Assembly (NCBI GenBank): GCA_903929455.1 | Contig: CAIYVA010000110.1 | Location: forward strand, 14,651 to 78,650 | Length of the DNA stretch: 64,000 bases | DNA from: an uncultured Pseudomonadota bacterium | Lineage (GTDB): Bacteria; Pseudomonadota; Gammaproteobacteria; Steroidobacterales; Steroidobacteraceae | Direction: 5' to 3' | In this document: in pieces, positions 1 to 64,000 of the stretch | Layout: each line of letters opens with the position of its first letter | Numbering within the stretch: the first letter of the stretch is position 1 | Notes under the pieces: generated by a model | What the model was told of the DNA's origin: nothing | Seen by the model: only the letters and a program-made list of their open reading frames with translations | Databases searched by the model: none | Program-made: the position numbers and the translations under genes

Positions 1-221
1 GTTACTGACTTCTCAGGGGAGGCTCCTCAGTCTAGTGATCGTGGGCACAGCCCGGATGGCCAGACCCAGCAGGAACCCGCAGAGCGTCTCTTTAGACCAG
101 CCGCTCAGCCCGGATCGATGCTCAAATGGACAACGCATAAGACGGAAGGTGGTCACGTCCACGCGTAAGCGGTCGCTGAACCCCTTATTATTTTAAGATC
201 AGAACATTCAGGAGTACTCGC

Positions 222-1187
222 ATGGACATCAAGGCGCTGGCGTATGTGGGATTTGGATCCACCAACCCGCTGGAGTGGCTCCAGTTTGGTACCGACGTCT
301 TAGGCATGATGCCGGCGCGAGCCGTTCCTGGTGCAGGCTGGGGACCGCCCACGGTGCCACGACCCGCCAGTGAGCAAACCGGTATCGGTGCAGATGGATC
401 GGTGTATCTCAAGATGGACGAGCGCCAGTGGCGCATCGCTGCGCACCCACACACAAAAAACGGCGCTCTGTTGTACATGGGCATGGAATTCGATGGGCCT
501 GAGCCTTTCGCTGTCGCCTTAAAAGAACTCAAAGATGCCCGCATTGAGGTGACCGTCGGCACAGACCAAGAAGCGGCTGCACGGGCAGTCACCGCACTGG
601 CCCGTATACGCGATCCGAACGGCGTATCAATCGAGTTATTTTATGGCCACACCTGTGACTATATGTTTCACTCGCCCCACTACGATCATCACTTCGTCGC
701 TGGCCATCTAGGTGTCGGTCACATGAATCTGTTTTTACAAAAACAGCCTGAGTGCTTTGATTTCTACACCAAGGTGCTGGGCTTTCGCCTCTCGGATTAC
801 ATTAGCTTTGGTCCCGGCGTGCGCCTACAGTTCCTGCGCTGCAATCCAAGACATCACAGCTTAGCGATCGTCGACCTAGGCGGCGTCACCGGTGTTCAGC
901 ACTTTTTAGTAGAGATGGCTGACATTGATATGGTCGGTCGAACCCTCGATCGAGCCAAGAAAGCCGGCTATAAGGTGGTCGCTACTTTGGGTCGTCACCG
1001 CAACGACGGCATGCTGTCTTTCTATATGCGCGGCCCGGGTGGCTTTGACGTAGAAGCCGGCTGCCAGGGCAAGCTATTGGACGAGACTTGGAGAGCCAAC
1101 GAGTTCTGTGAGGGTGATCCATGGGGTCATGACGGCATCATTGATGCGATGGGCGAATCCTTAAAGGACATGGCGCAACAAAAATAA
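222..1187 (+). CDS. type I extradiol ring-cleavage dioxygenase (VOC superfamily, BphC/HsaC-like)
   Basis: 321-aa ORF starting at ATG 222. C-terminal motifs CNPRHHSLA and LGRHRNDGMLSFYMRGPGGFDVE...WGHD are characteristic of 2,3-dihydroxybiphenyl / 3,4-DHSA dioxygenases. Has a Pro/Gly-rich insertion of roughly 20-25 aa after residue 30. Confidence 0.85.
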   Translation: MDIKALAYVGFGSTNPLEWLQFGTDVLGMMPARAVPGAGWGPPTVPRPASEQTGIGADGSVYLKMDERQWRIAAHPHTKNGALLYMGMEFDGPEPFAVALKELKDARIEVTVGTDQEAAARAVTALARIRDPNGVSIELFYGHTCDYMFHSPHYDHHFVAGHLGVGHMNLFLQKQPECFDFYTKVLGFRLSDYISFGPGVRLQFLRCNPRHHSLAIVDLGGVTGVQHFLVEMADIDMVGRTLDRAKKAGYKVVATLGRHRNDGMLSFYMRGPGGFDVEAGCQGKLLDETWRANEFCEGDPWGHDGIIDAMGESLKDMAQQK

Positions 1188-1195
1188 CCGATGGT

Positions 1196-1227
1196 CAGCG
1201 CGCTTGCCTACGTCAGGTGGCGCGCTG
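1196..1227. terminator. hairpin between convergent genes (possible bidirectional terminator)
   Basis: CAGCGCGC (1196-1203) pairs perfectly with GCGCGCTG (1220-1227). It lies in the 48-nt gap between the dioxygenase stop and the ligase stop. There is no clear U tract. Confidence 0.4.
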
Positions 1228-1235
1228 CAGTTAGG

Positions 1236-2867
1236 TCAATTGGTAGCGCCCGTGAGCTGCAACGCACTGGCCATTTGCTCGCGTAGTTTAAATTTCATGA
1301 CCTTTCCGGATGGCGTCAACGGCAAGCGATCAACGAACACCACGTAACGGGGCACTTTCCAGCGCGACACGCGCTCCAAACACCAGCTGCGGATATCCTC
1401 AGGTGTGGGCACTGACCCCGGCACCAAGACAACCACTGCGCACACTTCCTCACCGTACTTGACGTCCGGCACGCCCACCACAGCGACCGTACTGACATCG
1501 GGATGTTGCAGCAGCAGACCTTCAATCTCGATCGGCGATAGATTTTCGCCACCGCGTATAATCATGTCTTTCGAGCGGCCCACAATCGTCACAAAACCCT
1601 GTGGATCCATCGTGGCCAAATCACCCGAATGGAGCCAGCCTTCCGCATCAATGGTCTGAGCAGTTTGCTCTGGGTCGCGATAGCCCATCATACGACCAGG
1701 ACCCTGATAGCACAGCTCCCCGCGCACCCCATGCGGCACGATGCCGCCCGCTTGATCAACCAGCTTAATGCTCACACCTGGGGCTGCCACCCCACAGGTC
1801 GTTGCTTTTTTCTCAACAGGATCATCCGCTGAGGTACTTGAGGTAACACCACAGGTCTCGGTTTGGCCATACCCATTAATCAGCTGTGCGCCAAAGCGCC
1901 GCTCCCATATGGGGATCAACTCGACCGGCACTTGGGCGCCACCAATGATCAGCAGCTGCAACGCGGACAGATCTCGCTGTGCAAAACTCGGATCATCCAG
2001 CATGGCGATCACCATAGTCGGTACACCGGCAAATACCCGACAGCGCTCTTGCTCCAGTAGCTCCAACGTCCGATCCGCTTTAAAAATTCGTACTGGCAGC
2101 GTGGTCGCACCGATCAAGGCAGCACCTGGCGTGAAGACACCCGAACCACCCACGTGAAACAGCGGAAATGCACTGCACACACGATCTCCCGACTCAATGC
2201 CATAGCGTCGATGGGCATTGAGCGCCGATGTGACGATGGCATTGGAGGACAGCTGGGCGGCTTTCGGATTGCCCGTCGTCCCTGAGGTGTACTGAATCAT
2301 GAATAAACGATCGGGATCGACTACCGGAAAATCACGCGTATCTGATGCCCCCGCCATCAGTGCACGGACTCCGTTAGAGAAGGAATAAATACCCAATAAA
2401 TTCGGCAATTGCGGCGCCACAGCCTCAATCACGGACCGCAGTTGCACACCACTGACCTCATCCGCATGAAAAATGCAGCGCACCTGCACGACGTCTAAGG
2501 CATATAACAGCTCAGCCTGCTTATAGAGCGGATTTAAAGTCACAATGACCAAGCCCGCCCGCGAGATCGCGTACTCAATGAGTATCCACTCCGGATAACT
2601 GGGGCCCCAAACCGCCACTCGATCACCCACTTGATACCCTAAGGACAGCAAGCCAGCAGCTAGCTTCGAGACCTGCTGATCAAGCTGCTGGTAGGTCAGT
2701 CGTACCGCGTCCAGCCCGGGCTCTGGCGCTGAGACCACCGCCTCCCGATCAGGCCACTGTTTCGCCGCACGCCGCAAGGCATCCGACAGCGTGAGACCAA
2801 GGCTCTGAGCCTCGGCTGACTCAGCCATCCACACCGACCGATCAGGATCAGGACGCAGCACACTCAT
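1236..2867 (-). CDS. AMP-dependent acyl-CoA synthetase/ligase (FadD-like)
   Basis: Motifs YTSGTTGNPKA, GYGQTE, SGDLA and PLTPSGKVMKFKL. The ORF extends to 3086, but homology-like sequence begins at Met74 (MSVLRPDP...), whose ATG is at 2867. Confidence 0.85.
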   Translation of the reverse strand: MSVLRPDPDRSVWMAESAEAQSLGLTLSDALRRAAKQWPDREAVVSAPEPGLDAVRLTYQQLDQQVSKLAAGLLSLGYQVGDRVAVWGPSYPEWILIEYAISRAGLVIVTLNPLYKQAELLYALDVVQVRCIFHADEVSGVQLRSVIEAVAPQLPNLLGIYSFSNGVRALMAGASDTRDFPVVDPDRLFMIQYTSGTTGNPKAAQLSSNAIVTSALNAHRRYGIESGDRVCSAFPLFHVGGSGVFTPGAALIGATTLPVRIFKADRTLELLEQERCRVFAGVPTMVIAMLDDPSFAQRDLSALQLLIIGGAQVPVELIPIWERRFGAQLINGYGQTETCGVTSSTSADDPVEKKATTCGVAAPGVSIKLVDQAGGIVPHGVRGELCYQGPGRMMGYRDPEQTAQTIDAEGWLHSGDLATMDPQGFVTIVGRSKDMIIRGGENLSPIEIEGLLLQHPDVSTVAVVGVPDVKYGEEVCAVVVLVPGSVPTPEDIRSWCLERVSRWKVPRYVVFVDRLPLTPSGKVMKFKLREQMASALQLTGATN

Positions 2868-3045
2868 GGGTTCACACCGCTTAAGCACATAGGCCACACT
2901 GTATCGTCGAGCGCACGCCGCGTCACCCCTAAGCGAGCGCTCAATGTGACATCCGACGTCTAAAGAACAAGACGGGCACAATTCCGTTATAGTGACTGCC
3001 TTGGGAAAATTAAGCCATCGATCCATCGCGCGGAGTGCACCTCTC

Positions 3046-3513
3046 ATGACGACCCCCAATAAACCATCTGGTGTGCAGGCATTCATTGCCGATCACTTGG
3101 CGCGTTATCTGGCCACCGACGGTGAGGACGGATATTGGCTCGACGCCAGTCTCTTCGGTGGCACCGGCAAGTTACCGAGCCTGCTACTAACCACCACCGG
3201 TCGAACATCTGGAAAACTCATCACCACACCGATGATCTTCAGAGCCTTTGGCGCAGACACCCACCCCGCTTATATGGTGGTGGCCTCCAAAGGCGGCGCT
3301 CCGGATGCGCCCAACTGGTATCTAAACCTGCAGGCCAATCCACAGGTGACCGTGCAAATCAAAGCCGACAAGTTCAAAGCCACGGCGCGCACTGCCAACA
3401 CAGAAGAACGGGCAGAGCACTGGCCTAAACAGGTTGAGTTCTTCCCAGGCTTTGCGCGCTATCAAAGCAAAATCGAGCGGGAGATTCCGCTCGTGATTTT
3501 AGAAAGGGTATAG
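3046..3513 (+). CDS. DUF385 / deazaflavin (F420H2)-dependent nitroreductase-family protein (Ddn-like split beta-barrel)
   Basis: C-terminal signature APNWYLNLQANPQVTVQI...ERAEHWPKQVEFFPGFARYQSK...REIPLVILE is typical of this family. The likely start is ATG 3046 (Met19 of the ORF). Confidence 0.7.
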   Translation: MTTPNKPSGVQAFIADHLARYLATDGEDGYWLDASLFGGTGKLPSLLLTTTGRTSGKLITTPMIFRAFGADTHPAYMVVASKGGAPDAPNWYLNLQANPQVTVQIKADKFKATARTANTEERAEHWPKQVEFFPGFARYQSKIEREIPLVILERV

Positions 3514-3562
3514 CAGAGAAACAGCACCGAACGCCTGCAACGGTTGGCTCTGGCGCGACCGC

Positions 3563-4351
3563 TTACGCGGTGAGGTATTTGACGATGGTGCTCGAAAGAC
3601 TGCCAATCATCTGCTCATCGGTGAGCTTTGGTGATGGATCTTCGAGATGCGCATCAATCACGCCGACACATAGGTAAGTCGACACATGAGTCGCTGTTTC
3701 AATATCAGCCACCTTAATTTCATCGCGGTGGTTGGAGAAAAACAAATACGTCGTTGAATACAGAAACATCTCAGGCTTCAACTGCTCCGAATCCTGACAT
3801 ACCTGCGTCGCCTCGCGAGGCAGTCTCCGAACGAGGAATACACTCTTTCTCCTCAGTTCCAATACCAAACGAATCAGCTCAACCATACATTCGGCCAGCG
3901 GCCTGTGCATTGCTGTCAGCATGAACTTTCGAACCGGTTCGCTGTTATTGACGACCAAGGTTTCCACGAGTGCTGCGACAATGGCTTCCTTTCGGGGGAA
4001 ATACTGATACACCGTGCCGATGCTCACACCTGCTACCTGTGCGATGTAATTAGTGGTCGCGTACTCATAGCCTCTAGTCAATATGATTGACTCAGCAGCC
4101 TGCAAAATACATTCGACCGTAAATCGAGCGCGCGGTTGCTTTGGAATCTTAGGCGACGAAGCAGACGCTTCTATTCCCTGATTTGATTTCCCTGCTTTTG
4201 CTTTGACACGGGATTTGGTGATTGCGACACCAGCATCATTCGGTGCTGCCATCGTATCGTATGAGTGAGCCAAATCGCCCGCACTCAGTGGGCCCGCGTT
4301 GGCAATACGCGGTGCTTTGACTTTACGCAATGAAGACACGCCAGCAGCCAT
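3563..4351 (-). CDS. TetR-family transcriptional regulator with a ~75-aa basic N-terminal extension
   Basis: HTH region YATTNYIAQVAGVSIGTVYQYFPRKEAIV. Paralogue of the adjacent TetR. The start is uncertain (Met1 at 4351 or Met34 at 4252). Confidence 0.85.
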   Translation of the reverse strand: MAAGVSSLRKVKAPRIANAGPLSAGDLAHSYDTMAAPNDAGVAITKSRVKAKAGKSNQGIEASASSPKIPKQPRARFTVECILQAAESIILTRGYEYATTNYIAQVAGVSIGTVYQYFPRKEAIVAALVETLVVNNSEPVRKFMLTAMHRPLAECMVELIRLVLELRRKSVFLVRRLPREATQVCQDSEQLKPEMFLYSTTYLFFSNHRDEIKVADIETATHVSTYLCVGVIDAHLEDPSPKLTDEQMIGSLSSTIVKYLTA

Positions 4352-4384
4352 AAAATTTCCTAATCAACCAGGCATCATAACGAT

Positions 4385-5005
4385 CTATTTGGTGAGGTAT
4401 TTGATAATCGCACTCGATAGATGTTCAATCATCTGCTCATCGGTGAGCTTAGGCGATGGATCTTCAAGATGTGCATTAATAACGCCCACGCATAAATATT
4501 CCGACACATACATTGCCATTTCGATATCGTCGATTTTGATTTCGTCGCGATGATGAGTAAAAAAAGCATGAATAGTGGAGTACAAAAAGGTTTCGGGCGT
4601 CAACTGCTCTGAGTCTTCACCTATCTTGGTGGCATCACGAGGCAGTCGCCGGAATAAAAAAGCGCTTTTTTTCCGATTATTTAGCACCAAACGAATCAGT
4701 TCCGGCATGCACTCAGCGAATGGCCTATGCATCGACGCCAGCAGATACTTGCGGACAGGCTCCGTGCTATTGACCACCAGATTTTCAAGCAAGGCAGCCA
4801 CAATCGCTTCTTTACGAGGGAAGTACTGATACACCGTGCCAATGCTCACGCCCGCTACCTGCGCGATGTAATTGGTGGTGGCGTATTCGTAGCCTTTCTT
4901 TGAAATGATTAATTCAGCAGCCTGCAGGATGCAGTCAACAGTCACACGCGCACGAGGCTGCGTGGGCGCCTTACGCTTCGAGGTGGTCTGTTCCAATGCC
5001 TTCAT
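4385..5005 (-). CDS. TetR-family transcriptional regulator
   Basis: 206 aa with an HTH identical to the neighbour's (YATTNYIAQVAGVSIGTVYQYFPRKEAIV). It lies 33 nt upstream of the paralogue on the same strand. Confidence 0.9.
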   Translation of the reverse strand: MKALEQTTSKRKAPTQPRARVTVDCILQAAELIISKKGYEYATTNYIAQVAGVSIGTVYQYFPRKEAIVAALLENLVVNSTEPVRKYLLASMHRPFAECMPELIRLVLNNRKKSAFLFRRLPRDATKIGEDSEQLTPETFLYSTIHAFFTHHRDEIKIDDIEMAMYVSEYLCVGVINAHLEDPSPKLTDEQMIEHLSSAIIKYLTK

Positions 5006-5354
5006 ATATATCCTGGCTCCGCCCTACCGATCGGGCCGACGGCCTATCGTCTTCAAGCACCATCGCCATTCGGCCATCGGGCAGGTTGTGAAAGCGCTGT
5101 TTCAAAAGGACCACGCCAGACAATACCCTAGCCCGCATGGACAACTTGAGCATGACAGATCAGCTACCATTTGTTAATAAGCCCGCGCTCCCCCACGACG
5201 TATTAAAACAACACGCGCACCTAGGGCACCGGCCTTACAAGGGCGTTTGGCGGTCTGGTAACACCGAGAAATCGCAAGTGAGACCGGACCTTAGACCGCT
5301 TAGGGCGCTGACGGCTCTGCTGGTGTTTTGAGCCGAGGGGTTGGATCTGACTCC

Positions 5355-6125
5355 TCAGTCACGAGCGGCGCGCGCTCGTTTGATCAAGGCGCGTGTCTCA
5401 TCAGTCACCCAGCCGGTGACACTCGCGTGCTCCGGCGATTCCATCGGCGCATCAAAAATATCAGCCAAATCCGCGCGCACGAGGGCGCGTGTCTTTTGAT
5501 AGGCCTGAACGGGTAAGGCCGCAAGCTCATGCGCCAGTTCGAGTGCACGCGCAATGACCTGATCCGGCTCTGACAGCTCATCGACCAGCCCACACGCGAA
5601 GGCCTGATCGGAGGCCAACATGAGGCCCCGTGTCAGCATCGAGGCGGATTGGGTGATGCCCACTAAGCGTATCAGGCAGCGATAGAGGCGCTGGCCTGGA
5701 TAGAGACCGACCTTCACTTCGCTGAAGCCCATCCGGAACTCGCCACGCGCCATGATGCGATGATCACACAAGATCGCGAGTACAGCCGCACCAGCCGGGC
5801 ACTGACCGGTGATCGCTGCCACCACGGGGAATGGGGAACGCACCAATCGCACCTGCAATGCACGAAAAGCCAATACCAAGGCGCGTACCGACTCATCGCT
5901 CTCAACGACCTCACGGACATCAAGCCCTGCCGAGAACACACCCGGCAGACCCGACAACACGACTGCCCGTAGTCGCATAGGATCCATCGCCAAATCTTCA
6001 GCCGTCCGCAGTGCCTCGTCGAGAGCCTCCACCAAGCGGCGGTTGAGCGCATTGACAGGAGGCTGCGCCAATCGCACCTCCCGCACCAAACCATGATCAA
6101 TGATCTCCAGCATGAGTCTTGACAC
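5355..6125 (-). CDS. enoyl-CoA hydratase/isomerase (crotonase family)
   Basis: 256 aa with crotonase-type oxyanion-hole segments VVLSGLPGVFSAGLDV and VVAAITGQCPAGAAVLA. Confidence 0.85.
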   Translation of the reverse strand: MSRLMLEIIDHGLVREVRLAQPPVNALNRRLVEALDEALRTAEDLAMDPMRLRAVVLSGLPGVFSAGLDVREVVESDESVRALVLAFRALQVRLVRSPFPVVAAITGQCPAGAAVLAILCDHRIMARGEFRMGFSEVKVGLYPGQRLYRCLIRLVGITQSASMLTRGLMLASDQAFACGLVDELSEPDQVIARALELAHELAALPVQAYQKTRALVRADLADIFDAPMESPEHASVTGWVTDETRALIKRARAARD

Positions 6126-6369
6126 CTCTGTGAGCCCGCCTCGCTATAGTGATGACTCTGGCGCGGCACAGCAAGCGCACAGGGCACGCGCACCCGGCCC
6201 CTCTGACACCCAACCATCTGATCGACCTTCCGCGCGCATGTCGCCTTAAAACCGTAGCAAACACAAGGCATTGACGGATCCACAGGCCAAGGAAGCGAGT
6301 TAATTTCGAGCGCTGATCGGTGCTACAGTCAGCCCATCGGCCTAATGCCAATTGACTGAGGAAAAACGG

Positions 6370-7272
6370 ATGCTGACCGGGAAAGTGGTGGTGGTGACAG
6401 GTGCTGGCAACGGCGTCGGTGCGGAAATTGCAAAGCTCGCTGCCCGATATGGCGCGCAAGTGGTCGTGAATGACGCCGGGGTATCCACATCCGGCGAAGG
6501 ACGCGACCCGACGGTTGCTAAGAGCATGGTCGCTGAGATCGTCGCCAAAGGCGGCAAGGCCATTGCCAGTGTCCGCGATGTGGCGGACTGGGACGATGCG
6601 CAGGGCATCATTCAAGATGCCATCGATGCCTTTGGTCGCGTGGATGCCGTCATCAATAATGCAGGTGTCGTACGCGATGCCATGTTCCACAAGATGACGA
6701 AAGAGGAATTTGACTTCGTCGACAGCGTTAACCTGCGTGGCGTTTTTTACGTATCACGTGCCGCCGCACCGTATTTCAAAGAGCAAAAAAGTGGTTGTTA
6801 CGTCCACATGACCTCAACCAGTGGTCTGATTGGCAATATCGGTCAAGTGAACTACGGCGCCACCAAAATGGGTGTGGTGGGTTTATCTAAGTGCATCGCG
6901 ATGGACATGAACCGCTACGGGGTCACCACCAACGTAATAGCCCCGTTTGCCTGGACACGCATGGTAGCGACTGTCCCCGAGACACCTGAAAACCAGCGGC
7001 GCTTAGAAATGGCGCGACGACTGAAGCCTGAGAAAATCGCCCCCATGGTCGTGGCATTGGCAAGTGACGCAGGTCGCAACACCACCGGACAAATCTTCGG
7101 CGTCCGTAACAACGAAATTTTTCTATTCAGTCAACCAAGACCCATTCGCAGCGCCCACACCGCGGAGGGTTGGACGCCAGAAACGGTCGTTGAGCGTGTC
7201 CTCGCGTCCTTCCAACCGAGTTATACGTCGCTTGAACGCTCCAGTGACATCTTCAGCTGGGATCCAGTGTAA
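6370..7272 (+). CDS. short-chain dehydrogenase, MFE-2 N-terminal-type 3-hydroxyacyl-CoA dehydrogenase (Hsd4A-like)
   Basis: TGAGNGVG Rossmann motif, NNAG, and catalytic YGATK. ATG 6370 is preceded by GAGGAA 7 nt upstream; the ORF track starts at TTG 6352. Confidence 0.85.
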   Translation: MLTGKVVVVTGAGNGVGAEIAKLAARYGAQVVVNDAGVSTSGEGRDPTVAKSMVAEIVAKGGKAIASVRDVADWDDAQGIIQDAIDAFGRVDAVINNAGVVRDAMFHKMTKEEFDFVDSVNLRGVFYVSRAAAPYFKEQKSGCYVHMTSTSGLIGNIGQVNYGATKMGVVGLSKCIAMDMNRYGVTTNVIAPFAWTRMVATVPETPENQRRLEMARRLKPEKIAPMVVALASDAGRNTTGQIFGVRNNEIFLFSQPRPIRSAHTAEGWTPETVVERVLASFQPSYTSLERSSDIFSWDPV

Positions 7273-7302
7273 GCCTTTTAGGCTCACCATCCGCCAGTCG
7301 AT

Positions 7303-8166
7303 ATGAACCTGCAAGCGCTACAAAATCATCAGTTCCCAAGCCAGCGCTTCACCTATAGCGCAAAGGACACGGCCCTGTATGCGCTCAGTGTTGGCGTGGG
7401 CAGCGACCCACTCGATACCCACCAGCTACGTCTCGTCTATGAAAAGACGCTGCAGGCATTGCCCACCCTCGCGTCAGTGATTGCTATGCCAACACCGTGG
7501 GTTCGAAACCCAGCCTTCGATGTGCATTACGCAAAACTATTACACGGTGAACAGACCTTAACCATCCATACACCGCTGCCGGCGAGCGCTGAGGTGCAAG
7601 CCCACTATCGAGTGATCGCGGTCGATGACAAAGGCGCCGACAAAGGAGCGCTACTGCATTTTGAGCGAGCCATCTCCGATGCCGCCACCGGTGAGGCTTT
7701 ATGTACGGTGACCTCATCACTGTTTCTACGCGCTGATGGGGGATGCGGTGGTTTTGGCACACCGCCAGCCTCAGCACCCGCGGCACCCGCACACGCGTTC
7801 TCAGGCACGCCGGACTTCACCGATGAGCTCACCACTGCTGTGAGCTCTGCCTTGCTGTACCGACTCAATGGCGATCTTAATCCGCTCCATATTGACCCGG
7901 CAGCCGCCACCGCTGGCGGTTTCGATCGGCCCATTCTGCATGGCCTATGCACCTATGGAGTGGCAGGATACTTGTTAGTCCGAACCGCGTGCGATCACGA
8001 CCCAATGCGACTGCGCGCGCTCAACGTGCGTTTTAAGTCGCCGGTCTATCCAGGTGAAACCATTCGCTTAGAGGCTTGGCACGGACCGGATGGTATTTAT
8101 TTTCAAGCGGTCGTCCCAAAACGCAAGCAAGTCGTTCTGAGCAACGGTTTTGCTCGCATCCAATGA
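7303..8166 (+). CDS. MaoC-type (R)-specific enoyl-CoA hydratase, double hot-dog (MFE-2 hydratase-2 / Hsd4B-like)
   Basis: 287 aa with the hydratase-2 motif YRLNGDLNPLHIDPAAA in the C-terminal half. It follows the MFE-2-type SDR. Confidence 0.8.
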   Translation: MNLQALQNHQFPSQRFTYSAKDTALYALSVGVGSDPLDTHQLRLVYEKTLQALPTLASVIAMPTPWVRNPAFDVHYAKLLHGEQTLTIHTPLPASAEVQAHYRVIAVDDKGADKGALLHFERAISDAATGEALCTVTSSLFLRADGGCGGFGTPPASAPAAPAHAFSGTPDFTDELTTAVSSALLYRLNGDLNPLHIDPAAATAGGFDRPILHGLCTYGVAGYLLVRTACDHDPMRLRALNVRFKSPVYPGETIRLEAWHGPDGIYFQAVVPKRKQVVLSNGFARIQ

Positions 8167-8256
8167 CAACCTCTCCTGTACTGGCCGCCCCGTTAACTCA
8201 AATGCCTTATGCGACCAATGTCTTTCCTATCACAGCGCACCTGACGGAGTCACTGA

Positions 8257-9696
8257 ATGTCTGACCGTGGAATCAAATCATATGCCGCGTACATCCCACG
8301 ACAGCGCATGGATCGTGCCGCTATCGCCGCCGCGCACGCCTGGGCCATGCCTGGCTTAAAAGCTGCCGGCAAAGGTGAGCGTGCATTTTGTAGTTGGGAT
8401 GAAGATGCCATCACCATGAGCGTCGATGCGGTACGTGCCTGCTTAAAAAGCCCACTGGCCAACGCAATCGGCTCGCTCAGCTTTGCCTCAACCACCGCAC
8501 CATTCGCCGATCTACAAAACGCGAGCGTCATTGCAGCGGCCTCTGGACTGAGCGCTCACCTCTCATCTTCAGACGTGGGTGGCTCACTACGTGCAGGCAC
8601 GTCCGCGCTGATTCATGCACTGGAGTCGACTAACGCTACGGACTCAATGGTGGTCGCAGCAGATAATCGACGCGCTAAACCGGCGAGTCCGCAGGAGATG
8701 CAATACGGTGCCGGCAGTGCTGCCGTTCGCACGGGCACAGGCGATCTGATTGCACGCTATCTGGGTAGCGCCAGTGCGGTCAGTCAGTTTGCCGATCATT
8801 TTCGCAGCAGCGGGCAATCCTATGACTACCACTGGGAAGAACGCTGGGTTCGTGACGAGGGTTATCTCAAGATTGTCCCGGAAGTCGTTGAAAGACTCTT
8901 TAAGAACACGGGCGTATCGGCGGCACAAATCGATTATTTTTGTCTCGCAGCCACCATCTCAGGCGTCGCACCGGCGGTTGCCAAGAAACTGAAGATCCGC
9001 CCCGACGCCGTAGTGGACAACTTAGCCAGTCGCTGCGGTGACAGCGGCGCTGCGCATCCGTTAATGATGCTCGCGCTCGCGCTTGAGACCGCCAAGCCCG
9101 GACAGCGCATCCTCGTTATCGGCTTTGGAGCAGGCGCTGATGCGCTGCTGTTTGAAGCCACCGAGGCGTTGACGTCCTACCGCTCAGCTGCGACCGTCAG
9201 CGATCAGGTGGCGCGTGGGGTCACGGACAAGAATTACACCAAGTTATTGTCGTTCAGCGGTGAGCTTGAGCTCGATTGGGGTATGCGCGCGGAGTTTGAT
9301 GCAAAAACATCGCTTACCCAGCTGTATCGTTCTAGCGATCAAATCATCTCTTTTATCGGCGGTCGGTGTACGGCGTGCGGCGCGATCCAATTCCCGCGCA
9401 TGTCAGCCTGCGTCCAATGCGGCTCAGATGGCGCCCTCGCGCCGACCCCACTGGCCGATGAAGCGGCGAAAGTCGCCACCTTCACAGCCGACTGGCTACA
9501 GTACTATCCAGCGCCACCACTCTATGTGGGTCTAGTGCAATTCGACAACGGGGCACGCACTTTGATGGAAATGGTAGACATCGTGCCAGACAAGTTTGAT
9601 GTGGGCCTACCGCTTCGTATGGTGTTTAGAATCAAAGAACGCGACGGACTACGTCATCATCATCGCTACTTTTGGAAAGCAACGCCGGTAGGCTGA
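8257..9696 (+). CDS. HMG-CoA-synthase/KAS III-like thiolase-fold domain (apparently lacking the catalytic triad) fused to a DUF35 zinc-ribbon/OB-fold domain
   Basis: N-terminal YIPRQR, WDEDAITMSVDA, GAGSAAV and GFGAG resemble HMGCS. The C-terminus has CTAC-x10-CVQC followed by an OB-like segment (PLYVGLVQFDNG...RMVF). Confidence 0.7.
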   Translation: MSDRGIKSYAAYIPRQRMDRAAIAAAHAWAMPGLKAAGKGERAFCSWDEDAITMSVDAVRACLKSPLANAIGSLSFASTTAPFADLQNASVIAAASGLSAHLSSSDVGGSLRAGTSALIHALESTNATDSMVVAADNRRAKPASPQEMQYGAGSAAVRTGTGDLIARYLGSASAVSQFADHFRSSGQSYDYHWEERWVRDEGYLKIVPEVVERLFKNTGVSAAQIDYFCLAATISGVAPAVAKKLKIRPDAVVDNLASRCGDSGAAHPLMMLALALETAKPGQRILVIGFGAGADALLFEATEALTSYRSAATVSDQVARGVTDKNYTKLLSFSGELELDWGMRAEFDAKTSLTQLYRSSDQIISFIGGRCTACGAIQFPRMSACVQCGSDGALAPTPLADEAAKVATFTADWLQYYPAPPLYVGLVQFDNGARTLMEMVDIVPDKFDVGLPLRMVFRIKERDGLRHHHRYFWKATPVG

Positions 9697-9715
9697 GCCC
9701 GTTTAAGGAATCATT

Positions 9716-10918
9716 ATGGCAACTGGCATTAAAGACAAAGTCGCGATCATTGGCATGGGCTGCTCCAAGTTTGGAGAGCGCTGGGATTGCGGGACAGAAC
9801 ACCTGTTGAACGAGGCGTTCCAAGAAGCCCTGCTCGATGCGGGCATCGAAAAAAGCCGCATCGGCGCAGCATGGTATGGCTCAGCCGTGGATCGCGTTAA
9901 TGTCGGCACCTCCGCCATTCCCGCCGCGACCGCATTGCGTCTGGGGGGCATTCCCTTCACGCGGGTCGAGAACATGTGCGCGACGGGGACGGAGGCGCTT
10001 CGCGGTGCAGCCTACGCAGTGGCAGCGGGTGTGGTGGATATTGCGCTAGCCATCGGTGCAGAAAAACTCAAAGACACCGGCTACGGCGGGCTACCCATCG
10101 GCACGCGAGGCACACTGAATGATTTAGTGCTACCGGCCACATCAGCGCCAGGCGGATTCGCGCAGCTAGCGGCGGGTTATCGCGCGCGCTACGGGGTGTC
10201 GAGACAGGATTTAAAGAATGCCATGGCACGCGTGTCATGGAAGAGCCATCAGAACGGCGCTAAAAATCCTAAAGCCCATCTACAAAAAGAAGTAGACCTT
10301 GACACCATTCTCAACGCACCACTGATTGCCGATCCACTGGGCATTTACGACTGCTGCGGGGTGAGCGATGGCGCTGCGTGTGCAATCGTCACGACGCCTG
10401 AGATCGCGCGCTCCTTAGGCAAGCGGGATATGGTCACGATCAAGGCACTACAGCTGTCACTGAGCGCCGGTGTTGAGATCGGCACCGCAGATTGGGACGG
10501 CAGCTACGTTCGAAATACGCGCATAGCGGCGCAAAAAGCCTACGCGGAAGCGGGTATTCGCAATCCTCGCAAAGAAGTCAGCATGATGGAAGTACACGAT
10601 TGCTTCTCCATCACCGAACTGGTGACCATGGAAGACCTAGGTATTTCGTCTGATGGTGGCGCGGTGAAGGACATTATGGATGGATTTTTTGACGCGGATG
10701 GCGGTGTGCCCTGTCAGATCGATGGCGGTCTTAAATGCTTCGGTCACCCCATCGGCGCCACAGGCCTTCGAATGGCTTATGAAAATTATCTGCAACTACT
10801 CGGTCGCGCAGGCAAACGTCAGTTGAAAAATCCTGTGATCGGTCTGAGCCATAACTTGGGTGGCGTGCCTTACAACTGCCTTGCAGCGATTGCTATTCTT
10901 GGGTTGGCGTCACGTTAA
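9716..10918 (+). CDS. SCP-x / lipid-transfer-protein-type thiolase
   Basis: 400 aa. VENMCATG (nucleophile Cys), HDCFSITE (SCP2-thiolase HDCF motif) and GHPIGATG are all present. Confidence 0.85.
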   Translation: MATGIKDKVAIIGMGCSKFGERWDCGTEHLLNEAFQEALLDAGIEKSRIGAAWYGSAVDRVNVGTSAIPAATALRLGGIPFTRVENMCATGTEALRGAAYAVAAGVVDIALAIGAEKLKDTGYGGLPIGTRGTLNDLVLPATSAPGGFAQLAAGYRARYGVSRQDLKNAMARVSWKSHQNGAKNPKAHLQKEVDLDTILNAPLIADPLGIYDCCGVSDGAACAIVTTPEIARSLGKRDMVTIKALQLSLSAGVEIGTADWDGSYVRNTRIAAQKAYAEAGIRNPRKEVSMMEVHDCFSITELVTMEDLGISSDGGAVKDIMDGFFDADGGVPCQIDGGLKCFGHPIGATGLRMAYENYLQLLGRAGKRQLKNPVIGLSHNLGGVPYNCLAAIAILGLASR

Positions 10919-10957
10919 TATCCAACAATATCGAGTCAGGTGGCTGGAGCTTGCGTG

Positions 10958-11467
10958 ATGACTGATCTCCCTAGCATCGTCAAGTCATGGATCGGGACTG
11001 CGGTCGTCGTCGTCGAGCGGACCGTCACGGTTGAAAAAGAATCCTGGCTCGGCTTTTGCGCTGCCATCCAGGATGGTAATCCACTGTATTGGGATGAATC
11101 CTTCGCCCAATCACATACGGAGCGCACCATCGCTCCCTTCGCGATGCTGCCCAGCTGGGGCAGTACGCACCCTTGGTACCCCGGCAAGCAAAGCGATGGC
11201 ATCCGTGCCATGGAATTGCATTTCATGCTGAAGGAGGCGCTTAGCTACCCCAATGGCATCGTCACCAGCGTAGAGATGGCTTATCACGAGCCGGTGCGCG
11301 CGGGGGACTCGGTGCGAGTAGAGCAGATTTTACGATCCGTGAGCGATGAACGAGCGACCCGACTAGGGCCCGGCAGGGATTGGACCATCGAGGTGGTTTA
11401 TCGCCGGCAGGATCACGTGCTGCTGGGCTTAGAGACCATGTCATTCCTAGGCTATCGCCGCAACTAA
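10958..11467 (+). CDS. MaoC_N-type hot-dog protein (ChsH1-like hydratase subunit)
   Basis: About 170 aa single hot-dog (GNPLYWDESFA...) directly upstream of a MaoC dehydratase gene. ATG 10958 has GGAG 9 nt upstream; the ORF track starts at GTG 10940. Confidence 0.65.
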   Translation: MTDLPSIVKSWIGTAVVVVERTVTVEKESWLGFCAAIQDGNPLYWDESFAQSHTERTIAPFAMLPSWGSTHPWYPGKQSDGIRAMELHFMLKEALSYPNGIVTSVEMAYHEPVRAGDSVRVEQILRSVSDERATRLGPGRDWTIEVVYRRQDHVLLGLETMSFLGYRRN

Positions 11468-11483
11468 GCCCAAAGGATCGACC

Positions 11484-11945
11484 ATGAACCCTAACCTGGC
11501 TCTACACGCCCCATTGCCCACCCGACGCATCGAGGTGACCACTAAGTCCATCATCATGGGTGCGGTGACGAGCCGCGATTGGGCGCCATTACACCACGAT
11601 GTGGTGTGGGCGAAGACCGAGGGCAATCTGCCTGACATCATCATGAACAACTACACCCAAGCAGGACTGATCAATGCCTATGTGACGGATTGGTCAGGGC
11701 CAGCCGCTCGGGTCGGTCGTTTGCGTTTTTCCATGCGAAGCCCTATTTGCCCAGGCGATGCCTTAGAGCTGTCCGGCGTGATTGAAGCCATTGAGCCTGA
11801 ACCTGAGCTGATCTGGGTGAGTCTTGCGATCGAGTTAACGGTCGGTGAACGAGTGGCCACTCGATCAACGGTGCGAGTAGCCTTGCCGGCCAGCGAGCAG
11901 TCCCCCTCGCTGTGGCATCGTCAAGCCGGTGCGTGGAAGCCCTGA
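11484..11945 (+). CDS. MaoC-like dehydratase subunit (ChsH2-core-like, no DUF35)
   Basis: 153 aa single hot-dog with the degenerate hydratase motif SRDWAPLHHD. It starts 16 nt after the preceding hot-dog gene. Confidence 0.7.
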   Translation: MNPNLALHAPLPTRRIEVTTKSIIMGAVTSRDWAPLHHDVVWAKTEGNLPDIIMNNYTQAGLINAYVTDWSGPAARVGRLRFSMRSPICPGDALELSGVIEAIEPEPELIWVSLAIELTVGERVATRSTVRVALPASEQSPSLWHRQAGAWKP

Positions 11946-11977
11946 CAGCCGAACACGGTCGATGACAAACCTCCCCT

Positions 11978-12955
11978 ATGAAAGCCATCCTCTGCCACGC
12001 CTTCGGTCCGATCGACACACTGCGCTACGAAGACACCGACGATCCACTGTGCGGGCCCGGCCAAGTCCTCATCGAGGTCATGGCGGCCGGCGTTAACTTC
12101 CCCGATGCCCTGTTGGTACGCGGTGAGTACCAAAGCAAACCGCCTCTTCCCTTCATTCCAGGTAGCGAGGTCGCGGGCTTTGTTAAAGCGCTCGGTGTGG
12201 GCGTGCAAGGATTGAGCGTCGGTGATCGCGTCGCTGCTTTTTGCGGCACAGGAGGCTATGCCACTCAGGCAGTCGTACCTGCCTCTCACGTCTTTCCGCT
12301 ACCCGCCCAAGTGCCTTTCACCACCGCCGCCGGCATGGTGGTGACCTACGGTACGTCGTATCACGCTCTGAAGGATCGCGCGCAGCTTTGCTCAGGCGAG
12401 CGGCTGCTGGTACTCGGCGCCGCTGGCGGCGTTGGTCTGGCAGCCGTTGAACTCGGCAAGCACCTAGGTGCTACCGTCGTCGCCGCCGCCTCGACGCCCG
12501 CTAAACTGGCCATCGCCACGGCCCATGGGGCGGATGACGTACTCGACTACAGCACCGTCGACCTACGCACTGAGCTCAAACGGCGCTTTGCAAAAGGGAT
12601 CGACGTCGTAGTCGACCCGGTGGGCGGCGACTTCAGCGAGGCGGCGCTTCGCAGCCTCGCTTGGGCCGGTCGCTATCTCGTAGTCGGATTTACGGCTGGA
12701 CGGATTCCAGCCATTCCAAGCAATCTCTTACTACTCAAAAGTGCAGCCCTGTTGGGTGTGCTATGGGGTGCCACGCTTAAAGCTGACCCGATACAACAGG
12801 CAGCCAACCTACAGATACTCTTTTCGTTAGTAGCCAACGGCTCACTCACGCCTTTCATTGAATCCGTACAGCCACTGAGTGAGGCCCCGACTGTGCTGAC
12901 ACGACTGATGTCGCGACAAGTCACCGGCAAAATTGTCTTGTCGATGAGCGCCTAA
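11978..12955 (+). CDS. NADPH:quinone oxidoreductase / MDR zinc-type alcohol dehydrogenase family
   Basis: GVNFPDALLVRGEY and LVLGAAGGVGLAAVELGK (Qor-like cofactor motif). Confidence 0.85.
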   Translation: MKAILCHAFGPIDTLRYEDTDDPLCGPGQVLIEVMAAGVNFPDALLVRGEYQSKPPLPFIPGSEVAGFVKALGVGVQGLSVGDRVAAFCGTGGYATQAVVPASHVFPLPAQVPFTTAAGMVVTYGTSYHALKDRAQLCSGERLLVLGAAGGVGLAAVELGKHLGATVVAAASTPAKLAIATAHGADDVLDYSTVDLRTELKRRFAKGIDVVVDPVGGDFSEAALRSLAWAGRYLVVGFTAGRIPAIPSNLLLLKSAALLGVLWGATLKADPIQQAANLQILFSLVANGSLTPFIESVQPLSEAPTVLTRLMSRQVTGKIVLSMSA

Positions 12956-12979
12956 AGGACCCAATCGGTCCGATCAATA

Positions 12980-14200
12980 CTAACGCGGCTTGAAAGTGAT
13001 CGGTACGTCGCAATAGCCCTGCAGGAATTCCGTAAAGGTGCGTTTACAGCGATCCATCTGCACCTCATACTCAGGGATCGCCGCCATAATTTCCTCTAGG
13101 ATCACTCTGCCCTCCATACGCGCGAGGTGCTGACCTAAACACGCATGAATGCCGGCACCGAACGACAAGGTACGACTCGGCCGACGCGAGATCTGAAACT
13201 GATCTGCATCTGGAAACTCTCGCTCATCACGATTAGCCGAAGCGAACAAGAAGATCACATTCTGTCCGACCTTAATCTTCTCACCATGCAACTCATGATC
13301 CACAGTCACCCGACGCCCAAGCACGTTGGTCGGCTGATCGTAACGGGCGGTCTCAGCAAAAGCATGCGGAATTAAACCACGATCCGCGCGAACCTCTGCG
13401 TATTGCTTAGGGTGCTTAGCCAGATAGTAAATCGTGCCAGCCGCAGTCAGCGCCACCGTATCTGATCCTGTGATCACGAGCGAAAATATAGTGAAAAATA
13501 CTTCGTCATCGCTGGCCAGTTGCCCGTCCATCGGCGTTGTCATAAAGGTGTGGATATGAGTGCCCGGTGGCGGCAGTGTCACGCGGAACTGACGCACCAG
13601 TCCCATAATAAACGCATGCAACTCTCCGAACGCCTGCATGCCTTGTGGGGTCATGCCTTTCACGCCAGGTTCACGATAAAACCAGATATCTAGCAGCGCT
13701 CGAATGTGCGTGATGTCGGGATACGACAGGCCGATAATGTCAGCAATGGTGTACAAAGCGACTTTGGCGGAAAAGCCATAGATCTCTAACTCCCCTCGCT
13801 CTAAATGCGGCGCCATGAACTCTCGAGTGCGCGCGCGGAACCGCTCCTCTAATAACGCTGCTGACGTTTTTCCATAGGGGGGATTCAGCAGATTTCGTCG
13901 GCTGGTGTGCGCCGGTGGATCCATAAAAACAAAAGCAGACGGCTTAGGGCCCTCCGTGATGAGCGCATCGATCGTGGTGCCCATCGTTGCGGTGTAATGG
14001 GTTCGATCCATGCTGGCGTGCATCACATCCTCAAAGCGCGACAAGGCCCACATGTTTAAGTGCTCAACAAAGTAAGCGGGCGCTTCATCACGCATGCGCC
14101 GAAAAGTTGGCCATGGGTTAGCCAAGAACACTTCGTCGTGGGGATCATAATAATTAGGCACGGCGGATATCCCGTTAGATGAGGGCTGCCAAACCGTCAA
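12980..14200 (-). CDS. cytochrome P450 monooxygenase
   Basis: Heme-thiolate loop FGAGIHACLG, ETARYD (ExxR) and AGTIYYL/TGSDTV I-helix-like segments. The conserved N-terminus (YDPHDEVFLANPWPTFRRMRDEAP) precedes the first ATG, so a non-ATG start is implied (TTG at 14200). Confidence 0.85.
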   Translation of the reverse strand: MTVWQPSSNGISAVPNYYDPHDEVFLANPWPTFRRMRDEAPAYFVEHLNMWALSRFEDVMHASMDRTHYTATMGTTIDALITEGPKPSAFVFMDPPAHTSRRNLLNPPYGKTSAALLEERFRARTREFMAPHLERGELEIYGFSAKVALYTIADIIGLSYPDITHIRALLDIWFYREPGVKGMTPQGMQAFGELHAFIMGLVRQFRVTLPPPGTHIHTFMTTPMDGQLASDDEVFFTIFSLVITGSDTVALTAAGTIYYLAKHPKQYAEVRADRGLIPHAFAETARYDQPTNVLGRRVTVDHELHGEKIKVGQNVIFLFASANRDEREFPDADQFQISRRPSRTLSFGAGIHACLGQHLARMEGRVILEEIMAAIPEYEVQMDRCKRTFTEFLQGYCDVPITFKPR

Positions 14201-14539
14201 TCGGACGGCGTCTGCAGCTGGTTGTCAGAGCCAATGCAGCCACCCCATCCTAGGGTGCACGCCGACTCAGTTTATACTCGTTTAGGCAGTCGTCTCGGCC
14301 ATCGACTAGGGTGACGCGACGATTTTTAAATTAGATAAAATACTGAGATTATTCAGATACTTATGATTTTTTACCTTGCTGCCGCCGCGGCGCCAAGCCA
14401 ACACCGCCGAAGCGTGCGGTATGAGTACCAACTGAGTACCCGCAACGCCATGATTCACCTAGCAAGCTCCGGCCGCCGAACCGATCACACTGGGTGAGAT
14501 GGCCGGATCTAACTCGGACCACCGAAACGGATAGATGTT

Positions 14540-15730
14540 ATGGATTTTGACTTCAGCGCCGATGAAAAACGCTTTATTGAGGAAGTACGTGCCTTCCTCC
14601 GCGAGCAGGCCTTGCTACCCGATGCCGCCGATGTGATGGCACCCAATCGTGATTCAGACTCAATGCTCTCCGATACGCCCGCACGTCGCCGATTCAACCG
14701 TGAAATGGCCAAACGCGGCTACCTCGGTATGTCGTGGCCTAAGGAATACGGTGGCAGTGAAAAGAGTGGTATCTACGAGTATCTACTCAATGAAGAATTG
14801 GCGCGGGTCGGCGCGCCGCTCATCGGCAAAGGCATCGGCATCGTCGGCAAGACATTGATCCGCCATGGATCAGACAAATTAAAAACCGAGTTTTTACCGC
14901 AGATCCGAAACGCAGAGATCGAATTCGCACTCGGCTACTCAGAGCCCGGTGCTGGCTCTGATCTGGCCTCACTCAAACTGAAAGCGGAACGAAGCGGTGA
15001 CGGCTGGCTGTTCAATGGACAGAAAATATGGAACACCTCAGCGCATTTTGCCGATTGGTATTGGCTGGCGGCACGAACCGATACGCAAGTTGCCAAACAC
15101 AAAGGCATCAGCTTATTTCTCGTACCGATGAATCAGAAAGGTATTACGGTCTCCGCTATCCACACACTCGGCGAACACCGTACGAATCACGTCTTCCTCG
15201 ATAACGTCTGGGTGCACGACGATTACCGTGTCGGAGAACTGAACAAAGGTTGGACCTATATCTCAGAAGCACTCGATTTTGAGCGCTTCACCATTTACCC
15301 ATTCAGCCCACTCGAAGCCAAACTAGAACAGATGTGGACGCACGTCAAAAGCACTCAACGCAATGGCAAACCATTAACTGCCGTACCCGAGATACGCCGC
15401 CAAATGGCGCGCCTGGTGGCCCAAGTGGAGACCGCGAAAATGCTCCAACGCAGCGTTATTTTCTCAGCCTCACAAGGCGGCGTTCCAACCGTCGAAGCAT
15501 CGATGTGTAAGCTGTACACCACCGCGCTCTCGCAACGGCTAGCGAATACCATGATAGATATCCTCGGTGCAGACGGGCTGCTACATAAGTCCTGGCCCGA
15601 TGCACCTGATGGCGGTAAGTGGGAGTGGCTCTATCGCTCCAGTGCGCTAGAGACCATCGGCGCAGGCACCTCAGAGATCCAGAAAAACATCATTGCACGC
15701 CGCGGTCTCGGCCTTCCTTTAACGAACTGA
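14540..15730 (+). CDS. acyl-CoA dehydrogenase
   Basis: 396 aa with ACAD architecture: YSEPGAGSDLASL, WNTSAHFADW, and C-terminal GAGTSEIQKNIIA. Confidence 0.85.
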   Translation: MDFDFSADEKRFIEEVRAFLREQALLPDAADVMAPNRDSDSMLSDTPARRRFNREMAKRGYLGMSWPKEYGGSEKSGIYEYLLNEELARVGAPLIGKGIGIVGKTLIRHGSDKLKTEFLPQIRNAEIEFALGYSEPGAGSDLASLKLKAERSGDGWLFNGQKIWNTSAHFADWYWLAARTDTQVAKHKGISLFLVPMNQKGITVSAIHTLGEHRTNHVFLDNVWVHDDYRVGELNKGWTYISEALDFERFTIYPFSPLEAKLEQMWTHVKSTQRNGKPLTAVPEIRRQMARLVAQVETAKMLQRSVIFSASQGGVPTVEASMCKLYTTALSQRLANTMIDILGADGLLHKSWPDAPDGGKWEWLYRSSALETIGAGTSEIQKNIIARRGLGLPLTN

Positions 15731-15851
15731 GTGAGCTAACGCACGTGATCTCTCTCTGTGAAATCCTAGTGCCAAGGAAGCCACCATTCAGCTTCCGCTC
15801 ACACCACGCAGCACCGGGCGTGTCTACTCATTTTCTGCGGAGTCTTGTCTG

Positions 15852-17012
15852 ATGGATCTTATTTTTAGTGAAGAGCAGCAAATGCTGCGCGATATGACTC
15901 GTCGCCTGTGCGAGGACTTCGCTCCATTGACCGTACTCAGACAATTGGAAGGCACTGAGCCTGGTTACTCCGACGATTTTTGGAAAGCGCTGATCGACGC
16001 CGGCATGTCGGGTCTTACCATTGCCGATAAAGATGGCGGTTTAGGCTTAGGCGCGACTGAGATGATGATCGTACACGAGGAGTTTGGCAGAGCACTGGCA
16101 TTCTCACCCCATTTTGTGAGCTCAGTGCTCGCGGCTCACCTCATCAGCACAACCGGCAACACCGCTCAGCGCCAGCGGTGGCTCCCGTCTATTGCCAGTG
16201 GACAATCGATTGTCAGTATCGGCAGTCTGGAGCCACAGGGCGGGCATGAGCTATCAGATATCCAGTGCTCAGCGAAGCGCACCGCCACCGGCTATCGCCT
16301 ATCCGGCACGAAACACTTCGTGGCCTATGCCGCCCGCGCACACGCTGCTGTGATCTTGGCCCGCGTCGGCACAGCCACAGATGATGTGATCGCCCTACTG
16401 GTTGATTTAAAAAGCCCTGGTGTTTCGATCCAATATCAGCCTAATCACGCGCGCGAAGCGGTCTACCAAGTCACCTTGCGGGACGTTGATGTCTCTATTG
16501 AAGACGCGCTCAAAGATGGCCAGCCCATGGCGACTGAATGGCAAGATGCCATGTACAGCGGGTTAATCGCGTTGGCCGCCCAAGCGGTCGGCGGTGCTGA
16601 ACGCGCGCATGCGATGGCAGTGGAGTATGCCAAAGTGCGCGAAGCCTTCGGCAAACCGATTGGCTCATTCCAAGCAGTTGCCCACAGCCTAGCGGATGTG
16701 GCTGTCGACATCGAAGGCTGTCGCATGCTGGTTCGTCAGGCTGCCTGGGCTAAGGATAGAGGTTATGACTTTCACCGCGTCGCCGCCATTGCGAAGCTAC
16801 AAGCCTGCGAAATGTATCGCCGCACCGCGGGGGTGACCATCCAAGTTCATGGCGGCATTGGCTTCACCAATGACGCGGATCCCCAGTTATTTTTCCGCCG
16901 CGCCAAGCACTTGCAGCTACTGCATTGGGACTCGGACTACCTCGAGGAGCGTATCATCGAGATGGTACTGCAGGAGACGTCAGAGCTCAGCGCCCATGGG
17001 GCTAACGGATAA
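15852..17012 (+). CDS. acyl-CoA dehydrogenase-family protein, probably a non-catalytic partner subunit
   Basis: 386 aa with the ACAD fold (GKPIGSFQAVAH, IQVHGGIGFT). I find no acidic residue at either known catalytic-base position. Confidence 0.75.
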   Translation: MDLIFSEEQQMLRDMTRRLCEDFAPLTVLRQLEGTEPGYSDDFWKALIDAGMSGLTIADKDGGLGLGATEMMIVHEEFGRALAFSPHFVSSVLAAHLISTTGNTAQRQRWLPSIASGQSIVSIGSLEPQGGHELSDIQCSAKRTATGYRLSGTKHFVAYAARAHAAVILARVGTATDDVIALLVDLKSPGVSIQYQPNHAREAVYQVTLRDVDVSIEDALKDGQPMATEWQDAMYSGLIALAAQAVGGAERAHAMAVEYAKVREAFGKPIGSFQAVAHSLADVAVDIEGCRMLVRQAAWAKDRGYDFHRVAAIAKLQACEMYRRTAGVTIQVHGGIGFTNDADPQLFFRRAKHLQLLHWDSDYLEERIIEMVLQETSELSAHGANG

Positions 17013-17095
17013 CGCAGCGGGCGATAGAGGGATACCCATCCGTCCTAAAACCAGATACCGTTTACGCCTATGTCTGTCCCTCGACTGAGCTTTCT

Positions 17096-18259
17096 ATGCT
17101 GACTTCTCAAGAGCCTGAGCACCTGACCCTATTGCGCGACACGTTGCGCCGGTTCATTGACAAGGAAATGCCACGAGATTTGGTCAGACAATGGGACCGC
17201 GAGGATCATTTTCCAAGTGACGTGTACCAAGGACTGGTGGATCTAGGCTTAACGGGCCTCACGGTCGCAGAAGAGTACGGCGGCAGCGGACGTGACATCA
17301 CGGCGATGATCATGACCATTGAAGAGCTGTCGGCCCGCAGCATGGCGGTGTCCACCGGATACATACAGTCGGCGTGCTATGCCGGGCTTAACATTGCAGA
17401 CGTCGGCAGTGAAGAGCAGCGCAGAACCTTACTTCCACGCGTTGCCACCGAAGGCCTTAAATTTTCTTATGGCTTCAGCGAACCGGATGTCGGCGCGGAC
17501 ATTGCGAGCGTGCGAAGCACGGCCGTTCGTCGTGATGGGAAAATCGTCATTAACGGACAGAAACGTTGGTGTTCTGGTGCAAAGATCGCCCAGTACATCT
17601 ATGCCCTCGTGAGAAGCGGTCCGGTCGAAGACCGCTACAACAACCTATCTCTCATACTCGTCCCAACGGACGCGCCCGGTATTACCTACCAACCACAAGC
17701 CACCCTCGGTTTGCGTGGCGATGGCACCTACGACGTCAGCTTTGACCACGTAACCGTTAGAGAAGAGGACATCGTTGGCGGCCTAGATGGGTGGAACGCT
17801 GGATGGAAAAAACTGGTAGGCCCTGGCCTTAATGTTGAAAAAATCGAAGTTGCGGCGATGGCATTGGGCATCTCCCGCGCAGCGGTCGATGATGCGTGGA
17901 CTTATGCACAGGATCGCAAGCAATTCGGCAAGCCCATTGCCTCTATTCAGTCTATCCGACACATGCTCGCGGACGTCAAAACAAAATGGCAGGCCTGTCA
18001 CTTAATGACCTACCACGCTGCCTCCATCGTGGAGGCGAACCAACCAGCGGACGTTGCCACCGCGATGGCCAAGCTATTTGTGTGCGATACGGCGCGCGAC
18101 ATTGTCCTCACCTGCCAACAGATCATGGGCGCCTACGGCTACGCAGATGGCTTTGACATGGAACGCTATGTTAGAGACATCCTAGTCATGCCGATACTGG
18201 GCGGTTCTTCTGCCATACAAAAGAACAACATCGCCAATCGTCTGGGGCTTCCTCGATAG
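17096..18259 (+). CDS. acyl-CoA dehydrogenase
   Basis: 387 aa: FSEPDVGADIAS, GKPIASIQSIRH, MGAYGYADGFDMERYVRD, and C-terminal LGGSSAIQKNNIA. Confidence 0.85.
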   Translation: MLTSQEPEHLTLLRDTLRRFIDKEMPRDLVRQWDREDHFPSDVYQGLVDLGLTGLTVAEEYGGSGRDITAMIMTIEELSARSMAVSTGYIQSACYAGLNIADVGSEEQRRTLLPRVATEGLKFSYGFSEPDVGADIASVRSTAVRRDGKIVINGQKRWCSGAKIAQYIYALVRSGPVEDRYNNLSLILVPTDAPGITYQPQATLGLRGDGTYDVSFDHVTVREEDIVGGLDGWNAGWKKLVGPGLNVEKIEVAAMALGISRAAVDDAWTYAQDRKQFGKPIASIQSIRHMLADVKTKWQACHLMTYHAASIVEANQPADVATAMAKLFVCDTARDIVLTCQQIMGAYGYADGFDMERYVRDILVMPILGGSSAIQKNNIANRLGLPR

Positions 18260-18335
18260 ACCACAAGGCGAAGTCGATTGCTCAAGATCTGCAGACAGAC
18301 ACGTCAGCGTTGAGAGTGAAAAAAAGGAGAACACG

Positions 18336-19049
18336 ATGACACCACAGCCGTCACCCCCCCGTTGCCTCGTCATTACTGGCGCCAGCAAAGGCATTGGACT
18401 CGCGACAGCGACCCGCTTTGCTGCGGCAGGCTACCAAGTGATCAATCTCTCCCGAACGGACACCTCCGTGCCAGGCGCGGTGCAGATGACCGTCGATCTC
18501 AGTAACCCTTCATCCATTGAGTCCATATCAAAACCCCTGCTCGCAGCAGTTGAGGGGTTCCCTGTTATAACCCTCGTCCACAATGCTGCGCTTCAGACCA
18601 TGGGAAGCATCAAAGAGGCCGAAAGCGAACAGCTACGAGCTATGTTCGAGGTCAACGTGGTCGCTCCTGTGACACTCAATCAGATGCTCTTGCCCACCAT
18701 GCAGCCCGGTTCGTCCGTGATTTATATCGGCTCAACCATGAGCCATCGTGCCACGCGCAATCTAACCGGCTATATCGCCACGAAGCATGCCACCTTGGGT
18801 TTGATGCGCAGCACCTGCCAAGACCTAGCAGGTACCGGTGTGCATACGTGCTGCATTTGCCCAGGCTTTACTGAAACCGAGATGCTCCGAAGCTTCGGCG
18901 GTGATGTGCTAAAGCATCTCGCGTCGTTAACCACTCAGCAACGCATTGCATCAACGAGTGAGATCGCCAATTTAGTGCATTTCGCGGCGGAGAACCCGGT
19001 CGTCAATGGCGCAGCACTGAACGCCGATCTTGGATTTATTGAGCCCTAA
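18336..19049 (+). CDS. short-chain dehydrogenase/reductase
   Basis: TGASKGIG, NNAA and YIATKHA motifs. Confidence 0.85.
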   Translation: MTPQPSPPRCLVITGASKGIGLATATRFAAAGYQVINLSRTDTSVPGAVQMTVDLSNPSSIESISKPLLAAVEGFPVITLVHNAALQTMGSIKEAESEQLRAMFEVNVVAPVTLNQMLLPTMQPGSSVIYIGSTMSHRATRNLTGYIATKHATLGLMRSTCQDLAGTGVHTCCICPGFTETEMLRSFGGDVLKHLASLTTQQRIASTSEIANLVHFAAENPVVNGAALNADLGFIEP

Positions 19050-19096
19050 CCCATCAGCTAATCCGTCATACGGCTACGCTTAAAAGGAACGCCGAC

Positions 19097-19531
19097 ATGT
19101 CATCAGATGAACAAGCGATTATGCATGGCCTCGGTCATTTCGCACGATTGATAGACGGCAAGTTGTGGGACCGCATAGGTGAGGTGTTTGCAGCCGATGT
19201 GAGCTTCCACTACGGGATCGGTGCAGACCAGCACGGCATTGAGCGCTTACGTGCGCTGTTTCAGCATTTTTTGGACCGATGCGGTGGAACGCAACATCTG
19301 CTGGGTAGCGTCATTTTAGATTTGGATGGCGACCAAGCGATCAGTCGCGCCTATGTTCAAGCGCGCCATCAGCGTCGTGATGACCTAGGGGGGCCGGTTC
19401 TCGATACGAGCGGCGAATATATTGATCGTTGGGAGCGGCGCCCCGAAGGCTGGCGTATCATCCGCCGCGACGCGAAATGGTTTACGTTCTCAGGAGATTT
19501 AAGCATCCTACCAAGCGTCGTGGACGCCTGA
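19097..19531 (+). CDS. NTF2-fold / SnoaL-like protein
   Basis: 144 aa. The pattern (LIDGKLWDRIGEVFAADV...HLLGS...YIDRWERRPEGWRI) resembles SnoaL_4-type NTF2 proteins. Last gene of the ACAD operon. Confidence 0.6.
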   Translation: MSSDEQAIMHGLGHFARLIDGKLWDRIGEVFAADVSFHYGIGADQHGIERLRALFQHFLDRCGGTQHLLGSVILDLDGDQAISRAYVQARHQRRDDLGGPVLDTSGEYIDRWERRPEGWRIIRRDAKWFTFSGDLSILPSVVDA

Positions 19532-19801
19532 TTAACTGCCGACCGTACTCGGCGGGCTCCTACGCAGAGGGTAGATTGGCGGAGCGGCACCGTTCCAACG
19601 GCCAGTGCTGATGGAAGCACGCAATACTGACGTTTGGCACCACACGCCATGGCCGAACACGTGTCGCCACTAGCGCCTCTTGGGAGCGGCTCTTTTTAAC
19701 AATATGATTTAGCTCATATTATTCTCCATTCAATTCAAGCAACCCTGCTTAGTCCATAGCAGCCCATTCCGCAGCGCCCTCACACACAGCGCTTTTTTTC
19801 T

Positions 19802-19830
19802 TGTGAATATCTATTCACAATCTATTCACA
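19802..19830 (+). promoter_or_regulatory. operator-like repeat set immediately upstream of the wHTH gene
   Basis: Inverted repeat TGTGAATA (19802-19809) / TATTCACA (19812-19819). The 10-mer TCTATTCACA occurs twice (19810-19819 and 19821-19830). The set ends 10 nt before ATG 19841. Confidence 0.55.
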
Positions 19831-19840
19831 CTAAGTCACA

Positions 19841-20347
19841 ATGTGGTCCATGTATCCGACGCTAACCGACACCGTGACCCGCCTCTTGATCTCGGAACCA
19901 AGCGGCCTCTCGTCACCAGAACTCAGACAGCGCCTGCGCCATCGAATCAGCCAGCCTACGCTTTGGCGTGTATTGAACACCCTGCGCAGTGAAGGTCGCA
20001 TCGTCGTCACTGGACGCGCTCGTGCCACACGTTACCGTAGCGCCAATCCAACAGATCTCGCCACGCAACGAAGCTTGCATATGCACCGCGCCGTCGCACG
20101 GCGTCTTGCGCAAATGCCTACATTGCGGAAGGTGGCAATAGAGCGACTTGAGCAGCTACGCCGCATTAATCCACATGGACGGGCTTATCACGACCGGTGG
20201 GCGCGTGCGCTTGAAGGCTCTCTGCCGTCATTACTCAGACTCTTGACCGAAGAATCCGAATCAGCGTCTTCCTTACGTAAAGAGTCACCATTCACCACGC
20301 TCGTCACGCCGGCGGATAGACGGCGCGCATTCTATCTAGTTCGCTGA
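19841..20347 (+). CDS. winged-helix DNA-binding protein (putative antitoxin/regulator)
   Basis: 168 aa. The N-terminal GLSSPELRQRLRHRISQPTLWRVLNTLRSEGRIVVTGRARATRY looks like a wHTH. There is no Shine-Dalgarno upstream. Confidence 0.6.
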   Translation: MWSMYPTLTDTVTRLLISEPSGLSSPELRQRLRHRISQPTLWRVLNTLRSEGRIVVTGRARATRYRSANPTDLATQRSLHMHRAVARRLAQMPTLRKVAIERLEQLRRINPHGRAYHDRWARALEGSLPSLLRLLTEESESASSLRKESPFTTLVTPADRRRAFYLVR

Positions 20348-20357
20348 ATTACTCACT

Positions 20358-20891
20358 GTGCGTCGTGATCAACTCCAACACGTAATCTTTGAGATTGGCA
20401 CTCGGTTCGCGCTAACAGAATTCTATGTTATAGGCTCTGCCGCGATCCTCGCAGCGCTGCCAGAGCCACCACCCGGCGCACTAACAGCTACGAGAGACGT
20501 GGATATCATTCCACTGACAGATGATCAAAAAATCGCCGACCAAATTTCTTTTGTGATCGGCGAAGCAAGTGACTTTGACTTAGCCCATGGCTACTACGCT
20601 CAGGGTGTCTCGGAGGCAACACCGACCTTTGCGCCTCGTAACTGGAAGTCCCGAGCCATCCCAATTCGGGTAGCGCAATTTACAGCCTGGTGCATGGAAC
20701 CAACCGACCTCGTACTCAGCAAACTAGGCGCCGCGCGTGAAAAAGACATCGAGTTCGCACACAGCGCTTCAAATCTACATCTTGTTACACCAGAAGGACT
20801 ACTAGAGCGTCTTTCGCTCATTGACTGCACTCCGACGCAACGCACGCGCATCACCGAACGCGTGCATGCACTTAACGTACCAAGAGAGTGA
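20358..20891 (+). CDS. minimal Pol-beta-superfamily nucleotidyltransferase-like protein (putative toxin/effector)
   Basis: 177 aa with a GTG start 10 nt after the wHTH stop. GS...DVD arrangement (VIGSAAILAAL...TRDVDIIPL) followed by a helical C-terminal part. Confidence 0.55.
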   Translation: MRRDQLQHVIFEIGTRFALTEFYVIGSAAILAALPEPPPGALTATRDVDIIPLTDDQKIADQISFVIGEASDFDLAHGYYAQGVSEATPTFAPRNWKSRAIPIRVAQFTAWCMEPTDLVLSKLGAAREKDIEFAHSASNLHLVTPEGLLERLSLIDCTPTQRTRITERVHALNVPRE

Positions 20892-20973
20892 AGCGCTAAG
20901 ATTAGGGTAGTAGCCTAGGAATTTGACCCCTCAGCGTTTACCAGAAAACCTCAATCCCCAACCCCTAAAAGCA

Positions 20974-20999
20974 CTTGGGGCGGCCAAAGCCGCCCCAAG
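20974..20999. terminator. strong bidirectional Rho-independent terminator
   Basis: Perfect 11-bp GC-rich stem CTTGGGGCGGC / GCCGCCCCAAG with a CAAA loop, followed by GTTTCTC on the plus strand and TGCTTTTA on the minus strand. It sits between convergent genes. Confidence 0.8.
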
Positions 21000-21022
21000 G
21001 TTTCTCGAAACACCGACCAGCC

Positions 21023-22156
21023 TCAGCCCACTGCAGTTCGCTTCTTTTTCTCTGGGTCATCAAATGGCAGCGTATGCGCTATCGCTGGCCCCTTGACCGT
21101 CTTACCGCGGACTTCGAGTTTGGTGCCATGCACCGCCAATGGCGTCTCGATACGCATAATGGCCATCGATTTCTTCGTTAAGCTCGAATACATGCCGAAG
21201 GTAATGACACCGACCTTCTTGCCGGCCGAGTAGACCTCGTCACCTAAATCAGCCGCCACGTGACCATCGACTAACAAGCCAAAGATCTTGAAGCGCTCTT
21301 TGCCTTTTAAGCGCCAGTGCTGATCAGCACCGCGAAAGTCCGTCTTGCCCGGGCTCACTGTAAAATCGAGACCCAACTCCCACAGGGTGTCGCCGGGTGG
21401 GTCCTTATCAAAGGGATACATCTGCGACATGTCATAGGGGTAGAACAGCAAGGAGCTTTCCACTCGCAGCATATCGAGGGTTGAGAAGCAGGCAGGCACT
21501 ATACCCATCGACTTCCCTTCGCTCAGGATGCTATCCCAAACAATACCCGCCTCCGCACCCTTCACAAAGATCTCATAGCCCCGCTCACCGGTATAACCGG
21601 TGCGCGAAATGGTCACGGCCGCACCAAACAAGGTCGCTGGCATGTGGTGGAAATATTTCAGATCGCGGACACCAGGCACATGCTTTGCAAGGAAATCAAC
21701 CGCCACAGGGCCCTGTAAAGACAGATCATGCAGATCATCATCGAATAACAGCGCGGCATTACGACCTGTCACTAATGGTGCCAGTGTCTCATGCCCAGCA
21801 CCGCTACCATGAACCACCATCCACGCATTGGGACCGGTACGGTACAAAACGCAGTCCTCGATGAAATGACCGGCGTCATTCAACATCGTGGCATAGGCAG
21901 ATTTTCCTGGATAAATCTTATCGACATTGCGGCTAGTGGCGTACTGCAAAATAGCGGACGCGTGTGGTCCCACCAAGTGCAGCTTCTTCAGGCCAGACAC
22001 ATCCATGAGCGCTGCTTTAGTTCTAATCGCGACGTGGTGGTCGACCATATTGCTGTCATAGGTCCAAGCTGTCCCCATGCCGTTCCAGTCCTCGAGCTTT
22101 GAGCCCAAGGCCCGGTGTCGATCCCCTAAAACGGTTGTACGCCAACTAAGTGCCAT
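21023..22156 (-). CDS. dmmD: GcvT-family tetrahydrofolate-binding aminomethyltransferase-like protein (dimethylamine monooxygenase DmmD-type)
   Basis: 377 aa with the GcvT fold (LGSKLEDWNGM..., GYTGERGYEIF). Last gene of a DUF3445/reductase cluster. Confidence 0.7.
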   Translation of the reverse strand: MALSWRTTVLGDRHRALGSKLEDWNGMGTAWTYDSNMVDHHVAIRTKAALMDVSGLKKLHLVGPHASAILQYATSRNVDKIYPGKSAYATMLNDAGHFIEDCVLYRTGPNAWMVVHGSGAGHETLAPLVTGRNAALLFDDDLHDLSLQGPVAVDFLAKHVPGVRDLKYFHHMPATLFGAAVTISRTGYTGERGYEIFVKGAEAGIVWDSILSEGKSMGIVPACFSTLDMLRVESSLLFYPYDMSQMYPFDKDPPGDTLWELGLDFTVSPGKTDFRGADQHWRLKGKERFKIFGLLVDGHVAADLGDEVYSAGKKVGVITFGMYSSLTKKSMAIMRIETPLAVHGTKLEVRGKTVKGPAIAHTLPFDDPEKKKRTAVG

Positions 22157-22225
22157 CTTCCTACTCCTTCAATGAAAGCGCCCATCTGCGCTTATGTAAG
22201 TGTGAACAGTAAAACCAATCCGAAT

Positions 22226-23269
22226 TTATTCCGGTGCGTTGCCTGACGTTGTCGGTGAACCATCATCCAGTGGGGCAAGCCAGTTCACGACATGATCTCG
22301 GTACCGTGTCAGCCCCTTATAATCGACCAGCGCAGGATGCAGGTCGCGTAGCGTGCGATGCGTACGCCGCGCCCATTTTGGAATGGTTGCTAGCTCGCGG
22401 ATGCTGATTAAATAGCAACGGATACCAAAAAGCATCGCATTGCTACGGGGCAGCCGCCAAAGACCCTGCAACTCGACGCGGATATGCGCCTTATCCGCTA
22501 CGTTATCTGCCGTAACGGAAGCGCGATCAGAGCCCCACCTTGGGTAGAACTCTGGCGAGGTATCAAGCCTAGGATTCACGGTCATCGTCCAGTTCAAGCG
22601 TCTGACTGGCTCATTGATTCGCAAATTAAGTAAAAACTTTAAGGCGCGATCGAACACGTTCAATTCATGCGCTAAAGGCACAGGGCCGTGCCATTCCTTA
22701 AAGCTCATGCCCATATCAAAGTCCATAGACCAGTCCGCAGGCGTTGTGACCATGCCCGCTTCAATATAAAAATCGCCATCGCGCTGGTCCATCACCACAA
22801 AGTCACCCTGCGCCTGGCGCGTAATGTAATCGAGCGGCTCACGTGGCAAGGTACTGGGATCACCGAACGTAAACTCATTCTTTATATTAAGTAACTTGTT
22901 ATGCCAACTCCAACGATTACCCTGCTTGCTGAGCGAAAACTGCTCAGGGTAATCCTTCGACATATGATTCATCAGCAGTTCAAGCACATCCCACTGCGCA
23001 CTCATCATATGCGGCAACGCTTGATAGCGTAGAGGATCTTCTTTTAGAACAATCTCTCGATCACGACATTCGCCAATGTAATGTTCATCGACATCAAACT
23101 GAAACTCTGTGATCGAGTCTTTCGGTCCCGGCACATGAGGCTCAATGTTGACCGAGTACATGTACTTGTCTTCAACAAACGGCAGCGGGAACCGACGAAT
23201 GGCTCTAGGACTATTGGAATATTTAAAATCGTCGCGGAAAGTCTCATCCGTTTTGAACACAGCACTCAT
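22226..23269 (-). CDS. dmmC: DUF3445 heme-dependent oxidative N-demethylase alpha-subunit family (DmmC-type)
   Basis: 347 aa. Family-typical segments: QGDFVVMDQ..., WHGPVPL, RRLNWTM, RVELQGLWRLPRSNAMLFGIRCYL. Confidence 0.7.
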   Translation of the reverse strand: MSAVFKTDETFRDDFKYSNSPRAIRRFPLPFVEDKYMYSVNIEPHVPGPKDSITEFQFDVDEHYIGECRDREIVLKEDPLRYQALPHMMSAQWDVLELLMNHMSKDYPEQFSLSKQGNRWSWHNKLLNIKNEFTFGDPSTLPREPLDYITRQAQGDFVVMDQRDGDFYIEAGMVTTPADWSMDFDMGMSFKEWHGPVPLAHELNVFDRALKFLLNLRINEPVRRLNWTMTVNPRLDTSPEFYPRWGSDRASVTADNVADKAHIRVELQGLWRLPRSNAMLFGIRCYLISIRELATIPKWARRTHRTLRDLHPALVDYKGLTRYRDHVVNWLAPLDDGSPTTSGNAPE

Positions 23270-23287
23270 GATGATCTCCTGTTCCGA

Positions 23288-24250
23288 CTACAGATCCAGT
23301 ACCAAATTCTTACCATGCGCCCGTGAGACACACGGCATGATCAGGGTGCCAGAGGCTTTCTCTTCTGGCGACAAATAGTGGTCGTTATGGACTAACACGC
23401 CGTCGACCTCGAGTACGCGGCACTTGCATTCACCGCACACCCCACCGCGGCACAGATAAGGCGCATCCACACCGGCGTCTTCAATGGCCTCAAGCAAGCT
23501 CTGATCCGGCAGAACGCTGACTTTGACATTGGATTTCTTGAGAAACACATCGAAGGGGTCACCTACCGGAGGCGCACTAAACTGCTCCCAGTGGATATGA
23601 CTCTCTGCCCAGCCGGCCGCACGCGCGCTGGCGAGCACCCGACCGATCATGGGAGTCGGCCCACAGACATAGACGTGCGTCCCCAAGGGCTGCGCAGCGA
23701 CTAAGCCCTCAATATCGATCCGATGCTCGGCACTGTCGTGATAAATCCTCACACGATCTCCGTGGCGAGCCAGCAGACGATCAGCAAAGGCAGCATGGTC
23801 TGGCGCTCGCACGGAGTAGTGCAGCTCATAAGGTACCGCACCCATTTTAAGATCTTCTAGCTGTGCTGCAATCGCAGTGATGCCGACGCCGCCCGCGAAT
23901 AACACGTGCTTGAGTGCGAGTTTATCGAGCTGAAATAGATTCACTGGATGCGCGATCTGCAGGGTCATCCCTACGGTTACGTGATCGTGCATAAACACCG
24001 ATCCACCGCGCGACTGATCTGCACGCCGCACCGCAATCTCATAGGCACTCAGATCATTTGGTGAGCTGAGCAGTGAGTACGGATTTCGATAGACCCGGGT
24101 GGCACCTTTCATCACAACCACAACATGCGAGCCACCGGAAAAAGACGGCATCTGAGCACCATCAGCGGCTTTCAATACAAAATGCTTGATCAGCGGGGTC
24201 ACCTGCGTGATCGCCGTGACTGTCACAGCAAAGGTGTGACTGTGGCTCAT
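23288..24250 (-). CDS. dmmB: phthalate-dioxygenase-reductase-type flavin/NAD(P)H/[2Fe-2S] oxidoreductase (DmmB-type)
   Basis: RNPYSL flavin motif, GGVGITA NAD motif, and a C-terminal plant-type ferredoxin CRGGVCGECKC. Confidence 0.75.
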   Translation of the reverse strand: MSHSHTFAVTVTAITQVTPLIKHFVLKAADGAQMPSFSGGSHVVVVMKGATRVYRNPYSLLSSPNDLSAYEIAVRRADQSRGGSVFMHDHVTVGMTLQIAHPVNLFQLDKLALKHVLFAGGVGITAIAAQLEDLKMGAVPYELHYSVRAPDHAAFADRLLARHGDRVRIYHDSAEHRIDIEGLVAAQPLGTHVYVCGPTPMIGRVLASARAAGWAESHIHWEQFSAPPVGDPFDVFLKKSNVKVSVLPDQSLLEAIEDAGVDAPYLCRGGVCGECKCRVLEVDGVLVHNDHYLSPEEKASGTLIMPCVSRAHGKNLVLDL

Positions 24251-24858
24251 ACAAACACCTCTTCGATCGGCGGCAACTCGCCTGGTACTTCAGCGTCAAT
24301 CATGACGCCCATATACGCCGCCAAACGCCGTGAATAATGGTCGCGAACGACCAGCCAGCGCTGACAATCGACACACTGAACGATATTGGTGGTGACATCC
24401 TCGGTCGCAGCCCGACAGTGAATACAATGCACGCGACGCGCCGGAGATCCACACTCTTCTGCGCGAATCTCATCACGATTGAGGTTAAAGCGCGCCGCAA
24501 TACGCATGACAAGACCCATGAAGGCTTCCGGGCCGGCGACATATAAGCGAGTGCCCATGATGGATGCTTTTAGGATCGTCTCAAATTCGGATAATAGCGA
24601 TGCCGAATCCTTAAATAGCTGCACCTCACCCGCATCCGCGTGTCGCATCATCTCATGCATTGCCATCGACGCACTTTTATCGGTCACATACAAGAGACGA
24701 CGAGAGGCCTTAGTGACACCCGCGAGCGTGCAGTCTGCCATCAAGCGCGTGAGCGGTTCGGCGCCAACGCCAAAACCCACCAACAGGTGAGTGCGCCCAC
24801 CAAGGTCAGGCGCTAGCGGCGTATAGACCGGTTTACTCTTAATACCCCTAATTAACAT
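24247..24858 (-). CDS. dmmA: small DmmA-type subunit with C-terminal Cys4 motif
   Basis: 203 aa with CIHC...CVDC near the C-terminus. Its stop overlaps the dmmB start (ATGA). First gene of the four-gene set. Confidence 0.55.
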   Translation of the reverse strand: MLIRGIKSKPVYTPLAPDLGGRTHLLVGFGVGAEPLTRLMADCTLAGVTKASRRLLYVTDKSASMAMHEMMRHADAGEVQLFKDSASLLSEFETILKASIMGTRLYVAGPEAFMGLVMRIAARFNLNRDEIRAEECGSPARRVHCIHCRAATEDVTTNIVQCVDCQRWLVVRDHYSRRLAAYMGVMIDAEVPGELPPIEEVFV

Positions 24859-24899
24859 GCCGACATCTCCCGCACAGCGCCTAAGTGCCCAGTGCTTGG

Positions 24900-26576
24900 T
24901 TAAAAGACTGCCAAATGGTGGGTGACATAAACGACGGCAACACCGAGCACCAAGACGACAAACGGCCAGATACCCGCTCGTGTCAGCGCCTTACCGTCCG
25001 CTTGAATCTCCAGATCAGCCACCATTTCTGGTGGGAATGCCCCTTTATCCTGCACGTAGTGCCGATAGACAAACACAGGGATAATCAAGGCAGCGAAACA
25101 CAGGCCCGCCACTAACGTTCCTGAGCCATACAGGTCGGCGCCGAAGCCCATAAAGGCTAAATTGGCAAACGCGAACACGGCACCTATCCCCAGAATGATC
25201 GTCGGCGCTCGCCATGGCCGCTCCTGATTAGGGCGATCCACCCGATGCATCCAACCTGACTGCAGATTTAAGAAGTTAAATATCAGATAACCCACATTGG
25301 AGGCACCTAGTACAAATACATAGTCGGACATCATTAACAGAAGCAAATTGAAGCCCAAATTAGTCATGGCGGCGTTCACCGGCGCACCATTGGCATTCAC
25401 CTTAGATAGATATTTAGGCAACCACCCATCGACAGAGGCCTGATACAGCGTACGCGATGATCCGGCCATAGACGTGATCAGCGCGAGCACCAACGCAATC
25501 AACAGCATGGCTACCACCGCGACACCGATGACCTTGCCGCCGTGCAACATATTGGCCATCACCGCAGCGACACCCATACCACTGTAAATGTCTGGCGAGA
25601 GCATGCCGCTATACACGGCAGGTGTCGTGATGGCACCCGCCGCATCTAATACCGCAGGCGTCTGCAGAGTGCCCATCCCAAGGAAACCTTGGAAAGAAAA
25701 AGGCACGAGCGAGAACACCACAAGACACAACAAGCCTGAGTAAAAGATTGCCTTAAACGTGTCTACCTTGGGATTCTTAAACTCACCCGTGTAACACACC
25801 GCCGTCTCAAAGCCGTAGGTTGTCCAAGCAGCCAAATACATGCCGGCCGCCACAACCGTAATACCGGCCATATTAAAGGTGCCATCCGCAACGGCACCGA
25901 GCTTGTCATGCACCAACGGCACCAGTGGGAACAGATTGGTATGCACCACATCGCCCGTGATGATGGGCACCACACCGATCAGCAGCAGAGGAATAATTGC
26001 CGATAGTCCCATGATTTTCGTGATGTTCGCTGAACGCAGAATGCCACCATCCTGGATCCACTTCACACCCAGCAAAATGAGCGCGCCCAGTACAAAAGTG
26101 GCGTTAAGACGCAAGGACAGCCCCGTCTTAATGACGGACAGATCCAAAAGCGTAATGTGCCAGGTATTGATCACCGCATCCGGCGTGAAAAATGCATTCA
26201 AAATATAGCCAGCAGCCAATCCCGAACCAATCGCCTGCACAGGCGACCAAGCGAACCAGTTACACCAAACAGAAATCGGGGCCACTATTTTGGAATAACG
26301 CACCCAAGCGATTGCGCCATACACCGAGGTACCGCCAGACTTATTTGGGAACAAGCCTGCGATTTCTGCGTACGTGAATGATTGAATAAATCCCATCAGG
26401 ATGGATGCAATCCAGATCACCCACGACATCTTTCCAACAGTCGCTGCGACCGCACCAATGTTGAACAGCACGAGTGGTGGCACACCACTCGCCACCCAAA
26501 ACGCACCTGTCCAGTCAATTCCTCGCTCGAGTCCGCTACTGCCGGCCGCCGCCTGATTATTATTGTCCGTTGTCAT
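24900..26576 (-). CDS. APC-superfamily amino acid/organocation permease
   Basis: 558 aa, highly hydrophobic and multi-spanning. N-terminal WVASGVPPLVLF and GGTSVYG-type APC segments. Confidence 0.75.
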   Translation of the reverse strand: MTTDNNNQAAAGSSGLERGIDWTGAFWVASGVPPLVLFNIGAVAATVGKMSWVIWIASILMGFIQSFTYAEIAGLFPNKSGGTSVYGAIAWVRYSKIVAPISVWCNWFAWSPVQAIGSGLAAGYILNAFFTPDAVINTWHITLLDLSVIKTGLSLRLNATFVLGALILLGVKWIQDGGILRSANITKIMGLSAIIPLLLIGVVPIITGDVVHTNLFPLVPLVHDKLGAVADGTFNMAGITVVAAGMYLAAWTTYGFETAVCYTGEFKNPKVDTFKAIFYSGLLCLVVFSLVPFSFQGFLGMGTLQTPAVLDAAGAITTPAVYSGMLSPDIYSGMGVAAVMANMLHGGKVIGVAVVAMLLIALVLALITSMAGSSRTLYQASVDGWLPKYLSKVNANGAPVNAAMTNLGFNLLLLMMSDYVFVLGASNVGYLIFNFLNLQSGWMHRVDRPNQERPWRAPTIILGIGAVFAFANLAFMGFGADLYGSGTLVAGLCFAALIIPVFVYRHYVQDKGAFPPEMVADLEIQADGKALTRAGIWPFVVLVLGVAVVYVTHHLAVF

Positions 26577-26622
26577 CAGTCATCCCCTGAAAGTAAGAGA
26601 CTCGAGCTATAAGAATTAAGAT

Positions 26623-28302
26623 TTAGAACAAGCCGATAACCTTACCCTGATCATCGATGTCGATCTTGTCAGCGGATGGGATCTTAGGAAGTCCTGGCAT
26701 GGTCATCACATCACCACATACCATCACCACAAACTCCGCACCGGCCGCTAAGCGTACTTCCCGAACGTTGACCGTATGGCCGGAAGGGGCACCCCGTAGG
26801 GTCGGATCGGTTGAGAACGAGTACTGGGTCTTAGCCACACACACCGGATAGTGGCCGTAGCCTGAATCCTGCAGCAGCTTGATCTGAGCACGGATCTTGG
26901 CATCAGCCGATATATCCGCCGCACCATAGATCTTGGTGGCGATGGTCTTCATCTTGTCCCACAAAGGCATCGACTCTTCATACACAAAGGTCGCTTTAGC
27001 CGTGCTCTTCTCAATGACCTCAACCACCGCACGGGCGACATCCGCCGCTCCCGCACCACCCTCAGCCCAGTGACGGGCCAGAATGACCGGTGCGTTGTGC
27101 TTGGCCATCTTCTCCTTCAGAAGGGCCACTTCCGCATCCGTATCAAAGGTGAAGTGGTTGATCGAGATCACGCACGGCAGGCCGTAGTGGTTACGCACGT
27201 TGTTGACGTGACGCTCCAAGTTAGCAATACCCTTCTCAAGCGCCGCTAAGTTCTCGGTGTTGAGCGACTTCACATCCACCCCACCGTGGAACTTAAGGGC
27301 TCGGATGGTCGCCACAATCACCACCGCTGCGGGGTTTAAGCCCGCCTTGCGGCACTTGATGTCAATAAACTTCTCAGCGCCCAGATCGGCTCCAAAGCCG
27401 GCTTCTGTGACCACATAGTCAGCGAGCTTCAATGCGGTCTTGGTGGCCAGTACCGAGTTACAGCCGTGGGCAATGTTGGCAAAGGGGCCGCCGTGGATGA
27501 AGGCGGGGTTGTTCTCCAGCGTCTGCACCAGGTTAGGCTTCAGGGCGTCCTTCAGCAGGACCGTCATAGCACCCTGGGCGTTCAAATCACGGGCCAGCAC
27601 CGGCTTCTGGTCGCGGGTGTAGCCAATCACGATGTTGCCTAGGCGGTTCTTTAAATCCGCAATCGAGGTGGCGAGACAAAAGATCGCCATCACTTCGGAG
27701 GCCACCACAATGTCAAAGCCATCTTGGCGGGGGTAGCCATTGCCTGGGCCGCCCAAGGACACGGTAATGTCTCTAAGCGCTCGGTCGTTCATGTCCATCA
27801 CGCGCTTCCACGCGATCCGGCGCACATCAATCCCCAGCTCATTGCCGTGGTGAATATGGTTATCAATCAAGGCTGACAGCAGGTTATTGGCCAGCGCAAT
27901 CGCGTTAAAGTCGCCGGTAAAGTGCAGGTTGATGTCCTCCATAGGAACGACCTGTGCATAACCGCCACCGGCCGCACCACCCTTCATGCCAAAGACCGGG
28001 CCTAAGCTTGGCTCACGCAGGCAAATCACCGCCTTCTTGCCAATCTTGTTGAGTGCATCGCCCAATCCCACCGTGGTGGTGGTCTTGCCTTCACCGGCAG
28101 GCGTTGGGCTGATCGCTGTCACTAAAATCAGCTTGCCATCAGGCCGTGACTTCAGACTCTCCAGAAAATCAAAGCCAATCTTCGCCTTGTAGTGCCCGTA
28201 GCTCTCTAAACTCGCTAACGGAATACCAATCTTCGCCGCTATCTCCGTGATCGGCTTTAACGTCGCTTTCTGCGCAATCTCAATGTCTGAAGGCACGAGC
28301 AT
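26623..28302 (-). CDS. fhs: formate--tetrahydrofolate ligase
   Basis: SDIEIAQ..., [12 protein letters not shown]-loop, [24 protein letters not shown] 28302 (Met14 of the ORF) is preceded by AGGGGA. Confidence 0.95.
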
Positions 28303-28370
28303 TTCCCCTGATGACGACTCCGTACAGGAGCCTGTTAGCACTAAAAAATAGATCCATCAATATAGCAAAT

Positions 28371-29060
28371 TTAGGCAGGCACTGAGGGCGCTGCGTCTTT
28401 GAAAGCGCGCAACTGGCGCCTTACCACCAACGCCTCGGCGTACATCGCGCACTCGCTGGGAGTAACCATTTGCAGGCCACCGGGCACCGTCATCTGAATA
28501 CCGCACTCGGTCACTACAAAGTCCATCAAAATATCGTGCGGCTGCGGATCTGTGGTTTCTACGCGAGACAGCTCAAAAGCCAAAGCAATCGATAAGGGCT
28601 GTGGCTGGAGCGCGGCCAACGTGCGATCAAAAAACCCGCCGCCATAACCTAGTCGGTCTCCTTGCTTGCCTATACCCACCACCGGCACCAATAAAGCCGT
28701 CGGTCTAACCAGTGGCGTGCCGTCAGGAATCGGTAAATCGTAGGCCCCCTGTGTCATCGGACAATCAGGAAACCACTCACGAAACACCAAGGGTTGTGCT
28801 TTTGCAATGACGACGGGCAAGGCCGCTCGTGCGCCCTGCCCTAATAATTTAACCGCCAATGGCCGCGCATCAAACTCGGCCTGAAACGGCCAACAAATCC
28901 CCATTGCTAAATCTTTCAGAACAGGGAAGCCACTCATTAACAATGACTCTATGGCGGCGCTCCAACGCGCGTGGTCAGCTACAGATGCCGCCACTCGGCG
29001 CGCAATCAGTGAGGCGCGTAGAGCTTTCCGCCATTGGGCTAATTCGGGTGATAAGGTCAT
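28371..29060 (-). CDS. 5-formyltetrahydrofolate cyclo-ligase family protein
   Basis: 229 aa with the C-terminal motif RLGYGGGFFDRTL typical of the MTHFS/YgfA family. Confidence 0.75.
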   Translation of the reverse strand: MTLSPELAQWRKALRASLIARRVAASVADHARWSAAIESLLMSGFPVLKDLAMGICWPFQAEFDARPLAVKLLGQGARAALPVVIAKAQPLVFREWFPDCPMTQGAYDLPIPDGTPLVRPTALLVPVVGIGKQGDRLGYGGGFFDRTLAALQPQPLSIALAFELSRVETTDPQPHDILMDFVVTECGIQMTVPGGLQMVTPSECAMYAEALVVRRQLRAFKDAAPSVPA

Positions 29061-29267
29061 AAAAAATCTCCACGCACATTTTAGCTGAAGACGAAGATAG
29101 GAGGAATAAATACCTAGATGATGGCGACCTCACTGCGGTTTGGCCGTCACGCAAGCGCCTCGACGCTCATAGCGGTGATACACAGGAACTACTTTAGGCC
29201 TACGCTCTGTCGATGCTTCTCTCGCCAAGTCATACGTCTCGCATCAAGGACGACATCCACTGCGCAG

Positions 29268-31784
29268 TTAGCCCTCGCGCAAAGTGCTTGAAGGTGGCGC
29301 ACGCAGAACCGACCACGTCGCTAACGTACCGGTCACACCGACAAGCACCGTGCCCGCCACAACCCCACCTAGCCAAAGGAAGCTATTAAATCGGTACGGC
29401 AAATGAAACAGATATACCGACAACCACCACCCCGCGAGCGAGGCCGCACAGGCAGCCAAAACACCAGCCAACACCCCAATCGCCATAAACTCAACCACGA
29501 CACCACTCAGCACCAGTCGCCGGCTGGCACCTAACGTGCGCAGCAAAGCACTCTCAAAACGACGCTCCTGCCGAGTTGCTTGTATCGCAGCCAACAATAC
29601 CAACATGCCAGCCAACAGAGAAAAAGCAAAGACAACTTGTATCGCATCCGATGCGCGATCAATGATTTCGTTTACCTGCTGCATGATTTGCTGAATATCA
29701 AATACAGTGACACTTGGAAACTGTTTAACTAAATCTGCAAGCATCAATCTTTGGTGAGCATCCAAATACACGCTCGTCATAGAAGTGCCCGTTGAGGAAT
29801 CTAGTACACCTGGCGAAAAAACCAAGAAGAAGTTTGGCCTGAACCCGTCCCAGCGCACTTTACGAACACTGGTGAGTGTAGCGACTAATTTTTCACCGGC
29901 GATATCAAAAGACAATCGATCTCCCAATCGCAAGTTGAGGGATTCCTGAAACTCAGTGGCGACTGATACCGACGGCTGCTCACCACCTGCGGTAGACCAC
30001 CACGCACCAGCAACGATCTGATTGTCAGGTGGCAACGCTTGTGACCACGACAAATTTTGCTCGCGATCGGCAAATCGCTGCCCACGCTCAGTCATATTTG
30101 TAAGGTCCGCGACAGGTAAATCATTGACAGCGATGAGGCGCCCACGCACCCATGGGGAAAAGGTGGGGGATGCCACACCATTCGACACCAATAAGTGATT
30201 GAGCGCGGACACATCAGCCGGCGGGATATTAATTAAAAAGTGATTGGGAGCTGCGACCGGAAGACTATGCTGCCACTCCCTCATCAGATCCTGGCGAACA
30301 ATGAGCAGCAACAGCAAGACTGTAAGGCCAAGACCAAATGCAACGACCTGTACCGCGCTCTCATGACCGCGACGCGCAATATTGGACAAACCATAGCGCC
30401 ATGCGACACCAGCAGCGCCCCGCACGCCATGGGTCACCTTAACGAGCGCGCGGCCGGCCATATATAAGGTGGCGCCGGCTACCACAGCGGCTGTACCCGC
30501 CTGCGCGGCGAGCAGGTAATCTTGTACAAGCACATACAAGATAGTCACCAGCGCACCCGCCGCCATCAAGTAAGGCAGTCCGTAACGCAACGTGGGCGCC
30601 ACCACATGGCGGCTTAACACGCGCGCAGGAGGCACTTGCTTTAGCTCTAACAGAGGTGGCAGTGCGAATCCCAACAACAGCGCGATCGCCGTACCGATAC
30701 ATAACCAGACGGGTGTCCAAGATGGCTGCGGCACCGACACCTTCATAAGCCCTTTTAGTAGCCAGCTCAAACCTAGCTGCGAGCCATACCCAACAGCAAT
30801 TCCCAGTATTGATGCACTGAGGCCCAAAAGCAGTAGCTCCCCCGCTGTCACTAGGAGTATGAAGCGCTGACTGGCACCCATGCATTTCAATAAGGCAGCA
30901 AAATCAAGGTGCGTACTGGCAAAGCGGCGCGCAGCCATGGCGATAGCAACGGATGACAGCAACAGAGTAACGAGTGCCGCCAGGTTAAGAAATTGGCCGG
31001 CACGAACAATTGCCGAATGCAATTGATTATTTGACTCAGCTGGATCGACTAACCGCTCGCCCGCTTTTTTATGAGCACGTAGCCACTGTTGGTAGGCGGC
31101 TATCTGCTCAGCAGAGCCAGCCACCAGCAACGTCCACGTCGCGCGGCTGCCGGATACCAAAAGATGGGTTGCCAGCAAGTCAGCCTGATTGATCAACACT
31201 GTCGGCGCAAGATCAGCAAAGCCTGCGCCCTGGTCGGGCCGGTAATCGAGCGAGGCTGCTACTGATAACGACAAATCACCCAGTGCCAAGGAGCCGCCCA
31301 CAGGGATTCCTAAGCGGGTAAGCAGGCGTGGATCAGCCCACACCACGCCCACAGACGGACCTCCAACGACTGGTAGCGCCGGAGCGAAGGGCTGCAAGGA
31401 TAAACGAATGGCTCCCCTGAGTGGGTAAGCCTGATCAGCGGCAATCACATTCACCAACTGACTGCTTTCACCAGCAAAAACAACACTTGAAAAACTAATG
31501 GTCGAAGCCGTTTGTAGACCGGATGCCTGAGCTTGCAGCCGATACACATTGTCCTGATCTATCGGCCGAGCAGACTCCAGGCGAAGGTCGGCTGCTAGCA
31601 CGACGTCAGCCTGCTCACGAATGAGGTGCTCCATTCGACTCGTCAGAAAGCCAACAGACGATAGAGCAGCCAGCGCAATCACTAGCGACATAAATAATAC
31701 GGTCAACTGCCCACCACGCAGGTCGCGCATGAGCGAACGCATGGCGAAGCGCAATCCGATCAGAAAGTGTGTGTTATTGGCCAA
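29268..31784 (-). CDS. ybbP: FtsX-domain ABC transporter permease (YbbP-type, two FtsX modules)
   Basis: 838 aa multi-spanning protein. Overlaps the upstream ATPase gene by 11 nt. The tesA-ybbA-ybbP arrangement matches E. coli. Confidence 0.8.
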   Translation of the reverse strand: MANNTHFLIGLRFAMRSLMRDLRGGQLTVLFMSLVIALAALSSVGFLTSRMEHLIREQADVVLAADLRLESARPIDQDNVYRLQAQASGLQTASTISFSSVVFAGESSQLVNVIAADQAYPLRGAIRLSLQPFAPALPVVGGPSVGVVWADPRLLTRLGIPVGGSLALGDLSLSVAASLDYRPDQGAGFADLAPTVLINQADLLATHLLVSGSRATWTLLVAGSAEQIAAYQQWLRAHKKAGERLVDPAESNNQLHSAIVRAGQFLNLAALVTLLLSSVAIAMAARRFASTHLDFAALLKCMGASQRFILLVTAGELLLLGLSASILGIAVGYGSQLGLSWLLKGLMKVSVPQPSWTPVWLCIGTAIALLLGFALPPLLELKQVPPARVLSRHVVAPTLRYGLPYLMAAGALVTILYVLVQDYLLAAQAGTAAVVAGATLYMAGRALVKVTHGVRGAAGVAWRYGLSNIARRGHESAVQVVAFGLGLTVLLLLLIVRQDLMREWQHSLPVAAPNHFLINIPPADVSALNHLLVSNGVASPTFSPWVRGRLIAVNDLPVADLTNMTERGQRFADREQNLSWSQALPPDNQIVAGAWWSTAGGEQPSVSVATEFQESLNLRLGDRLSFDIAGEKLVATLTSVRKVRWDGFRPNFFLVFSPGVLDSSTGTSMTSVYLDAHQRLMLADLVKQFPSVTVFDIQQIMQQVNEIIDRASDAIQVVFAFSLLAGMLVLLAAIQATRQERRFESALLRTLGASRRLVLSGVVVEFMAIGVLAGVLAACAASLAGWWLSVYLFHLPYRFNSFLWLGGVVAGTVLVGVTGTLATWSVLRAPPSSTLREG

Positions 31785-32442
31785 TCAAGCGACCAGCATC
31801 GAGCTGCAGCACTCGGTCACAACGACCAGCCAGTGCGTGATCGTGCGTGACTAAAACCAGAGTAGTTTGTGCGGATTGATTGAACTCGAATAGCAACTCG
31901 ATAATGCGCGCCCCGGTCACCATATCGAGGTTGCCGGTCGGCTCATCGGCGAAAAGCACATCCGGTTTACAGACAAATGCACGAGCCAGTGCAACACGCT
32001 GCTGTTCTCCGCCTGATAGCTGACGCGGGTAGTGACTCAACCGCGCGCTTAATCCGACGTGATCTAAGGCCTCACGAGCCAAGGCCTGAGCATTCCTTTC
32101 ACCTGCCAGCTCGAGGGGCAGCAAGACGTTCTCAAGCGCAGTAAGAGACGGCAATAAATGGAAGGACTGGAATACAAAGCCCACGTGCCGCGCCCTCACT
32201 GCCGCGCGCCCGTCTTCGTCTAAAACGCTTAAGTCTTGCCCCATCAGCCACGCGCTGCCCCTCGTTGGCACGTCGAGCCCCGCCAACAAAGCCAACAGGG
32301 TGGACTTACCGGCCCCCGACGGCCCTACTATGGCCACCGTCTCAGCGCGCACCATGCTAAAACTAATATCGTGCACGATAGTCAGTATGCCCTCGGGACT
32401 GCTAACCTCTTTAGTGACGTGTCGCGACTCAATGACTAGCAA
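31774..32442 (-). CDS. ybbA: ABC transporter ATP-binding protein (YbbA-type)
   Basis: Walker A GPSGAGKST, signature LSGGEQQR, Walker B VLFADEPT. Apparent TTG start. Confidence 0.9.
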   Translation of the reverse strand: MLVIESRHVTKEVSSPEGILTIVHDISFSMVRAETVAIVGPSGAGKSTLLALLAGLDVPTRGSAWLMGQDLSVLDEDGRAAVRARHVGFVFQSFHLLPSLTALENVLLPLELAGERNAQALAREALDHVGLSARLSHYPRQLSGGEQQRVALARAFVCKPDVLFADEPTGNLDMVTGARIIELLFEFNQSAQTTLVLVTHDHALAGRCDRVLQLDAGRLIGQ

Positions 32443-32465
32443 CGCATTCCCCTAGGTAACTCTAT

Positions 32466-33110
32466 TTGCGCCATTTAATTCTACTGCTGACTGCGTTGCT
32501 AATGGCCGTCAGCGCAGTAGCCGCAATGACGCCCAAAAGCCAACAGACGCCTTTACCGACCTTAGTGGTACTAGGCGACTCACTCAGCGCAGGCTATGGC
32601 ATACGGCTGGAAGACGGCTGGGTCGCACTATTACGGTCGCGACTACAGCGCCAAGGGTACGGAGTTGAGCTCATCAATGCTAGCGTCAGTGGGGAAACGA
32701 GTGCCGGTGGGCTCGCTCGGCTACCGCATATCCTCGAAAAGAATCACCCTAAGTGGCTAATCATCGAATTGGGCGCCAATGATGGCCTCCGCGGCCTTCC
32801 CACCCAAGAATTACACGCCAACTTAAGCGGTCTTGTTAAAAAGGCGCAAGCAGCAGGCGTCACCGTCCTACTAATTGGCATACGCCTACCAAGTAATTAC
32901 GGCGAACGCTATGTCACCGCTTTTGCAAAGACTTTCGTCCAAGTAGCCGCGGAGCAGCACGTTGCAATAACGGAAAATTTACTGTCGGACGTCCCTCTTG
33001 AGGACAAAAACTTCCAAGCAGATCACCTACACCCAACGGCCGCTGTTCAAAGCCAACTAGCCAATACGGTCTGGCGAACACTTGAGCCGCTGATGAAAAA
33101 TAAACACTGA
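32466..33110 (+). CDS. tesA: SGNH/GDSL arylesterase, thioesterase I / lysophospholipase L1
   Basis: Signal peptide followed by VVLGDSLSAGYG (block I), GANDGLR (block III) and DHLHP (block V). Apparent TTG start. Confidence 0.9.
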   Translation: MRHLILLLTALLMAVSAVAAMTPKSQQTPLPTLVVLGDSLSAGYGIRLEDGWVALLRSRLQRQGYGVELINASVSGETSAGGLARLPHILEKNHPKWLIIELGANDGLRGLPTQELHANLSGLVKKAQAAGVTVLLIGIRLPSNYGERYVTAFAKTFVQVAAEQHVAITENLLSDVPLEDKNFQADHLHPTAAVQSQLANTVWRTLEPLMKNKH

Positions 33111-33127
33111 GTCAAAAGAACACAGCT

Positions 33128-34438
33128 ATGCATAGTCAATTTTCGTTACTCACACAAAAACGCTTCCTGCCGTTTTTCACGACCCAGGCCCTCGGTGCGT
33201 TTAATGACAATGTGTATAAAAACGTATTGGTAATTTTAGCCACCTACCATACCGCACGCTATAGCGCGATGGACCTAGGTCTACTGACCAATTTAGCTGC
33301 CGGCCTCTTTATTTTTCCCTACCTGCTGTTCTCTGGCATAGCAGGCCAGCTCGCAGATAAATACGACAAGACGGTTATTCTTCGAACCGTTAAGATTTGT
33401 GAAATCGCCATTATGCTCGTGGCAAGCGTGGGCCTCGCCATGCATATGATGAGCATTCTGCTAATGGCAGTGTTTCTAATGGGCGCGCACTCTACGTTTT
33501 TCGCGCCAGCGAAATATGGCCTTTTGCCAGAGATTTTGGCGGAGTCAGAACTGACGGGCGGCAACGCCTTGCTGGAAATGGGCACATTCATTGCCATTGT
33601 GCTTGGGACGCTCCTCGCCGGGCTTCTCGCTGGCGTCGACCAACTGTCACTCACCATTGGTGTTCTGATGACTATCTCAGTCGCAGGATTTTTATCGAGT
33701 CGAGCCATCCCTTCACTGAGCGCCATCGACCCAACGTTAAAAATTGACTGGAATATCGTCCGCGCCACTGTAGCAAGCCTTAAGGTGACACGAGCTGAGC
33801 CGCTGGTGTTGCGCGCCATTATCGCGATCTCTTGGTTCTGGTTATTCGGTGTTGTCATACTCACGCATATTCCCATGCTGGGCGCGCGCGTGATGCACGG
33901 CACGGAGGGCGTCGTTACTCTGCTGCTGGTTGGATTTTCGGTTGGCATCGGTGTTGGTTCCTTGGCCTGCGAGCGCATTACAGGGCGCGCGCTCAACATT
34001 GGACTGGTCCCCATAGGCAGCTTGGGTCTTTCGCTATTTTCGATCGATTTATCTGTCGCCAGTGCGCAGTTACTTCAGGTGTCTCATATATCCGCGCAGC
34101 AGTTCCTGCAGTCATGGATCGGCGCGCACATTTTGGCCGACGTCTTACTGATGGGAATCGCTGGGGGTCTCTACATTGTGCCGCTGTATACGCTCATGAC
34201 CCAAAAAAGTCCCGCGCGGGTACGATCGCGCATCGTCAGTGCGAACAGCATTTGGAACGCTCTATTCATGGTGGTCGGCTCTTTATTGGCAGCGACAGTG
34301 CTGGCACGTGGCTGGAGCGTTCTGCAGCTGCTGCTAGGCTTAGGGTTCCTCAATGTGCTGTTCGCTACGTGGTTATTCGTTAGGACCCCTGAGTTTATTA
34401 GAGAGCTTTATTCTATTTTCGTGCGCTCCCGTGGCTAA
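33128..34438 (+). CDS. lplT: MFS lysophospholipid transporter LplT-like
   Basis: FFTTQALGAFNDN, GQLADKYDK and FFAPAKYGLLPEIL...GNALLEMGTF parallel E. coli LplT segments as I recall them. Confidence 0.7.
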   Translation: MHSQFSLLTQKRFLPFFTTQALGAFNDNVYKNVLVILATYHTARYSAMDLGLLTNLAAGLFIFPYLLFSGIAGQLADKYDKTVILRTVKICEIAIMLVASVGLAMHMMSILLMAVFLMGAHSTFFAPAKYGLLPEILAESELTGGNALLEMGTFIAIVLGTLLAGLLAGVDQLSLTIGVLMTISVAGFLSSRAIPSLSAIDPTLKIDWNIVRATVASLKVTRAEPLVLRAIIAISWFWLFGVVILTHIPMLGARVMHGTEGVVTLLLVGFSVGIGVGSLACERITGRALNIGLVPIGSLGLSLFSIDLSVASAQLLQVSHISAQQFLQSWIGAHILADVLLMGIAGGLYIVPLYTLMTQKSPARVRSRIVSANSIWNALFMVVGSLLAATVLARGWSVLQLLLGLGFLNVLFATWLFVRTPEFIRELYSIFVRSRG

Positions 34439-34494
34439 AACAGCGCTAAGCTGTCTGCAGCTGCAGAGCCTACAGCGCGTCACTCTCAGGTGTC

Positions 34495-36183
34495 ATGATG
34501 GATAAAATCTGGCTGAAGTCTTATCCGGCGGGCATACCCTGGGAAGTCGACCCGTCCACCTATCAATCACTGGTTGAGCTCTTTGAGGAGGCGGTGGCGC
34601 GTTATTCTGCGCGCCCTGCCTATACGAATTTCGGCCGCACACTGACATTCGGGGATGTCGATCGCTTAAGTCGGTCATTCGCAGCTTGGTTACAAATAGA
34701 GGCCAAACTGGTGCCGGGCGATCGCATCGCGCTCATGATGCCAAACATTCTGCAGTATCCAGTTGCTCTGTTTGGGGCGTTGCGTGCGGGCCTTTGTGTG
34801 GTGAATACCAACCCACTGTATACAGCAAGGGAACTGCACCATCAGCTAAAAGACTCAGGCGCGCGGGTCATCGTCGCTTTCGATGGTGCGGGGCTGGTGA
34901 TTAGCGAGGCCATTGTTGACACTGCGGTGGAGCGCGTGATTCTGACTGGCGTGGGCGATCTGGTGGGTTTCCCACAAGGCACGCTCATCAATTTTGTGCT
35001 GCGCTACGTTAAGCGACAAGTGCCACGTCACACCTTGAGGTGCATGGAGCGCTTCACGTCAGTGTTGGCACGCAGCGATCATCGTACATTTGAGCGCGTC
35101 CCCGTGTCTGCCGAGGATCTCGCTTTCCTGCAGTACACCGGTGGGACTACTGGCGTGTCTAAGGGCGCCATGCTGACACATCGCAATATGGTGGCGAATA
35201 CTTTGCAGGCAGATGCTTGGCTCAGCATGTTTACGGGCAACCGGCAAGAGCAGCAGGTAGTGGTTGGGGCCTTGCCGCTGTACCACATCTTCGCATTAAC
35301 CTCGATCGCGCTATTGTGGATGCATCAAGGTGGCCACACGGTTCTGATCACGAATCCGCGGGATATGCATGGCTTTGTGAACATACTGCGACGTTATCGA
35401 TGCACTATCTACTATGGTGTGAATACCTTGTTCAATGGACTACTCAATACACCAGGAATTGAGAAGGTGGATTTTTCGAGGCTTCACTCGTGTGTCGCGG
35501 GAGGCATGGCTTTACAAAGCGTAGTCGCGCAGAGATGGAAAGCACTCACTGGCTGTACGCTGTCACAGGGCTGGGGCCTAACAGAGACGTCACCCGTAGC
35601 CACGACCATGCCGTACGGCGTGGATTTCAATCACTCGATTGGACTACCCGTACCAAGCACCAGCATTTCTATCCGTGACGAGCAAGGCAACGAGCTGCCA
35701 GTAGACTCAGAGGGGGAGATTTGCGTGCAAGGACCGCAGGTCATGAAAGGTTACTGGAAGCATGCCGAAGAGACAGCCGCGGTGATGTTACCGGGCGGTT
35801 GGCTACGAACTGGCGACCTAGGTCATATGGACGCGCAGGGCTATGTTTATCTAGATGATCGCAAAAAAGACATGATCGTGGTCTCGGGCTTCAAGGTATT
35901 CCCCAATGAAGTGGAGGGGGTGCTGGCTAGCCATCCGGGCGTGTTGGAGGTCGCGGCGGTGGCTGAAGCCGACACGCACTCAAGCGAGGCGGTTGCTGTT
36001 TTCGTTGTTAGAAAAGACCCCTCCCTGACGGCTGAGACACTGATTGCTTATGCGCATCAGTCTCTTACGTCCTACAAAGTGCCTAAGCATGTGTACTTTC
36101 GGACTTCTTTGCCGAAAACCAATGTCGGGAAAATTCTCCGCCGGGCACTGCGCGATGAGCTCGCGCAACGCACAAGCGACTAG
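34495..36183 (+). CDS. fadD: long-chain-fatty-acid--CoA ligase
   Basis: N-terminal KIWLKSYPAGIPWEVDPSTYQSLVELFEEAV parallels E. coli FadD. AMP-binding motifs YTGGTTGVSKGA, GWGLTE, TGDLG and GKILRR. Confidence 0.9.
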   Translation: MMDKIWLKSYPAGIPWEVDPSTYQSLVELFEEAVARYSARPAYTNFGRTLTFGDVDRLSRSFAAWLQIEAKLVPGDRIALMMPNILQYPVALFGALRAGLCVVNTNPLYTARELHHQLKDSGARVIVAFDGAGLVISEAIVDTAVERVILTGVGDLVGFPQGTLINFVLRYVKRQVPRHTLRCMERFTSVLARSDHRTFERVPVSAEDLAFLQYTGGTTGVSKGAMLTHRNMVANTLQADAWLSMFTGNRQEQQVVVGALPLYHIFALTSIALLWMHQGGHTVLITNPRDMHGFVNILRRYRCTIYYGVNTLFNGLLNTPGIEKVDFSRLHSCVAGGMALQSVVAQRWKALTGCTLSQGWGLTETSPVATTMPYGVDFNHSIGLPVPSTSISIRDEQGNELPVDSEGEICVQGPQVMKGYWKHAEETAAVMLPGGWLRTGDLGHMDAQGYVYLDDRKKDMIVVSGFKVFPNEVEGVLASHPGVLEVAAVAEADTHSSEAVAVFVVRKDPSLTAETLIAYAHQSLTSYKVPKHVYFRTSLPKTNVGKILRRALRDELAQRTSD

Positions 36184-36728
36184 AGCCTCTTTTCTAAGAC
36201 CACAAACTCCAGATCGCTACGCTTAGGGATGCCGAAACGCGGATCAGCACTCGGGAATGGGACACGCTCACTGGTGATGTGATACCCACGACGTTGATAC
36301 CAGCTCAATAGCTCGGTGCGAACACTAATGACCGTCATACGTAGTTGCGATACGCCCATTTCGATGCGCGCATATGTTTCAGCGGCAATGAGTAGCTGCC
36401 GACCTAAGCCGAGGTTTTGCATGGAAGGCTCTATGCTCACCATGCCAACATATGCGCTATCTGACGACACTTTAGAGACGTGACAGCAACCAAACAGCGC
36501 GCCGGTACTGCGCATAACCAAGACAACGCTCGCTGGCGCTCCAATCAAATCATGGAGCCCCTGCTCATCAATGCGCTGTCCGTCTAGGAGATCTGCTTCC
36601 GTCGTCCAACCTAAACGGCTGGAATCACCACGATAGGCACTATTCACGAACTGTACGAGTCGCGGGATGTCGCGGACAGTGGCCACCACCACGGAACGTT
36701 CTACTCTGGCTGATGCATCACTAGCCAT
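36180..36728 (-). CDS. GNAT-family N-acetyltransferase
   Basis: 182 aa with the acetyl-CoA-binding-type segment QNLGLGRQLL. Its stop overlaps the fadD stop in the palindrome CTAG. Confidence 0.75.
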   Translation of the reverse strand: MASDASARVERSVVVATVRDIPRLVQFVNSAYRGDSSRLGWTTEADLLDGQRIDEQGLHDLIGAPASVVLVMRSTGALFGCCHVSKVSSDSAYVGMVSIEPSMQNLGLGRQLLIAAETYARIEMGVSQLRMTVISVRTELLSWYQRRGYHITSERVPFPSADPRFGIPKRSDLEFVVLEKRL

Positions 36729-36794
36729 CGGTGTGCAAAACCTGTGGGAACAGAGGTCTTTTCAGAACACAGTGAGGCCTGCGGGCAAGCATGC

Positions 36795-37181
36795 TTACCG
36801 TGACAGCGCGGCAGACAATGCGAATCCAGCCCACGTCGCAATGAGACAGCAAGAAAGGGACAGAAACACATTAAGACCTGCTCGAGCAACCTCGCCTGAC
36901 TGCAGCAGCGAAACTGTCTGCAAACTGAAGGCGGAAAATGTGGTGTAGCCGCCGCACACACCGACCATCACGAAGTAGCGGATAAAAGGGCCGTCCGCTA
37001 AGCGAACCTGGTCCCACGAGGCGCCGGCCGCGAGGCCAATCAGGAAACTTCCTGACACGTTGATCAATAGGACAGCCCAAATCAGAGACGTACCTACCAG
37101 TGCGCTGATGAGTTCTGCCAATAGATAGCGGAGGACGCTACCGAGAGCGCCGCCTAACGCAATCAGAGAGAGATTTAACAT
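36795..37181 (-). CDS. crcB: fluoride ion channel CrcB/FluC
   Basis: 128 aa, four hydrophobic segments, GGALGSVLRY and GGYTTFSAFS motifs. Confidence 0.9.
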   Translation of the reverse strand: MLNLSLIALGGALGSVLRYLLAELISALVGTSLIWAVLLINVSGSFLIGLAAGASWDQVRLADGPFIRYFVMVGVCGGYTTFSAFSLQTVSLLQSGEVARAGLNVFLSLSCCLIATWAGFALSAALSR

Positions 37182-37226
37182 GCGATCCCGTCTTGGCCAG
37201 ATATCCGCGCCATGGTTACTGCGCGC

Positions 37227-38300
37227 CTACGAACGGTGGTACTGCGGCGATAGCTCGTGAACCGCAGCAACCATCGCCGCCGCATTCTCAGGGAGCACAT
37301 CGAGGTGAATGCCATGACCCAGATTAAATACATGTCCTGAGCCATGTCCATAGCTTGCAAGCACCCGACCGACCTCATGACGAATGACATCGGGAGGAGC
37401 ATACAAGACAGCAGGATCCAAGTTGCCCTGCAAGGCAACCCGATCAGACACCAACAGCCGAGCCGTCGATAAGTCCGTTGTCCAGTCAACCCCTAGGGCA
37501 TCAGCCCCGGTGTCTGCTAGGTCGGCAAGCCATTGCCCGCCTCCTTTGGTGAATAGGATGGCCGGTACGCGCCTACCCTCATGCTCCTTAATTAATCCAC
37601 TGACAATGGACTTCATGTAAGTGAGTGAGAATTCGCGATAGGCACTAGGCGCTAGCGCGCCACCCCACGTATCGAAAATCATGACGGCTTGCGCGCCAGC
37701 CAATATCTGCGCATTCAGGTAGTCAGTCGTAGCGCGTGTTAAGTGCGCGAGCAATCGGTGAAGATCTGCAGGTGCGCTATACAGCATGGATTTAATGCGA
37801 TCGAAGGTCTTGCTAGAACCCCCTTCAACCACATACGTGCCGACAGTCCAAGGACTACCCGCAAACCCAATCAACGGTACGCGGCCATTCAATTCGCGCC
37901 GTATCAATTTCACTGCATCGATGACGTACCGGAGATCACGATCTGGATCGAGTTGTGGCAACTGATCGATGTCACGAGCACTGCGTACCGGCCGCTGAAT
38001 ACGCGGTCCTTCACCGGACTCAAACTCCAACCCCAAACCCATCGCATGTGGAATAGTCAGAATATCAGAAAACAAAATGGCGGCATCTAATGGGTAACGC
38101 GCCAATGGCTGGAGAGTTACCTCGCAGGCGTACTCAGGCGTCGTGCATAACTTTAGGAAACTACCGGCCTTAGCACGTGTCGCGCGATACTCTGGGAGAT
38201 GGCGACCAGCTTGGCGCATCATCCATACAGGCGTTCGCGGCGTAGGCTGTCGCAACAGGGCACGCAATACCAGATCATTTGTCAGTGACGTCACAAGCAC
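37227..38300 (-). CDS. hemE: uroporphyrinogen decarboxylase
   Basis: [27 protein letters not shown] and later conserved blocks. GTG start 2 nt after the pyrF stop. Confidence 0.95.
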
Positions 38301-38302
38301 CC

Positions 38303-39013
38303 TTAACGCGCAGCGTGAAACGCAAGAATGGAGGCCTGTATGGCCTCCGCCGCCGCTTTCGGATCAGCGGCATCACGGATGGGTCGCCCTACTACAATGT
38401 AATCAGCACCCGCAGCAAAGGCCTTTTCAACTGTCAGCACACGCTTTTGGTCGTCTTCTTGACGGTTTTCTACAGGGCGAATGCCGGGCGTCACGACCAT
38501 CAAGCGCTCACCGAGCTCACGACGAATGGCTTCAGCCTCGATGCCAGAAGACACCACACCAGCGCAGCCGGCTGCCAGCGCCCGCCGCGCACGAGAGATC
38601 ACCAGTTGCTGTACGTCGCACTGAAACCCGAGATCATCTAGGTCGCCCCGATCTAGACTCGTTAATACAGTCACCGCCAGCACCTGAACATCCTTAGCCG
38701 CCGCTACAGCTGCTTCCATAATGCTTTGGTTGCCATGCACTGTCGCAAAAGTCACGCCGCGCCCATTCAAGCGCGCGATGGCAGCAGCCACCGTCGCAGG
38801 AATGTCAAAAAACTTTAGGTCAACAAACACCCGTTTGCCACGCGCCACTAACCAATCGAGCAGTTCAAAGTAACCGCCGGCCATCATCAGTTCGAGGCCG
38901 ATCTTGTAAAACACAACTGAGTCGCCTAATACCTCGACCAATGCACGCGCCGAATCGGCACTCTGCACATCCATAGCAAAAATTAGACGTTCGCGGACGG
39001 GAATATTTTTCAT
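38303..39013 (-). CDS. pyrF: orotidine 5'-phosphate decarboxylase
   Basis: [27 protein letters not shown] and [10 protein letters not shown] motifs. Confidence 0.95.
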
Positions 39014-39054
39014 TTAGAGATTATGCCTAGTCGGAAGGCGCTGCGCGAGGGGCG

Positions 39055-40236
39055 CTAGCCCTGCGGCACACGCGGATCATACAAACGAGTATGTTCGAGA
39101 ATTGCGTAACGATCGGTCATCCCTGCGATGTAGTCCGCAACTGCACGGGCTCGCCCTGCAAGCCCCGCTTTAGTTTCAAGCATCCCAGCAGTCTGCCGGT
39201 GTTCATCGGGCAACAGCCGAACGTCTTGGGAATAGGCAGAAAATAGCTCACGAACGACGCGCTGCGACTTATTGGTCATGCGCACGACTCGATAATTCTG
39301 ATACACGTGCTCGCGTAAAAATTTCTTCAGCTGTTGATGTTCTTGCAGCACTCGTTCGCTAAAAGATACAAGCCTCTGTCCGGCACTACGCACCGCGTCT
39401 ACGTCGGAAATTTTGTATTCATGCAGACGTGCGCGCGTCGTATCGATGAGGTCGGTGGCTACCTCATTAATCATGCGTCGTATGACTTCATGTATAAGCT
39501 TACGAATGGTGATGTCTGGATAGCGCTGAATTACAGCCTCATAATGACGGGCAAACAACGCTACCTCGCACAGTTGCGCGGGAGTGATCACGCCGGCGCG
39601 CAAGCCGTCATCGACATCGTGATTGTTATAGGCAATTTCGTCCGCCAAGTTTGAGAGCTGCGCCTCTAGAGAGGGCTGCGTTCGCTTTAAGAAACGCTCG
39701 CCAAGATCACCGAGCTCAGCAGCATTTTTGGCGGAGCAGTGCTTAAGAATGCCTTCTCTCGTCTCAAAGGTGAGGTTAAGACCAGGAAAATCAGCGTAGC
39801 GCTCTTCCAGTTCATCGACCGTGCGAAGCGACTGCAAGTTGTGCTCAAAGCCACCGAAATCACGCATGCACTCATTTAAGGCATCTTGACCTGCGTGACC
39901 AAAGGGTGTGTGGCCTAAGTCATGAGCCAAACAGATGGCCTCACAGAGAGGCTCGTTGAGGCCTAAGGCCACACTGACTGAACGCGCGATCTGAGCAACC
40001 TCGAGAGAATGCGTTAAGCGCGTTCGATACAGGTCGCCCTCATGGTTGACGAAAACCTGTGTTTTATAGACCAAGCGTCGGAACGCGGTCGAATGAACGA
40101 TACGATCGCGATCACGGTGGTACTCGCCTCGATAACCAGCTGGCGCGGGCTCCTCATAGCGGCGACCGCGACTACTCGCCTCGAGACTCGCATACGACGC
40201 TAGACCTTGGTCAGGAGGGGGTGTTGTGTAATCCAT
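39055..40236 (-). CDS. dgt: dGTP triphosphohydrolase-like HD-domain protein
   Basis: [20 protein letters not shown] and [10 protein letters not shown] motifs. The start overlaps the aroB stop (TAATG). Confidence 0.9.
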
Positions 40237-41366
40237 TAACCAACCGCCTGTTGCAAGACCGCGTGTAGGACTGCCGGATCGTAGTCTGCGGACACCATCG
40301 CACTGCCGATTTTCTTTAAGAGCACAAGGCGAACTCGCCCAGCGAGAACTTTTTTATCTAAGGCCATTAACTCAAGAGCTCGAGCAATACCCATGCGCGG
40401 TGCCTCTATCGGCAACCCGGCTCGTGTGAGTAAATCCCGCAAGCGATCCACCTCATGCGTCGATATAAAACCGAGCTTCGCCGACATCTGGGCAGCGAGC
40501 AGCATGCCAGTTGCCACGGCTTCACCATGTAACCAGGTGCCATAACCTGCCGCGGCTTCTATCGCGTGACCAAACGTGTGACCAAAATTTAGCAGCGCCC
40601 TAGGCCCCACTTCACGCTCATCAAGAGACACGATCTCTGCTTTTATTTCACACGAGCGTCGTACCGCATAGGCGAGCGCGTCGGGATCGCGCACAAGCAG
40701 CAAAGGCAGAGACTCCTCAAGCCACTCAAGAAAAGGGGCATCGTGAATTAATCCGTACTTGATGACCTCCGCCAAGCCCGCTTTAAGCTCACGCTCTGGT
40801 AGGGTCGATAGCGTTGATAGATCAGCCATCACAGCAACCGGCTGATGAAATGCGCCGATGAGATTTTTACCCGCCGGATGATTCACCGCGGTCTTGCCGC
40901 CGACTGAGGAATCCACTTGCGCTAGCAGTGTCGTGGGCACCTGCAGCACATCGATGCCACGCGCCCAGGTGGCGGCAGCAAAACCAGCAATATCACCAAT
41001 CACACCGCCCCCTAGGGCAATGACAGCGCCGTCGCGCGACATCTTGGCTGCGGCTAGCGCGTCATACACCTGCCCTAAAGTGGCCTGAGTCTTGTAACGC
41101 TCGCCGTCCGGTAACACGCACACCGTGCACGAACGATGCCCCAGGGCGCCTTGCAGTGGGCCCAGATACAAAGGCGCGACCGTCTGATTGGTCACGATCA
41201 CCAAGGGGCCGTTGGGTAGGATCGCGTCAAAAGTAGCCGGCTGAGCCAACAGCCCTGCTCCGATGTAAATCGGATAGCTGCGGCTGCCCAAATCAATGCG
41301 CACGGTATGAAAGAGGTGATTCACAGCATGAACGATAACAAGAACTGGCGCTCGGGTGGCGACCAA
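40236..41366 (-). CDS. aroB: 3-dehydroquinate synthase
   Basis: [36 protein letters not shown] and [12 protein letters not shown]. The ORF opens at TTG 41366; the true start may be GTG 41324 ([13 protein letters not shown]...). Confidence 0.95.
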
Positions 41367-41469
41367 ACAGCGCCGCTCAGCAGCCTCCGAGCGCTCACCT
41401 CGTGTGGTCTAAGTGAGGCTGGCGACCGCGAAAATATAATTCATTTGAAATCAATTAGTTATGTTGATT

Positions 41470-42063
41470 TTACGGCGCTTGGGTAGCGCCCACGGCCGCA
41501 CTTGATGAGGCCTCCGCGCCTGGCAGGTGAGCAACAATATGTTTGGCCACATCCAGCACTCGTCGACGATCCGTGGACACGCAGCAGTGTGCGAGGCCTA
41601 AGTAAATCGGCTCCCTGACCGTCATGAGCTCAGCCAGACGAGTCGCCGGATCGGCATGCAGCAACAGTGGCCGATGGCGCCCTCGCTGGGTCCGTTTGAC
41701 CTGCTCCGTGATCGACGCCTGCAGGTAAACCACGGTGCCGCGCTCACGTAGCCAAGCCTGATTCTCAGGAAGCAAAATAGCACCGCCGCCTGTCGCTAGT
41801 ACAACACCGTCCAATAAGGTCAGATCGGCTAAAGCCTCGCGCTCACGCTCACGAAAGCCCGCCTCGCCCTCCTTCTCGAAGATAAACGGTATATCTACCC
41901 CAGTGCGCCGCTCTATCTCTGCATCACTGTCAATAAAGCGCAGCTTCAATAGACGCGCCAAGGCTTTGCCCACCGCTGACTTTCCAGATCCCATGGGACC
42001 AATTAAGAAAATACGCAAAGGCTTAGCCGGCGTTAACTTAGTCGATGGCAATGCATCCTCCAT
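41470..42063 (-). CDS. aroK: shikimate kinase
   Basis: IFLIGPMGSGKS Walker A and ATGGG. The start is placed at ATG 42063 (Met21 of the ORF). Confidence 0.9.
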   Translation of the reverse strand: MEDALPSTKLTPAKPLRIFLIGPMGSGKSAVGKALARLLKLRFIDSDAEIERRTGVDIPFIFEKEGEAGFREREREALADLTLLDGVVLATGGGAILLPENQAWLRERGTVVYLQASITEQVKRTQRGRHRPLLLHADPATRLAELMTVREPIYLGLAHCCVSTDRRRVLDVAKHIVAHLPGAEASSSAAVGATQAP

Positions 42064-42145
42064 ACGGCACAGTGTAAACGCTGGCACCAGAAACGAAAAC
42101 GGCCACCCCAAGGGTGGCCGCACATAAGGACCCGAGCGTCCTCAC

Positions 42146-43984
42146 TTAATTTGGATTGCTACAGTCATTCACAACACCATAGGGGCTCACCAATCCTGGT
42201 GGGTTAACGGACTCGCTAGCAAAATCAGCCGCGGCACCAGGCAACACGAAAGTCGATGTGGTGGTGCTTTCTGTACCTGTCACAGACGCGGTTGCAATCA
42301 ACTCCACCCCTACGTAGCCCGCGTGGTCTTTCGGATAGGTCACCGTCACCAGCAACTCACCCGCTCCATCAGTGACGCCCAAAGCAGATGCTAGCGAAGC
42401 GACATTGCCAGGCTCCAATACTCCATCGCCATTGAAGTCCTCGCTCTGCTGCAACACACCATCTAAATTCACGTCCTCGTTCAAACACGTCGCAGCCACA
42501 TTTGTTACCCAACTCGTGGTGAATGTCCGACTGCCCTTCACATAGAATACCGGCAGCACCTCAACGCTCACTGGCGCGTTCGGTACGGCTGCGCCTTGCG
42601 CATCCAGTGCCAGTACGGCAAAGGTCAAGGCGTAGGTCGCCACATCCGGCGAGGCCACTGTATTGCCTGTGCCCAATGATAAAAAGACTGTCTGTCCGCC
42701 CACCGTTAGTGCGGCTGCGTTCCTAACTAACGTGTTCGGGATATACGCTGTCACAACAACACCGCCTGCGGCGCTTGTGGTCGCGCCCGCTGTATACACA
42801 ACGGTCGCCTCGCCCTGCGCATTGGTGGTTGCTACCGACGCGCCTAACGTGCCGCCGGTGACGTCAACCAGCGAAAAATTCACGGCGCGATTGGCGACCA
42901 AATTGTTGTTCGCATCGCGTAAACGCGCGGTGATCGTACTTTGGCCGTGAGTCACAATAGCAGCCGGGCTTGCTTGCACTGCAATCTGAGTCGGCGTGGT
43001 GGCAACGAACGTAAGCGTGGTCTGCGCCGATACGCCTCCGGCACTCGCTGTCACTAACGAGCCACCAGCGGCCGTTGAATTCAATGTAATGGTGGCGACG
43101 CCAAGTGAATTTGTCACTGCAGTAGCGGAACTCACCGTGCCGCGCGTTGCCGAAAACGTAATCGTCTGTCCACTCACCGGCGAGCCACCATTTAAGGAAG
43201 TCACTGTGATGGTTACGGGCGACCCAATGTTCACGCTGGCAGCAGAAGCCTGTATCGAGAAGTTTGTGCTGATAACAGTCAACGACGCCTGTGCCGTTGT
43301 ACCAAGTGCGCTTAGCGTCAACGTATCAACACCCGAAATGGCGGCAGTTACCGTGAAGGTCGCTCTACCATCAATATCAGTCGTTACTGCTGTGGGCGCT
43401 GTGTTACCAAGCGCACTCGCAATCGATACCGGCCCTGCAATCCCTTGCCCGTTTGAGTCTACAAACCGAACTGAATAAGTCGCCGATGAGCCAAGCGATA
43501 GCTGATTGAGCCCTGTGACGGAAAGCGCCGTACCCACCACATCGACAGTCACAGTGCCCGTGCCAGCACCCGAACCTGCGGTCGCGGTGACCGTGATCCG
43601 CCGATCAGCCAAATCCGTACCTGAGTTCAAAGTTGCCGCGACGACACCGCTCGTATTGGTCACGCATGGAATTGCGTTACAACTAATGACGCCACTGCTG
43701 GCTACGAACACCACGGTCGCACCCGATACCGCGTTGTTGTTTTTATCAACAACGACGGCGGAAATCGTCGCCGATATGGGCGCCGTCACCGTTGTGTTAG
43801 CGGGCGTTCCAGCGACATTACTATTGGATGCAATCTGCGGTGCGGACGTCGCGAGACTAATCGCTGCCGCCGTCGGCGTGGTCGTAGGCACCGTAGCGCT
43901 ACCAGTGAGCGTGTTGCCGCCACCGCAGGCTACCAGGCCTAGCGCTAACAGCGCACCTACGGCCAGATATTTTAAACTCTTCAT
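42146..43984 (-). CDS. lipoprotein with tandem bacterial Ig-like (Big_1/invasin-type) repeats and a C-terminal domain carrying DxDxDG-like motifs
   Basis: Signal peptide with lipobox LVAC (MKSLKYLAVGALLALGLVACGG). There are at least four about 90-aa repeats of the type V.F..S.G......T.T...G.A...L. The C-terminal NEDVNLDGVL / DFNGDGVLE are calcium-binding-like. Confidence 0.7.
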   Translation of the reverse strand: MKSLKYLAVGALLALGLVACGGGNTLTGSATVPTTTPTAAAISLATSAPQIASNSNVAGTPANTTVTAPISATISAVVVDKNNNAVSGATVVFVASSGVISCNAIPCVTNTSGVVAATLNSGTDLADRRITVTATAGSGAGTGTVTVDVVGTALSVTGLNQLSLGSSATYSVRFVDSNGQGIAGPVSIASALGNTAPTAVTTDIDGRATFTVTAAISGVDTLTLSALGTTAQASLTVISTNFSIQASAASVNIGSPVTITVTSLNGGSPVSGQTITFSATRGTVSSATAVTNSLGVATITLNSTAAGGSLVTASAGGVSAQTTLTFVATTPTQIAVQASPAAIVTHGQSTITARLRDANNNLVANRAVNFSLVDVTGGTLGASVATTNAQGEATVVYTAGATTSAAGGVVVTAYIPNTLVRNAAALTVGGQTVFLSLGTGNTVASPDVATYALTFAVLALDAQGAAVPNAPVSVEVLPVFYVKGSRTFTTSWVTNVAATCLNEDVNLDGVLQQSEDFNGDGVLEPGNVASLASALGVTDGAGELLVTVTYPKDHAGYVGVELIATASVTGTESTTTSTFVLPGAAADFASESVNPPGLVSPYGVVNDCSNPN

Positions 43985-44031
43985 GTCATTGACTCCGAAG
44001 CTATGTGCACGCCGCGTCCGAGACCCTACCC

Positions 44032-46215
44032 CTACAGAGTTGCGCCTTCGCGCAAAATCTTCGGTGTTACAAAGATAAGTAACTCGTCTTTGTTAAGCGT
44101 TTTTGTTTGGTTGTTAAACAGATGTCCAAGCAATGGGATGTCACCCAATAAAGGCACCTTCTTTTCTTGCGTGCTCTTGGTGGTGGCTAAGATGCCACCC
44201 AACACGACAGTCTGCCCATCGTTGACCAACACCTGGGTCGAGATAGAGCGCGTATCAATCGCCGGCACTTGGCCACCTGTCGCACTGCTAACTAACTGAC
44301 CGACGGTATCGTTGGATACTGTCAGATCCAGAATCACTCGGTTATCCGGTGTGATTTGTGGTTTAACTTTTAGTGACAGCACAGCTTTCTTAAACTGCGT
44401 CGTGGTTGCACCCGAGGAAGCAGACTCCTGATAAGGAATTTCCTGACCTTGCTCAATTGTTGCTTCTTTTTGGTTTGATGTGATGACACGAGGTGCCGAC
44501 ACAATCTCTGCACGATCTTCCGCTTGCGCTGCGGATAGCTCGAGATCAACCAGAAAGTTGCCGCTCAGGATAGAGGCGCCGATGCTACCCGCGGCGTTCG
44601 CCACGGGCATATTCACATTGTAGCGACTCGTATAGTTTGAGCTACTAGTGGGTATCTGCACGGGAAATGCTGAGCCGTGATTATTTAGGTTAGACAAACC
44701 AGAGTTAATAATGCCGTTCGCGGCGTTCGCGCTACCGGATACCGCAAGCAACCCGTTGCTACCGTTCGCCTTCACGGACGTTGTCCCTAGCACTGCGCCT
44801 AGCTGCCGATTGAAGTCGTCATTAACAATCACAATGCGCGATTCGATCAACACCTGGCGCACCGGAATATCGAGTGTGGCAACCAGGCGGCGTATATCTG
44901 TCAAGCGATCTGCAGTCTCATGCAACAGAAGGGTGTTCGTACGCTCGTCTAGGGCGACGCTGCCGCGTGGCGACAGCAAGGTGTTCCCGGTTTTTCCCTT
45001 AATCAGAGCGGCGAGGTCAGACGCTTTTGCGTAATTGACTTGGAGGTACTCAGAGCGCAATGGCGAGAGATCCTCGACATCTTTGCTCGCTTGCAAGTCG
45101 GCTTTCTCACGGCTAGCAAGCTCCGCAGCAGGCCCAACCAAGATCACGTTGTCACGGCGACGCATTGCTAGGCCTTTGGTGCGCATCACGATGTCGAGCG
45201 CTTGGTCCCACGGCACATTCTGCAGTCGCAACGTCACACTGCCTGTGACGCTGTCACTCACGACGATGTTTTGCCCGCTGGTATCAGCCAAAAGCTGAAG
45301 AACAGCACGCACGTCAATATCTTGGAAATTAAGCGTCAGGCGTTCGCCAACGTAATCTTTCTTCTCGTCGGCCACTACAGCTTTCGCTGCCTTGGCGCGC
45401 ACTTCGATGACGTATGAATTATCTGTTTGATACGCCATGTGCTCAAACTCGCCTGATGCGGTTATCACGAGCCGTGGGTTACCATCTGCGCGTGTCACAT
45501 CGACCGTGCTGACGGGTGTGGCGAAGTCGCTGACTTCATATCGTTTTAGTTGCTCGGCGGCGACTTTGGTGCCAAGAAAATCAACCATGACCTGGTGACC
45601 CTGCTGACTGACGTTCACCGCGGTCTTAGAGTCGCTTAGCGCAACAATCACGCGCGCAGTGCCATCGGCAGCGCGCCTAAAGTCGACACCCGTCAGGCTG
45701 TGCGTACCTGAGGCACTACCGGCGGATGCCACCGACGGTGTATCGACACGATCGGCTACCTGTTGGGTTAGTGCGGTCGCTGTGCGGCTTTGTCCTACGG
45801 TAATAGTGATGGTGTTGTTGTCAACGCGCGTCTCGTACGGTGCTAGCGCGTCCATGTTCATAACCAGGCGGGTACGCCCTTTCGCTTCCCCAGCAACTAC
45901 GGTGTCAATTCCTGCAGACTTGACGTCAATACGACGTTGCGTGAGTGCGAGACCCACACCAGGTAAGTCCATCGAAATCCTAGCGGGCTTGTCGATGGTA
46001 AACATCAGCGGTTCAGGTGCTGGACCACTTAAGTGCAGCGTGAGCTGTACTTGGCTAGTCGAGAGTGTCGATACGTCGACGGACTCGAGGTTGATGGCTG
46101 CCTGCGCGAAGCTTAGCTTCGGTAGGCAAATAAGCAGCAGAGCCAGTGCAGCCAACCCAAAGCCTAAGCTTGGTCGACGCAGTGCAACGGTGACAGGCCC
46201 TTTAATGGCGTTCAT
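44032..46215 (-). CDS. pilQ: type IV pilus secretin PilQ
   Basis: Two AMIN-like N-terminal repeats, then a secretin C-terminal domain (VLVNDGQTVVLGGI...VPLLGDIPLLGHLF). ATG 46215 is preferred over TTG 46236. Confidence 0.95.
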   Translation of the reverse strand: MNAIKGPVTVALRRPSLGFGLAALALLLICLPKLSFAQAAINLESVDVSTLSTSQVQLTLHLSGPAPEPLMFTIDKPARISMDLPGVGLALTQRRIDVKSAGIDTVVAGEAKGRTRLVMNMDALAPYETRVDNNTITITVGQSRTATALTQQVADRVDTPSVASAGSASGTHSLTGVDFRRAADGTARVIVALSDSKTAVNVSQQGHQVMVDFLGTKVAAEQLKRYEVSDFATPVSTVDVTRADGNPRLVITASGEFEHMAYQTDNSYVIEVRAKAAKAVVADEKKDYVGERLTLNFQDIDVRAVLQLLADTSGQNIVVSDSVTGSVTLRLQNVPWDQALDIVMRTKGLAMRRRDNVILVGPAAELASREKADLQASKDVEDLSPLRSEYLQVNYAKASDLAALIKGKTGNTLLSPRGSVALDERTNTLLLHETADRLTDIRRLVATLDIPVRQVLIESRIVIVNDDFNRQLGAVLGTTSVKANGSNGLLAVSGSANAANGIINSGLSNLNNHGSAFPVQIPTSSSNYTSRYNVNMPVANAAGSIGASILSGNFLVDLELSAAQAEDRAEIVSAPRVITSNQKEATIEQGQEIPYQESASSGATTTQFKKAVLSLKVKPQITPDNRVILDLTVSNDTVGQLVSSATGGQVPAIDTRSISTQVLVNDGQTVVLGGILATTKSTQEKKVPLLGDIPLLGHLFNNQTKTLNKDELLIFVTPKILREGATL

Positions 46216-46236
46216 TCCCAGTACTCCAGGTAACAA

Positions 46237-46761
46237 TCAGTGGGTCGCGAGAGGAATCAAAGCGGGGCGTTCGACGTAGGCGCCCATCCCGTCTGGCACG
46301 ATCTCGACGACAGTGATTTTCGATTCAGTAATAGAGAGGATCTTTCCATCGTTTTGGCCGACGTAGTTGCCGACAGCCACACGATGAATGAGGCCATCCT
46401 TGGATTGAATGAGACCATAGACGCGTTCTTTGACACGTAAGGTTCCAACCATTCTCAATGTATCTAGTGAAGAGCTTTCAAGGAATTCGCGATTGCGATG
46501 CGCATCGGGGCGAATACCGCCTGTGCCGTTCGCGACCACCACGCTCGGCGCAAACGGCGAGCGTAATCCGGTGGGATCATAGGTAAACGACTCGTAGGGT
46601 GCCATCTGCGGTAACGGCGCAATATGCGAACCTGGACGCTTTTTCTTCTCAGCCAGTAACTGCTTGAGATCGGAGGTGTTACCACCGCAAGCGGTCATGC
46701 CTGCCACAAGTGTCAGCACGGCTGTGACGAGTACGAAAGCTCTCAGCGAGGCGCGGATCAT
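46237..46761 (-). CDS. pilP: type IV pilus assembly lipoprotein PilP
   Basis: 174 aa with signal peptide and Cys (GMTAC). Positioned between pilO and pilQ. Confidence 0.85.
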   Translation of the reverse strand: MIRASLRAFVLVTAVLTLVAGMTACGGNTSDLKQLLAEKKKRPGSHIAPLPQMAPYESFTYDPTGLRSPFAPSVVVANGTGGIRPDAHRNREFLESSSLDTLRMVGTLRVKERVYGLIQSKDGLIHRVAVGNYVGQNDGKILSITESKITVVEIVPDGMGAYVERPALIPLATH

Positions 46762-47417
46762 GGCTGGCCTCCTGCGGCGGCTGGGCTTTTCGCGCCTTTA
46801 TGCTTTTCGCTTGGAGTGAGCTCAGAGTCATCTAAGTAGCGATACGTCTTCGCGATGACATCCAGCGTGAGTCGATCAGATCCGGTCGCTTGCGACTCAC
46901 CGGAGATCATAATGTCATGCAGTGTGACAATTCGCGGCAATGCGGCGATACCACTAACAAACGCGGCAAACTGGTGGTAAGAGCCGGTGAGGCGGATTTT
47001 GATCGGCAACTCTGCGTAAAAGTCCTTGCGAACTTCGGGTGCAGGTTGGAATAAGCGTTCTTGCAACCCAGCGCCCAACCCCGTCTGGGAAATATCTACG
47101 AGCAGACTCGGTACTTCGGTGCGTCCAGGCAATTGCCTCAACATGGCGCCAAACGATCGCTCCATCTCAGCTAACTGCGCTTTGTACGCGTCTATATTGG
47201 CTGCTTTATGTTGTTTCTCATCAAAGACTTGCAGCAGACTCACTTCCTCTGCACGCGCGCGATCGAGTTCGGGCATCTGCGACTGGTAAGGAACAAAGAA
47301 GATCCCAGCCAGACTAAGCACCGCAAACAGTGTGCCTAAGGCAATGAGACGAAATTGTAATGGCCAGCGGCCGACGTCTCGTGTGTCAAGCGACTTCAGT
47401 TCGTCAATAAACGTCAT
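46758..47417 (-). CDS. pilO: type IV pilus assembly protein PilO
   Basis: 219 aa: one N-terminal TM segment, a coiled coil, and a C-terminal ferredoxin-like part. 4-nt overlaps with both pilN and pilP. Confidence 0.85.
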   Translation of the reverse strand: MTFIDELKSLDTRDVGRWPLQFRLIALGTLFAVLSLAGIFFVPYQSQMPELDRARAEEVSLLQVFDEKQHKAANIDAYKAQLAEMERSFGAMLRQLPGRTEVPSLLVDISQTGLGAGLQERLFQPAPEVRKDFYAELPIKIRLTGSYHQFAAFVSGIAALPRIVTLHDIMISGESQATGSDRLTLDVIAKTYRYLDDSELTPSEKHKGAKSPAAAGGQP

Positions 47418-48016
47418 GGTGCGGTGGCCCCAACTGGACGCGCGTGCGGCCCTGGCTGCTTCTCGGTCGGCTCAGGTTCGAGGCTACGTTGCGTCACAAA
47501 TAGCGTGAACTCAGACCCCTGAGCGCCTGATTTAATGGTTTCAATGACCTGCAGCTCAGGGTTAGTAAGCCAGGTGGACTCCTCTAAATTGCGCATGAAG
47601 GTAGAGACACGCGTTGATGACTGGGCGAGGCCCTTCAGCTCAATACGCTTATCTGTTTGCTTCACGGCTGTGAGCGAGACACCGTCTGGCAACGTACGGA
47701 CCAACTGGTCGAATACATGAACGACCTCAGGCCGACTACGCTGCAGACGAGTAATGATCGACATGCGCGCATCGAGACGGCGCTTCTGCTCTTCAAGACC
47801 CAGTATTTCCGCAATCTGCTTATCGAGCTCAGTCACTTCGCGCTTTAACAGCGTATTGCGCTCGACCTGATGTTCAATGGCGCCGCTGAAGCCCCAACTA
47901 ACGAACAAGGTGACGGCGGCAGCCGCAAACACAGCGCCCACCACACCAACACCAAATTCACGTCGATTCAGTGCTCGCTCAGCCTCACGCCAAGGCAATA
48001 GATTGATGCTTGGCAT
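47414..48016 (-). CDS. pilN: type IV pilus assembly protein PilN
   Basis: N-terminal INLLPWRE motif followed by a TM segment. Confidence 0.9.
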   Translation of the reverse strand: MPSINLLPWREAERALNRREFGVGVVGAVFAAAAVTLFVSWGFSGAIEHQVERNTLLKREVTELDKQIAEILGLEEQKRRLDARMSIITRLQRSRPEVVHVFDQLVRTLPDGVSLTAVKQTDKRIELKGLAQSSTRVSTFMRNLEESTWLTNPELQVIETIKSGAQGSEFTLFVTQRSLEPEPTEKQPGPHARPVGATAP

Positions 48017-49104
48017 CAGTCAAAACTCCTCAGTGCCAAACCACACGCAGTGAGTAAGGCAGTAGAATCACGATGCACGCCATGCGCTTTTGCGCGAGCA
48101 GAGATCTTCATCTGCCCCAATGGATCGCCTCGCTCTGCTGGAATACCCACACGGCTTGTGATGACTTCAGGAACGCCAGCAATGTTGGCGCAACCGCCGC
48201 ACACCAGAAGCTGTTCAGGCTGCTCCCGGCCCGTGCCGGACGCTAGGTAAAACTGCAGACTGCGACTAACTTGGCTGGTCATGTCGTCGATAAAGGGATC
48301 GAGCACTTCAGGCTGGTAATTAGCAGGTAAACCGCCTTCTTTCTTGGCGCGACCCGCGTCTTCCATAGACAGGCCATAGGTCCGCATGATCTCTTCGGTT
48401 AGCTGCTGTCCCCCGAAGGCAAAATCACGCGTGTAGGTCACACGTAAGTTATGAAGAACGCTGAATGTTGTGCTACTAGCGCCGAAATCGAGCACGGCGA
48501 TGGTGCGCCCTAAGCCGCCATCCAACATCTGGTGAGTCATGAGTTGGCAGGCGCGCTCGAGCGTAAATGCTTCCACATCCACTATTTTCGCTGTCAAACC
48601 TGCGGCGGCAACCGCCGCTTGCCTGAGTTCGATGTTTTCTGTGCGCGTGGCCACCAACAAGACATCCTGACTGCTAGGGTCTCTGTCGGATGGGCCCATC
48701 ACTTCGTAGTCATAACTCACCTCTTCCATTGGGAAGGGTATGTATTGATCTGCCTGTAACGCCACTTGTGCTTCCAGGTCGCGTCCCTGTAGCTCTTTGG
48801 GCATCTGAATGACTTTGGTGATCGCAGCATCGCTTGATATGGCGACGGCTGCGTATTTTGAGCGAACTCCGCTTCGACGGATGGCGCGCTCGATGGCTTC
48901 GCCGACCACGATAGGATCTAAGATCGCTTTTTCGCTTACACCCGCATGGGGTGTGGCTTCTGCAGCGTAACTTTCAACGCGATACTGGTCGCCATCTCGA
49001 GAAAGCTCAATGAGCTTCACCGATGAAGTCGTAATGTCGAGGCCAATCAAAGGCACCGATTGCGGCCCAAATGGCCAAGCAATTTTCGGCGGGAAAAACT
49101 TCAT
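48016..49104 (-). CDS. pilM: type IV pilus assembly ATPase-fold protein PilM
   Basis: 362 aa, actin-like fold (IGLDITTSSVKLIELS, VLDFGASSTTFSV). First gene of pilMNOPQ. Confidence 0.9.
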   Translation of the reverse strand: MKFFPPKIAWPFGPQSVPLIGLDITTSSVKLIELSRDGDQYRVESYAAEATPHAGVSEKAILDPIVVGEAIERAIRRSGVRSKYAAVAISSDAAITKVIQMPKELQGRDLEAQVALQADQYIPFPMEEVSYDYEVMGPSDRDPSSQDVLLVATRTENIELRQAAVAAAGLTAKIVDVEAFTLERACQLMTHQMLDGGLGRTIAVLDFGASSTTFSVLHNLRVTYTRDFAFGGQQLTEEIMRTYGLSMEDAGRAKKEGGLPANYQPEVLDPFIDDMTSQVSRSLQFYLASGTGREQPEQLLVCGGCANIAGVPEVITSRVGIPAERGDPLGQMKISARAKAHGVHRDSTALLTACGLALRSFD

Positions 49105-49335
49105 AAATCCCTTTTTATTACAAGCCTTTGTAAGGCCTTGTCGCTGCGTTACTTGCGATACTGCCGAGACTTTATAGGAACGGTATTTTGCAAAGCGTGA
49201 AGATGGTCACGGTTCGTCGGGCTAGCGGCTACCGCCCCTTTTGACGGAGTGGCTAGTGATCAAAGGGGCGAGTATGGGCTGGAGTTCACGGGCATAATCA
49301 GTATCTAAAGCACATTAAAATAAGGCCAACGCTCG

Positions 49336-51879
49336 GTGTCACCCGTTTCTCGACGATGCATACGATGGGCCAGCCGTGGAATTGCACTGCTAGCGCTCAC
49401 CTTGGGTATGGGTGCCATTGGCACTTATGTATGGCTCGCCCCGGGCTTACCGGATGTGAGCACGCTACGTGATGTCCAAATGCAGGTGCCACTACGCATC
49501 TACAGCCGCGATGGACGGCTGATGGCGCAAATAGGCGACCAACGACGAATTCCTGTCCACTTCACAGAGGTACCAAAAGCGCTGGTCAACGCATTTTTGG
49601 CGGCTGAGGATGACCGATTCTTTAGCCACAGTGGGATTGACGCACCGGGGTTGCTGCGAGCGCTTATTGTCACCGCAGCAGCGGGCGAGGCGCGCCAAGG
49701 TGGCAGCACGATCACCATGCAGCTCGCACGGAATATGTTTTTAGGGCCAGAAAAGCACCTGTCCAGGAAGCTTCGAGAAATCATACTGGCGCTGCAAATC
49801 GAACATCAGTTCTCTAAAGAGGAGATTCTGACTCTTTATCTCAATCGGATTTTTTTAGGCGAACGAGCTTATGGGGTGGCCGCGGCAGCTGACGTCTACT
49901 ATGGCAAAACACTCGCCGAGCTAACCCTTGCTGAGATGGCGACGATCGCAAGCCTACCAAAAGCACCCTCGACCTTAAATCCAATTGCCAACCCCGAACG
50001 AGCTCGCCAACGGCGTGCCTATGTCCTGAGACGCATGCTTGATATCGGCTACGTCACCCAGGCCGAATACACCGTCGCCAATGCGGCAACCATCGAAACA
50101 ACTGAACATGGCCCTCGGGTAGAAGTGGCTGCACCATTTATTGCTGAAATGGTGCGCGCTCAGCTGGCACCAAAATTCGGTGACTCACTGTATACCGCCG
50201 GCATTCAAGTGATCACGACGGTGGACAGTCGACTGCAGCGCTCCGCAGACTGGTCCTTGCGCGCCACTCTGCTTGAATATGATCGACGCCATGGGTGGCG
50301 TGGTGCAGTTGGTCACAGCGTGCAGTTACCTACCGACTCGCGTGCTGCCACACAGATGCTAGAACGTTTTAGCCAAGTCGGCGGGCTTTTGCCGGCTATT
50401 GTGACAAAACAAACAGACAGGACAGTCACTGCCTTTGCGAAAGACGGTCAGGCCTACACGATCCCTTGGGAAGGAGGCTTGAGCTGGGCTCATCCTGCAG
50501 ATCGACTGGGCACAGACCCACACGTCGCCGCAGACATCGTTTCCATAGGCGATGTAATCTACCTGCAACCGTCTTCCGGTAGCTCAGCGCTCCTCGCGCA
50601 AGTTCCACTCGTACAGGGATCGTTTGTTTCTCTTGACCCACAAGACGGCGCTATCACGGCACTCGCTGGTGGATTTGATTTTTATGCGAGTAAGTTCAAT
50701 CGCACAGTGCAGGCCAAAAGGCAGCCAGGGTCAAGCTTCAAACCATTTATCTATTCGGCAGCATTAGAACAAGGCTTCACGCCTGCCACCGTTATCTTAG
50801 ACGCGCCCTTGGTGCTCGACACCGGAGCTGACGAGATGTGGCGTCCCGAAAATTCCTCAAAGACATTCTCTGGCCCGACACGACTGCGAGAGGCGCTCGT
50901 ACGCTCCCGCAATCTTGTGTCCATCCGGATTCTGCGCTCCATCGGTATTGATTATGCAGTTGACTATGCCACGCGATTTGGCTTCAACAGTGAGAGTCTT
51001 CCACATAATTTGACCTTGGCTCTTGGCACTGCACAGATTTCTCCTTTGGAGCTCACCACAGGATTCGCCGTGTTTGCCAATGGCGGCTTTCGTGTGGAAC
51101 CCTATGTAATTGATCGGGTACTCGATGCCAAAGGCAATGTTTTGGAGATCGCTGATCCTCGGGTGGCTTGCCAAGAGTGCGCTGTCGCAATCGAACCACC
51201 ACTACCACTCACGAGCACTGCAGCTAATCCGCAAGATAGTGTGACTACAACCACTGCGGCTACCGCCCGACAGAGTGACGAGGCCAGTCACGCACTGGCT
51301 CCTGTCTCTGCGAACGCTGCCGGCGTCACTCGCATCAGTGATATAGACCAAGGCGTCATGGCCACACCACACAGGCTAGCGCCGCGTGTGATCTCCGCTG
51401 CTAATGCCTACATCATGACGGACATCATGCGTGACGTGATTCGCCGCGGCACCGCCCATCGAGCGCTGTCACTCAAGCGCGATGATCTCGCCGGAAAGAC
51501 AGGCACCACCAACGACCGACGTGACACCTGGTTCACCGGATTTAACGCTGACATCGTTGCAGGTGCTTGGGTTGGATTTGATCAAGAGCGCTCTTTGGGT
51601 GCCGGCGAAGAAGGTGGCCACACCGCCTTGCCCATGTGGATCTACTTTATGGGAGAAGCGCTTGCACATCGCCCGACCCACCGCCTGCCGCAGCCAGAAG
51701 GCGTGGTGGGCGCGCGTGTGGCACCAGCCACGGGGTCGCTTGCTGGCCCTAGTGATCCAGATGCACTATTTGAATTGTTTTTCGCAGGTCACTTACCAGG
51801 CGCCGGTGGGCTAAGCGGTGAGGGCCTCCCGGCAAGTGGCAACCAGCGCTCCACAACGGGCGAGGACCCCATCTTTTAG
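49336..51879 (+). CDS. mrcA: penicillin-binding protein 1A (bifunctional transglycosylase/transpeptidase)
   Basis: GT51 motifs EDDRFFSHSGID and GGSTITMQLARN. Transpeptidase motifs SSFKP, SRN and KTGTT. GTG start, divergent from pilM. Confidence 0.95.
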   Translation: MSPVSRRCIRWASRGIALLALTLGMGAIGTYVWLAPGLPDVSTLRDVQMQVPLRIYSRDGRLMAQIGDQRRIPVHFTEVPKALVNAFLAAEDDRFFSHSGIDAPGLLRALIVTAAAGEARQGGSTITMQLARNMFLGPEKHLSRKLREIILALQIEHQFSKEEILTLYLNRIFLGERAYGVAAAADVYYGKTLAELTLAEMATIASLPKAPSTLNPIANPERARQRRAYVLRRMLDIGYVTQAEYTVANAATIETTEHGPRVEVAAPFIAEMVRAQLAPKFGDSLYTAGIQVITTVDSRLQRSADWSLRATLLEYDRRHGWRGAVGHSVQLPTDSRAATQMLERFSQVGGLLPAIVTKQTDRTVTAFAKDGQAYTIPWEGGLSWAHPADRLGTDPHVAADIVSIGDVIYLQPSSGSSALLAQVPLVQGSFVSLDPQDGAITALAGGFDFYASKFNRTVQAKRQPGSSFKPFIYSAALEQGFTPATVILDAPLVLDTGADEMWRPENSSKTFSGPTRLREALVRSRNLVSIRILRSIGIDYAVDYATRFGFNSESLPHNLTLALGTAQISPLELTTGFAVFANGGFRVEPYVIDRVLDAKGNVLEIADPRVACQECAVAIEPPLPLTSTAANPQDSVTTTTAATARQSDEASHALAPVSANAAGVTRISDIDQGVMATPHRLAPRVISAANAYIMTDIMRDVIRRGTAHRALSLKRDDLAGKTGTTNDRRDTWFTGFNADIVAGAWVGFDQERSLGAGEEGGHTALPMWIYFMGEALAHRPTHRLPQPEGVVGARVAPATGSLAGPSDPDALFELFFAGHLPGAGGLSGEGLPASGNQRSTTGEDPIF

Positions 51880-51941
51880 TTAGCGCGTGCACGATCGCAG
51901 CATGTCTAACTGGAACAGTGGAAACATTAGGAGGCTAGCCG

Positions 51942-52556
51942 ATGTCCCGACCTAGAGCGATACGCGGTAACGACTTACGACGCGCACTCGCACAGGAGAG
52001 TGCACGGATCATGGCCGAACATGGTATTGAAGATTACGCGCTTGCTAAAAAGAAAGCGGCAGTCCGTCTCGGCGTAAGTGAACTGGGAGCACTGCCCACT
52101 AATGCAGAAATTGACGTAGCGCTCGCGCAGTATCAAAGGCTATTTGCGCCCAGTGATCGCCAGGACACTTTGTCCGCACAGCGACGCTGCGCGGTCGAGG
52201 CCATGCGGCTACTGGAAACCTTCAAACCGAGACTGGTGGGGCCTGTCCTGAGCGGCACCGCGATCACTCACCAGACGATCACGCTACATGTATTTGCTGA
52301 CACAGTAGAATCCATCAGCATTGCATTGCTAGATAGAAAAATTCCCTATCGACTGGCTGAGCAACGCGTCAAAGTGAGCGCTGACCGACAACAGCATTGC
52401 CCTGTGTTTTGTCTTCAGTACTTAGAATTTGAAATTGAGGCTGTTGTTTTCCCAGAACATGGTATCCGTCAGGCGCCATTGTCTGCAATCGATGGACGTC
52501 CGATGCGGCGCGGCACACTCACAGAAGTGCAGATGCTGCTAGCCGTGCAGGCTTAG
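51942..52556 (+). CDS. hypothetical protein
   Basis: 204-aa ORF with protein-like composition and an RBS-like AGGAGG 9 nt upstream. I do not recognise a family. Confidence 0.5.
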   Translation: MSRPRAIRGNDLRRALAQESARIMAEHGIEDYALAKKKAAVRLGVSELGALPTNAEIDVALAQYQRLFAPSDRQDTLSAQRRCAVEAMRLLETFKPRLVGPVLSGTAITHQTITLHVFADTVESISIALLDRKIPYRLAEQRVKVSADRQQHCPVFCLQYLEFEIEAVVFPEHGIRQAPLSAIDGRPMRRGTLTEVQMLLAVQA

Positions 52557-53423
52557 CTCCCCAGTGGTCGGTCGATGCTCATCCCAGATGAGATAGAGCC
52601 CCCCCGCAATCACTATGGTGGCGCCAAATAGCACGTGCGCCGACGGCGTGATGGCAAATACAAAATAGTCCAATAGCAAACCCCACACTAAGGCGGTGTA
52701 CTCAAATGGAGTGACCGTAGCGGCTGCCGCCAATTGAAAGGCGCGCGTCAAAAAATACTGCGCCAGAGCCCCGGTAAGGCCAATCATCGCCAGAATCCAT
52801 AGATGAGCTGGCGCCAACGAGTGCCACGTGGGGGCTGCGATCGCTGAGGCAACAACAGCCACACCAAAAAGATTCCAAGTGACCAGCGCGTAGCTCGAAT
52901 CCGTTCGACCCAATACCCGGATCGATAACACACTGACGGCATAGCAGATCGCCGATGCGGCTGCGGCGAGGCCGCCCAATGAGAGCATTCCGTGGCCATG
53001 GGGTTGTAAGGCAATCAGCACGCCAAGCATACCCACGGCGATCGCAACCCACCGGCGTATCGGCACAGGCTCTTTTAAGAAGATACGGGAAAAGGCGGCC
53101 ACCATCAGCGGCGCGCTCATGTAGATTGCATACGTATCGGTCAGTCCTTGAACAGATACGGAATAGATAAAGGTCACTAGCATCACAATGGCAAGCACGA
53201 TACGCACAAGATACAGCGCGTAATTGTTCACACGAAGAGAACGCCAGTGATTTCCCCAGGCTAGCGTCAGCGCGATGAAAGGCAAAGAAAAGATAGCCCG
53301 CAAGGCGGTCACTTGCATCGGAGGATAGTAGGCAGAGACGCGCTTTAAACCAGCATCCATAAATGAGAACAGCAGAACGCCCAGCAACATTCGGCCGATC
53401 GCTTTGAGGTTGGCCGTCTGCAA
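52539..53423 (-). CDS. EamA/DMT-family transporter
   Basis: 294 aa, about ten hydrophobic segments in two repeated halves. Confidence 0.8.
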   Translation of the reverse strand: MQTANLKAIGRMLLGVLLFSFMDAGLKRVSAYYPPMQVTALRAIFSLPFIALTLAWGNHWRSLRVNNYALYLVRIVLAIVMLVTFIYSVSVQGLTDTYAIYMSAPLMVAAFSRIFLKEPVPIRRWVAIAVGMLGVLIALQPHGHGMLSLGGLAAAASAICYAVSVLSIRVLGRTDSSYALVTWNLFGVAVVASAIAAPTWHSLAPAHLWILAMIGLTGALAQYFLTRAFQLAAAATVTPFEYTALVWGLLLDYFVFAITPSAHVLFGATIVIAGGLYLIWDEHRPTTGELSLHG

Positions 53424-53473
53424 TGGAAGTCCTAAGAGGCTAACAATAGAGAGCTGGAGCTCGGATAGGACGG

Positions 53474-54769
53474 CTAGCGGGTTTGAATATCACTGTACTG
53501 GCGACTCGTAGGGCCGGTATACAGCTGGCGCGGGCGGCCAATTTTCATCGCAGGATCGCCGATCATTTCTTGCCAGTGAGCAACCCATCCTGCCGTTCGC
53601 GCAATCGCAAACATGACTGTGAACATGGAGCGCGGGATACCAATCGCACTGTAAATAATGCCGGAGTAGAAATCGACATTCGGGTAGAGCTTACGAGATA
53701 CAAAGTACTCATCATGTAACGCGACTTCTTCTAAGCGAAGCGCCAACTCGAAGAGTGGATTATCCGTGCGGCCCAGCTTCTCAAGAACCGCATGACAGGT
53801 TTCGCGAATAATTTTCGCGCGAGGGTCAAAGTTTTTATAGACACGGTGACCAAAGCCCATCAGCTTCGTATGATCTTGCTTGTCTTTAACGCGCGCCAGA
53901 AACTTAGGAATAGCATCGGCGGTGCCGATCTCCTCGAGCATTTGTAGAACCGCCTCATTGGCGCCACCATGTGAGGGCCCCCACAAAGCCGAGACGCCAG
54001 CAGAGATGGCAGCATACGGGTTGGTACCAGTGCTACCCGCTAACCGAACGGTAGATGTACTGGCATTTTGCTCGTGATCAGCGTGCAGGATCAGCAACAA
54101 GTCGAGCGCTTTAGCAGCTGTTGGCTCGATCTGTAGCTCTTCGCTGGGAACTCCGAAAAACATATTGAGCAAGTTCGTGCCATAGCTCAGCGAGTTTCTC
54201 GGTTGCATAAATGGCTGGCCGAGCATGTGCTTGTAGGCTGCCGCTGCAATCGTTGGCATCTTGGCGAGAATGCGATGAGCAACAATCTCTCGATGCCGCG
54301 GGTTATAGATATCTAGAGAGTCGTGGTAAAAACCAGCGAGAGATGCCACCACGGCAGACACTTGCGCCATTGGGTGCGCATCGTAATGAAAGCCATTAAA
54401 AAACCGCAGCAGCGATTCATTGATCATCGTGTGACGAGTGATGTTGTTCTGCCACTCAGCCAACTGCGTCGCATCGGGCAACTCACCGTAGATGAGCAGG
54501 TAAGCGACCTCTAAGAAGGTGCTTTTTGCCGCAAGTTGCTCCACCGGATAACCGCGATACAGCAAGATTCCGTTATCGCCGTCGATGTAGGTGATTTTCG
54601 ACTCGCAGGCAGCCGTCGACATAAAGCCTGGGTCGTATGTAAAAACGCCATGATCTTTTGCCAGAGGGGCGATATTGACAACGTCCGGACCGACCGTCGG
54701 GTGTAGGGCTTCAAGTGAGGAGCTTTTGCCCGTGGCATCGTCGGTCAGCGTGAAGGTACGAGTCGTCAT
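53474..54769 (-). CDS. gltA: citrate synthase (type II)
   Basis: [18 protein letters not shown] and [13 protein letters not shown] motifs. ATG 54769 (Met38 of the ORF) is preceded by AAGGG. Confidence 0.95.
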
Positions 54770-54844
54770 GGAATACCCTTTGAGTGCGGGCAGATTGTCA
54801 CGTGACGGCCCAAGAATCAAGGATGCGGGCAGGGTGCCCATATG

Positions 54845-54871
54845 AAAACGCCCGGCAGTGCCGGGCGTTTG
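54845..54871 (-). terminator. Rho-independent terminator of rpmE
   Basis: ACGCCCGGC / GCCGGGCGT stem (54848-54856 / 54860-54868). On the minus strand it is followed by UUUUCAUA. It begins 27 nt after the rpmE stop. Confidence 0.75.
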
Positions 54872-54896
54872 CGAATCCATCCGATCGACGGAGCAG

Positions 54897-55112
54897 TTAG
54901 GCCGCTGGCGTCTGGGCGGCGTACTTCTTACGGAAGCGATCCACGCGGCCGCCGGTATCCACTACTTTTTGCTTGCCCGTGTAAAACGGGTGGCATGCGG
55001 AGCAGACTTCTACACTGAGATCAGTACCCAGGGTTGAACCCGTTTCGAACTTGTTGCCGCAGCTGCAAACAACGTTAATCGAGGTATAGGCAGGGTGTAT
55101 TTCAGGCTTCAT
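54897..55112 (-). CDS. rpmE: 50S ribosomal protein L31 (zinc-ribbon form)
   Basis: MKPEIHPAY...CSCGNKF...[16 protein letters not shown] at 55112 (Met23 of the longer ORF). Confidence 0.95.
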
Positions 55113-55148
55113 GGCGTATTCACAGCGTGGCGCGTCAGAGGGGCGCGC

Positions 55149-55178
55149 AGTATAGGCAGTCAGCGGGCTGCGCCGCAA
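55149..55178 (-). promoter_or_regulatory. candidate sigma70 promoter of rpmE
   Basis: On the minus strand: TTGCGG (55178-55173), 18-nt spacer, TATACT (55154-55149). It lies about 40 nt upstream of the rpmE ATG. Confidence 0.4.
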
Positions 55179-55330
55179 GGTGAATCGATATCAGCAGCCG
55201 CTACGGCGCTGCGCCATGGCAGCAGGGGTAGCCTGTAAACCCGTACGGAAACGCTTACTTAGGTCATTTTCAGGGTAACAGTCATGAACTTTAGTGGCTA
55301 ACAGGATGAACCCATAGGCCACCCTTCATA

Positions 55331-55365
55331 TTATCCACTTTTCCTGTGGATAACTATGTGGACAA
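55331..55365. promoter_or_regulatory. cluster of three DnaA boxes
   Basis: TTATCCACT (55331-55339, 8/9). TGTGGATAA (55345-55353), the exact complement of consensus TTATCCACA. TGTGGACAA (55357-55365, 8/9). Confidence 0.6.
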
Positions 55366-55563
55366 TGTATCCCCACCACCCATTTAGCCGCGCAAAAAAT
55401 GCATTTATGATGATTTGATTAAAAAATGAACAGGGCTATTTATTATTTAAATTCAATAAGTTAGATACTCCCTCTTGAGAACTCAGGTGATAAAGCGACT
55501 GTTAGTGACTACTTTTCGCTTGCCCCCCTCTCGGTGTGCACAAGTCGGCCACGCTGACTGCCT

Positions 55564-55590
55564 GACCGCCGGCTCTGGCGTCTCTTTTTT
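55564..55590 (+). terminator. candidate plus-strand Rho-independent terminator with no annotated upstream gene
   Basis: GAC(C)GCC / GGCGTC stem with a 6-nt loop, followed by TCTTTTTT (55583-55590). The U tract exists only on the plus strand. Confidence 0.35.
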
Positions 55591-55629
55591 AACTAAAATG
55601 AGGCACTTACCTGAGCCCCACCACACGCG

Positions 55630-56802
55630 TCAGGACGCCTCAGACGGCGCCGGTAAAAACAACGCCTGCAAATCGTTTAAAAATCGCTGCCCAAGCGCGG
55701 TGGCACGAAAGCCTTTAGCGGTACTTTCCAGTAGCGCGCGCCGTTGCGCGAGTGCCAGAGGAGCGGCCACCACTTCAAGCGGCAGCCCCGTGCGCTCCTC
55801 AAAAGCAGTCGCCTCAAAACCGTCCGCCAGACGAAGTGCGTTAAGCAAATACTCGAATGGCCTCATCTGCGCATGAACCGCCACACGCACGCCCAAAGAG
55901 GCCTGCGCGCTGGATTGCGCCAGATACTCCCTCGGCTGCTTCAGTTTCTCAGTGCGCCAAATCATCTGCTCATGTCGATCCGTTACCTTGCCGTGCGCGC
56001 CCGCGCCAATACCCAGATAGTCGCCAAACTGCCAGTAGTTGAGATTATGACGACACTCAAAGCCAGGTCGCGCCCAGGCTGACACTTCGTACTGCCTAAA
56101 GCCAGCCGCCAGCAAGCGCGCGTGGGTGGCCTGTTGCATCTGCTCAAGCACCTCCTCATCAGGCAGCGTCGGTGGCTGGGTAAAAAAGACCGTACCTGGC
56201 TCGAGCGTCAACTGATAGTGCGACACATGCGGCGGCTTAAACCCAAGACCCTGCTCAATATCTATCAGCGCCTCAGCCACCGACTGCTCGGGTAACCCGT
56301 GCATCAGATCCAAATTAAAGTTTCCGATGCCCGACTCAGCCAGCTCTGCTAATGACCGAACCGTGTCACTTGGAGCGTGAATGCGTCCAAGAAGCTGCAA
56401 CTGATGTGCACCAAAACTCTGTACGCCCAAGGACACACGATTGATACCAGCCTGGTAATAGCCAACAAAACTGCCACGTTCAATGGCCCCCGGATTTACT
56501 TCCATCGTGACTTCCGCATCCGTAGCCACTTCAACTCGCGCACGAATTCCCGCCATCAGCTTTGCCATTGACTCGGGGGAAAACAAACTGGGCGTACCGC
56601 CGCCGAAAAAAACAGTCTCAACAGCACGCCCCTGCACCCGCGGCGCTTCCAACGCCAAATCTTGCAGCAAAGCATCTATGTAAGCGGGCTGTGGCAATAG
56701 TCCTTTGTGCACATGCGAATTAAAATCGCAGTAAGGACACTTACGCACACACCAGGGAAGATGCACATAAAGGGCGAGTGGCGGATTAATCAGCGCTGTC
56801 AT
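55630..56802 (-). CDS. hemW: radical SAM heme chaperone HemW (coproporphyrinogen III oxidase-like, YggW)
   Basis: LYVHLPWCVRKCPYCDF (CxxxCxxC) and FFGGGTPS. Follows rdgB, as in E. coli yggV-yggW. Confidence 0.9.
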   Translation of the reverse strand: MTALINPPLALYVHLPWCVRKCPYCDFNSHVHKGLLPQPAYIDALLQDLALEAPRVQGRAVETVFFGGGTPSLFSPESMAKLMAGIRARVEVATDAEVTMEVNPGAIERGSFVGYYQAGINRVSLGVQSFGAHQLQLLGRIHAPSDTVRSLAELAESGIGNFNLDLMHGLPEQSVAEALIDIEQGLGFKPPHVSHYQLTLEPGTVFFTQPPTLPDEEVLEQMQQATHARLLAAGFRQYEVSAWARPGFECRHNLNYWQFGDYLGIGAGAHGKVTDRHEQMIWRTEKLKQPREYLAQSSAQASLGVRVAVHAQMRPFEYLLNALRLADGFEATAFEERTGLPLEVVAAPLALAQRRALLESTAKGFRATALGQRFLNDLQALFLPAPSEAS

Positions 56803-57395
56803 TCTGACGCAAGTCGCGCCTGCAAACTTCGCATGGCTTGCGCACGGTGCGATAACTCATTCTTCTCTTGCAAAGATAGCTCGGCGGCCGTCTTACCAAG
56901 GGCAGGCACCCAAAATAAAGGGTCGTAACCAAAACCATTTTGGCCACGCGGCTCTAACACGATCTCCCCTTCCCAGACACCCTGCACAATCATTGGTGTT
57001 GGATCCTCTGGTCCTGACACGAGCGCCAACACCGTCCGATAGCGCGCCGTGCGCGGCGCGGGACTCGCACGCAGTGCGTCCAATAAACGGGCGTTATTGA
57101 CAGCGTCACTCGCGCCATCTCCAGCATAGCGAGCGGAGTACACCCCTGGGGCACCCTCGAGCGCATCTACTTCAAGACCTGAATCATCAGCGAGCGCAGC
57201 ACATTGGGCGCGCTTAGCGGCGTACCGCGCCTTCAGCAAAGCATTACCGACAAAAGTGCTCTCTGTTTCAGCAATGGCCGGTATCCCGAGTTCGCGTTGC
57301 GAAATCACTTCGCCGACAAAATCTGCCAACAGTAATTCGAACTCGGCAAGCTTGCCGGCATTGTGCGTCGCAATCACTAATCGCTGAATAACCAC
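56799..57395 (-). CDS. rdgB: non-canonical purine NTP pyrophosphatase (dITP/XTP)
   Basis: ATHNAGKLAEF, DDSGLEVDAL, FGYDPLF and SHRA motifs. Confidence 0.9.
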   Translation of the reverse strand: MVIQRLVIATHNAGKLAEFELLLADFVGEVISQRELGIPAIAETESTFVGNALLKARYAAKRAQCAALADDSGLEVDALEGAPGVYSARYAGDGASDAVNNARLLDALRASPAPRTARYRTVLALVSGPEDPTPMIVQGVWEGEIVLEPRGQNGFGYDPLFWVPALGKTAAELSLQEKNELSHRAQAMRSLQARLASE

Positions 57396-57408
57396 ACTTA
57401 CACTTAAA

Positions 57409-58125
57409 TCAGCGGCTCAACGCCTGCTGCTGAGCGGCAAGCAATTGCTCGACGCCTGTGCTCGCCAAAGCCAGCATTGACGTCAGCTCATGCGGCCGAA
57501 AGGCATGCCCTTCTGCGGTTCCTTGAATCTCAACATACGCATCGATACCGTTCATGACCACATTCATGTCAGTCTCTGCCTGAGAGTCTTCAGCGTAGTC
57601 AAGATCAAGCACAGGTACGCCATTAAAAATGCCGACCGAAATAGCCGCCACTTGACCATGCACCGGGCTTGCGGATAGATCACGTCGCTTGATCAGGGTA
57701 GTAATGGCATCAACGAGAGCAACATAGCTACCCGTAATGGCTGCAGTTCGCGTGCCGCCATCTGCCTGCAGAACATCACAATCGAGCGTAATGGTGCGCT
57801 CTCCGAGCGCTTTGAGATCGATGACTGAGCGTAGGCTTCGACCAATGAGTCGCTGAATCTCTTGGGTGCGGCCGGTCTGCTTTCCGCGTGCCGCCTCTCG
57901 TGGGCTTCGGGTGTGCGTGGCGCGCGGCAGCATGCCGTACTCAGCAGTGATCCAGCCTTGGCCTTTATTGCGCAAAAAGCCCGGTACCCCTGCCTCAATA
58001 GAGGCGGTACACAATACGCGCGTACCACCAAACGCGACCAACACGGAGCCCTCGGCATGACGGGTAAAATGACGCTCAAAACTCACTTCCCGCATTTGAT
58101 TCGGGGCACGACCACTTGGACGCAT
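57409..58125 (-). CDS. rph: ribonuclease PH
   Basis: [14 protein letters not shown]..., [29 protein letters not shown] and [17 protein letters not shown] at 58125 (Met36 of the ORF). Confidence 0.95.
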
Positions 58126-58156
58126 AACGATTCCCTCTAATAAATACTCGCGAGAT

Positions 58157-58945
58157 TTAAGCAGTCCATCGAACCACCACAGCTGACACATTATCACTCT
58201 GAGGTGCGGAAGCTCGCACACTAAAATCACCTAGAGCCTGCAAAGTGGCATTTAGATCCGAATGGGTACTTAAGGCCCTGGCAAGATCCATGTCTTGAAA
58301 GTTGCTCCAAAAGCCATCCGAGCAGACCAGGAGCAAGTCACTCACCTGCAGCACTTTGCGGCCAGTAACAGTCATTTCGGGAAGTACTGCGTCACCACCG
58401 AGACAATGCTCTACATAGTGACGCATCGGGTGCGACGACGCTTCAGCAGCCGTAATGCTGCCTTCACGCAATAACCGCTCCACATGGCTATGATCGCGCG
58501 TTCGGTGCACCAATGCCCCGTTACGGATTTGATAGAGGCGACTATCTCCCACATGTACCCAGTAGGAAGCGCCTTGCTGAATCAAACACGCAGCACAGGT
58601 AGCACGCGGCTTCGAATCAAACCGTAGGGCGTGACCCACCGCTACTACCGCATCATGGGCAGTCGCCATTGCCCGATGCAAAAACCCAATAGGATCAAGG
58701 ATAGGTGTCGTAACAGCCAAAAAGCCCGCCCGCAGTGAGTCAACGGCAGTCTGTGCTGCCAGCGCGCCACCCTGATGGCCGCCCATACCATCAGCCACCA
58801 CCACCAAGACTGCCTGATTGTTGGCGACTACAGCGAGTCGATCTTGGTTTTCTGCACGGTGACCAAGAAGACTTAACTGAGCGTATTCAAGTTGCAAACA
58901 ATCAATCCCGCGCCGGCAACAAGCCAGCCCTGTTAGAGTAGTCAT
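58157..58945 (-). CDS. PP2C-family serine/threonine protein phosphatase
   Basis: [16 protein letters not shown] and LVCSDGFW motifs. Confidence 0.85.
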
Positions 58946-58971
58946 CTATTCTATCGCAGATGAGCGCCCCC

Positions 58972-59856
58972 ATGATTCGTAGCATGACTGGCTTTGCACG
59001 AGCTGAACGCGGTACCGATGCTGTCACCCTCATCTGGGAGTTGCGCACCGTTAATCATCGTTTTTTGGAAGTGAGCGTACGATTGCCTGAAGAGCTGCGC
59101 TCCAGTGAGGCAGAGTTTAGGCAAGCAATCGCCGCCACGGCAAAGCGTGGCAAGGTGGATGCGAGCCTACAACTGCGGGGCGCAAGCAGCGCTCATGTGA
59201 GCTTGGATATTGACGAGGCGTTTTTAGATGAATTGATTGCCAAAAGTCATGACGTCTCTAAACGAGCCACTGCTCGTGGTGGATCACTCGACGCACCTAC
59301 CCCTCTTGATTTGCTGCGCTGGCCTGGCGTTATTAAAGAGCAACCGCGCGATACCAGCCCACTATCGCCGCTCGCACACGAAGCGCTGAAAGACGCTTTG
59401 GAGACCCTAGCAACGAGTCGCGCCAGTGAGGGTAGTCGCATGGCCCAGCTGTTAGACGCGCGCTGTCGGCAGATTGAGACACTGGTGACCTCAGTCAGGA
59501 CGCGATTGCCCGAGGTCCACGTGCGCATTCGAAACCGACTCGAGGAGCGCTTAGCGAGCTTGTCTGCTCCGAGCGATACCAATCGAGAACGACTCGAGCA
59601 AGAAATTGCATTGCTGTTGTCAAAAATGGATGTCGATGAAGAGCTTGATCGACTGGTCAGCCATATCGCCGAAGTGGATAAGGCGCTCGCTGGCAGTGAA
59701 CCTGCTGGACGACGTCTCGATTTTCTCATGCAGGAATTTAATCGCGAAGCCAATACGCTGTCATCGAAATCTCAGGATCCTGAAACAACGCGGGCGGCAG
59801 TCGATATGAAAGTGCTGATTGAGCAAATGCTTGAACAGGTGCAAAACATCGAGTAG
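58972..59856 (+). CDS. yicC: YicC-family stress-induced protein (putative endoribonuclease)
   Basis: MIRSMTGFAR N-terminus and the C-terminal DFLMQEFNREANTLSSK motif. The ORF also offers ATG 58960. Confidence 0.9.
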   Translation: MIRSMTGFARAERGTDAVTLIWELRTVNHRFLEVSVRLPEELRSSEAEFRQAIAATAKRGKVDASLQLRGASSAHVSLDIDEAFLDELIAKSHDVSKRATARGGSLDAPTPLDLLRWPGVIKEQPRDTSPLSPLAHEALKDALETLATSRASEGSRMAQLLDARCRQIETLVTSVRTRLPEVHVRIRNRLEERLASLSAPSDTNRERLEQEIALLLSKMDVDEELDRLVSHIAEVDKALAGSEPAGRRLDFLMQEFNREANTLSSKSQDPETTRAAVDMKVLIEQMLEQVQNIE

Positions 59857-60063
59857 CATTGGTTTTTAAGCGCTGACGGCTTCTCACTAGCCGATGTCGA
59901 GCGAACTACCTAGTGGCCACTATCGCTCGCCATACACGACGTGCGCTTTGAATCGATTCCTGGAAAATTTGGCAGGAATACCCCGAAACTCACTGCCACA
60001 TGCGCCCTGGTTGGGGCTAACATCGAATGTCTAAGGACTACCGATTTAATTAAGATAGACGCC

Positions 60064-60729
60064 ATGGCACAGCCACCGAACGCCCCCCGGATACCCAGCA
60101 CCCGCGCTCGCGGTCGGCTATTCGTGGTCGCAGCACCCTCTGGCACAGGCAAAACGAGCTTGGTCAAAGGACTGATGGCGCGCGTACCCACGCTGAGTTG
60201 CTCGATTTCGCACACCACACGGCCACCGCGTCCCAACGAAGTAGAGGGCAAGGACTACTACTTCGTTAATAAGACAACCTTTCAGAAAATGATCGAGCAA
60301 GGCGCCTTTTTGGAACACGCCAGCGTCTTCGATCATTTTTACGGCACTGGCACACAACCGGTGGAACAAACACTCAGTCAGGGGCGGGATTTGCTACTCG
60401 AGATTGACTGGCAAGGTGCGCAGCAGGTTCGCCGTCACCTGCCTGAAGCGATCGATATTTTCATATTGCCCCCTTCCACAGAGGCGCTAGAAACGCGCTT
60501 GCGCAACCGCGCGACCGACACGGATGAGGTCATCGCTCGGCGCTTGCTGGATTCGGTCACTGAGCTGTCACACTGGCAGGAATTCAAGTACGCCTTAGTC
60601 AATGACCAATTTGAGCGCGCTCTAAGCGACCTGACGCAACTGGTCACCCAGGACCCGCGCCCTTTCGCGACAGACCGGACTGAGCTGGCTGCCTTGATGG
60701 ACCGCCTGCTCGCGGCACCCAAAGCTTAA
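60064..60729 (+). CDS. gmk: guanylate kinase
   Basis: [16 protein letters not shown]-loop, YYFV and FLEHA. ATG 60064 (Met42 of the ORF). Confidence 0.9.
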
Positions 60730-60803
60730 ATGGACTGAAATTAGCCGCTCAGGGGCTTTTCAGGTATGATGATCGACCCCGTATTCTTGTTCGGATAACG
60801 TGT

Positions 60804-61097
60804 ATGGCCCGCATCACCATCGAAGACTGCCTTAAGCAAGGCGTTGAAAACCAGTTCGAGCTCGTGCTCTTAGCAGCCAAGCGCGCTCGTCGCCTAGCCA
60901 ATGGCGCTGAAGCGCTGGTGGACTGGGAAAACGACAAGGTGACCGTAGTGGCCTTGAGAGAAATCGCTGAAGGCAAAGTCAGTCGGGACTTGTTGCTAGA
61001 AGCGGATCCAGAACCCGCACCGATGCTGCCGCCACAAGAAAGTGCGCTGGATTTGCCACCTGACTTTCGCGCACCGCAGTTTGGCTTAGGCGACTGA
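60804..61097 (+). CDS. rpoZ: DNA-directed RNA polymerase subunit omega
   Basis: [10 protein letters not shown]...[16 protein letters not shown]. Confidence 0.95.
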
Positions 61098-61134
61098 GCG
61101 GAGGATCAGCGCTGACGTCAAGCGCGATCACCTC

Positions 61135-63318
61135 ATGGATTATGCGTCCTCCTTGCTCAGCTTCTTGCCGGGTGGGCGCCGCTCCCCTGGCATTGCTCAG
61201 CTACTCAGTAAGCTCGAGAGCTATCTTCCCGAAAATCAGATAGAGCGTATCCAGCACGCCTATGAGCTCGCGGAGCAGTCCCATAAAGGCCAGAAACGCC
61301 TCACAGGCGAAGCCTATATTTCTCACCCTGTAGCGGTCGCTGCCATCTTGGCCGACCTACATCTTGACGCTCAAACCATCTGTGCCGCACTGCTACATGA
61401 TGTTATTGAAGACACGCCTACTGCCAAAGAAGAAATCGTTGAGCAGTTCGGCCGTGAAGTCGCCGAGCTGGTCGACGGCGTTTCCAAATTAGATCAAGTC
61501 CAGTTTAAGAGTCGCAAAGAAGCGCAGGCAGAGTCATTTCGAAAAATGATTCTGGCGATGACACAAGACATCCGCATCATTATGGTGAAGCTTGCTGACC
61601 GCGTGCATAACATGCGAACGCTCGGCAGCATGCCGCCGATCAAGCGCCGACGTATAGCGCTAGAAACACTAGAAATTTATGCGCCAATCGCAAATCGGCT
61701 TGGCATCCATTCCATTAAGACTGAGCTTGAAAACCTTGGCTTTCAGAGCTTGTATCCGCAGCGACACAAAGTACTCGATCGCGAGCTTAAACGGGCGCAT
61801 GGCAATCAGAAAGAATTCTTGCCAAAAATCACTGACCGGCTCAGTGATGCTCTCAAAAAAGCAGCCTTAAAGGGGCTGGTCGAGTCACGAGAAAAGCATC
61901 TGTATGGCGTTTACCAAAAGATGCGCAAAAAGCATTTGCCGCTTGCCCAGATCATTGATGTCTTCGGAGTCCGAGTCATCGTCAACTCCGTGGATGACTG
62001 TTACCGCGCGCTAGGTGTTGTCCACAATGCCTACAAGCCCATGCCGGGTAGATTCAAAGACTACATTGCCATTCCCCGAATCAATGGATATCAGTCCCTG
62101 CACACCACTTTGTTTGGTCCGAACGGTATCCCGCTAGAAGTTCAGATCAGAACAACCGCGATGCACCAGCTAGCTGAGAATGGCATCGCAGCTCACTGGC
62201 AATACAAGACAGGGGAAGATACCGGCACAACGCAACCCGACCATGCACGCGACTGGTTGAAGAAATTAGTGCAAATGCAGGAGGGCGGGAGCTCTGAAGA
62301 ATTCGTAGAAAGCGTAAAGATCGATCTATTTCCAGACAAGGTCTACGTGTTTACACACAAGGGGGATATCTTGCGGCTGCCGCGCGGTGCCACGTGTGTC
62401 GACTTCGCGTACGCCGTTCATACCGATGTGGGCCGACGCTGCGTCGCCGCCAAAATCGATCGACGTTTGGCGCCCTTGCGGACGGCGTTGCGCAATGGTC
62501 AGACCGTGGAAATTATCACTGCAAAAAATGCGACACCCAATCCGGCATGGGCATCATTCGTGGTGACCGCTAAGGCGCGCGCCGCTATCCGTACTCACCT
62601 CAAGGGAATGCAGCATGGCGAGGCTATTGAGCTAGGCGAGCGCCTCGTTAATCAGGCGTTGACCGACTTCAAGCTCACCACAAAGGGCTTGGGTGAGGCT
62701 GCGTTGCTGGTAGCGGCACGGCAGTTAGGCTGCAAGAGCGCAGAAGACCTGTTTGAAAAAGTGGCGCTGGGAGAGCGGCTCGCGCCACTGGTCGCCCGTC
62801 ACTTATTGCCGGCAGATGGCGAGGTACCCGTCGGTCAGGCACTCGCCGATAGCACTGCCGTGACCGGCCGTAGCGGCGCATTGTCTATCGCCGGCACAGA
62901 AGGGCTGATGGTCAGCTACGCCCAGTGCTGCCACCCCATTCCCGGTGATGACATCATCGCATTCTTATCAATCGGACGCGGTGTGGTCATCCACCGCGCC
63001 AAGTGCGGCAATGTCAGCCATTGGCACAAGCACCCTGAGAAATGGTTGCCGGTTGCCTGGGAAGCGGACATTGACCGAACATTTGCGTCAGAAATCAAAA
63101 TTGAAGTCAGCAACCAACCTGGCGTATTAGCCGCGATCGCCTCAGGCATTGCCGCCACAGGCACTAATATCAGTCGTGCAGAGGTGGCTGAGCACGATGG
63201 CGAGTCCGCCACCATCACGGTCGAACTTCAGGTACGTCATCGAGTGCATTTAGCGACTGTATTGCGCGCTATACGCCATATGCCGGAGGCACTATCGATC
63301 ACCCGAGTCATCACTTGA
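61135..63318 (+). CDS. spoT: bifunctional (p)ppGpp synthetase II / ppGpp pyrophosphohydrolase
   Basis: HD hydrolase domain (HPVAVA...LLHDVIEDT), RelA/SpoT synthetase domain ([13 protein letters not shown]...GYQSLHT), then TGS and ACT regions. Confidence 0.95.
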
Positions 63319-63379
63319 AGCAAGCGACCGAACACCCGTAGCGTGCGACAATGCGCGCTGTAAAAAAGGAGACCACACC

Positions 63380-63760
63380 ATGGCCAGAAGCATTATTTCT
63401 ACTACCGAAGCACCCGCTGCCATTGGCACTTATTCACAAGCCGTCAAAGTCGGAAGTACCGTGTATATCTCGGGGCAAATTCCGCTAGATCCTGTGACAC
63501 AAACCATGGTGACAGGCGATTTTGAGGCGCAGGTGCGCCGTGTATTTGAAAATCTAAAAGCGATCGCCATCGCATCCGGTGGCACACTCGCCGATGCCGT
63601 GAAGGTCAACATCTTTTTGACGGATCTGTCGAACTTCGCGCTTGTCAACAAAGTGATGTCCGAATACTTCCCGGAGCCCTACCCTGCGCGTGCGGCGATT
63701 GGCGTGGCTTCGCTGCCCCGCGGCGCTGCGGTTGAGGCTGATTGCATTCTAGGGCTGTGA
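63380..63760 (+). CDS. ridA: RidA/YjgF-family reactive-intermediate deaminase
   Basis: [11 protein letters not shown]...YISGQIP...[18 protein letters not shown]. Confidence 0.9.
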
Positions 63761-64000
63761 ACCCAAAGCCTACCTCAACGGGAATTCCCGGAGCGGTGGC
63801 TTCGGAACTGCGACCTGTCACGGCCCTAAAAGGCGTCGGTGATGCCCTTGCTGCAAAGCTCGCCAAGCTTGGCGTAGAAACCGTTCAAGATGTGCTGTTT
63901 CTGTTGCCGCTTCGGTATGAAGATCGCACACAGATCATTCCTATTGGTTCACTTCGCGCGGGTGACCGCGTCGTGGTGGAAGGCGAAGTGCAACTGGCGG
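63757..64000 (+). CDS. recG: ATP-dependent DNA helicase RecG, N-terminal fragment (runs off the window)
   Basis: The frame opening at GTG 63757 (alternative GTG 63796) reads ...[35 protein letters not shown]...[10 protein letters not shown]. This parallels the E. coli RecG N-terminus. There is no stop before 64000. Confidence 0.8.

Follow-up and report, generated by a model that had tools for sequence, protein, structure and literature searches.

The gene cluster that opens the window (the whole 64,000-nucleotide stretch of contig C110 analyzed here) is, by sequence, closer to estrogen-catabolic clusters than to the genes for cholesterol or cholate side-chain removal. In our reading, its substrates would most likely be estrogen-type steroids, of which it would take apart the phenolic A ring and the B ring along a 4,5-seco-type route. 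An earlier note on this DNA had assigned it to sterol or bile acid side-chain and ring degradation. Steroid degradation by the organism is very probable, with steroid-pathway genes spread over other contigs; the cluster probably serves steroid catabolism and not the removal of a sterol or bile acid side chain.

Gene content and extent of the cluster

The source is a metagenome-assembled genome of an uncultured bacterium, 2.44 Mb in size with a completeness of 95.6%. All 18 genes listed in the earlier note are intact open reading frames (ORFs) that match the positions given there exactly or to within a few codons, and Pfam finds the stated domains in them (Table 1). One gene had been overlooked: a DDN-like protein (F420H2_quin_red), whose ORF overlaps the 5' end of the CoA ligase gene, which had been called too long. 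The AMP-binding domain of the ligase begins at residue 104 of the longest ORF, and its true start is probably about 45 to 100 codons downstream. The broad superfamily of the DDN-like protein is also represented in the Rhodococcus equi aed cluster, by a PPOX-class protein.

Table 1. Genes of the cluster within the window
Predicted product	Position	Strand	Basis
Extradiol dioxygenase, type I	222..1187	+	Pfam Glyoxalase + BphC_D1
Acyl-CoA ligase, AMP-binding	1236..3086	-	Pfam; longest ORF
DDN-like split-barrel protein (F420H2_quin_red)	2992..3513	+	Pfam PF04075, 121.7 bits
TetR-family regulator, paralog 1, long N-terminal tail	3563..4351	-	Pfam
TetR-family regulator, paralog 2	4385..5005	-	Pfam
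Crotonase-fold enzyme	5355..6125	-	Pfam
SDR, MFE-2-type (3R)-hydroxyacyl-CoA dehydrogenase	6352..7272	+	Pfam
Double hot-dog enoyl-CoA hydratase 2	7303..8166	+	Pfam MFE-2_hydrat-2_N + MaoC
KAS III/HMGCS-like domain fused to ChsH2-type zinc ribbon + OB fold (DUF35)	8257..9696	+	Pfam
SCP-x/archaeal-type thiolase	9716..10918	+	NCBIfam PRK06157
MaoC_N-type hot-dog subunit, heteromeric hydratase	10940..11467	+	Pfam
MaoC catalytic hot-dog subunit, heteromeric hydratase	11484..11945	+	Pfam
MDR (PIG3/quinone-oxidoreductase-like) reductase	11978..12955	+	Pfam
Cytochrome P450	12980..14200	-	Pfam
Acyl-CoA dehydrogenase (ACAD) 1, alpha-type subunit (AedN/edc OpB ACAD ortholog)	14540..15730	+	Identity to ES2-1 RS20325
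ACAD2, probable partner subunit (AedP-like)	15852..17012	+	phmmer vs R. equi RS25350
ACAD3	17096..18259	+	Pfam
Classical SDR (second)	18336..19049	+	Pfam
SnoaL_4/NTF2-fold protein	19097..19531	+	Pfam

The whole cluster spans about 34 kb and about 32 genes (C110:37-34181), and the window holds its right-hand 19 kb. As the earlier note had predicted, further ring-opening genes lie upstream, where the contig runs on for 14.6 kb and carries 13 more catabolic genes. [quoted passage not shown] One of the latter is 51 to 53% identical to RS20370 of Novosphingobium sp. ES2-1, an enoyl-CoA hydratase-related gene of edc OpA. A Pfam scan of the window and upstream ORFs found no TonB-dependent receptor in the cluster and, among the larger cluster ORFs that it covered, no ferredoxin or reductase for the P450. 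At the right-hand end, the SnoaL_4/NTF2-fold gene is the last before a mobile toxin-antitoxin-like pair at 19841-20891.

Affinity with the edc and aed estrogen clusters

The comparators were the edc cluster of Novosphingobium and the aed cluster of Rhodococcus, both of the 4,5-seco pathway. The collinear ES2-1 plasmid copy of edc was read directly, and the ES2-1 and R. equi genes compared are taken as homologs of the characterized N. tardaugens and B50 genes on the strength of synteny and of statements in the respective papers. Scores against edc/aed proteins and against the best cholesterol-pathway structures were placed on one scale with phmmer. The published N. tardaugens edc cluster combines a P450, an extradiol dioxygenase, a small VOC protein, an IOR, a lipid-transfer protein, a ChsH2-like protein, two MaoC proteins, ACADs, TetR, and, in OpA, an "HMG-CoA synthase" beside a thiolase (Ibero 2020), an unusual makeup that our cluster shares. 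Of the 16 edc genes of ES2-1, 14 find their closest counterpart in this genome on C110:46-31660, with identities of 53 to 54% for the IOR, 62% for ACAD1, 57 to 58% for Ltp, 53 to 56% for ECH, and 44% for the thiolase. Raw IOR identity is not diagnostic, because unrelated IORs also reach 50 to 54%; in a tree, the upstream IOR groups with ES2-1 EdcC (96/95), split from generic IORs (99/99). Compact orthologous clusters (42 to 69% identity) occur in Dasania marina and Parasphingopyxis marina, where the dioxygenase directly adjoins the IOR.

The dioxygenase, labeled HsaC-like in the earlier note, falls below both the HsaC and the BphC NCBIfam cutoffs and scores 317, 234, and 213 bits against estrogen-cluster proteins versus 173 to 176 bits against HsaC. 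On plasmids, it best matches proteins of two estrogen degraders, Novosphingobium sp. ES2-1 (47%) and R. equi strain DSSKP-R-001 (AedB, 40%); the closest of all is a second, uncharacterized ES2-1 dioxygenase. Trees place it in the EdcB/OecC/AedB (4-hydroxyestrone 4,5-dioxygenase) clade, separated from BphC, HsaC, and TesB by a 100/99 split. Within this clade AedB forms the outgroup, and the subclade of the window enzyme is sister to, and separate from, the EdcB subclade; the enzyme is thus bracketed by clades with homologs of both characterized 4-hydroxyestrone dioxygenases. An N-terminal insertion that is specific to the clade and shared by this enzyme supports the placement, and the iron ligands H167, H227, and E278 are intact. 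We propose that this enzyme cleaves the A ring, but given its sister position and its uncharacterized closest relative, the true substrate could be a different catechol.

The label CYP125-like does not hold for the P450, which scores 254 bits against AedA and 250 against EdcA, both estrone 4-hydroxylases, compared with 166 for CYP125MRCA and 117 for CYP142. In a ranking of plasmid records by P450 match (1490 records), ES2-1 EdcA comes first and R. equi AedA third. The ExxR motif and the FGAGIHACLG heme motif are retained, and this enzyme, like the dioxygenase, looks intact. Its proposed role is that of a phenol ortho-hydroxylase of the estrone 4-hydroxylase type. Identity to homologs of characterized enzymes is modest for both proteins (P450, 35 to 37%; dioxygenase, 37 to 47%).

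These comparisons make it quite improbable that the cluster removes a sterol or bile acid alkyl side chain by means of a CYP125-type terminal hydroxylase, a FadD19-type ligase, ChsE-type ACADs, a ChsH1/ChsH2 hydratase, and an Ltp2 aldolase, with ring opening by HsaC. The best PDB matches are indeed cholesterol-pathway proteins (HsaC 2ZI8, CYP125MRCA, ChsE4/Tcur3483, ChsH1/ChsH2, and Ltp2 6OK1), and the cluster does include a CoA ligase and a paired SDR and hydratase of the MFE-2 type, but all of the proteins with those PDB matches score far higher against edc/aed proteins; the upstream Ltp, for example, scores 475 bits against the estrogen-cluster protein and 308 against the cholesterol-pathway structure. 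Further, the IOR, which the orthologous compact clusters place next to the dioxygenase, and the small VOC protein have no role in side-chain removal, the dioxygenase stands outside the HsaC/TesB clade, and the HsaC-type gene proper sits on contig C204. The families earlier taken as the side-chain hallmark (heteromeric ACADs, a MaoC pair, a DUF35-associated thiolase-like protein, a P450, and TetR) equally make up the published estrogen cluster.

Nor do the regulators fit a KstR-type assignment, with 22 to 28 bits against the KstR model (paralog 2, 27.7) at a cutoff of 280. The two TetR genes are 73% identical to each other, and paralog 2 is an ortholog of the TetR encoded in the Dasania and Parasphingopyxis clusters (46 to 53% identity). 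Paralog 1 has no detectable similarity, by phmmer and identity comparison, to the ES2-1 TetR in the EdcR position; the TetR of the cluster is not homologous to that protein. Paralog 2 is likely the repressor of the cluster, and the tandem pair probably represses it.

Proposed route through the A and B rings

The steps of the estrogen route are assigned by homology, on the basis of gene content, orthology, and phylogenetic placement. Estradiol would be oxidized to estrone by an SDR, either one encoded upstream or the second SDR of the window, a candidate 17beta-hydroxysteroid dehydrogenase that is 53 to 56% identical to a 236-aa SDR adjoining TetR in the Dasania and Parasphingopyxis clusters. 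The P450 would then hydroxylate C4, the dioxygenase would open the catechol ring between C4 and C5, and the upstream IOR would decarboxylate the 2-oxoacid end and load coenzyme A. Two beta-oxidation-like rounds would shorten the opened ring.

In the first round, an ACAD, a hydratase, and the MFE-2-type SDR would work with the thiolase, whose partner would be the HMGCS-like/DUF35 protein. The SDR is 39% identical (194 bits) to the R. equi SDR in the AedE position and 31% identical to the edc OpA SDR. The thiolase scores 649 bits against PRK06157 (cutoff, 403), 174 against the 6ESQ thiolase, and 300 against the edc thiolase RS20360, and we propose that it releases acetyl-CoA after this round in an AedF-like role. 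The HMGCS-DUF35 fusion, with PhlA, archaeal HMGCS, and DUF35 chains as its best PDB matches, aligns along its whole length, with 31% identity, to the 467-aa "OB-fold protein" ES2-1 RS20355; it has the same architecture as the edc "HMG-CoA synthase" and is proposed to be a noncatalytic or scaffolding partner of the thiolase. The SDR/hydratase/HMGCS-DUF35/thiolase block is a generic, widespread cassette (about 490 loci). Of the 80 best of these loci, 79 carry the thiolase together with the fusion gene, and hydratase 2 accompanies the pair in 34; except at L003 to L005, genes for an estrogen-type dioxygenase, an IOR, or steroid ring cleavage are absent within 10 kb. This counts against the estrogen route, as do the modest identities of the P450 and dioxygenase, the TetR that is not homologous to the protein in the EdcR position, and the lack of a TonB-dependent receptor and of a P450 redox partner among the scanned ORFs.

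For the second round, the candidates are ACAD1 paired with ACAD2, the hydratase formed by MaoC_N and MaoC, and the Ltp2-like retro-aldolase that is encoded upstream along with its DUF35 protein. ACAD1 scores 538 bits against ES2-1 RS20325, which adjoins EdcC, and 476 (55% identity) against the R. equi ACAD, versus 219 for Tcur3483 and 213 for ChsE4; it is 68 to 69% identical to the Dasania and Parasphingopyxis copies. ACAD2 (48% identical to its copies there) reaches 264 bits with R. equi RS25350 and 192 with ES2-1 RS20345, and resembles PimD and IpdE2 in NCBIfam. The MaoC_N subunit (47 to 56% identical to its Dasania and Parasphingopyxis copies) scores 87 bits against the MaoC in the AedO position, 59 against edc RS20320, and 22 against ChsH; the catalytic subunit (52 to 53% in the same comparison) scores 90 against edc RS20315 versus 49 against ChsH1/ChsH2. 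Ring B would be opened by the upstream crotonase-fold enzymes to give HIP-CoA, whose breakdown would be completed by Ipd/FadA6/FadD3 genes on contigs C37 and C204.

Several genes set the cluster apart from edc, namely those for the MDR reductase, the third ACAD, hydratase 2, and the DDN-like protein. No edc/aed counterpart of the MDR reductase, hydratase 2, or the SnoaL_4/NTF2-fold protein was found with phmmer. The window crotonase (at most 37 bits against edc/aed ECHs) has no close counterpart in either cluster, and ACAD3 (at most 122 bits against any edc/aed ACAD) has no specific one. The MDR reductase, at 238 bits under the TIGR02824 cutoff of 297, possibly carries out enoyl or quinone reduction. 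The CoA ligase is 52 to 55% identical to the Dasania/Parasphingopyxis cluster ligase, 36% to ES2-1 FadD3, and 30% to AedJ; it was rejected as the FadD3 ortholog, the best match of ES2-1 FadD3 being on contig C37 (58%).

Steroid genes on other contigs and in other genomes

The earlier note had named absence of KshA, KstD, HsaABD, and IpdAB from the genome as evidence against steroid degradation; KshA-, KstD-, HsaA-, HsaC-, HsaD-, and IpdA-, IpdB-, and IpdC-like genes are present on other contigs, as is the HIP (C/D-ring) gene set. The HsaA-like monooxygenase is 51% identical to one adjoining TesB/KshA in Sphingobium herbicidovorans. This separate, complete-looking 9,10-seco set (KshA, KstD-like, HsaA-like, HsaC-type, and HsaD-like), together with the HIP genes, implies a second A-ring route made up of the P450, dioxygenase, and IOR, an arrangement also present in bacteria known to degrade both estrogens and androgens. 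It is highly improbable that these three instead process 3-HSA, the phenolic 9,10-seco androgen intermediate, in place of HsaAB, HsaC, and HsaD. The starting point of both routes is a steroid that bears a phenol, and the small genome size also favors this idea, but the genome already encodes the HsaA-like, HsaC-type, and HsaD-like enzymes, and known edc carriers likewise retain both systems.

An identical series of reactions (conversion of a phenol into a catechol, extradiol cleavage, oxidative decarboxylation that yields an acyl-CoA, and beta-oxidation) could also act on another phenolic substrate with a fused or bulky alicyclic part, such as another aromatic steroid or seco-steroid, a phenolic diterpenoid or resin acid, or an alkylphenol. 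The distinct subclade of the dioxygenase and the genes absent from edc favor this reading, as does the broad distribution of homologs (45 to 74% identity) across marine and freshwater bacteria that are not known to use estrogens; ambient estrogen in lakes is very low, which also counts for it. We nevertheless consider it unlikely, given the bracketing of the dioxygenase and the presence of the HIP pathway, which an estrogen route needs downstream. The distribution among relatives, in whose genomes the dioxygenase and the sulfotransferase were the cluster genes searched for, also speaks against it: among 61 genomes, a dioxygenase ortholog of this clade occurs only in this genome and the sister species G022, and KshA_C occurs only in these two and in G017.

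Content and extent of the cluster

ORF listing and Pfam scans recovered every gene that the earlier note had named for this region, each where it had been placed. Read from left to right, the part of the cluster inside the window encodes an extradiol dioxygenase, a CoA ligase, a tandem pair of TetR regulators, and a crotonase. Next is an MFE-2-type SDR, with a double hot-dog hydratase 2 after it. A KAS III/HMGCS-like protein carrying a fused ChsH2-type zinc ribbon and OB fold (DUF35) precedes an SCP-x-type thiolase. The MaoC_N/MaoC pair comes after these, then an MDR reductase and a P450. Three acyl-CoA dehydrogenases (ACADs), another SDR, and a SnoaL_4/NTF2 protein complete the series. One gene absent from the earlier list encodes a DDN-like protein (F420H2_quin_red family). 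It is divergent to the CoA-ligase gene and overlaps the 5' end of its longest ORF. Because the AMP-binding domain begins only at residue 104 of that ORF (Pfam), the CoA ligase probably starts further downstream. The aed cluster of Actinobacteria contains a PPOX-class member of the same broad superfamily as the DDN-like gene, a possible parallel.

The earlier note had also proposed that further genes might lie upstream of the dioxygenase, at the window edge. [quoted passage not shown] G+C content is uniform across the region, and the assembly (2.44 Mb in 244 contigs) is estimated to be 95.6% complete. Among NCBIfam equivalogs, the sole curated cut-off passed was that of PRK06157, by the thiolase; the HsaC, BphC, FadD3, EchA19, IpdE2, PimCD, and KstR models all scored under cut-off for the cluster proteins, so these models could not supply names. 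A sister-species genome carries an extra 137-aa ORF between the thiolase and MaoC_N genes, which are separated by just 22 nt in the window. Otherwise the two clusters are collinear, with 82-98% protein identity.

Locations of the genes and loci discussed (C, contig of this assembly; L, compared locus; positions with neither are those of the window)
Feature	Location	Strand	Details
DDN-like F420H2_quin_red gene	2992-3513	+	Pfam, 121.7 bits
HMGCS-like/DUF35 fusion gene	8257-9696
Fusion gene and thiolase gene	8257-10918
SCP-x/lipid-transfer-type protein (Ltp), stand-alone DUF35	upstream, leftwards from dioxygenase	opposite
133-aa VOC (Glyoxalase) protein, 1178-aa IOR enzyme	upstream, continuing leftwards
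EdcC-type IOR	C110:8755-12291		1178 aa; POR, TPP_enzyme_C, DUF6537
SDR, SnoaL_2 protein, DUF1214 protein, sulfotransferase-family protein	upstream, continuing leftwards
4HBT thioesterase, old-yellow-enzyme (OYE) reductase, three crotonases	upstream, leftmost
Sulfotransferase locus	C110 (L001) 4634-7013
Sulfotransferase locus	C204 (L087) 5881-8339
Sulfotransferase locus	C236 (L100) 1-879 and 4205-5389
Sulfotransferase locus	C26 (L102) 1496-2893
Sulfotransferase locus	C175 ~5260-6420
HsaC-type gene	C204:8584-9483		295 bits on HsaC model
APH-family/DUF6285 pair	C163 (L099) 4680-7317
APH-family/DUF6285 pair, Cupriavidus plasmid	L123 2430-3838
Second dioxygenase cluster, ES2-1 plasmid p3	L104 18772-28768
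IOR-family gene region, Rhodococcus sp. DMU1 plasmid	L122 3992-11414
Extra ORF, sister-species genome	L003 12723-13136		137 aa

Relationship to estrogen degradation clusters

From its gene content and homologies, the cluster is best read as an estrogen-type (4,5-seco) A/B-ring catabolic cluster of variant architecture in a small-genome uncultured bacterium. The earlier note had seen in it the degradation of sterol or bile-acid side chains and rings. The steroid assignment holds in general, and its sterol/bile-acid side-chain part finds no support, since matches to the estrogen clusters edc and aed outscore those to cholesterol-pathway proteins. The gene families that the earlier note took as a hallmark of cholesterol/cholate catabolism do not separate sterol side-chain from estrogen A/B-ring degradation, as comparison of the cluster with edc makes clear, a point that matters for genome annotation.

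The edc cluster of Novosphingobium tardaugens is ~19 kb long and includes a TetR gene. In one operon, the gene of the P450 EdcA is accompanied by genes for ChsH2-like and lipid-transfer proteins, for crotonases and a thiolase, for an "HMG-CoA synthase" left without explanation, for a 3-hydroxyacyl-CoA dehydrogenase, and for one ACAD. The divergent operon combines the genes of the dioxygenase EdcB and the IOR EdcC with those for a small VOC protein, another ACAD, two hydratases of the MaoC type, and a receptor of the TonB-dependent class (Ibero et al. 2020, PMC7793797). Finding a P450, an extradiol dioxygenase, and an IOR together with beta-oxidation genes is what marks the estrogen 4,5-seco pathway, and by protein family the edc gene list appears almost to match that of the present cluster. 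In our comparisons, the proteins of N. tardaugens, Sphingomonas sp. KC8, and Rhodococcus sp. B50 are represented by homologs from Novosphingobium sp. ES2-1 (plasmid p3) and Rhodococcus (Prescottella) equi DSSKP-R-001 (plasmid plas2), which were recognized from their gene order and from statements in the papers. The ES2-1 plasmid has a region collinear with published edc, followed by a cluster for HIP, the steroid C/D-ring pathway; plas2, a 95,132-bp plasmid that carries the aed cluster (Hsiao et al., PMC8913865), shows the published aed gene order. Searched against this genome in return, 14 of the 16 edc genes of ES2-1 matched best within C110:46-31660.

PDB searches at first seemed to favor the cholesterol reading, with HsaC, ancestral CYP125, ChsE4/Tcur3483, ChsH1/ChsH2, and Ltp2 as best matches. 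The side-chain enzymes of M. tuberculosis and Thermomonospora curvata share folds with the cluster proteins, and probably reaction types (alpha2beta2 ACAD, heteromeric MaoC hydratase, DUF35-docked retro-aldolase). However, phmmer scores to the cholesterol enzymes are roughly half (0.46-0.83 times) those to edc/aed proteins, and DUF35 is here a separate gene or fused to the HMGCS-like protein rather than to a hydratase. The ACAD, hydratase, and aldolase of the cluster may thus resemble the side-chain enzymes in how they work without being their orthologs.

A tblastn search of 72,556 plasmids with the window dioxygenase placed ES2-1 p3 (47%) and R. equi plas2 (40%) at the top, with HsaC-type genes ranking lower than these two estrogen degraders, and in phmmer comparisons the edc/aed proteins scored 317, 234, and 213 bits versus 173-176 for HsaC. 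Maximum-likelihood trees of 13 and 37 sequences both split a BphC plus HsaC/TesB group, which includes this genome's own dioxygenase on contig C204, from a clade of AedB, the EdcB-position enzyme, and the window enzyme (96/98 and 100/99, respectively). The latter clade also holds a second ES2-1 dioxygenase and all environmental homologs of the window enzyme. Within it AedB branches first, and the EdcB-containing subclade is sister to the window-enzyme subclade, so that the window dioxygenase is bracketed by clades holding homologs of the two 4-hydroxyestrone 4,5-dioxygenases characterized by experiment. An insertion after residue 40 is common to the window clade and lacking from HsaC, TesB, and BphC; the iron ligands are intact. 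The "HsaC" label of the earlier note is thus not tenable, with 210 bits on the HsaC model against a cut-off of 450 and a position outside the HsaC/TesB clade. A large protein search returned 667 homologs at E <=1e-40, the best 120 of which extend down to 44% identity; among those listed, identity is 63% for Parasphingopyxis marina, 55% for Dasania marina, and 54% for a Halieaceae genome.

The closest plasmid relative of the window dioxygenase, at 47%, belongs to a second cluster on ES2-1 plasmid p3, ~10 kb from canonical edc. This second cluster encodes a P450, the dioxygenase, Ltp, MaoC, an ACAD, MaoC_N, another ACAD, an acyl-CoA synthetase, and a TetR. The papers searched for the ES2-1 genes EstP1 and EstO1 tie no function to this second dioxygenase and P450 pair.

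The earlier note also suggested comparing the P450 with CYP125/CYP142. The P450 scored 254 bits to the AedA homolog (35% identity) and 250 bits to that of EdcA (37%), versus 166 for the best PDB P450 (CYP125MRCA) and ~117 for CYP142, which speaks against a sterol C26 monooxygenase of the CYP125/CYP142 type. Among the 1490 plasmid records with a P450 match, the ES2-1 EdcA homolog ranks 1st and the R. equi AedA homolog 3rd. These scores suggest that the P450 relates to the EdcA/AedA lineage of estrone 4-hydroxylases. No redox partner was found among the cluster ORFs scanned.

Upstream of the window, the 133-aa Glyoxalase protein, which is 32% identical to the edc small VOC protein, lies directly upstream of the IOR. 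The IOR itself is 54% identical to ES2-1 EdcC. Raw identity was dropped as an EdcC marker, since unrelated plasmid IORs also reach 50-54%, and a tree was therefore needed. In a tree of 10 sequences, the upstream IOR groups with IORs from Dasania and Parasphingopyxis (99/97), this set groups with ES2-1 EdcC (96/95), and all are set apart from five generic IORs (99/99). An IOR-family gene on a plasmid of Rhodococcus sp. DMU1 adjoins genes for a VOC protein, an FAD oxidoreductase, and an ACAD. Its product falls on the EdcC side of the tree (99/99), which fits poorly with the published statement that Actinobacteria are without EdcC homologs.

The complete edc-type beta-oxidation set is present as well: an ACAD pair, MaoC_N/MaoC, Ltp plus DUF35, crotonases, a thiolase plus HMGCS-like protein, and an SDR. 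ACAD1 is 62% identical to the ACAD adjoining EdcC in ES2-1 and 55% to the aed ACAD (phmmer 538 and 476 bits, versus 219 for the best cholesterol-pathway protein), and the upstream Ltp-type protein is 58% identical to edc Ltp (475 bits versus 308 for Ltp2). MaoC matches edc MaoC at 43% (90 bits versus 49 for the best cholesterol-pathway protein), MaoC_N matches edc and aed at 34-40%, and DUF35 matches edc DUF35 at 39%. One upstream crotonase is 51% identical to RS20370, an ECH-related protein (edc OpA), and the thiolase is 44% identical to edc thiolase. The CoA ligase was considered as FadD3 and rejected, since ES2-1 FadD3 matches a protein on contig C37 at 58% versus 36% for the window ligase.

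The fusion protein is 31% identical over its full length to a 467-aa protein of ES2-1. That protein, which bears an OB-fold annotation, is a fusion of the same architecture and corresponds to the "HMG-CoA synthase" left unexplained by the authors of the edc paper. In PDB searches, the fusion protein and thiolase match PhlA/PhlB and the archaeal thiolase/HMGCS/DUF35 complex. The pair repeats the three-part architecture of the archaeal complex (PDB 6ESQ) and of the PhlACB acetyltransferase (PDB 5M3K), with the HMGCS-like and DUF35 parts fused, but its context is catabolic beta-oxidation rather than mevalonate or phloroglucinol synthesis. The pair is very common across Proteobacteria: we confirmed 489 relatives of the fusion gene in species-representative genomes. 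In 79 of the best 80 loci (of ~490) it is followed by the thiolase gene, and SDR and hydratase genes often precede it. Across classes, the thiolase is 63-98% and the fusion protein 44-90% identical (loci L003-L082). No dioxygenase or ring-degradation genes were found within 10 kb in the best 80 loci, except in L003-L005. Synteny around this gene in the 80 genomes was accordingly discarded as a pathway pointer, having shown only a generic cassette. The SDR/hydratase 2/HMGCS-DUF35/thiolase block is, judging by this gene order, such a cassette, and the cluster is thus a mosaic in which an edc-like core has recruited a cassette for beta-oxidation.

The present cluster has the same family set as edc/oec (N. 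tardaugens, now Caenibius tardaugens NBRC 16725; KC8 cluster II; ES2-1 p3) but differs in gene order, in its several divergent units, in identities of 31-62%, and in a dioxygenase of a sister subclade. It contains a dedicated CoA ligase, hydratase 2, MDR, third ACAD, DDN-like protein, OYE, thioesterase, and sulfotransferase/DUF1214 pair that edc/oec lack. The edc/oec hosts are Sphingomonadales, whereas the nearest named MAG relatives here are labeled Gammaproteobacteria. With aed, the cluster shares homologs of the P450 AedA (35%, 254 bits), AedB (40%), the ACADs (55% and 39%), MaoC, AedK plus the DUF35 protein AedL, and an SDR. Actinobacteria, however, activate the ring-cleavage product by AedG, AedH, and AedJ and not by an IOR, which the present cluster has; its CoA ligase is just 30% identical to AedJ.

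The earlier note associated the regulators with KstR-type repressors, a link with which 22.1 and 27.7 bits on the KstR equivalog model (cut-off 280) do not agree. Neither TetR showed similarity to the ES2-1 TetR at the EdcR position (tblastn 1e-8, phmmer 1e-5); TetR2 is instead orthologous to a TetR of the Dasania marina and Parasphingopyxis marina loci. Intergenic regions read for repeats contained no convincing shared palindrome as a common operator for the TetR pair. No domain of a TonB-dependent receptor (EdcT) was detected in the ~32 genes of C110:37-34181; such a receptor adjoins steroid genes on contig C163.

The modest identities to characterized enzymes, together with the position of the dioxygenase in a subclade sister to that of EdcB, leave room for another phenolic substrate degraded by the same chemistry, which is a possible alternative. 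The signature gene set, the bracketing of the dioxygenase, and the EdcC-side IOR point to estrogens.

Steroid genes elsewhere in the genome and a proposed route

The steroid reading would have lost its footing had the genome contained no KshA, KstD, HsaABD, or IpdAB homologs; such genes are present on other contigs. C204 encodes a Rieske oxygenase whose KshA C-terminal domain is full-length (198 bits) and which shares 57% identity with a KshA-like gene of Sphingobium herbicidovorans. Its HsaC/BphC-type dioxygenase outscores the window enzyme on the HsaC model, at 295 versus 197 bits. Directly behind these genes, the contig continues in the order ipdA-ipdB-ipdC-ECH, with both subunits of a CoA-transferase, then a reductase of the nitronate-monooxygenase type and a crotonase, and C204 also carries HsaF/HsaG-type aldolase and dehydrogenase genes. 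The ES2-1 HIP genes find matches on C204 for IpdA (56%), IpdB (60%), IpdC (64%), and ECH (71%) and on C37 for FadD3 (58%), IpdE1 (66%), a FadA6-like protein (67%), and an SDR (70%). C37 further encodes IpdE2-like and other ACADs, two thiolases, and an HsaA-like monooxygenase (51% identical to one of S. herbicidovorans). On C236, a KstD-like flavoprotein has 3-ketosteroid-delta-1-dehydrogenase as its top family at 527 bits, under the cut-off of 789, and C163 ends in an HsaD-like hydrolase gene (129 bits) cut by the contig end. These KshA/KstD/Hsa/Ipd-type genes indicate that the genome has the 9,10-seco nucleus and HIP pathways. The window P450 and dioxygenase were considered as a substitute for HsaAB/HsaC, an idea rejected because HsaA-like and HsaC-type genes exist elsewhere in the genome.

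On C163, a pair of genes for an APH-family phosphotransferase and a DUF6285 protein lies after an ACAD gene and before the HsaD-like gene. On a Cupriavidus plasmid, this pair again stands immediately before a generic IOR gene, a recurring link with acyl-CoA metabolism.

A route can be proposed for the cluster in which every step is assigned by homology, modeled on the work of Ibero et al. 2020 and of Wu et al. 2019. Estradiol would be oxidized to estrone by an SDR, and estrone hydroxylated to 4-hydroxyestrone by the P450. The dioxygenase would then cleave between C4 and C5, and the IOR would release C4 as CO2 and make a CoA thioester. According to gene disruption in B50, C17 and C15 A/B-ring intermediates are the substrates of the thiolase AedF and the aldolase AedK (PMC8913865). 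Here, a beta-oxidation-like round would be closed by thiolysis, with the thiolase and its HMGCS-like/DUF35 partner probably responsible (the AedF step defined by disruption in B50). A second round would use ACAD1/ACAD2, the MaoC_N/MaoC hydratase, and the Ltp2-like aldolase plus DUF35 (the AedK/AedL step). Crotonase-fold enzymes would open ring B, and HIP-CoA would enter the Ipd pathway encoded on C37 and C204.

Related blocks, distribution, and sulfotransferase genes

Dasania marina and Parasphingopyxis marina carry a related block (SDR-ECH-CoA ligase / MaoC_N-MaoC-ACAD-ECH-ECH-MaoC-DUF35-dioxygenase-IOR-SDR-Ltp-VOC-SDR-TetR-ACAD) that forms one tight ~18-kb unit with the dioxygenase gene immediately before that of the IOR. 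It contains orthologs of 16 of the present genes at 42-69% identity, including DUF35, the dioxygenase, Ltp, the small VOC protein, the MaoC pair, ACAD2, and three crotonases, as well as the CoA ligase (52-55%), TetR2 (46-53%), the second SDR (53-56%), the IOR (62-63%), and ACAD1 (68-69%). The CoA ligase, regulator, and second SDR thus belong to the core of a cluster type distinct from canonical edc. Compared with the present cluster, the block has neither the SDR/hydratase 2/HMGCS-DUF35/thiolase cassette nor the MDR nor a third ACAD, and its P450 lies at the edge or outside. Our searches found no reported function for it.

We screened 60 relatives, comprising 23 genomes of the same genus, 13 more of the same family, and 24 of the same order. 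An ortholog of the dioxygenase (96%) was present in one, the sister-species genome, collinear over the whole region. Counting the present genome, KshA_C occurs in 3 of 61 genomes and an estrogen-type dioxygenase in 2. This rarity suggests that steroid catabolism, and especially the estrogen-type cluster, is a recent acquisition of a small lineage. The lineage fits the two steroid pathways into no more than 2.4-2.8 Mb of genome.

A more speculative proposal, to which we give rather low odds, is that the window cluster and the Dasania/Parasphingopyxis blocks represent a second, undescribed architecture for the estrogen 4,5-seco pathway, found in Alpha- and Gammaproteobacteria of both the sea and fresh water. 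Among its carriers would be a free-living 2.4- to 2.8-Mb lineage that gained it by horizontal transfer. Its order may be a dioxygenase by the IOR, then SDR, Ltp, small VOC, SDR, TetR, and ACAD, plus a dedicated CoA ligase. Estrogens are endocrine disruptors at nanogram-per-litre levels. To our knowledge, the organisms that remove them from natural waters are poorly known, and of the degraders we know of, those defined genetically are a handful of isolates of Sphingomonadales and Rhodococcus, most of which come from sludge and soil. If the proposal is true, bacteria with small genomes would act in natural waters as a real sink for estrogens, whether natural or pollutant. If the window cluster is indeed of the estrogen type, as it appears to be, the pathway would extend to an uncultured bacterium with a very small genome, whose nearest named MAG relatives are labeled lake Gammaproteobacteria, and a second conserved architecture would be found in culturable marine strains as well. 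The dioxygenase and IOR subclades could serve as markers for environmental surveys.

The genome encodes six copies of a sulfotransferase-family protein (PF13469), three of them paired with a DUF1214 protein. PAPS-binding-type motifs are intact (GLPRSGT[ST] and THRDP). Several copies lie near steroid genes: on C204 between those for KshA and HsaC, on C236 next to the KstD-like gene, and on C26 next to that of another FAD enzyme. We can only guess that sulfotransferases among steroid genes serve sulfation or the handling of steroid sulfates, that is, of conjugated steroids. Within the genus, they occur in 2 of 24 genomes, this one and its sister, with six copies in each.

Follow-up and report, generated by a model that had tools for sequence, protein, structure and literature searches.

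A catalytically dead HMG-CoA-synthase-like/DUF35 fusion protein as the probable partner of an intact SCP2-type thiolase in a Steroidobacteraceae catabolic operon

The window analysed here, a stretch of 64,000 nucleotides from an uncultured bacterium of the Steroidobacteraceae, contains two adjacent genes whose products probably constitute a heteromeric degradative 3-ketoacyl-CoA thiolase with a maintained pseudo-enzyme subunit, which would perform the thiolytic step in the β-oxidation of a bulky acyl-CoA. That the two proteins form a stable hetero-oligomer here is inferred from 6ESQ, 5M3K, 9VBO and the P. fluorescens complex; how the scaffold would work and what would be cleaved are likewise inferred. 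The two open reading frames, encoding 479 and 400 aa and separated by 19 nt, were verified with exact coordinates and lengths, and the pair was divided into the following features.

8257 to 9696, plus strand: HMGS-like/DUF35 fusion gene, 479 aa, presumed non-catalytic subunit (ORF, Pfam/NCBIfam domains, PDB matches, AlphaFold2 model, dN/dS)
8257 to 9186, plus strand: HMGS/KAS-III-fold domain, residues 1–310 (alignments to 6esq_I and 5m3k_A)
9187 to 9327, plus strand: conserved linker from the HMGS-like domain to DUF35, residues 311–357 (invariant Tyr327; confident in the AlphaFold2 model)
9328 to 9693, plus strand: DUF35 module, residues 358–479, C4 zinc ribbon and OB fold (PF12172, PF01796, PDB matches)
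9705 to 9709, plus strand: Shine-Dalgarno sequence AAGGA, 6 nt ahead of the thiolase ATG (read from the sequence)
9716 to 10918, plus strand: SCP2-type 3-ketoacyl-CoA thiolase, 400 aa (Cys88 nucleophile, HDCF at 294–297, GHP at 343–345)

All motifs by which the first-pass annotation had recognised the 479-aa protein were found (YIPRQR, WDEDAITMSVDA, GAGSAAV, GFGAG, ASTT, GGSLRAGT, FCLAAT and CTAC-x10-CVQC). The archaeal HMGCS model PRK04262 (NCBIfam NF003274) covered residues 4–327 with 168 bits, below its cut-off of 244, and the other HMGCS models also scored below cut-off (TIGR00748, 112 vs 353; TIGR01835, 24 vs 360); Pfam ACP_syn_III_C matched residues 217–294. Sequence matches in the PDB were to PhlA, HMGCS and DUF35 chains. 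The AlphaFold2 model (pLDDT 93.7, pTM 0.93) had 9skh, 6esq_I, 5mg5_A and 9vbo as top Foldseek matches, i.e. PhlA-type subunits, archaeal HMGCS and MucA, and the target-normalised TM values of 0.85–0.90 to 6esq_I/J, 6et9_I and PhlA placed it in the HMGS/KAS-III thiolase fold. For the N-terminal domain, PhlA-type subunits were the best matches in both sequence and structure.

The C-terminal DUF35 module that had been proposed was borne out by a zf-ChsH2 match (PF12172) at residues 366–391 (31.8 bits vs a cut-off of 23.2), by the phmmer match of residues 358–478 to 6esq_E at 3e-9, with PhlB and the DUF35 of ChsH2 also matched, and by five beta strands over residues 395–477 of the AlphaFold2 model, as expected of an OB fold. 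The OB_ChsH2_C match (PF01796) at residues 403–458 reached 25.4 bits, slightly below the cut-off of 27.1. The zinc ribbon is formed by Cys371, Cys374, Cys385 and Cys388 (nt 9367–9420) in a rubredoxin-like C4 arrangement, Cys-x2-Cys-x10-Cys-x2-Cys, and these cysteines were present in 107–114 of 120 family members.

The positions of the catalytic tetrad were determined from HMMER alignments to PhlA (5m3k_A) and archaeal HMGCS (6esq_I), together with a MAFFT alignment of the family. It was found that Thr79, Leu111, Ala231 and Asp262 occupy the positions of archaeal Glu82, Cys114, His238 and Asn270 (6esq_I numbering). The HMMER and MAFFT alignments agreed with the earlier by-eye replacement of Glu, Cys and His by T, L and A, and the intact Cys/His/Glu triad that had been named as the outcome refuting a dead enzyme was absent on proper alignment. 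In the corresponding columns of 120 diverse members at 30–76% identity, the catalytic Glu and Cys were each retained in 0/120 and the His in 1/120. Thr stood at the former Glu position in 100/120, the former Cys and His columns were variable (L/Q/R/M/A/V/P/T and P/Y/A/S/N, respectively), and a Cys within two columns of the lost catalytic Cys was seen in 23/120. Residues invariant in the fused family included D48, E49, T53, R196, Tyr327, R458 and K474; D48 and E49 are part of a DEDxxT motif that is also present in real HMGCS and PhlA. Identity as HMG-CoA synthase (EC 2.3.3.10) was rejected, with the tetrad missing, the curated equivalog cut-offs not reached and only the fold in common.

The 400-aa protein retained the SCP2-thiolase residues as previously noted (MCATG, HDCF and GHPIGATG), and it exceeded the cut-off of the NCBIfam equivalog NF004810 (PRK06157; 649.5 bits vs 403). 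Its Cys88, HDCF and GHP lined up with the archaeal complex thiolase 6esq_A, which was among its PDB matches together with 7yvy_A, 6hsj_A and BbsB. The equivalog of the benzoylsuccinyl-CoA thiolase BbsB (NF053628) was far from being reached (130 bits vs a cut-off of 750). Archaeal and SCP2 thiolases were matched at 1e-50, PhlC only at 1e-13 to 1e-14 and in the C-terminal part. Among syntenic orthologues, the motifs were complete for Cys (70/70), HDCF (70/70) and GHP (68/68).

The dead HMGS-like domain is under strong purifying selection. The dN/dS was 0.057 for the whole 479-aa gene, 0.060 for the HMGS-like domain, 0.062 for DUF35 and 0.03 for the linker. The fused architecture was preserved down to 30% identity, and the family comprised 512 clusters at 50% identity (E≤1e-30) and was found in at least 598 species genomes. 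Co-occurrence of the two genes in other genomes, a test proposed beforehand, was observed: among 79 genome loci, 6 of them truncated, the next gene downstream, on the same strand, encoded an orthologous thiolase in 65, and a further 4 had the thiolase within 6 kb. The pairing extended to distant members in Rhodococcus, Azoarcus, Desulfobacterales and others. The pair was met again in catabolic operons that encode MFE-2 homologues as split genes, and Rosetta-stone fusions joined family members to SDR and SCP2 domains, one of them sharing its operon with a fused bacterial MFE-2. Many loci showed the two-gene core only, and MFE-2 genes were shared by only about a quarter of loci, so the pathway context varies.

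Here the pair is part of a seven-gene operon of β-oxidation type, and the neighbours of the pair are β-oxidation enzymes, with no PKS or NRPS nearby. The other genes of the operon and its surroundings were assigned as follows.

222 to 1187, plus strand: type I extradiol dioxygenase, BphC/HsaC-like (Pfam; NCBIfam scores below cut-off; 37% identical to the dioxygenase of Novosphingobium sp. ES2-1 at the EdcB position)
1236 to 3026, minus strand: acyl-CoA ligase, FadD3-like (Pfam, NCBIfam; 36% identity to ES2-1 FadD3)
3563 to 5005, minus strand: two tandem TetR-family regulators, 3563–4351 and 4385–5005 (ORFs, PF00440)
5355 to 6113, minus strand: crotonase-family enoyl-CoA hydratase/isomerase, divergent from the operon (PF00378)
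6370 to 7272, plus strand: (3R)-hydroxyacyl-CoA dehydrogenase, an SDR of MFE-2 type that opens the operon (Pfam adh_short; closest PDB entry 2et6_A, MFE-2 dehydrogenase of C. tropicalis, at 9e-98, followed by human and rat HSD17B4)
7303 to 8166, plus strand: MFE-2-type enoyl-CoA hydratase 2 (PF22622 and PF01575; PDB entries 7mku and 1s9c, both peroxisomal hydratase 2, matched best)
10958 to 11467, plus strand: MaoC N-terminal-type hot-dog subunit, HadA/ChsH1-like (PF13452; 34% identity to the edc-type MaoC_N of ES2-1)
11484 to 11945, plus strand: MaoC dehydratase subunit, HadB/ChsH2-core-like (PF01575; 43% identity to ES2-1 MaoC_C)
11978 to 12955, plus strand: quinone-oxidoreductase/enoyl-reductase-type MDR, end of the plus-strand run (Pfam ADH_N, ADH_zinc_N; TIGR02824 238 bits, below cut-off)
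12980 to 14161, minus strand: cytochrome P450 (PF00067; 37% identity to the EdcA-position P450 of ES2-1)
14540 to 18259, plus strand: three acyl-CoA dehydrogenases, 14540–15730, 15852–17012 and 17096–18259 (Pfam; a PimC/PimD-like pair among them; the first 62% identical to the ES2-1 acyl-CoA dehydrogenase adjoining the MaoC pair)

Just upstream of the window lies an Ltp of aldolase type (FYDAF, no Cys), a distinct protein that comes with a stand-alone DUF35 of its own.

Judged from sequence, the cluster appears to be built like an estrogen (edc) 4,5-seco pathway cluster. An equivalent pair was found in the edc-type cluster of ES2-1 (IM701_RS20360/20355), corresponding to EGO55_13550/13555 of Caenibius (Novosphingobium) tardaugens, where EGO55_13555 is an estrone-induced 'HMG-CoA synthase' to which the estrogen-degradation papers assign no function. 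As here, an ACAT adjoins an HMGS-like/DUF35 fusion in which Thr replaces the Glu and Leu the Cys, and the flanks likewise carry SDR, acyl-CoA dehydrogenase, MaoC pair, P450, extradiol dioxygenase, TetR regulator and Ltp plus DUF35 genes. Proteins of the window and of the ES2-1 cluster were 30–62% identical, with P450 and dioxygenase belonging to the same gene families as EdcA and EdcB. However, the pair itself is only 30% (HMGS-like) and 44% (thiolase) identical, the gene order differs, and where edc clusters have an indolepyruvate-ferredoxin-oxidoreductase-type enzyme (EdcC) the window has the CoA ligase and no homologue of that oxidoreductase.

The first-pass annotation knew of no characterised example of this architecture, a statement that does not hold. 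PfACAT/HMGS-DUF35 of Pseudomonas fluorescens (Liao et al., Nat Commun 2026) likewise combines a tetrad-less HMGS-like domain fused to DUF35 with an ACAT having Cys, HDxF and GHx, again away from PKS/NRPS, a likeness judged on architecture and motifs alone. That complex performed no condensation, and its thiolysis needed the His of the ACAT HDxF motif (PMC12960953). Unlike the present locus, it was described as minimal and without pathway context, and it was assayed on acetoacetyl-CoA only. Unfused counterparts with a dead PhlA or MucA also exist: PhlACB, CsATase and MucABC (5M3K/5MG5, 9SKH, 9VBO/9VBT) combine a dead structural HMGS-like subunit, DUF35 and an SCP2-thiolase-like catalytic subunit. 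In PhlACB, PhlA and PhlB are structural only, and a contiguous chamber connects the PhlA and PhlC sites (PMC6392133). These systems differ in being three separate proteins, biosynthetic, devoid of HDxF and active in acylating phenols or tetramates; the PhlA tetrad positions read Cys/Gly/Gln vs Thr/Leu/Ala here.

The modules are also homologous to those of the archaeal thiolase/HMGCS/DUF35 complex (6ESQ; HMGCS 1e-21, DUF35 3e-9, thiolase 5e-50), with identical thiolase motifs, but there the HMGCS is active, acetoacetyl-CoA is channelled to mevalonate synthesis and DUF35 is a separate chain. In BbsAB, ChsH2(DUF35)-Ltp2 and Shy(DUF35)-Sal, which act on bulky CoA esters in catabolism, an SCP2-type enzyme of thiolase fold similarly depends on DUF35 as its partner, but an HMGS-like domain is lacking and DUF35 is stand-alone (BbsA) or fused to a MaoC hydratase. 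The peroxisomal MFE-2/SCPx system resembles the operon in its MFE-2 dehydrogenase and hydratase-2 homologues and its SCP2-type thiolase, but in eukaryotes neither an HMGS-like nor a DUF35 partner is present, and it is the thiolase that carries the fused SCP2 domain.

The pair shares its operon with a split MFE-2 and a MaoC hydratase of two different subunits, near acyl-CoA dehydrogenases, P450, dioxygenase, ligase and TetR regulators, and its role is therefore most likely thiolysis in R-specific β-oxidation. Catalysis would be confined to the 400-aa thiolase, with the acyl-enzyme formed on Cys88 and the HDCF and GHP motifs providing acid/base residues and the oxyanion hole, while the HMGS-fold domain has lost the Glu/Cys/His that Claisen condensation requires. 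Through its DUF35 part, the zinc ribbon and OB fold, the 479-aa protein would be clamped onto the thiolase dimer, as in the archaeal complex, PhlACB and MucABC. The 479-aa protein may hold the thiolase in solution and in a competent state, and it may add the interfacial CoA/acyl-binding chamber; on their own, archaeal ACAT and MucB are insoluble or inactive. The predicted outcome would be thiolytic C–C cleavage in a peroxisome-like, R-specific β-oxidation whose substrate is a bulky acyl-CoA, either ring-derived or branched. The notion of a dead HMGS-like/DUF35 protein as non-catalytic partner of an intact thiolase, already put forward from the first reading, is thus supported by tetrad loss, dN/dS, synteny and the P. 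fluorescens biochemistry.

It seems unlikely that the HMGS-like domain instead has a residual or new activity that processes the same CoA ester beside the thiolase site, for instance by hydrolysis, decarboxylation, isomerisation or ring opening. Such an activity could employ the conserved Thr79 as a candidate residue and the invariant D48, E49, T53 and R196, besides R458 and K474, and would be in line with the purifying selection and the contiguous chamber of PhlACB. But the former Cys and His columns are too variable for an active site, D48/E49 belong to a motif of genuine HMGCS and PhlA, and the sole activity seen in the P. fluorescens complex was abolished by ACAT mutation (PMC12960953).

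For 1,001 bacterial loci without biosynthetic partners, the authors of that study proposed not-yet-recruited intermediates (PMC12960953). That the present pair is such a leftover of a decayed mevalonate complex, with only incidental acetoacetyl-CoA thiolase activity, would agree with the many two-gene loci, but is very unlikely considering the low dN/dS, the broad retention of the fusion and its consistent embedding in catabolic operons, one of them estrone-induced.

A CoA-independent Friedel-Crafts C-acyltransferase acting on a phenolic intermediate, like PhlACB, MucABC or CsATase, might be suspected from the PhlA-type matches and from a probably phenolic substrate, as the P450 and extradiol dioxygenase suggest. 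Friedel-Crafts ATases have, however, lost the HDxF motif (PMC12960953), which is invariant here as HDCF; the thiolase fits archaeal/SCP2 thiolases far better than PhlC, and the neighbours are those of β-oxidation, so this reading is highly improbable. Hardly more can be said for a retro-aldolase of Ltp2/Sal type, earlier suggested for assay, that would rely on its partner's DUF35 in the manner of ChsH2-Ltp2 or Shy-Sal. DUF35-dependent aldolases are known in steroid side-chain pathways and MaoC hydratase genes immediately follow the thiolase, but such aldolases have YDHF or YDCY and no nucleophilic Cys (PMC12329534), vs HDCF and Cys88 here, and a distinct aldolase-type Ltp with DUF35 is already encoded nearby. 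An anabolic acetoacetyl-CoA/HMG-CoA-forming complex, as the database name '3-hydroxy-3-methylglutaryl CoA synthase' of relatives would have it, is already refuted by the lost tetrad and has a negligible chance, with scores below the HMGCS equivalog cut-offs and no HMG-CoA formed by the tetrad-mutated archaeal complex or the P. fluorescens complex (PMC12960953).

As the architecture was published in 2026, the locus is not the discovery of a kind, and its interest lies in its context. The fused family is very large and routinely mis-annotated as HMG-CoA synthase or KAS III, which cautions against inferring mevalonate-pathway capacity from HMG-CoA-synthase labels in genomes and metagenomes. The sole biochemical paper views the P. 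fluorescens-type complex as a pathway-less evolutionary intermediate (PMC12960953). Synteny, selection and domain fusions argue otherwise: they point to a functional thiolase holoenzyme that has been maintained in catabolic operons, an estrogen-degradation cluster among them, and they provide a directly testable assignment for a puzzling gene of that cluster. More tentatively, and with chances that we place somewhat on the unfavourable side, the pair may, rather than being an unrecruited intermediate, serve as the thiolase dedicated to an MFE-2/SCPx-like, R-specific β-oxidation of bulky CoA esters (ring-derived or branched) that is widespread in bacteria, with the former HMGS active-site cavity repurposed as part of the chamber for the bulky acyl group. 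If this were true, the orphan edc 'HMG-CoA synthase' would partner a thiolase that splits acetyl-CoA off the product of ring-A cleavage, and more than 1000 unannotated bacterial loci would gain a physiological role.

Both open reading frames of the first-pass annotation were recovered with the coordinates and lengths assigned there, and all motifs it had quoted were found in the two proteins:

8257–9696, + strand: 479-aa protein, an HMG-CoA synthase (HMGS)-like domain with a fused DUF35
Its residues 217–294: ACP_syn_III_C (Pfam)
Its residues 366–391: ChsH2-type zinc ribbon (Pfam, above cut-off)
Its residues 403–458: ChsH2-type OB fold (Pfam, 25.4 bits against a cut-off of 27.1)
9716–10918, + strand: 400-aa SCP2-type thiolase

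The proposed DUF35 module was supported by these domain models, with the OB fold just below its cut-off. An AAGGA Shine-Dalgarno sequence lies in the 19-nt spacer, 6 nt ahead of the thiolase ATG. The thiolase passed the NCBIfam equivalog NF004810 (649 bits against 403) and also matched many SCP2-type "thiolase domain" and lipid-transfer models. Its catalytic residues were intact, as had been claimed: Cys88, HDCF (294–297) and GHP (343–345) align with those of the archaeal complex thiolase 6esq_A.

Residues 4–327 of the 479-aa protein matched the NCBIfam archaeal HMG-CoA synthase model with 168 bits against a cut-off of 244; with this score, and with the catalytic Glu-Cys-His-Asn (E-C-H-N) tetrad lost, its membership of HMGCS was rejected. 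For the thiolase, BbsB membership was likewise rejected on the tested features. Among solved structures, HMMER ranked PhlA (5m3k_A, 1e-28) and the PhlA-type 9skh_A above 6esq_I (1e-21), the archaeal HMGCS chain of the thiolase/HMGCS/DUF35 complex, and the C-terminus matched the DUF35 chains of 6ESQ, PhlB and ChsH2. The AlphaFold2 model, obtained with 40 diverse homologues as input, had a pLDDT of 93.7 and a pTM of 0.93. Its nearest PDB structures were PhlA-type proteins (9skh, 5mg5, 5m3k), archaeal HMGCS (6esq, 6et9) and MucA (9vbo, 9vbt), with bacterial/eukaryotic HMGCS and FabH ranking below them.

In the HMMER alignment and a 122-sequence MAFFT alignment, Thr79, Leu111, Ala231 and Asp262 occupied the positions of the archaeal catalytic Glu82, Cys114, His238 and Asn270, in agreement with the earlier by-eye placement of the lost triad residues; an intact Glu/Cys/His triad was not found. 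Of the 120 diverse full-length family members compared, none has the catalytic Glu or Cys and one has the His. Glu was replaced by Thr in 100 of the 120, and the Cys and His columns were highly variable. The four zinc-ribbon cysteines were each kept in 107–114 of these members. Judged from the alignments, the 479-aa protein is incapable of HMGS chemistry. In 23/120 members, none of them with the Glu, a Cys lies no more than two alignment columns away from the lost one; this could reflect noise in the alignment or a subgroup that has kept some chemistry.

The first-pass annotation knew of no characterised example of this architecture, a statement that no longer holds. From 1,030 mined bacterial loci in which HMGS, thiolase (ACAT) and DUF35 genes are co-localised, Liao et al. 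(Nat Commun 2026) chose one of P. fluorescens that encodes "a fused HMGS-DUF35 protein" without the E-C-H-N tetrad and an ACAT that retains Cys, HDxF and GHx (PMC12960953). The complex formed neither HMG-CoA nor acetoacetyl-CoA; it cleaved acetoacetyl-CoA thiolytically, and H294Y in the HDxF motif nearly abolished this activity (PMC12960953). A complex of the same architecture has thus been shown by others to be a thiolase dependent on the ACAT His (PMC12960953). The window pair is likened to it by architecture and motifs, both having a tetrad-less HMGS-DUF35 fusion and an intact ACAT, so that the inferred architecture already has a characterised example. Literature searches for a physiological role of the fused family gave nothing beyond PMC12960953.

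That the HMGS-like domain has acquired a new catalytic function would be in line with the conserved Thr79 and the invariant charged residues, but the variable Cys and His columns of the lost site and the P. fluorescens mutagenesis of the ACAT motif argue against it. Because HDCF is retained, it is unlikely that the pair is a Friedel-Crafts acylase; the retention of both HDCF and Cys88 likewise makes the window thiolase unlikely to be an aldolase of the Ltp2/Sal type. Anabolic HMG-CoA synthesis is contradicted by the lost tetrad.

A word-indexed search gave 4,453 homologues of the 479-aa protein among 8,000 candidates scored; the best 120 of the 4,453 were 56–99% identical to it, nearly all of ∼479 aa and with the same domain set. 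When 50%-identity representatives were searched exhaustively with HMMER, 2,941 clusters matched at E ≤ 1e-3 and 512 at E ≤ 1e-30, with full-length fused matches down to ∼31% identity. With one genome scanned per species, relatives were found in at least 598 genomes, mostly of Alpha-, Beta- and Gammaproteobacteria. Against a 90%-identical relative, dN/dS was 0.060 over residues 1–310, 0.029 in the linker and 0.062 in DUF35; with a 76%-identical relative, synonymous sites were saturated, so that dN alone was usable. The value over residues 1–310 demonstrated that the dead HMGS-like domain is not decaying.

The proposed pairing recurred in other genomes. An orthologous thiolase was found immediately 3' on the same strand in 65 of 79 loci (median gap about 30 nt) and 1–6 kb downstream in 4 more; 6 of the remaining loci end too early to hold it, and 4 were without it. 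Across loci, the thiolase was 62–77% identical to its window counterpart, versus 43–54% for the HMGS-like partner. The partner thiolases kept Cys88 (70/70), HDCF (70/70) and GHP (68/68). Adjacency was also observed on annotated plasmids of Rhodococcus and Azoarcus, on a Desulfobacterales contig, and on two metagenome contigs with distant members (32% and 41% identity). In catabolic operons, the gene for the 479-aa protein is firmly coupled to that for an intact SCP2-type thiolase. That the pair is a functionless relic is contradicted by selection, family breadth and genomic context.

A 17.4 kb metagenome contig around the relative P0241 (L092) carries three thiolase-fold genes with DUF35 partners, namely two Ltp and stand-alone DUF35 pairs and one HMGS-like/DUF35 and thiolase pair, together with three family-III CoA-transferase and three Amidohydro_2 genes. 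Thiolase-fold/DUF35 partnerships appear to multiply inside single catabolic islands of this kind.

In the window, which is part of a MAG contig (GCA_947447195.1), the pair lies within a tight run of seven same-strand genes; just upstream of window position 1 is a second pair (L001, the same contig with its upstream flank; window coordinate = L001 coordinate − 1744):

Run gene 1: SDR; best solved relatives, (3R)-hydroxyacyl-CoA dehydrogenase domains of yeast, human, rat and fly MFE-2
Run gene 2: hydratase; best solved relatives, peroxisomal hydratase 2/MFE-2
Run genes 3 and 4: HMGS-like/DUF35 gene, then thiolase
Run genes 5 and 6: two-subunit MaoC hydratase
Run gene 7: quinone-oxidoreductase-type reductase
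L001:1–1424: 382-aa Ltp-like protein (FYDAF for HDCF, without the nucleophilic Cys) and 145-aa stand-alone DUF35 protein

The run is flanked by genes for a P450, three ACADs, a second SDR, a divergent crotonase, two TetR proteins, an acyl-CoA ligase and an extradiol dioxygenase. The operon structure is based on gene spacing; between 5000 and 14600, promoter-like matches were no more than expected by chance, and terminator-like matches lay within genes or on the wrong strand. The SDR starts at TTG 6352 in the mechanical ORF and at ATG 6370, 18 nt later, in the public call on the identical contig; its homologues fit the shorter version. The tandem TetR genes (3563–4351 and 4385–5005, both −) are clear paralogues with long identical stretches such as GYEYATTNYIAQVAGVSIGTVYQYFPRKEAIVAAL, and the first has an N-terminal extension of ∼55 aa. 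An unrelated module at 21023–24250 (−) encodes a GcvT-like aminomethyltransferase, a haem-dependent oxidative N-demethylase alpha-subunit-like protein and a DmmA-like Fer2/FAD reductase, which suggests an N-demethylation system beside the beta-oxidation cluster.

In Novosphingobium (Caenibius) tardaugens, the estrogen-degradation (edc) cluster has an estrone-induced "HMG-CoA synthase", EGO55_13555, after the thiolase EGO55_13550; the syntenic gene on a Novosphingobium sp. ES2-1 plasmid was used as a stand-in for EGO55_13555. A tblastn search of plasmids gave a full-length, 31%-identical match on ES2-1 plasmid p3, where the gene order is that of the published edc cluster. The place of the HMG-CoA synthase is taken by a 467-aa "OB-fold domain-containing protein" adjoining an acetyl-CoA acetyltransferase; this protein carries a zinc ribbon, with Thr and Leu in place of the Glu and Cys, and its partner thiolase keeps Cys, HDCF and GHP. 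Plasmid p3, which carries the complete edc-type cluster (L084; 130596–155960), is conjugative (MOBF/MPF_F) and 200 kb long.

For most proteins of the window cluster, the ES2-1 cluster encodes a counterpart: CoA ligase (36% identity), SDR (31%), thiolase (44%), MaoC subunits (34% and 43%), P450 (37%), ACADs (62% and 37%) and dioxygenase (37%). An IOR-type enzyme, in contrast to the edc cluster, was absent from the window. The edc Ltp/DUF35 pair resembles the pair just upstream of the window, whose 382-aa protein is aldolase-type, like Ltp2/Sal; with it, the two kinds of DUF35 partnership are neighbours on the contig, as they are in the edc cluster. Based on these counterparts and the upstream pair, the window cluster appears to be built like an estrogen 4,5-seco-type pathway, with identities too low to name the substrate. 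The 62% match is between the first window ACAD (14540–15730) and the ES2-1 ACAD preceding the MaoC pair (L084:3785–4972), far above the other proteins common to both clusters (30–44%), and may point to a conserved ACAD/heteromeric-hydratase sub-module.

MFE-2-type genes were present in roughly one in four of the related loci (SDR in 19/79, hydratase in 21/79, both in 15/79), and ACADs were found in 30/79. Rare relatives are fused C-terminally to MFE-2-type SDR and/or SCP2 domains (P0154, 911 aa; P0156, 722 aa; P0171, 800 aa). In one locus (L094:4284–10640), a fused relative lies between a 709-aa bacterial MFE-2 fusion (hydratase 2-SDR-SCP2) and the thiolase, with an ACOX-like ACAD and a TetR gene upstream; these genes make up a compact, 'peroxisome-like' bacterial operon for beta-oxidation. 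Through these Rosetta-stone fusions, the family is functionally linked to R-specific, SCPx-like beta-oxidation.

On their own, MucB and the archaeal thiolase are either insoluble or without activity. The Cys and Glu are missing from PhlA, and a structural role is ascribed to both PhlA and PhlB (PMC6392133). By analogy with 6ESQ, 5M3K and 9VBO, the HMGS-like dimer and its tethered DUF35 would clamp the thiolase dimer, keeping it soluble and competent, and would line an interfacial CoA/acyl chamber. The holoenzyme may perform the thiolytic step on a bulky acyl-CoA, after the MFE-2-type hydratase and dehydrogenase. The observation in the first-pass annotation was confirmed, and its interpretation of a pseudo-enzyme scaffold is supported and coincides with the published one (PMC12960953). 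Novelty is reduced, as the pair belongs to an architecture characterised in 2026; what remains of interest is its physiological role, a matter that the published work did not settle and arguably misjudged.

Follow-up and report, generated by a model that had tools for sequence, protein, structure and literature searches.

The window, i.e. the 64,000-nucleotide stretch of DNA analysed here, harbours a compact operon coding for a winged helix-turn-helix (wHTH) protein with an all-helical C-terminal domain (CTD), followed by a small DUF6036 nucleotidyltransferase (NTase). Based on the conservation of the pair and by analogy with the AbiE and MenAT systems, we propose with moderate confidence that it functions as an autoregulated toxin-antitoxin (TA)-like module, in which the NTase would be the toxin and the wHTH-CTD protein would serve as both antitoxin and repressor. 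The features of the locus, in window coordinates, are as follows.

19576..20934, no strand: whole cassette, comprising the promoter/operator region and both genes; 1,359-bp presence/absence segment defined by blastn
19801..19830, + strand: operator-like site, with an inverted repeat and a tandem direct repeat
19802..19810, + strand: putative extended -10 element, TG-n-GAATAT, inferred; overlaps the first operator repeat
19850..20347, + strand: gene 1, proposed antitoxin/repressor, ORF of 165 residues (168 residues from the alternative ATG at 19841)
19862..20041, + strand: wHTH domain of gene 1, residues ~5-64, delineated with Foldseek; carries the invariant SQPTLWR recognition-helix motif
20045..20344, + strand: all-helical CTD of gene 1, residues 66-165, conserved in all loci
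20358..20891, + strand: gene 2, DUF6036 nucleotidyltransferase (Pfam PF19502), proposed toxin, 177 residues, GTG start
20974..20999, no strand: GC-rich hairpin, bidirectional terminator, outside the cassette; dG -26.6 kcal/mol, z -5.2

A mobile two-gene cassette

Using blastn, we identified two closely related metagenome contigs, L093 and L106, that have kept both flanks and lack exactly positions 19576-20934. In both, the window segments 18307-19575 and 20935-23300 align adjacently at 92-95% identity; their counterparts in L093 are positions 1463-2730 and 2733-5077. The cassette is a horizontally mobile, self-contained two-gene operon, and the empty site is clean in close relatives. An earlier note on this DNA had described the gene pair as unrelated to the flanking blocks, a statement that the 1,359-bp presence/absence segment makes sharper. 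The GC content of the cassette equals that of its flanks. No clean target-site duplication was found at the borders, where a 7-bp AGGGTAG repeat is imperfectly placed. Searches of the region against plasmids with megablast yielded no match.

The two ORFs, whose numerous homologues and conservation as a pair go well past what chance could produce, are arranged as previously described, 10 nt apart, with no GGAG-like Shine-Dalgarno motif preceding the GTG start of gene 2. The translational coupling suggested from this arrangement is in line with the junctions of homologous loci, in which the two genes overlap by 4 or 20 nt or are separated by a gap of 3 to 24 nt. For gene 1, the ORF of 168 residues reported earlier (19841-20347) does exist, but the second ATG, at position 19850, is the more likely start, because the homologues are 165 to 167 residues long and because one of the two public annotations also starts the gene there.

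The spacer upstream of gene 1 had been described as AT-rich, with terminator-like hairpins. It is AT-rich only mildly, with a GC content of 0.50-0.51 vs ~0.55, and contains only weak hairpins (z -0.5 and -2.2). Downstream of gene 2, the terminator that had been noticed at 20974-20999 is indeed a strong hairpin, with an 11-bp stem containing 9 GC pairs, but it is shared by the cassette side and the convergent GCV_T gene. Because it is present in the empty-site contigs, it belongs to the conserved backbone and not to the cassette. The sole match in an Rfam scan of the region was a sub-threshold one to PtaRNA1 on this hairpin.

Gene 2 codes for a compact DUF6036 nucleotidyltransferase

Gene 2 matches PF19502 (DUF6036) with 41.7 bits, for a cut-off of 23.6 (E 1.4e-10), and the 36 relatives aligned with it all exceed the gathering threshold as well. 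Pfam describes this family as a 'nucleotidyltransferase of unknown function', neither a function nor a partner has been described for it, plasmid-borne copies are named 'DUF6036 family nucleotidyltransferase' by NCBI, and no paper in the literature that we searched mentions DUF6036 or PF19502. We collected 333 database homologues of gene 2. Clustering at 50% identity divides the NTases of the DUF6036 family into about 2,100 groups, from many phyla, and most members are 172 to 190 residues long.

The AlphaFold2 model of gene 2 (pLDDT 96.2) shows a strand at residues 21-25, the G26-S27 pair, a helix at residues 27-32 and a strand at residues 47-52 that bears D47-V-D49. The order is that of Pol-beta NTases, which have an alpha-beta-alpha-beta core with an hG[GS] motif at the junction of strand 1 and helix 2 and, further on, a [DE]h[DE]h motif in strand 2, so that the GS...DVD arrangement recognized by eye in the earlier note has the expected structural context. 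Among 78 relatives, H8, G26, S27, [ST]45, D61, E69, D117, K129 and D130 are invariant, and [DE]47, D49, K122 and R127 are conserved at 96-99% (E or D at position 47 in 96%, D49 in 97%), in keeping with an intact active site. Position 45, two residues before [DE]47, is occupied by Ser in 58 relatives and by Thr in the other 20; in the model, the T45 residue of gene 2 is located on the loop entering strand 2. The classic third catalytic acid is absent from the predicted third strand, residues 80-83, which reads Y-A-Q-G; candidates for this role, such as the invariant D61 and E69, are found elsewhere.

Foldseek searches of the gene 2 model against the PDB gave no match (best E 0.9, TM ~0.2). In BFVD, only weak matches to poly(A)-polymerase or Pol-beta NTases were detected, the best of them to an unnamed protein (E 0.015, TM 0.53-0.63). 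What identifies gene 2 as an NTase is therefore its Pfam label, its motifs and the order of its secondary structure elements.

Searches of the PDB with the sequences of both proteins and with the profiles of both families returned chance matches only. No informative match was obtained for either protein in PADLOC, NCBIfam or PHROGS, other than a weak NCBIfam match of gene 1 to the N-terminal HTH of YjjJ. Neither protein matched a TA-named Pfam or NCBIfam family or a PADLOC defence model.

The gene 1 product combines a winged helix with a helical domain of its own

Gene 1 has 360 homologues in the databases, none of them with a Pfam domain. In its AlphaFold2 model (pLDDT 89.8), residues ~5-64 superpose on the wHTH domains of Fur, ArsR and PadR proteins with an rmsd of ~2 A and a Foldseek probability of 1.0, which substantiates the N-terminal winged helix that had been proposed from the sequence.

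The helical CTD is characterized by the motifs [RQK]SLxxH and LR-x-x-[ST]-P-F and by an invariant Trp; unlike the rest of gene 1, it is kept across all loci. The wider CTD family includes 1,831 proteins, and partners with this domain are annotated as 'hypothetical protein' or 'helix-turn-helix transcriptional regulator', with no Pfam family; we found no match to any Pfam family among 63 members. No PDB match to the CTD fold was detected, since Foldseek of the gene 1 model matched the wHTH domain only. In a search of the PDB with the CTD profile, the best match was a designed helical bundle (E 0.014), and no HEPN protein was among the matches.

The two proteins form an obligate, co-diverging pair

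We analysed 80 genomic loci with a DUF6036 relative (34-66% identity), from Gammaproteobacteria, Betaproteobacteria, Acidobacteriota, Myxococcota, Chloroflexota, Actinomycetes and Binatia. The partner was detected directly upstream in 65 of them by tblastn. A profile HMM recognized the CTD in 74 of 78 upstream ORFs; the other four are ORF-picking errors, with tblastn matches nevertheless. Altogether, the CTD is encoded directly upstream of the DUF6036 gene in 80/80 loci, with the NTase as the downstream gene in every one, and the pair is obligate. The CTD is also encoded upstream in three plasmid copies and, conversely, a PF19502 gene follows the CTD homologue in the six cases that we checked (6/6). 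The earlier note would have counted a lack of co-occurrence of the homologues against its proposal; they clearly do co-occur, in both directions.

The N-terminal parts of the 74 partners recognized by the HMM are diverse. They consist of a wHTH (17 proteins), an HTH_17 (8) or an Xre domain (3) or of a short basic arm (26), and they are absent in ~12 cases. The N-terminal DNA-binding module is swappable and the CTD is constant, a modularity that is antitoxin-like. Furthermore, the pairwise identities of the NTases correlate with those of the CTDs (r = 0.84-0.86), and none of 999 Mantel permutations reached the observed value: NTase and CTD co-diverge.

The CTD is fused to the NTase in two database proteins. 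Such fusions are atypical of a classical TA pair, and they might be frameshift artefacts.

An operator-like site overlaps the promoter region

A perfect 9-bp inverted repeat, TTGTGAATA/TATTCACAA, is present at 19801-19820, and a tandem direct repeat with 11-bp spacing, ATCTATTCA-NN-ATCTATTCA, at 19809-19828. Of the 22 loci of the wHTH clade, 21 have the direct repeat at an equivalent place upstream of the partner gene; it occurs in none of the 58 loci whose partners have other DNA-binding domains. No off-target matches to it were found in 555 kb, and the chance expectation of the repeat in the window is 0.00. An operator-like match at position 53149 was discarded as fortuitous: it is inside a transporter ORF, and tblastn revealed no second copy of the module in the window.

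The homologous loci contain TATAAT, TATTAT or TAATAT in the same register relative to the first ATCTATTCA repeat as the putative extended -10 element, with TTGCA-like -35 boxes ~17 nt upstream. A consensus scan selected a different promoter, TTCACA-17-CACAAT, at 19814-19842. The mRNA might be leaderless, beginning at the ATG at 19850. Judging from its position and conservation, the tandem repeat over the promoter region is likely the operator of the wHTH clade.

Variable genetic environments and plasmid carriage

Analyses of the genetic environments revealed no third conserved gene: the largest cluster among 263 flanking ORFs has eight members. The 124 nearest neighbours match 84 Pfam families, each at most twice, and the immediate neighbours are mostly housekeeping or metabolic genes, as opposed to defence islands, for which we found no enrichment among the neighbours. 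Some copies adjoin genes for an IS3 transposase or for Phd/RelE. The DUF6036 family is carried by 54 plasmids, 28 of them conjugative, and no phage or viral carriage was detected in IMG/VR or in GenBank phage records. The pair has one of the operational attributes of a TA system, in that its two genes are kept together as an operon whose genomic surroundings vary or are mobile. The compact, autonomous module with TA architecture that the earlier note envisaged is borne out by the two-way co-occurrence, the swappable DNA-binding domain, the operator-like site and the empty site.

Comparison with AbiE/MenAT and type II systems

The AbiEii and MenT toxins (DUF1814, PF08843, COG2253) are NTases encoded downstream of diverse antitoxins, which belong to COG5340 or to other families. 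They add nucleotides to tRNA 3' ends, and their antitoxins inactivate them by inducing the auto-phosphorylation of a Ser or Thr residue next to the catalytic Asp, namely S78 (with D80) in MenT3, T39 in MenT1 and T65 in AbiEii (PMC7450476, PMC11375011, bioRxiv 10.64898/2026.01.19.700257). They have four motifs, I and II of the Pol-beta type, III, and a family-specific, C-terminal motif IV (PMC7450476). The assignment of AbiE to type IV, presented as established in the earlier note, is challenged by a 2026 preprint that reclassifies AbiE as type VII, with auto-phosphorylation induced by the antitoxin (bioRxiv 10.64898/2026.01.19.700257).

The pair described here resembles these systems in several respects. 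The gene for the DNA-binding partner is upstream and that for the NTase downstream, overlapping or coupled, and a single enzyme family is associated with different types of partners. As in AbiEi, the N-terminal wHTH of gene 1 (residues 5-64) is followed by a C-terminal domain (residues 66-165) that we propose to be neutralizing. Gene 2 shares with AbiEii and MenT the hG[GS] and [DE]h[DE]h motifs of Pol-beta enzymes, and its [ST]45-x-[DE]47-h-D49 segment has a Ser or Thr two positions ahead of the first catalytic acid; the R-x-S-E-D-L-D-F segment of the AbiEii proteins that we aligned has the same [ST]-x-acid-h-D pattern. By eye only, D117...S-K122-x-x-A-x-R127-x-K129-D130 of gene 2 is similar to D-K-x-x-A-x3-R-x3-K-x-R-D-x-x-D of AbiEii, and this K...A..R..KD cluster sits in the C-terminal helical lobe.

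Nevertheless, there are clear differences. As the earlier note had pointed out, the NTase is shorter than its AbiE counterpart, with 177 residues vs 285-347 for the AbiEii proteins aligned here; AbiEii/MenT enzymes are typically bi-lobed, with about 290 residues. The CTD of the partner is all-helical, with no match to the AbiEi models, and the operator-like site is a tandem direct repeat. The AbiEii models of Pfam (E<=10) and PADLOC did not match gene 2, and the AbiEi models (Pfam AbiEi_1/3/4 and PADLOC AbiEi) did not match gene 1; AbiEi_4 was found in two distant HTH_17-type partners, at sub-threshold level only (E 0.0012 and 0.07). Foldseek of the gene 2 model detected no match to MenT, AbiEii or JHP933 structures. 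From plasmid annotations, we built an alignment of eight AbiEii members, and comparing its profile with a 72-sequence DUF6036 profile in hhalign gave a probability of 0.2%; the comparison with one AbiEii sequence was also negative. The motif resemblance to AbiEii therefore remains a by-eye observation. The relationship with AbiEi/AbiEii or MNT/HepT put forward in the earlier note did not withstand these Pfam, PADLOC, NCBIfam, hhalign and Foldseek searches. Since no match was found at the family level, the likeness to AbiE and to MNT/HepT is one of logic and short motifs and not of membership and, as judged from their sequences, the two proteins fall outside the AbiEii, AbiEi, MNT and HepT families.

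Type II antitoxins (Xre, RHH/MazE-like, MerR-type and wHTH proteins) likewise combine a neutralizing domain with interchangeable DNA-binding modules, and here too the operator-like site overlaps the operon's own promoter region. In contrast with type II systems, however, the CTD is a folded helical domain of ~100 residues and not a short disordered tail, and the cognate enzyme is an NTase and not an RNase, a kinase or a gyrase poison.

Proposed mode of action and alternative explanations

In the model that we favour, the winged helix of gene 1 would bind the tandem ATCTATTCA repeats over the operon's own promoter and repress transcription, and its helical CTD would bind the gene 2 product and neutralize it. 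The latter would be a compact, catalytically competent NTase of the Pol-beta type. By analogy with AbiEii and MenT, we infer that it is the toxic partner and that, when free, it would modify an essential RNA by nucleotide addition, for instance at tRNA 3' ends, and thereby arrest growth. Neutralization might be achieved by simple binding; alternatively, the partner may induce the auto-phosphorylation of the invariant Ser/Thr residue (T45), as in AbiE and MenAT. Such a module could contribute to addiction or stabilization of mobile DNA, and possibly to phage defence.

The last role could be its main one, and a dedicated abortive-infection system such as the earlier note suggested, with the NTase set free upon phage infection, would be a particular case of the favoured model. 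AbiE provides a precedent, and some copies are located beside genes for ThsB-TIR, an SLFN-like helicase with HNH, SoFic, MADS or AbiE. We nevertheless consider this specialization unlikely, as such defence neighbours are sporadic, with about one match each among the 124 neighbours, and as PADLOC recognized no system.

Small Pol-beta NTases of 160 to 250 residues include aminoglycoside and lincosamide nucleotidyltransferases. The pair could be devoid of toxicity, with the NTase serving housekeeping or resistance by modifying a cellular macromolecule or a small molecule such as an antibiotic, in the manner of ANT or Lnu enzymes, and gene 1 coding for its own transcription factor or for a subunit that confers specificity. 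Regulators of the wHTH, Xre and MerR types often lie next to their target genes, metabolic genes predominate among the chromosomal neighbours, and the two apparent CTD-NTase fusions would fit a two-subunit enzyme. However, co-occurrence and co-divergence with the NTase concern the CTD, the part that does not bind DNA, and about a dozen partners lack any DNA-binding domain. Gene 2 matched no resistance-enzyme model of NCBIfam or Pfam, no metabolic neighbour is conserved, and a selfish module would better account for the presence/absence polymorphism and for the carriage on plasmids. We give this explanation a small chance.

Lastly, the polarity of the module might be reversed, as in the type VII HepT/MntA systems, the CTD protein being a toxin, for example a HEPN-like RNase acting through its RSLxxH motif, and the NTase an antitoxin inactivating it by covalent nucleotidylylation. 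Both modules consist of two genes coding for a small Pol-beta-type NTase and a small all-helical protein with an R-x4-H-like motif (R74-S-L-H-M-H79 in gene 1, with an invariant His), and in both one partner might be modified covalently. NTases of the MNT type are known to act as antitoxins by AMPylating HepT (PMC7641770), and the conserved R-x-x-[ST]-P-F motif of the CTD could represent a modification site. Nevertheless, at least one member, L047, has Ala in place of the Ser/Thr residue preceding the Pro, and the Arg of the RSLxxH motif is replaced by Val, Gln or Lys in several loci, whereas HEPN RNases require the Arg. This motif is also in the first helix of the CTD, which is not its usual position in HEPN proteins. 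None of 63 CTDs matched HEPN or HepT families of Pfam, even at E<=10, and this result, together with the variable Arg, led us to reject the HEPN reading. In turn, gene 2 matched no MNT/NTP_transf_2 model of Pfam and has an additional C-terminal helical lobe. The NTase gene comes first in HepT/MntA systems, whereas here the upstream gene codes for the helical protein, whose swappable DNA-binding domains are an antitoxin signature. We thus regard a reversed polarity as distinctly improbable.

Significance

Few components of TA and defence systems are as abundant as NTase toxins (AbiEii/MenT) and NTase antitoxins (MntA), and their control by covalent modification of themselves or of their partners has been worked out only recently. 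A third, much smaller NTase lineage, strictly linked to an uncatalogued partner domain, would broaden this class. We suggest, tentatively and with slightly less than even confidence, that the DUF6036 NTases and their CTD partners constitute an undescribed, widespread TA family, in which a minimal NTase toxin is associated with a new folded antitoxin domain mounted on at least four DNA-binding modules. Its control, perhaps by auto-phosphorylation of Ser/Thr45, would extend the 'type VII' logic of AbiE and MenAT to a lineage of NTases for which we found no relationship to theirs. The wHTH clade is predicted to offer a ready-made operator-repressor pair, and the presence/absence polymorphism of the cassette represents a natural isogenic comparison. 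If our proposal holds true, about 1,800 proteins currently known as 'hypothetical' or 'HTH regulator', as well as a Pfam DUF, would gain a function, and this compact system of 177 and 165 residues would make it possible to ask whether induced auto-phosphorylation generally controls NTases.

Conservation of the gene pair

The two small ORFs described in the earlier note are both present, 10 nt apart:

Gene 1: 19841-20347, same strand as gene 2, 168 aa, ATG start
Gene 2: 20358-20891, same strand as gene 1, 177 aa, GTG start

As that note had stated, nothing resembling a Shine-Dalgarno sequence was found before the GTG. The database form of gene 2 also has 177 aa (99% identical), and that of gene 1 has 165 aa, is 100% identical and begins at the second ATG (19850). 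Since gene 1 homologues are 165-167 aa long, 19850 is the likelier start.

A scan for DUF6036 nucleotidyltransferases (NTases), the gene 2 family, with one genome per species collected 370 relatives of the window type, and 80 loci were fetched. They span Steroidobacteraceae and other Gammaproteobacteria, Burkholderiales, Woeseiaceae, Acidobacteriota, Binatia, Myxococcota, Chloroflexota and Actinomycetes. Homology to gene 1 was detected directly upstream of the DUF6036 gene at 65/80 loci by tblastn. A gene 1 profile HMM was positive in 74 of 78 upstream ORFs, the other four being ORF-picking errors at tblastn-positive sites. The genes overlap by 4 or 20 nt or are separated by 3-24 nt. A profile of the helical C-terminal domain (CTD) of gene 1 retrieved 1,831 proteins that all lack Pfam domains, and the six looked up all precede a PF19502 gene with a 20-nt overlap. 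Pairwise identities of the NTases and CTDs correlate strongly (r = 0.84 overall, 0.86 within the distant clade), which none of 999 Mantel permutations reached. Thus, co-occurrence, whose absence would have spoken against the module, holds both ways, and by these comparisons the two genes form an obligate unit.

In two database proteins from the DUF6036 family search, P0340 (316 aa) and P0284 (210 aa), the CTD and the NTase are fused in a single reading frame. Genuine fusion is one possible explanation, a frameshift artefact where the two genes overlap another.

Gene 2 nucleotidyltransferase

Gene 2 scores 41.7 bits against Pfam PF19502 ('DUF6036, nucleotidyltransferase of unknown function'; gathering threshold 23.6), and 36/36 aligned relatives also pass the threshold. 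By sequence, it is a member of this catalogued, uncharacterised family, which has 2,121 representatives (50% clustering, E<=1e-3) and no mention in the literature library searched. The very confident AlphaFold2 model (pLDDT 96.2) has the alpha-beta-alpha-beta order expected for a Pol-beta-type NTase. G26-S27 follows strand 1, D47-V-D49 lies on strand 2, and residues 115-171 form a helical lobe. Across 78 relatives (34-66% identity), H8, G26, S27, D61, G68-E69, S71, F73, W96, R99, D117, K129, D130 and most of the signature G78-Y-Y-A-Q-G-V84 are invariant, with D49, K122 and R127 kept in 97-99%. Position 45 is Ser or Thr in all 78, and 96% have Glu or Asp at position 47. The model and sequence profiles matched no solved structure, and NTase-like matches in BFVD were weak, so that the Pfam label, the motifs and the topology, rather than a fold match, are the basis of the NTase assignment.

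Gene 1 partner protein

Gene 1 matched no Pfam family. Its AlphaFold2 model (pLDDT 89.8) comprises a winged helix (residues 5-64), as anticipated for the N-terminal segment, and a seven-helix CTD (66-165). The winged helix superposes on Fur/ArsR/PadR domains (probability 1.0, ~2 A), and the CTD matched no Pfam family or PDB entry.

N-terminal modules in 74 partner proteins
Winged helix, the window's clade: 17
HTH_17 (MerR/excisionase type), E 1e-12: 8
Xre HTH_3, E 2e-13: 3
Short basic arm, weak MazE-like similarity: 26
No N-terminal module: about 12

The CTD is the only part common to all partners in this sample. Toxin-antitoxin (TA) antitoxins are built in this way, with a constant partner domain and interchangeable DNA-binding modules.

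Putative operator and terminator

Two repeats precede gene 1 in the window at a distance of 20-40 nt:

Perfect inverted repeat: TTGTGAATA/TATTCACAA
Tandem direct repeat, 19809-19828: ATCTATTCA-NN-ATCTATTCA

The direct repeat occupies the same position in 21 of 22 loci of the winged-helix (wHTH) clade, the 22nd being truncated, and is found in 0/58 loci with other N-termini. It has no off-target matches in 555 kb, and 0.00 copies are expected by chance in the window. At homologous loci, the first repeat overlaps a TATAAT-like hexamer, and ~17 nt upstream there is a TTGCA-like box. We infer that the repeats are the operator of the wHTH domain, positioned to occlude the promoter.

A copy with two mismatches (ATCTATTCCGTATCTGTTCA, 53149-53168, minus strand) falls within an EamA/DMT-type transporter ORF (52539-53423). 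As neither gene has a second copy in the window, it looks like a chance match, though the shuffle expectation is 0. The clade (loci L001-L022) is gammaproteobacterial apart from L016, a Terriglobales MAG assigned to Acidobacteriota, which has a wHTH-clade pair and the same operator repeat; horizontal transfer or a binning error could explain this placement.

The upstream DNA, about 300 nt that the earlier note called AT-rich with terminator-like hairpins, is only mildly AT-rich (309-nt spacer, GC 0.50-0.51 against ~0.55); the hairpins exist but are weak (z -0.5 and -2.2). The strong terminator at 20974-20999 was borne out (dG -26.6 kcal/mol, z -5.2) and is bidirectional, common to the pair and the convergent GCV_T gene. 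A PtaRNA1 (antitoxin sRNA) match on this hairpin (20969-21019, minus strand; Rfam score 22.6 bits, below the gathering score of 47, E 0.12) is most likely chance, on a GC-rich stem.

Mobility and genomic context

The cassette lies between two metabolic blocks:

Within 15852-19531: three acyl-CoA dehydrogenase genes, SDR and SnoaL, left of the cassette
19576-20934: cassette
Within 21023-24250: convergent GCV_T, HODM-like and DmmA-like (methylamine demethylase-type) genes, right of the cassette

Assembly GCA_947447195.1 (contig CANFIK010000004.1) has the same arrangement. Two metagenome contigs (L093, L106) carry the SDR, SnoaL, GCV_T and HODM genes at 92-95% nucleotide identity and lack exactly 19576-20934, with ~2 nt instead; the empty site reads AGAGTAGAGT|CGTTT. 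This gives a cassette of 1,359 bp, comprising the promoter/operator region, both genes and a 43-nt trailer. The pair, unrelated to either flank as the earlier note had stated, belongs to a separate presence/absence segment. The strong terminator hairpin is kept in the empty sites, outside the cassette. Cassette GC equals flank GC, and no clean target-site duplication is visible at the borders. A 7-bp direct repeat, AGGGTAG, occurs at the left border (19568-19574) and 24 nt inside the right one (20904-20910), and is not a clean duplication.

Elsewhere, the flanking genes are not conserved: the largest cluster among 263 flanking ORFs has eight members, and the 124 nearest neighbours match 84 Pfam families, each at most twice. 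PADLOC matches among neighbours are sporadic. Individual neighbours include two ThsB-type TIR genes (L090, 87-1871), an SLFN-like helicase with an HNH protein (L086, 1-1963) and an IS3-family transposase (L089, 3682-4751). At two unrelated loci, DUF2283 genes lie just upstream of the pair (L084, 1578-1796; L090, 2061-2450); proteins of this family are frequently the smaller member of other putative TA pairs.

In PLSDB, 54 plasmids carry DUF6036 genes (32 from Rhodococcus, 28 conjugative), with a CTD ORF upstream in 3/3 plasmids inspected; no member of the family was found in phage records or IMG/VR contigs. On the Acidiphilium multivorum plasmid NZ_CP041717 (2690-3014 and 4215-5072), the partner is annotated as a 51-aa hypothetical protein, and a full CTD ORF of ~108 aa lies upstream of the DUF6036 gene. 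An annotated AbiEii/AbiGii toxin gene follows ~700 nt downstream. The comparative evidence is strong that the pair is real, autonomous, self-regulated and mobile, which we regard as very probable.

Proposed function

The AbiEii/MenT toxins are NTases whose genes follow those of diverse antitoxins. These enzymes extend the 3' ends of tRNA, and the antitoxin silences them by inducing auto-phosphorylation of a Ser/Thr beside the catalytic Asp (MenT3 S78/D80, MenT1 T39, AbiEii T65) (PMC7450476, PMC11375011, bioRxiv 10.64898/2026.01.19.700257). The invariant Ser/Thr of DUF6036 is placed equivalently, in the loop entering strand 2 and two residues ahead of the first acid. An AbiEii alignment made for this analysis shows the same pattern (R-x-S-E-D-L-D), and its DK..A...R...K.RD..D resembles SK..A.R.KD of DUF6036. 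Because hhalign of the DUF6036 profile against AbiEii gave a probability of 0.2%, these likenesses are resemblance, with homology not demonstrated. The likeness to AbiE/MenAT concerns module layout and possibly chemistry. The relationship to AbiEi/AbiEii suggested in the earlier note, which also named MNT/HepT, was not supported, and the pair does not qualify as a member of any of the four families.

A TA-type module is the best-supported reading, and a TA function is well motivated and marginally favoured. Gene 1 would encode a repressor and antitoxin and gene 2 an NTase toxin; toxicity, protein interaction, DNA binding and enzyme target are what we infer. This polarity is preferred because gene 1 is upstream and its DNA-binding domains are swappable, the NTase catalytic motifs are intact, and AbiEii/MenT provide a precedent. 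The RSLxxH motif of the CTD suggests the reverse, a HepT/MntA-like polarity; however, its Arg varies, the CTD matches no HEPN model, and the helical protein holds the antitoxin-like position and the DNA-binding domains. A non-toxic regulator-enzyme pair is possible, but poorly explains both the conservation of a non-DNA-binding CTD as partner and the cassette's behaviour as a mobile indel. Dedicated phage defence, a possible sub-case of the TA-type module, has no specific support. We rate the pair, with a partner CTD that matches nothing in Pfam or the PDB, as a putative NTase-based TA module outside AbiEii, AbiEi, MNT and HepT.
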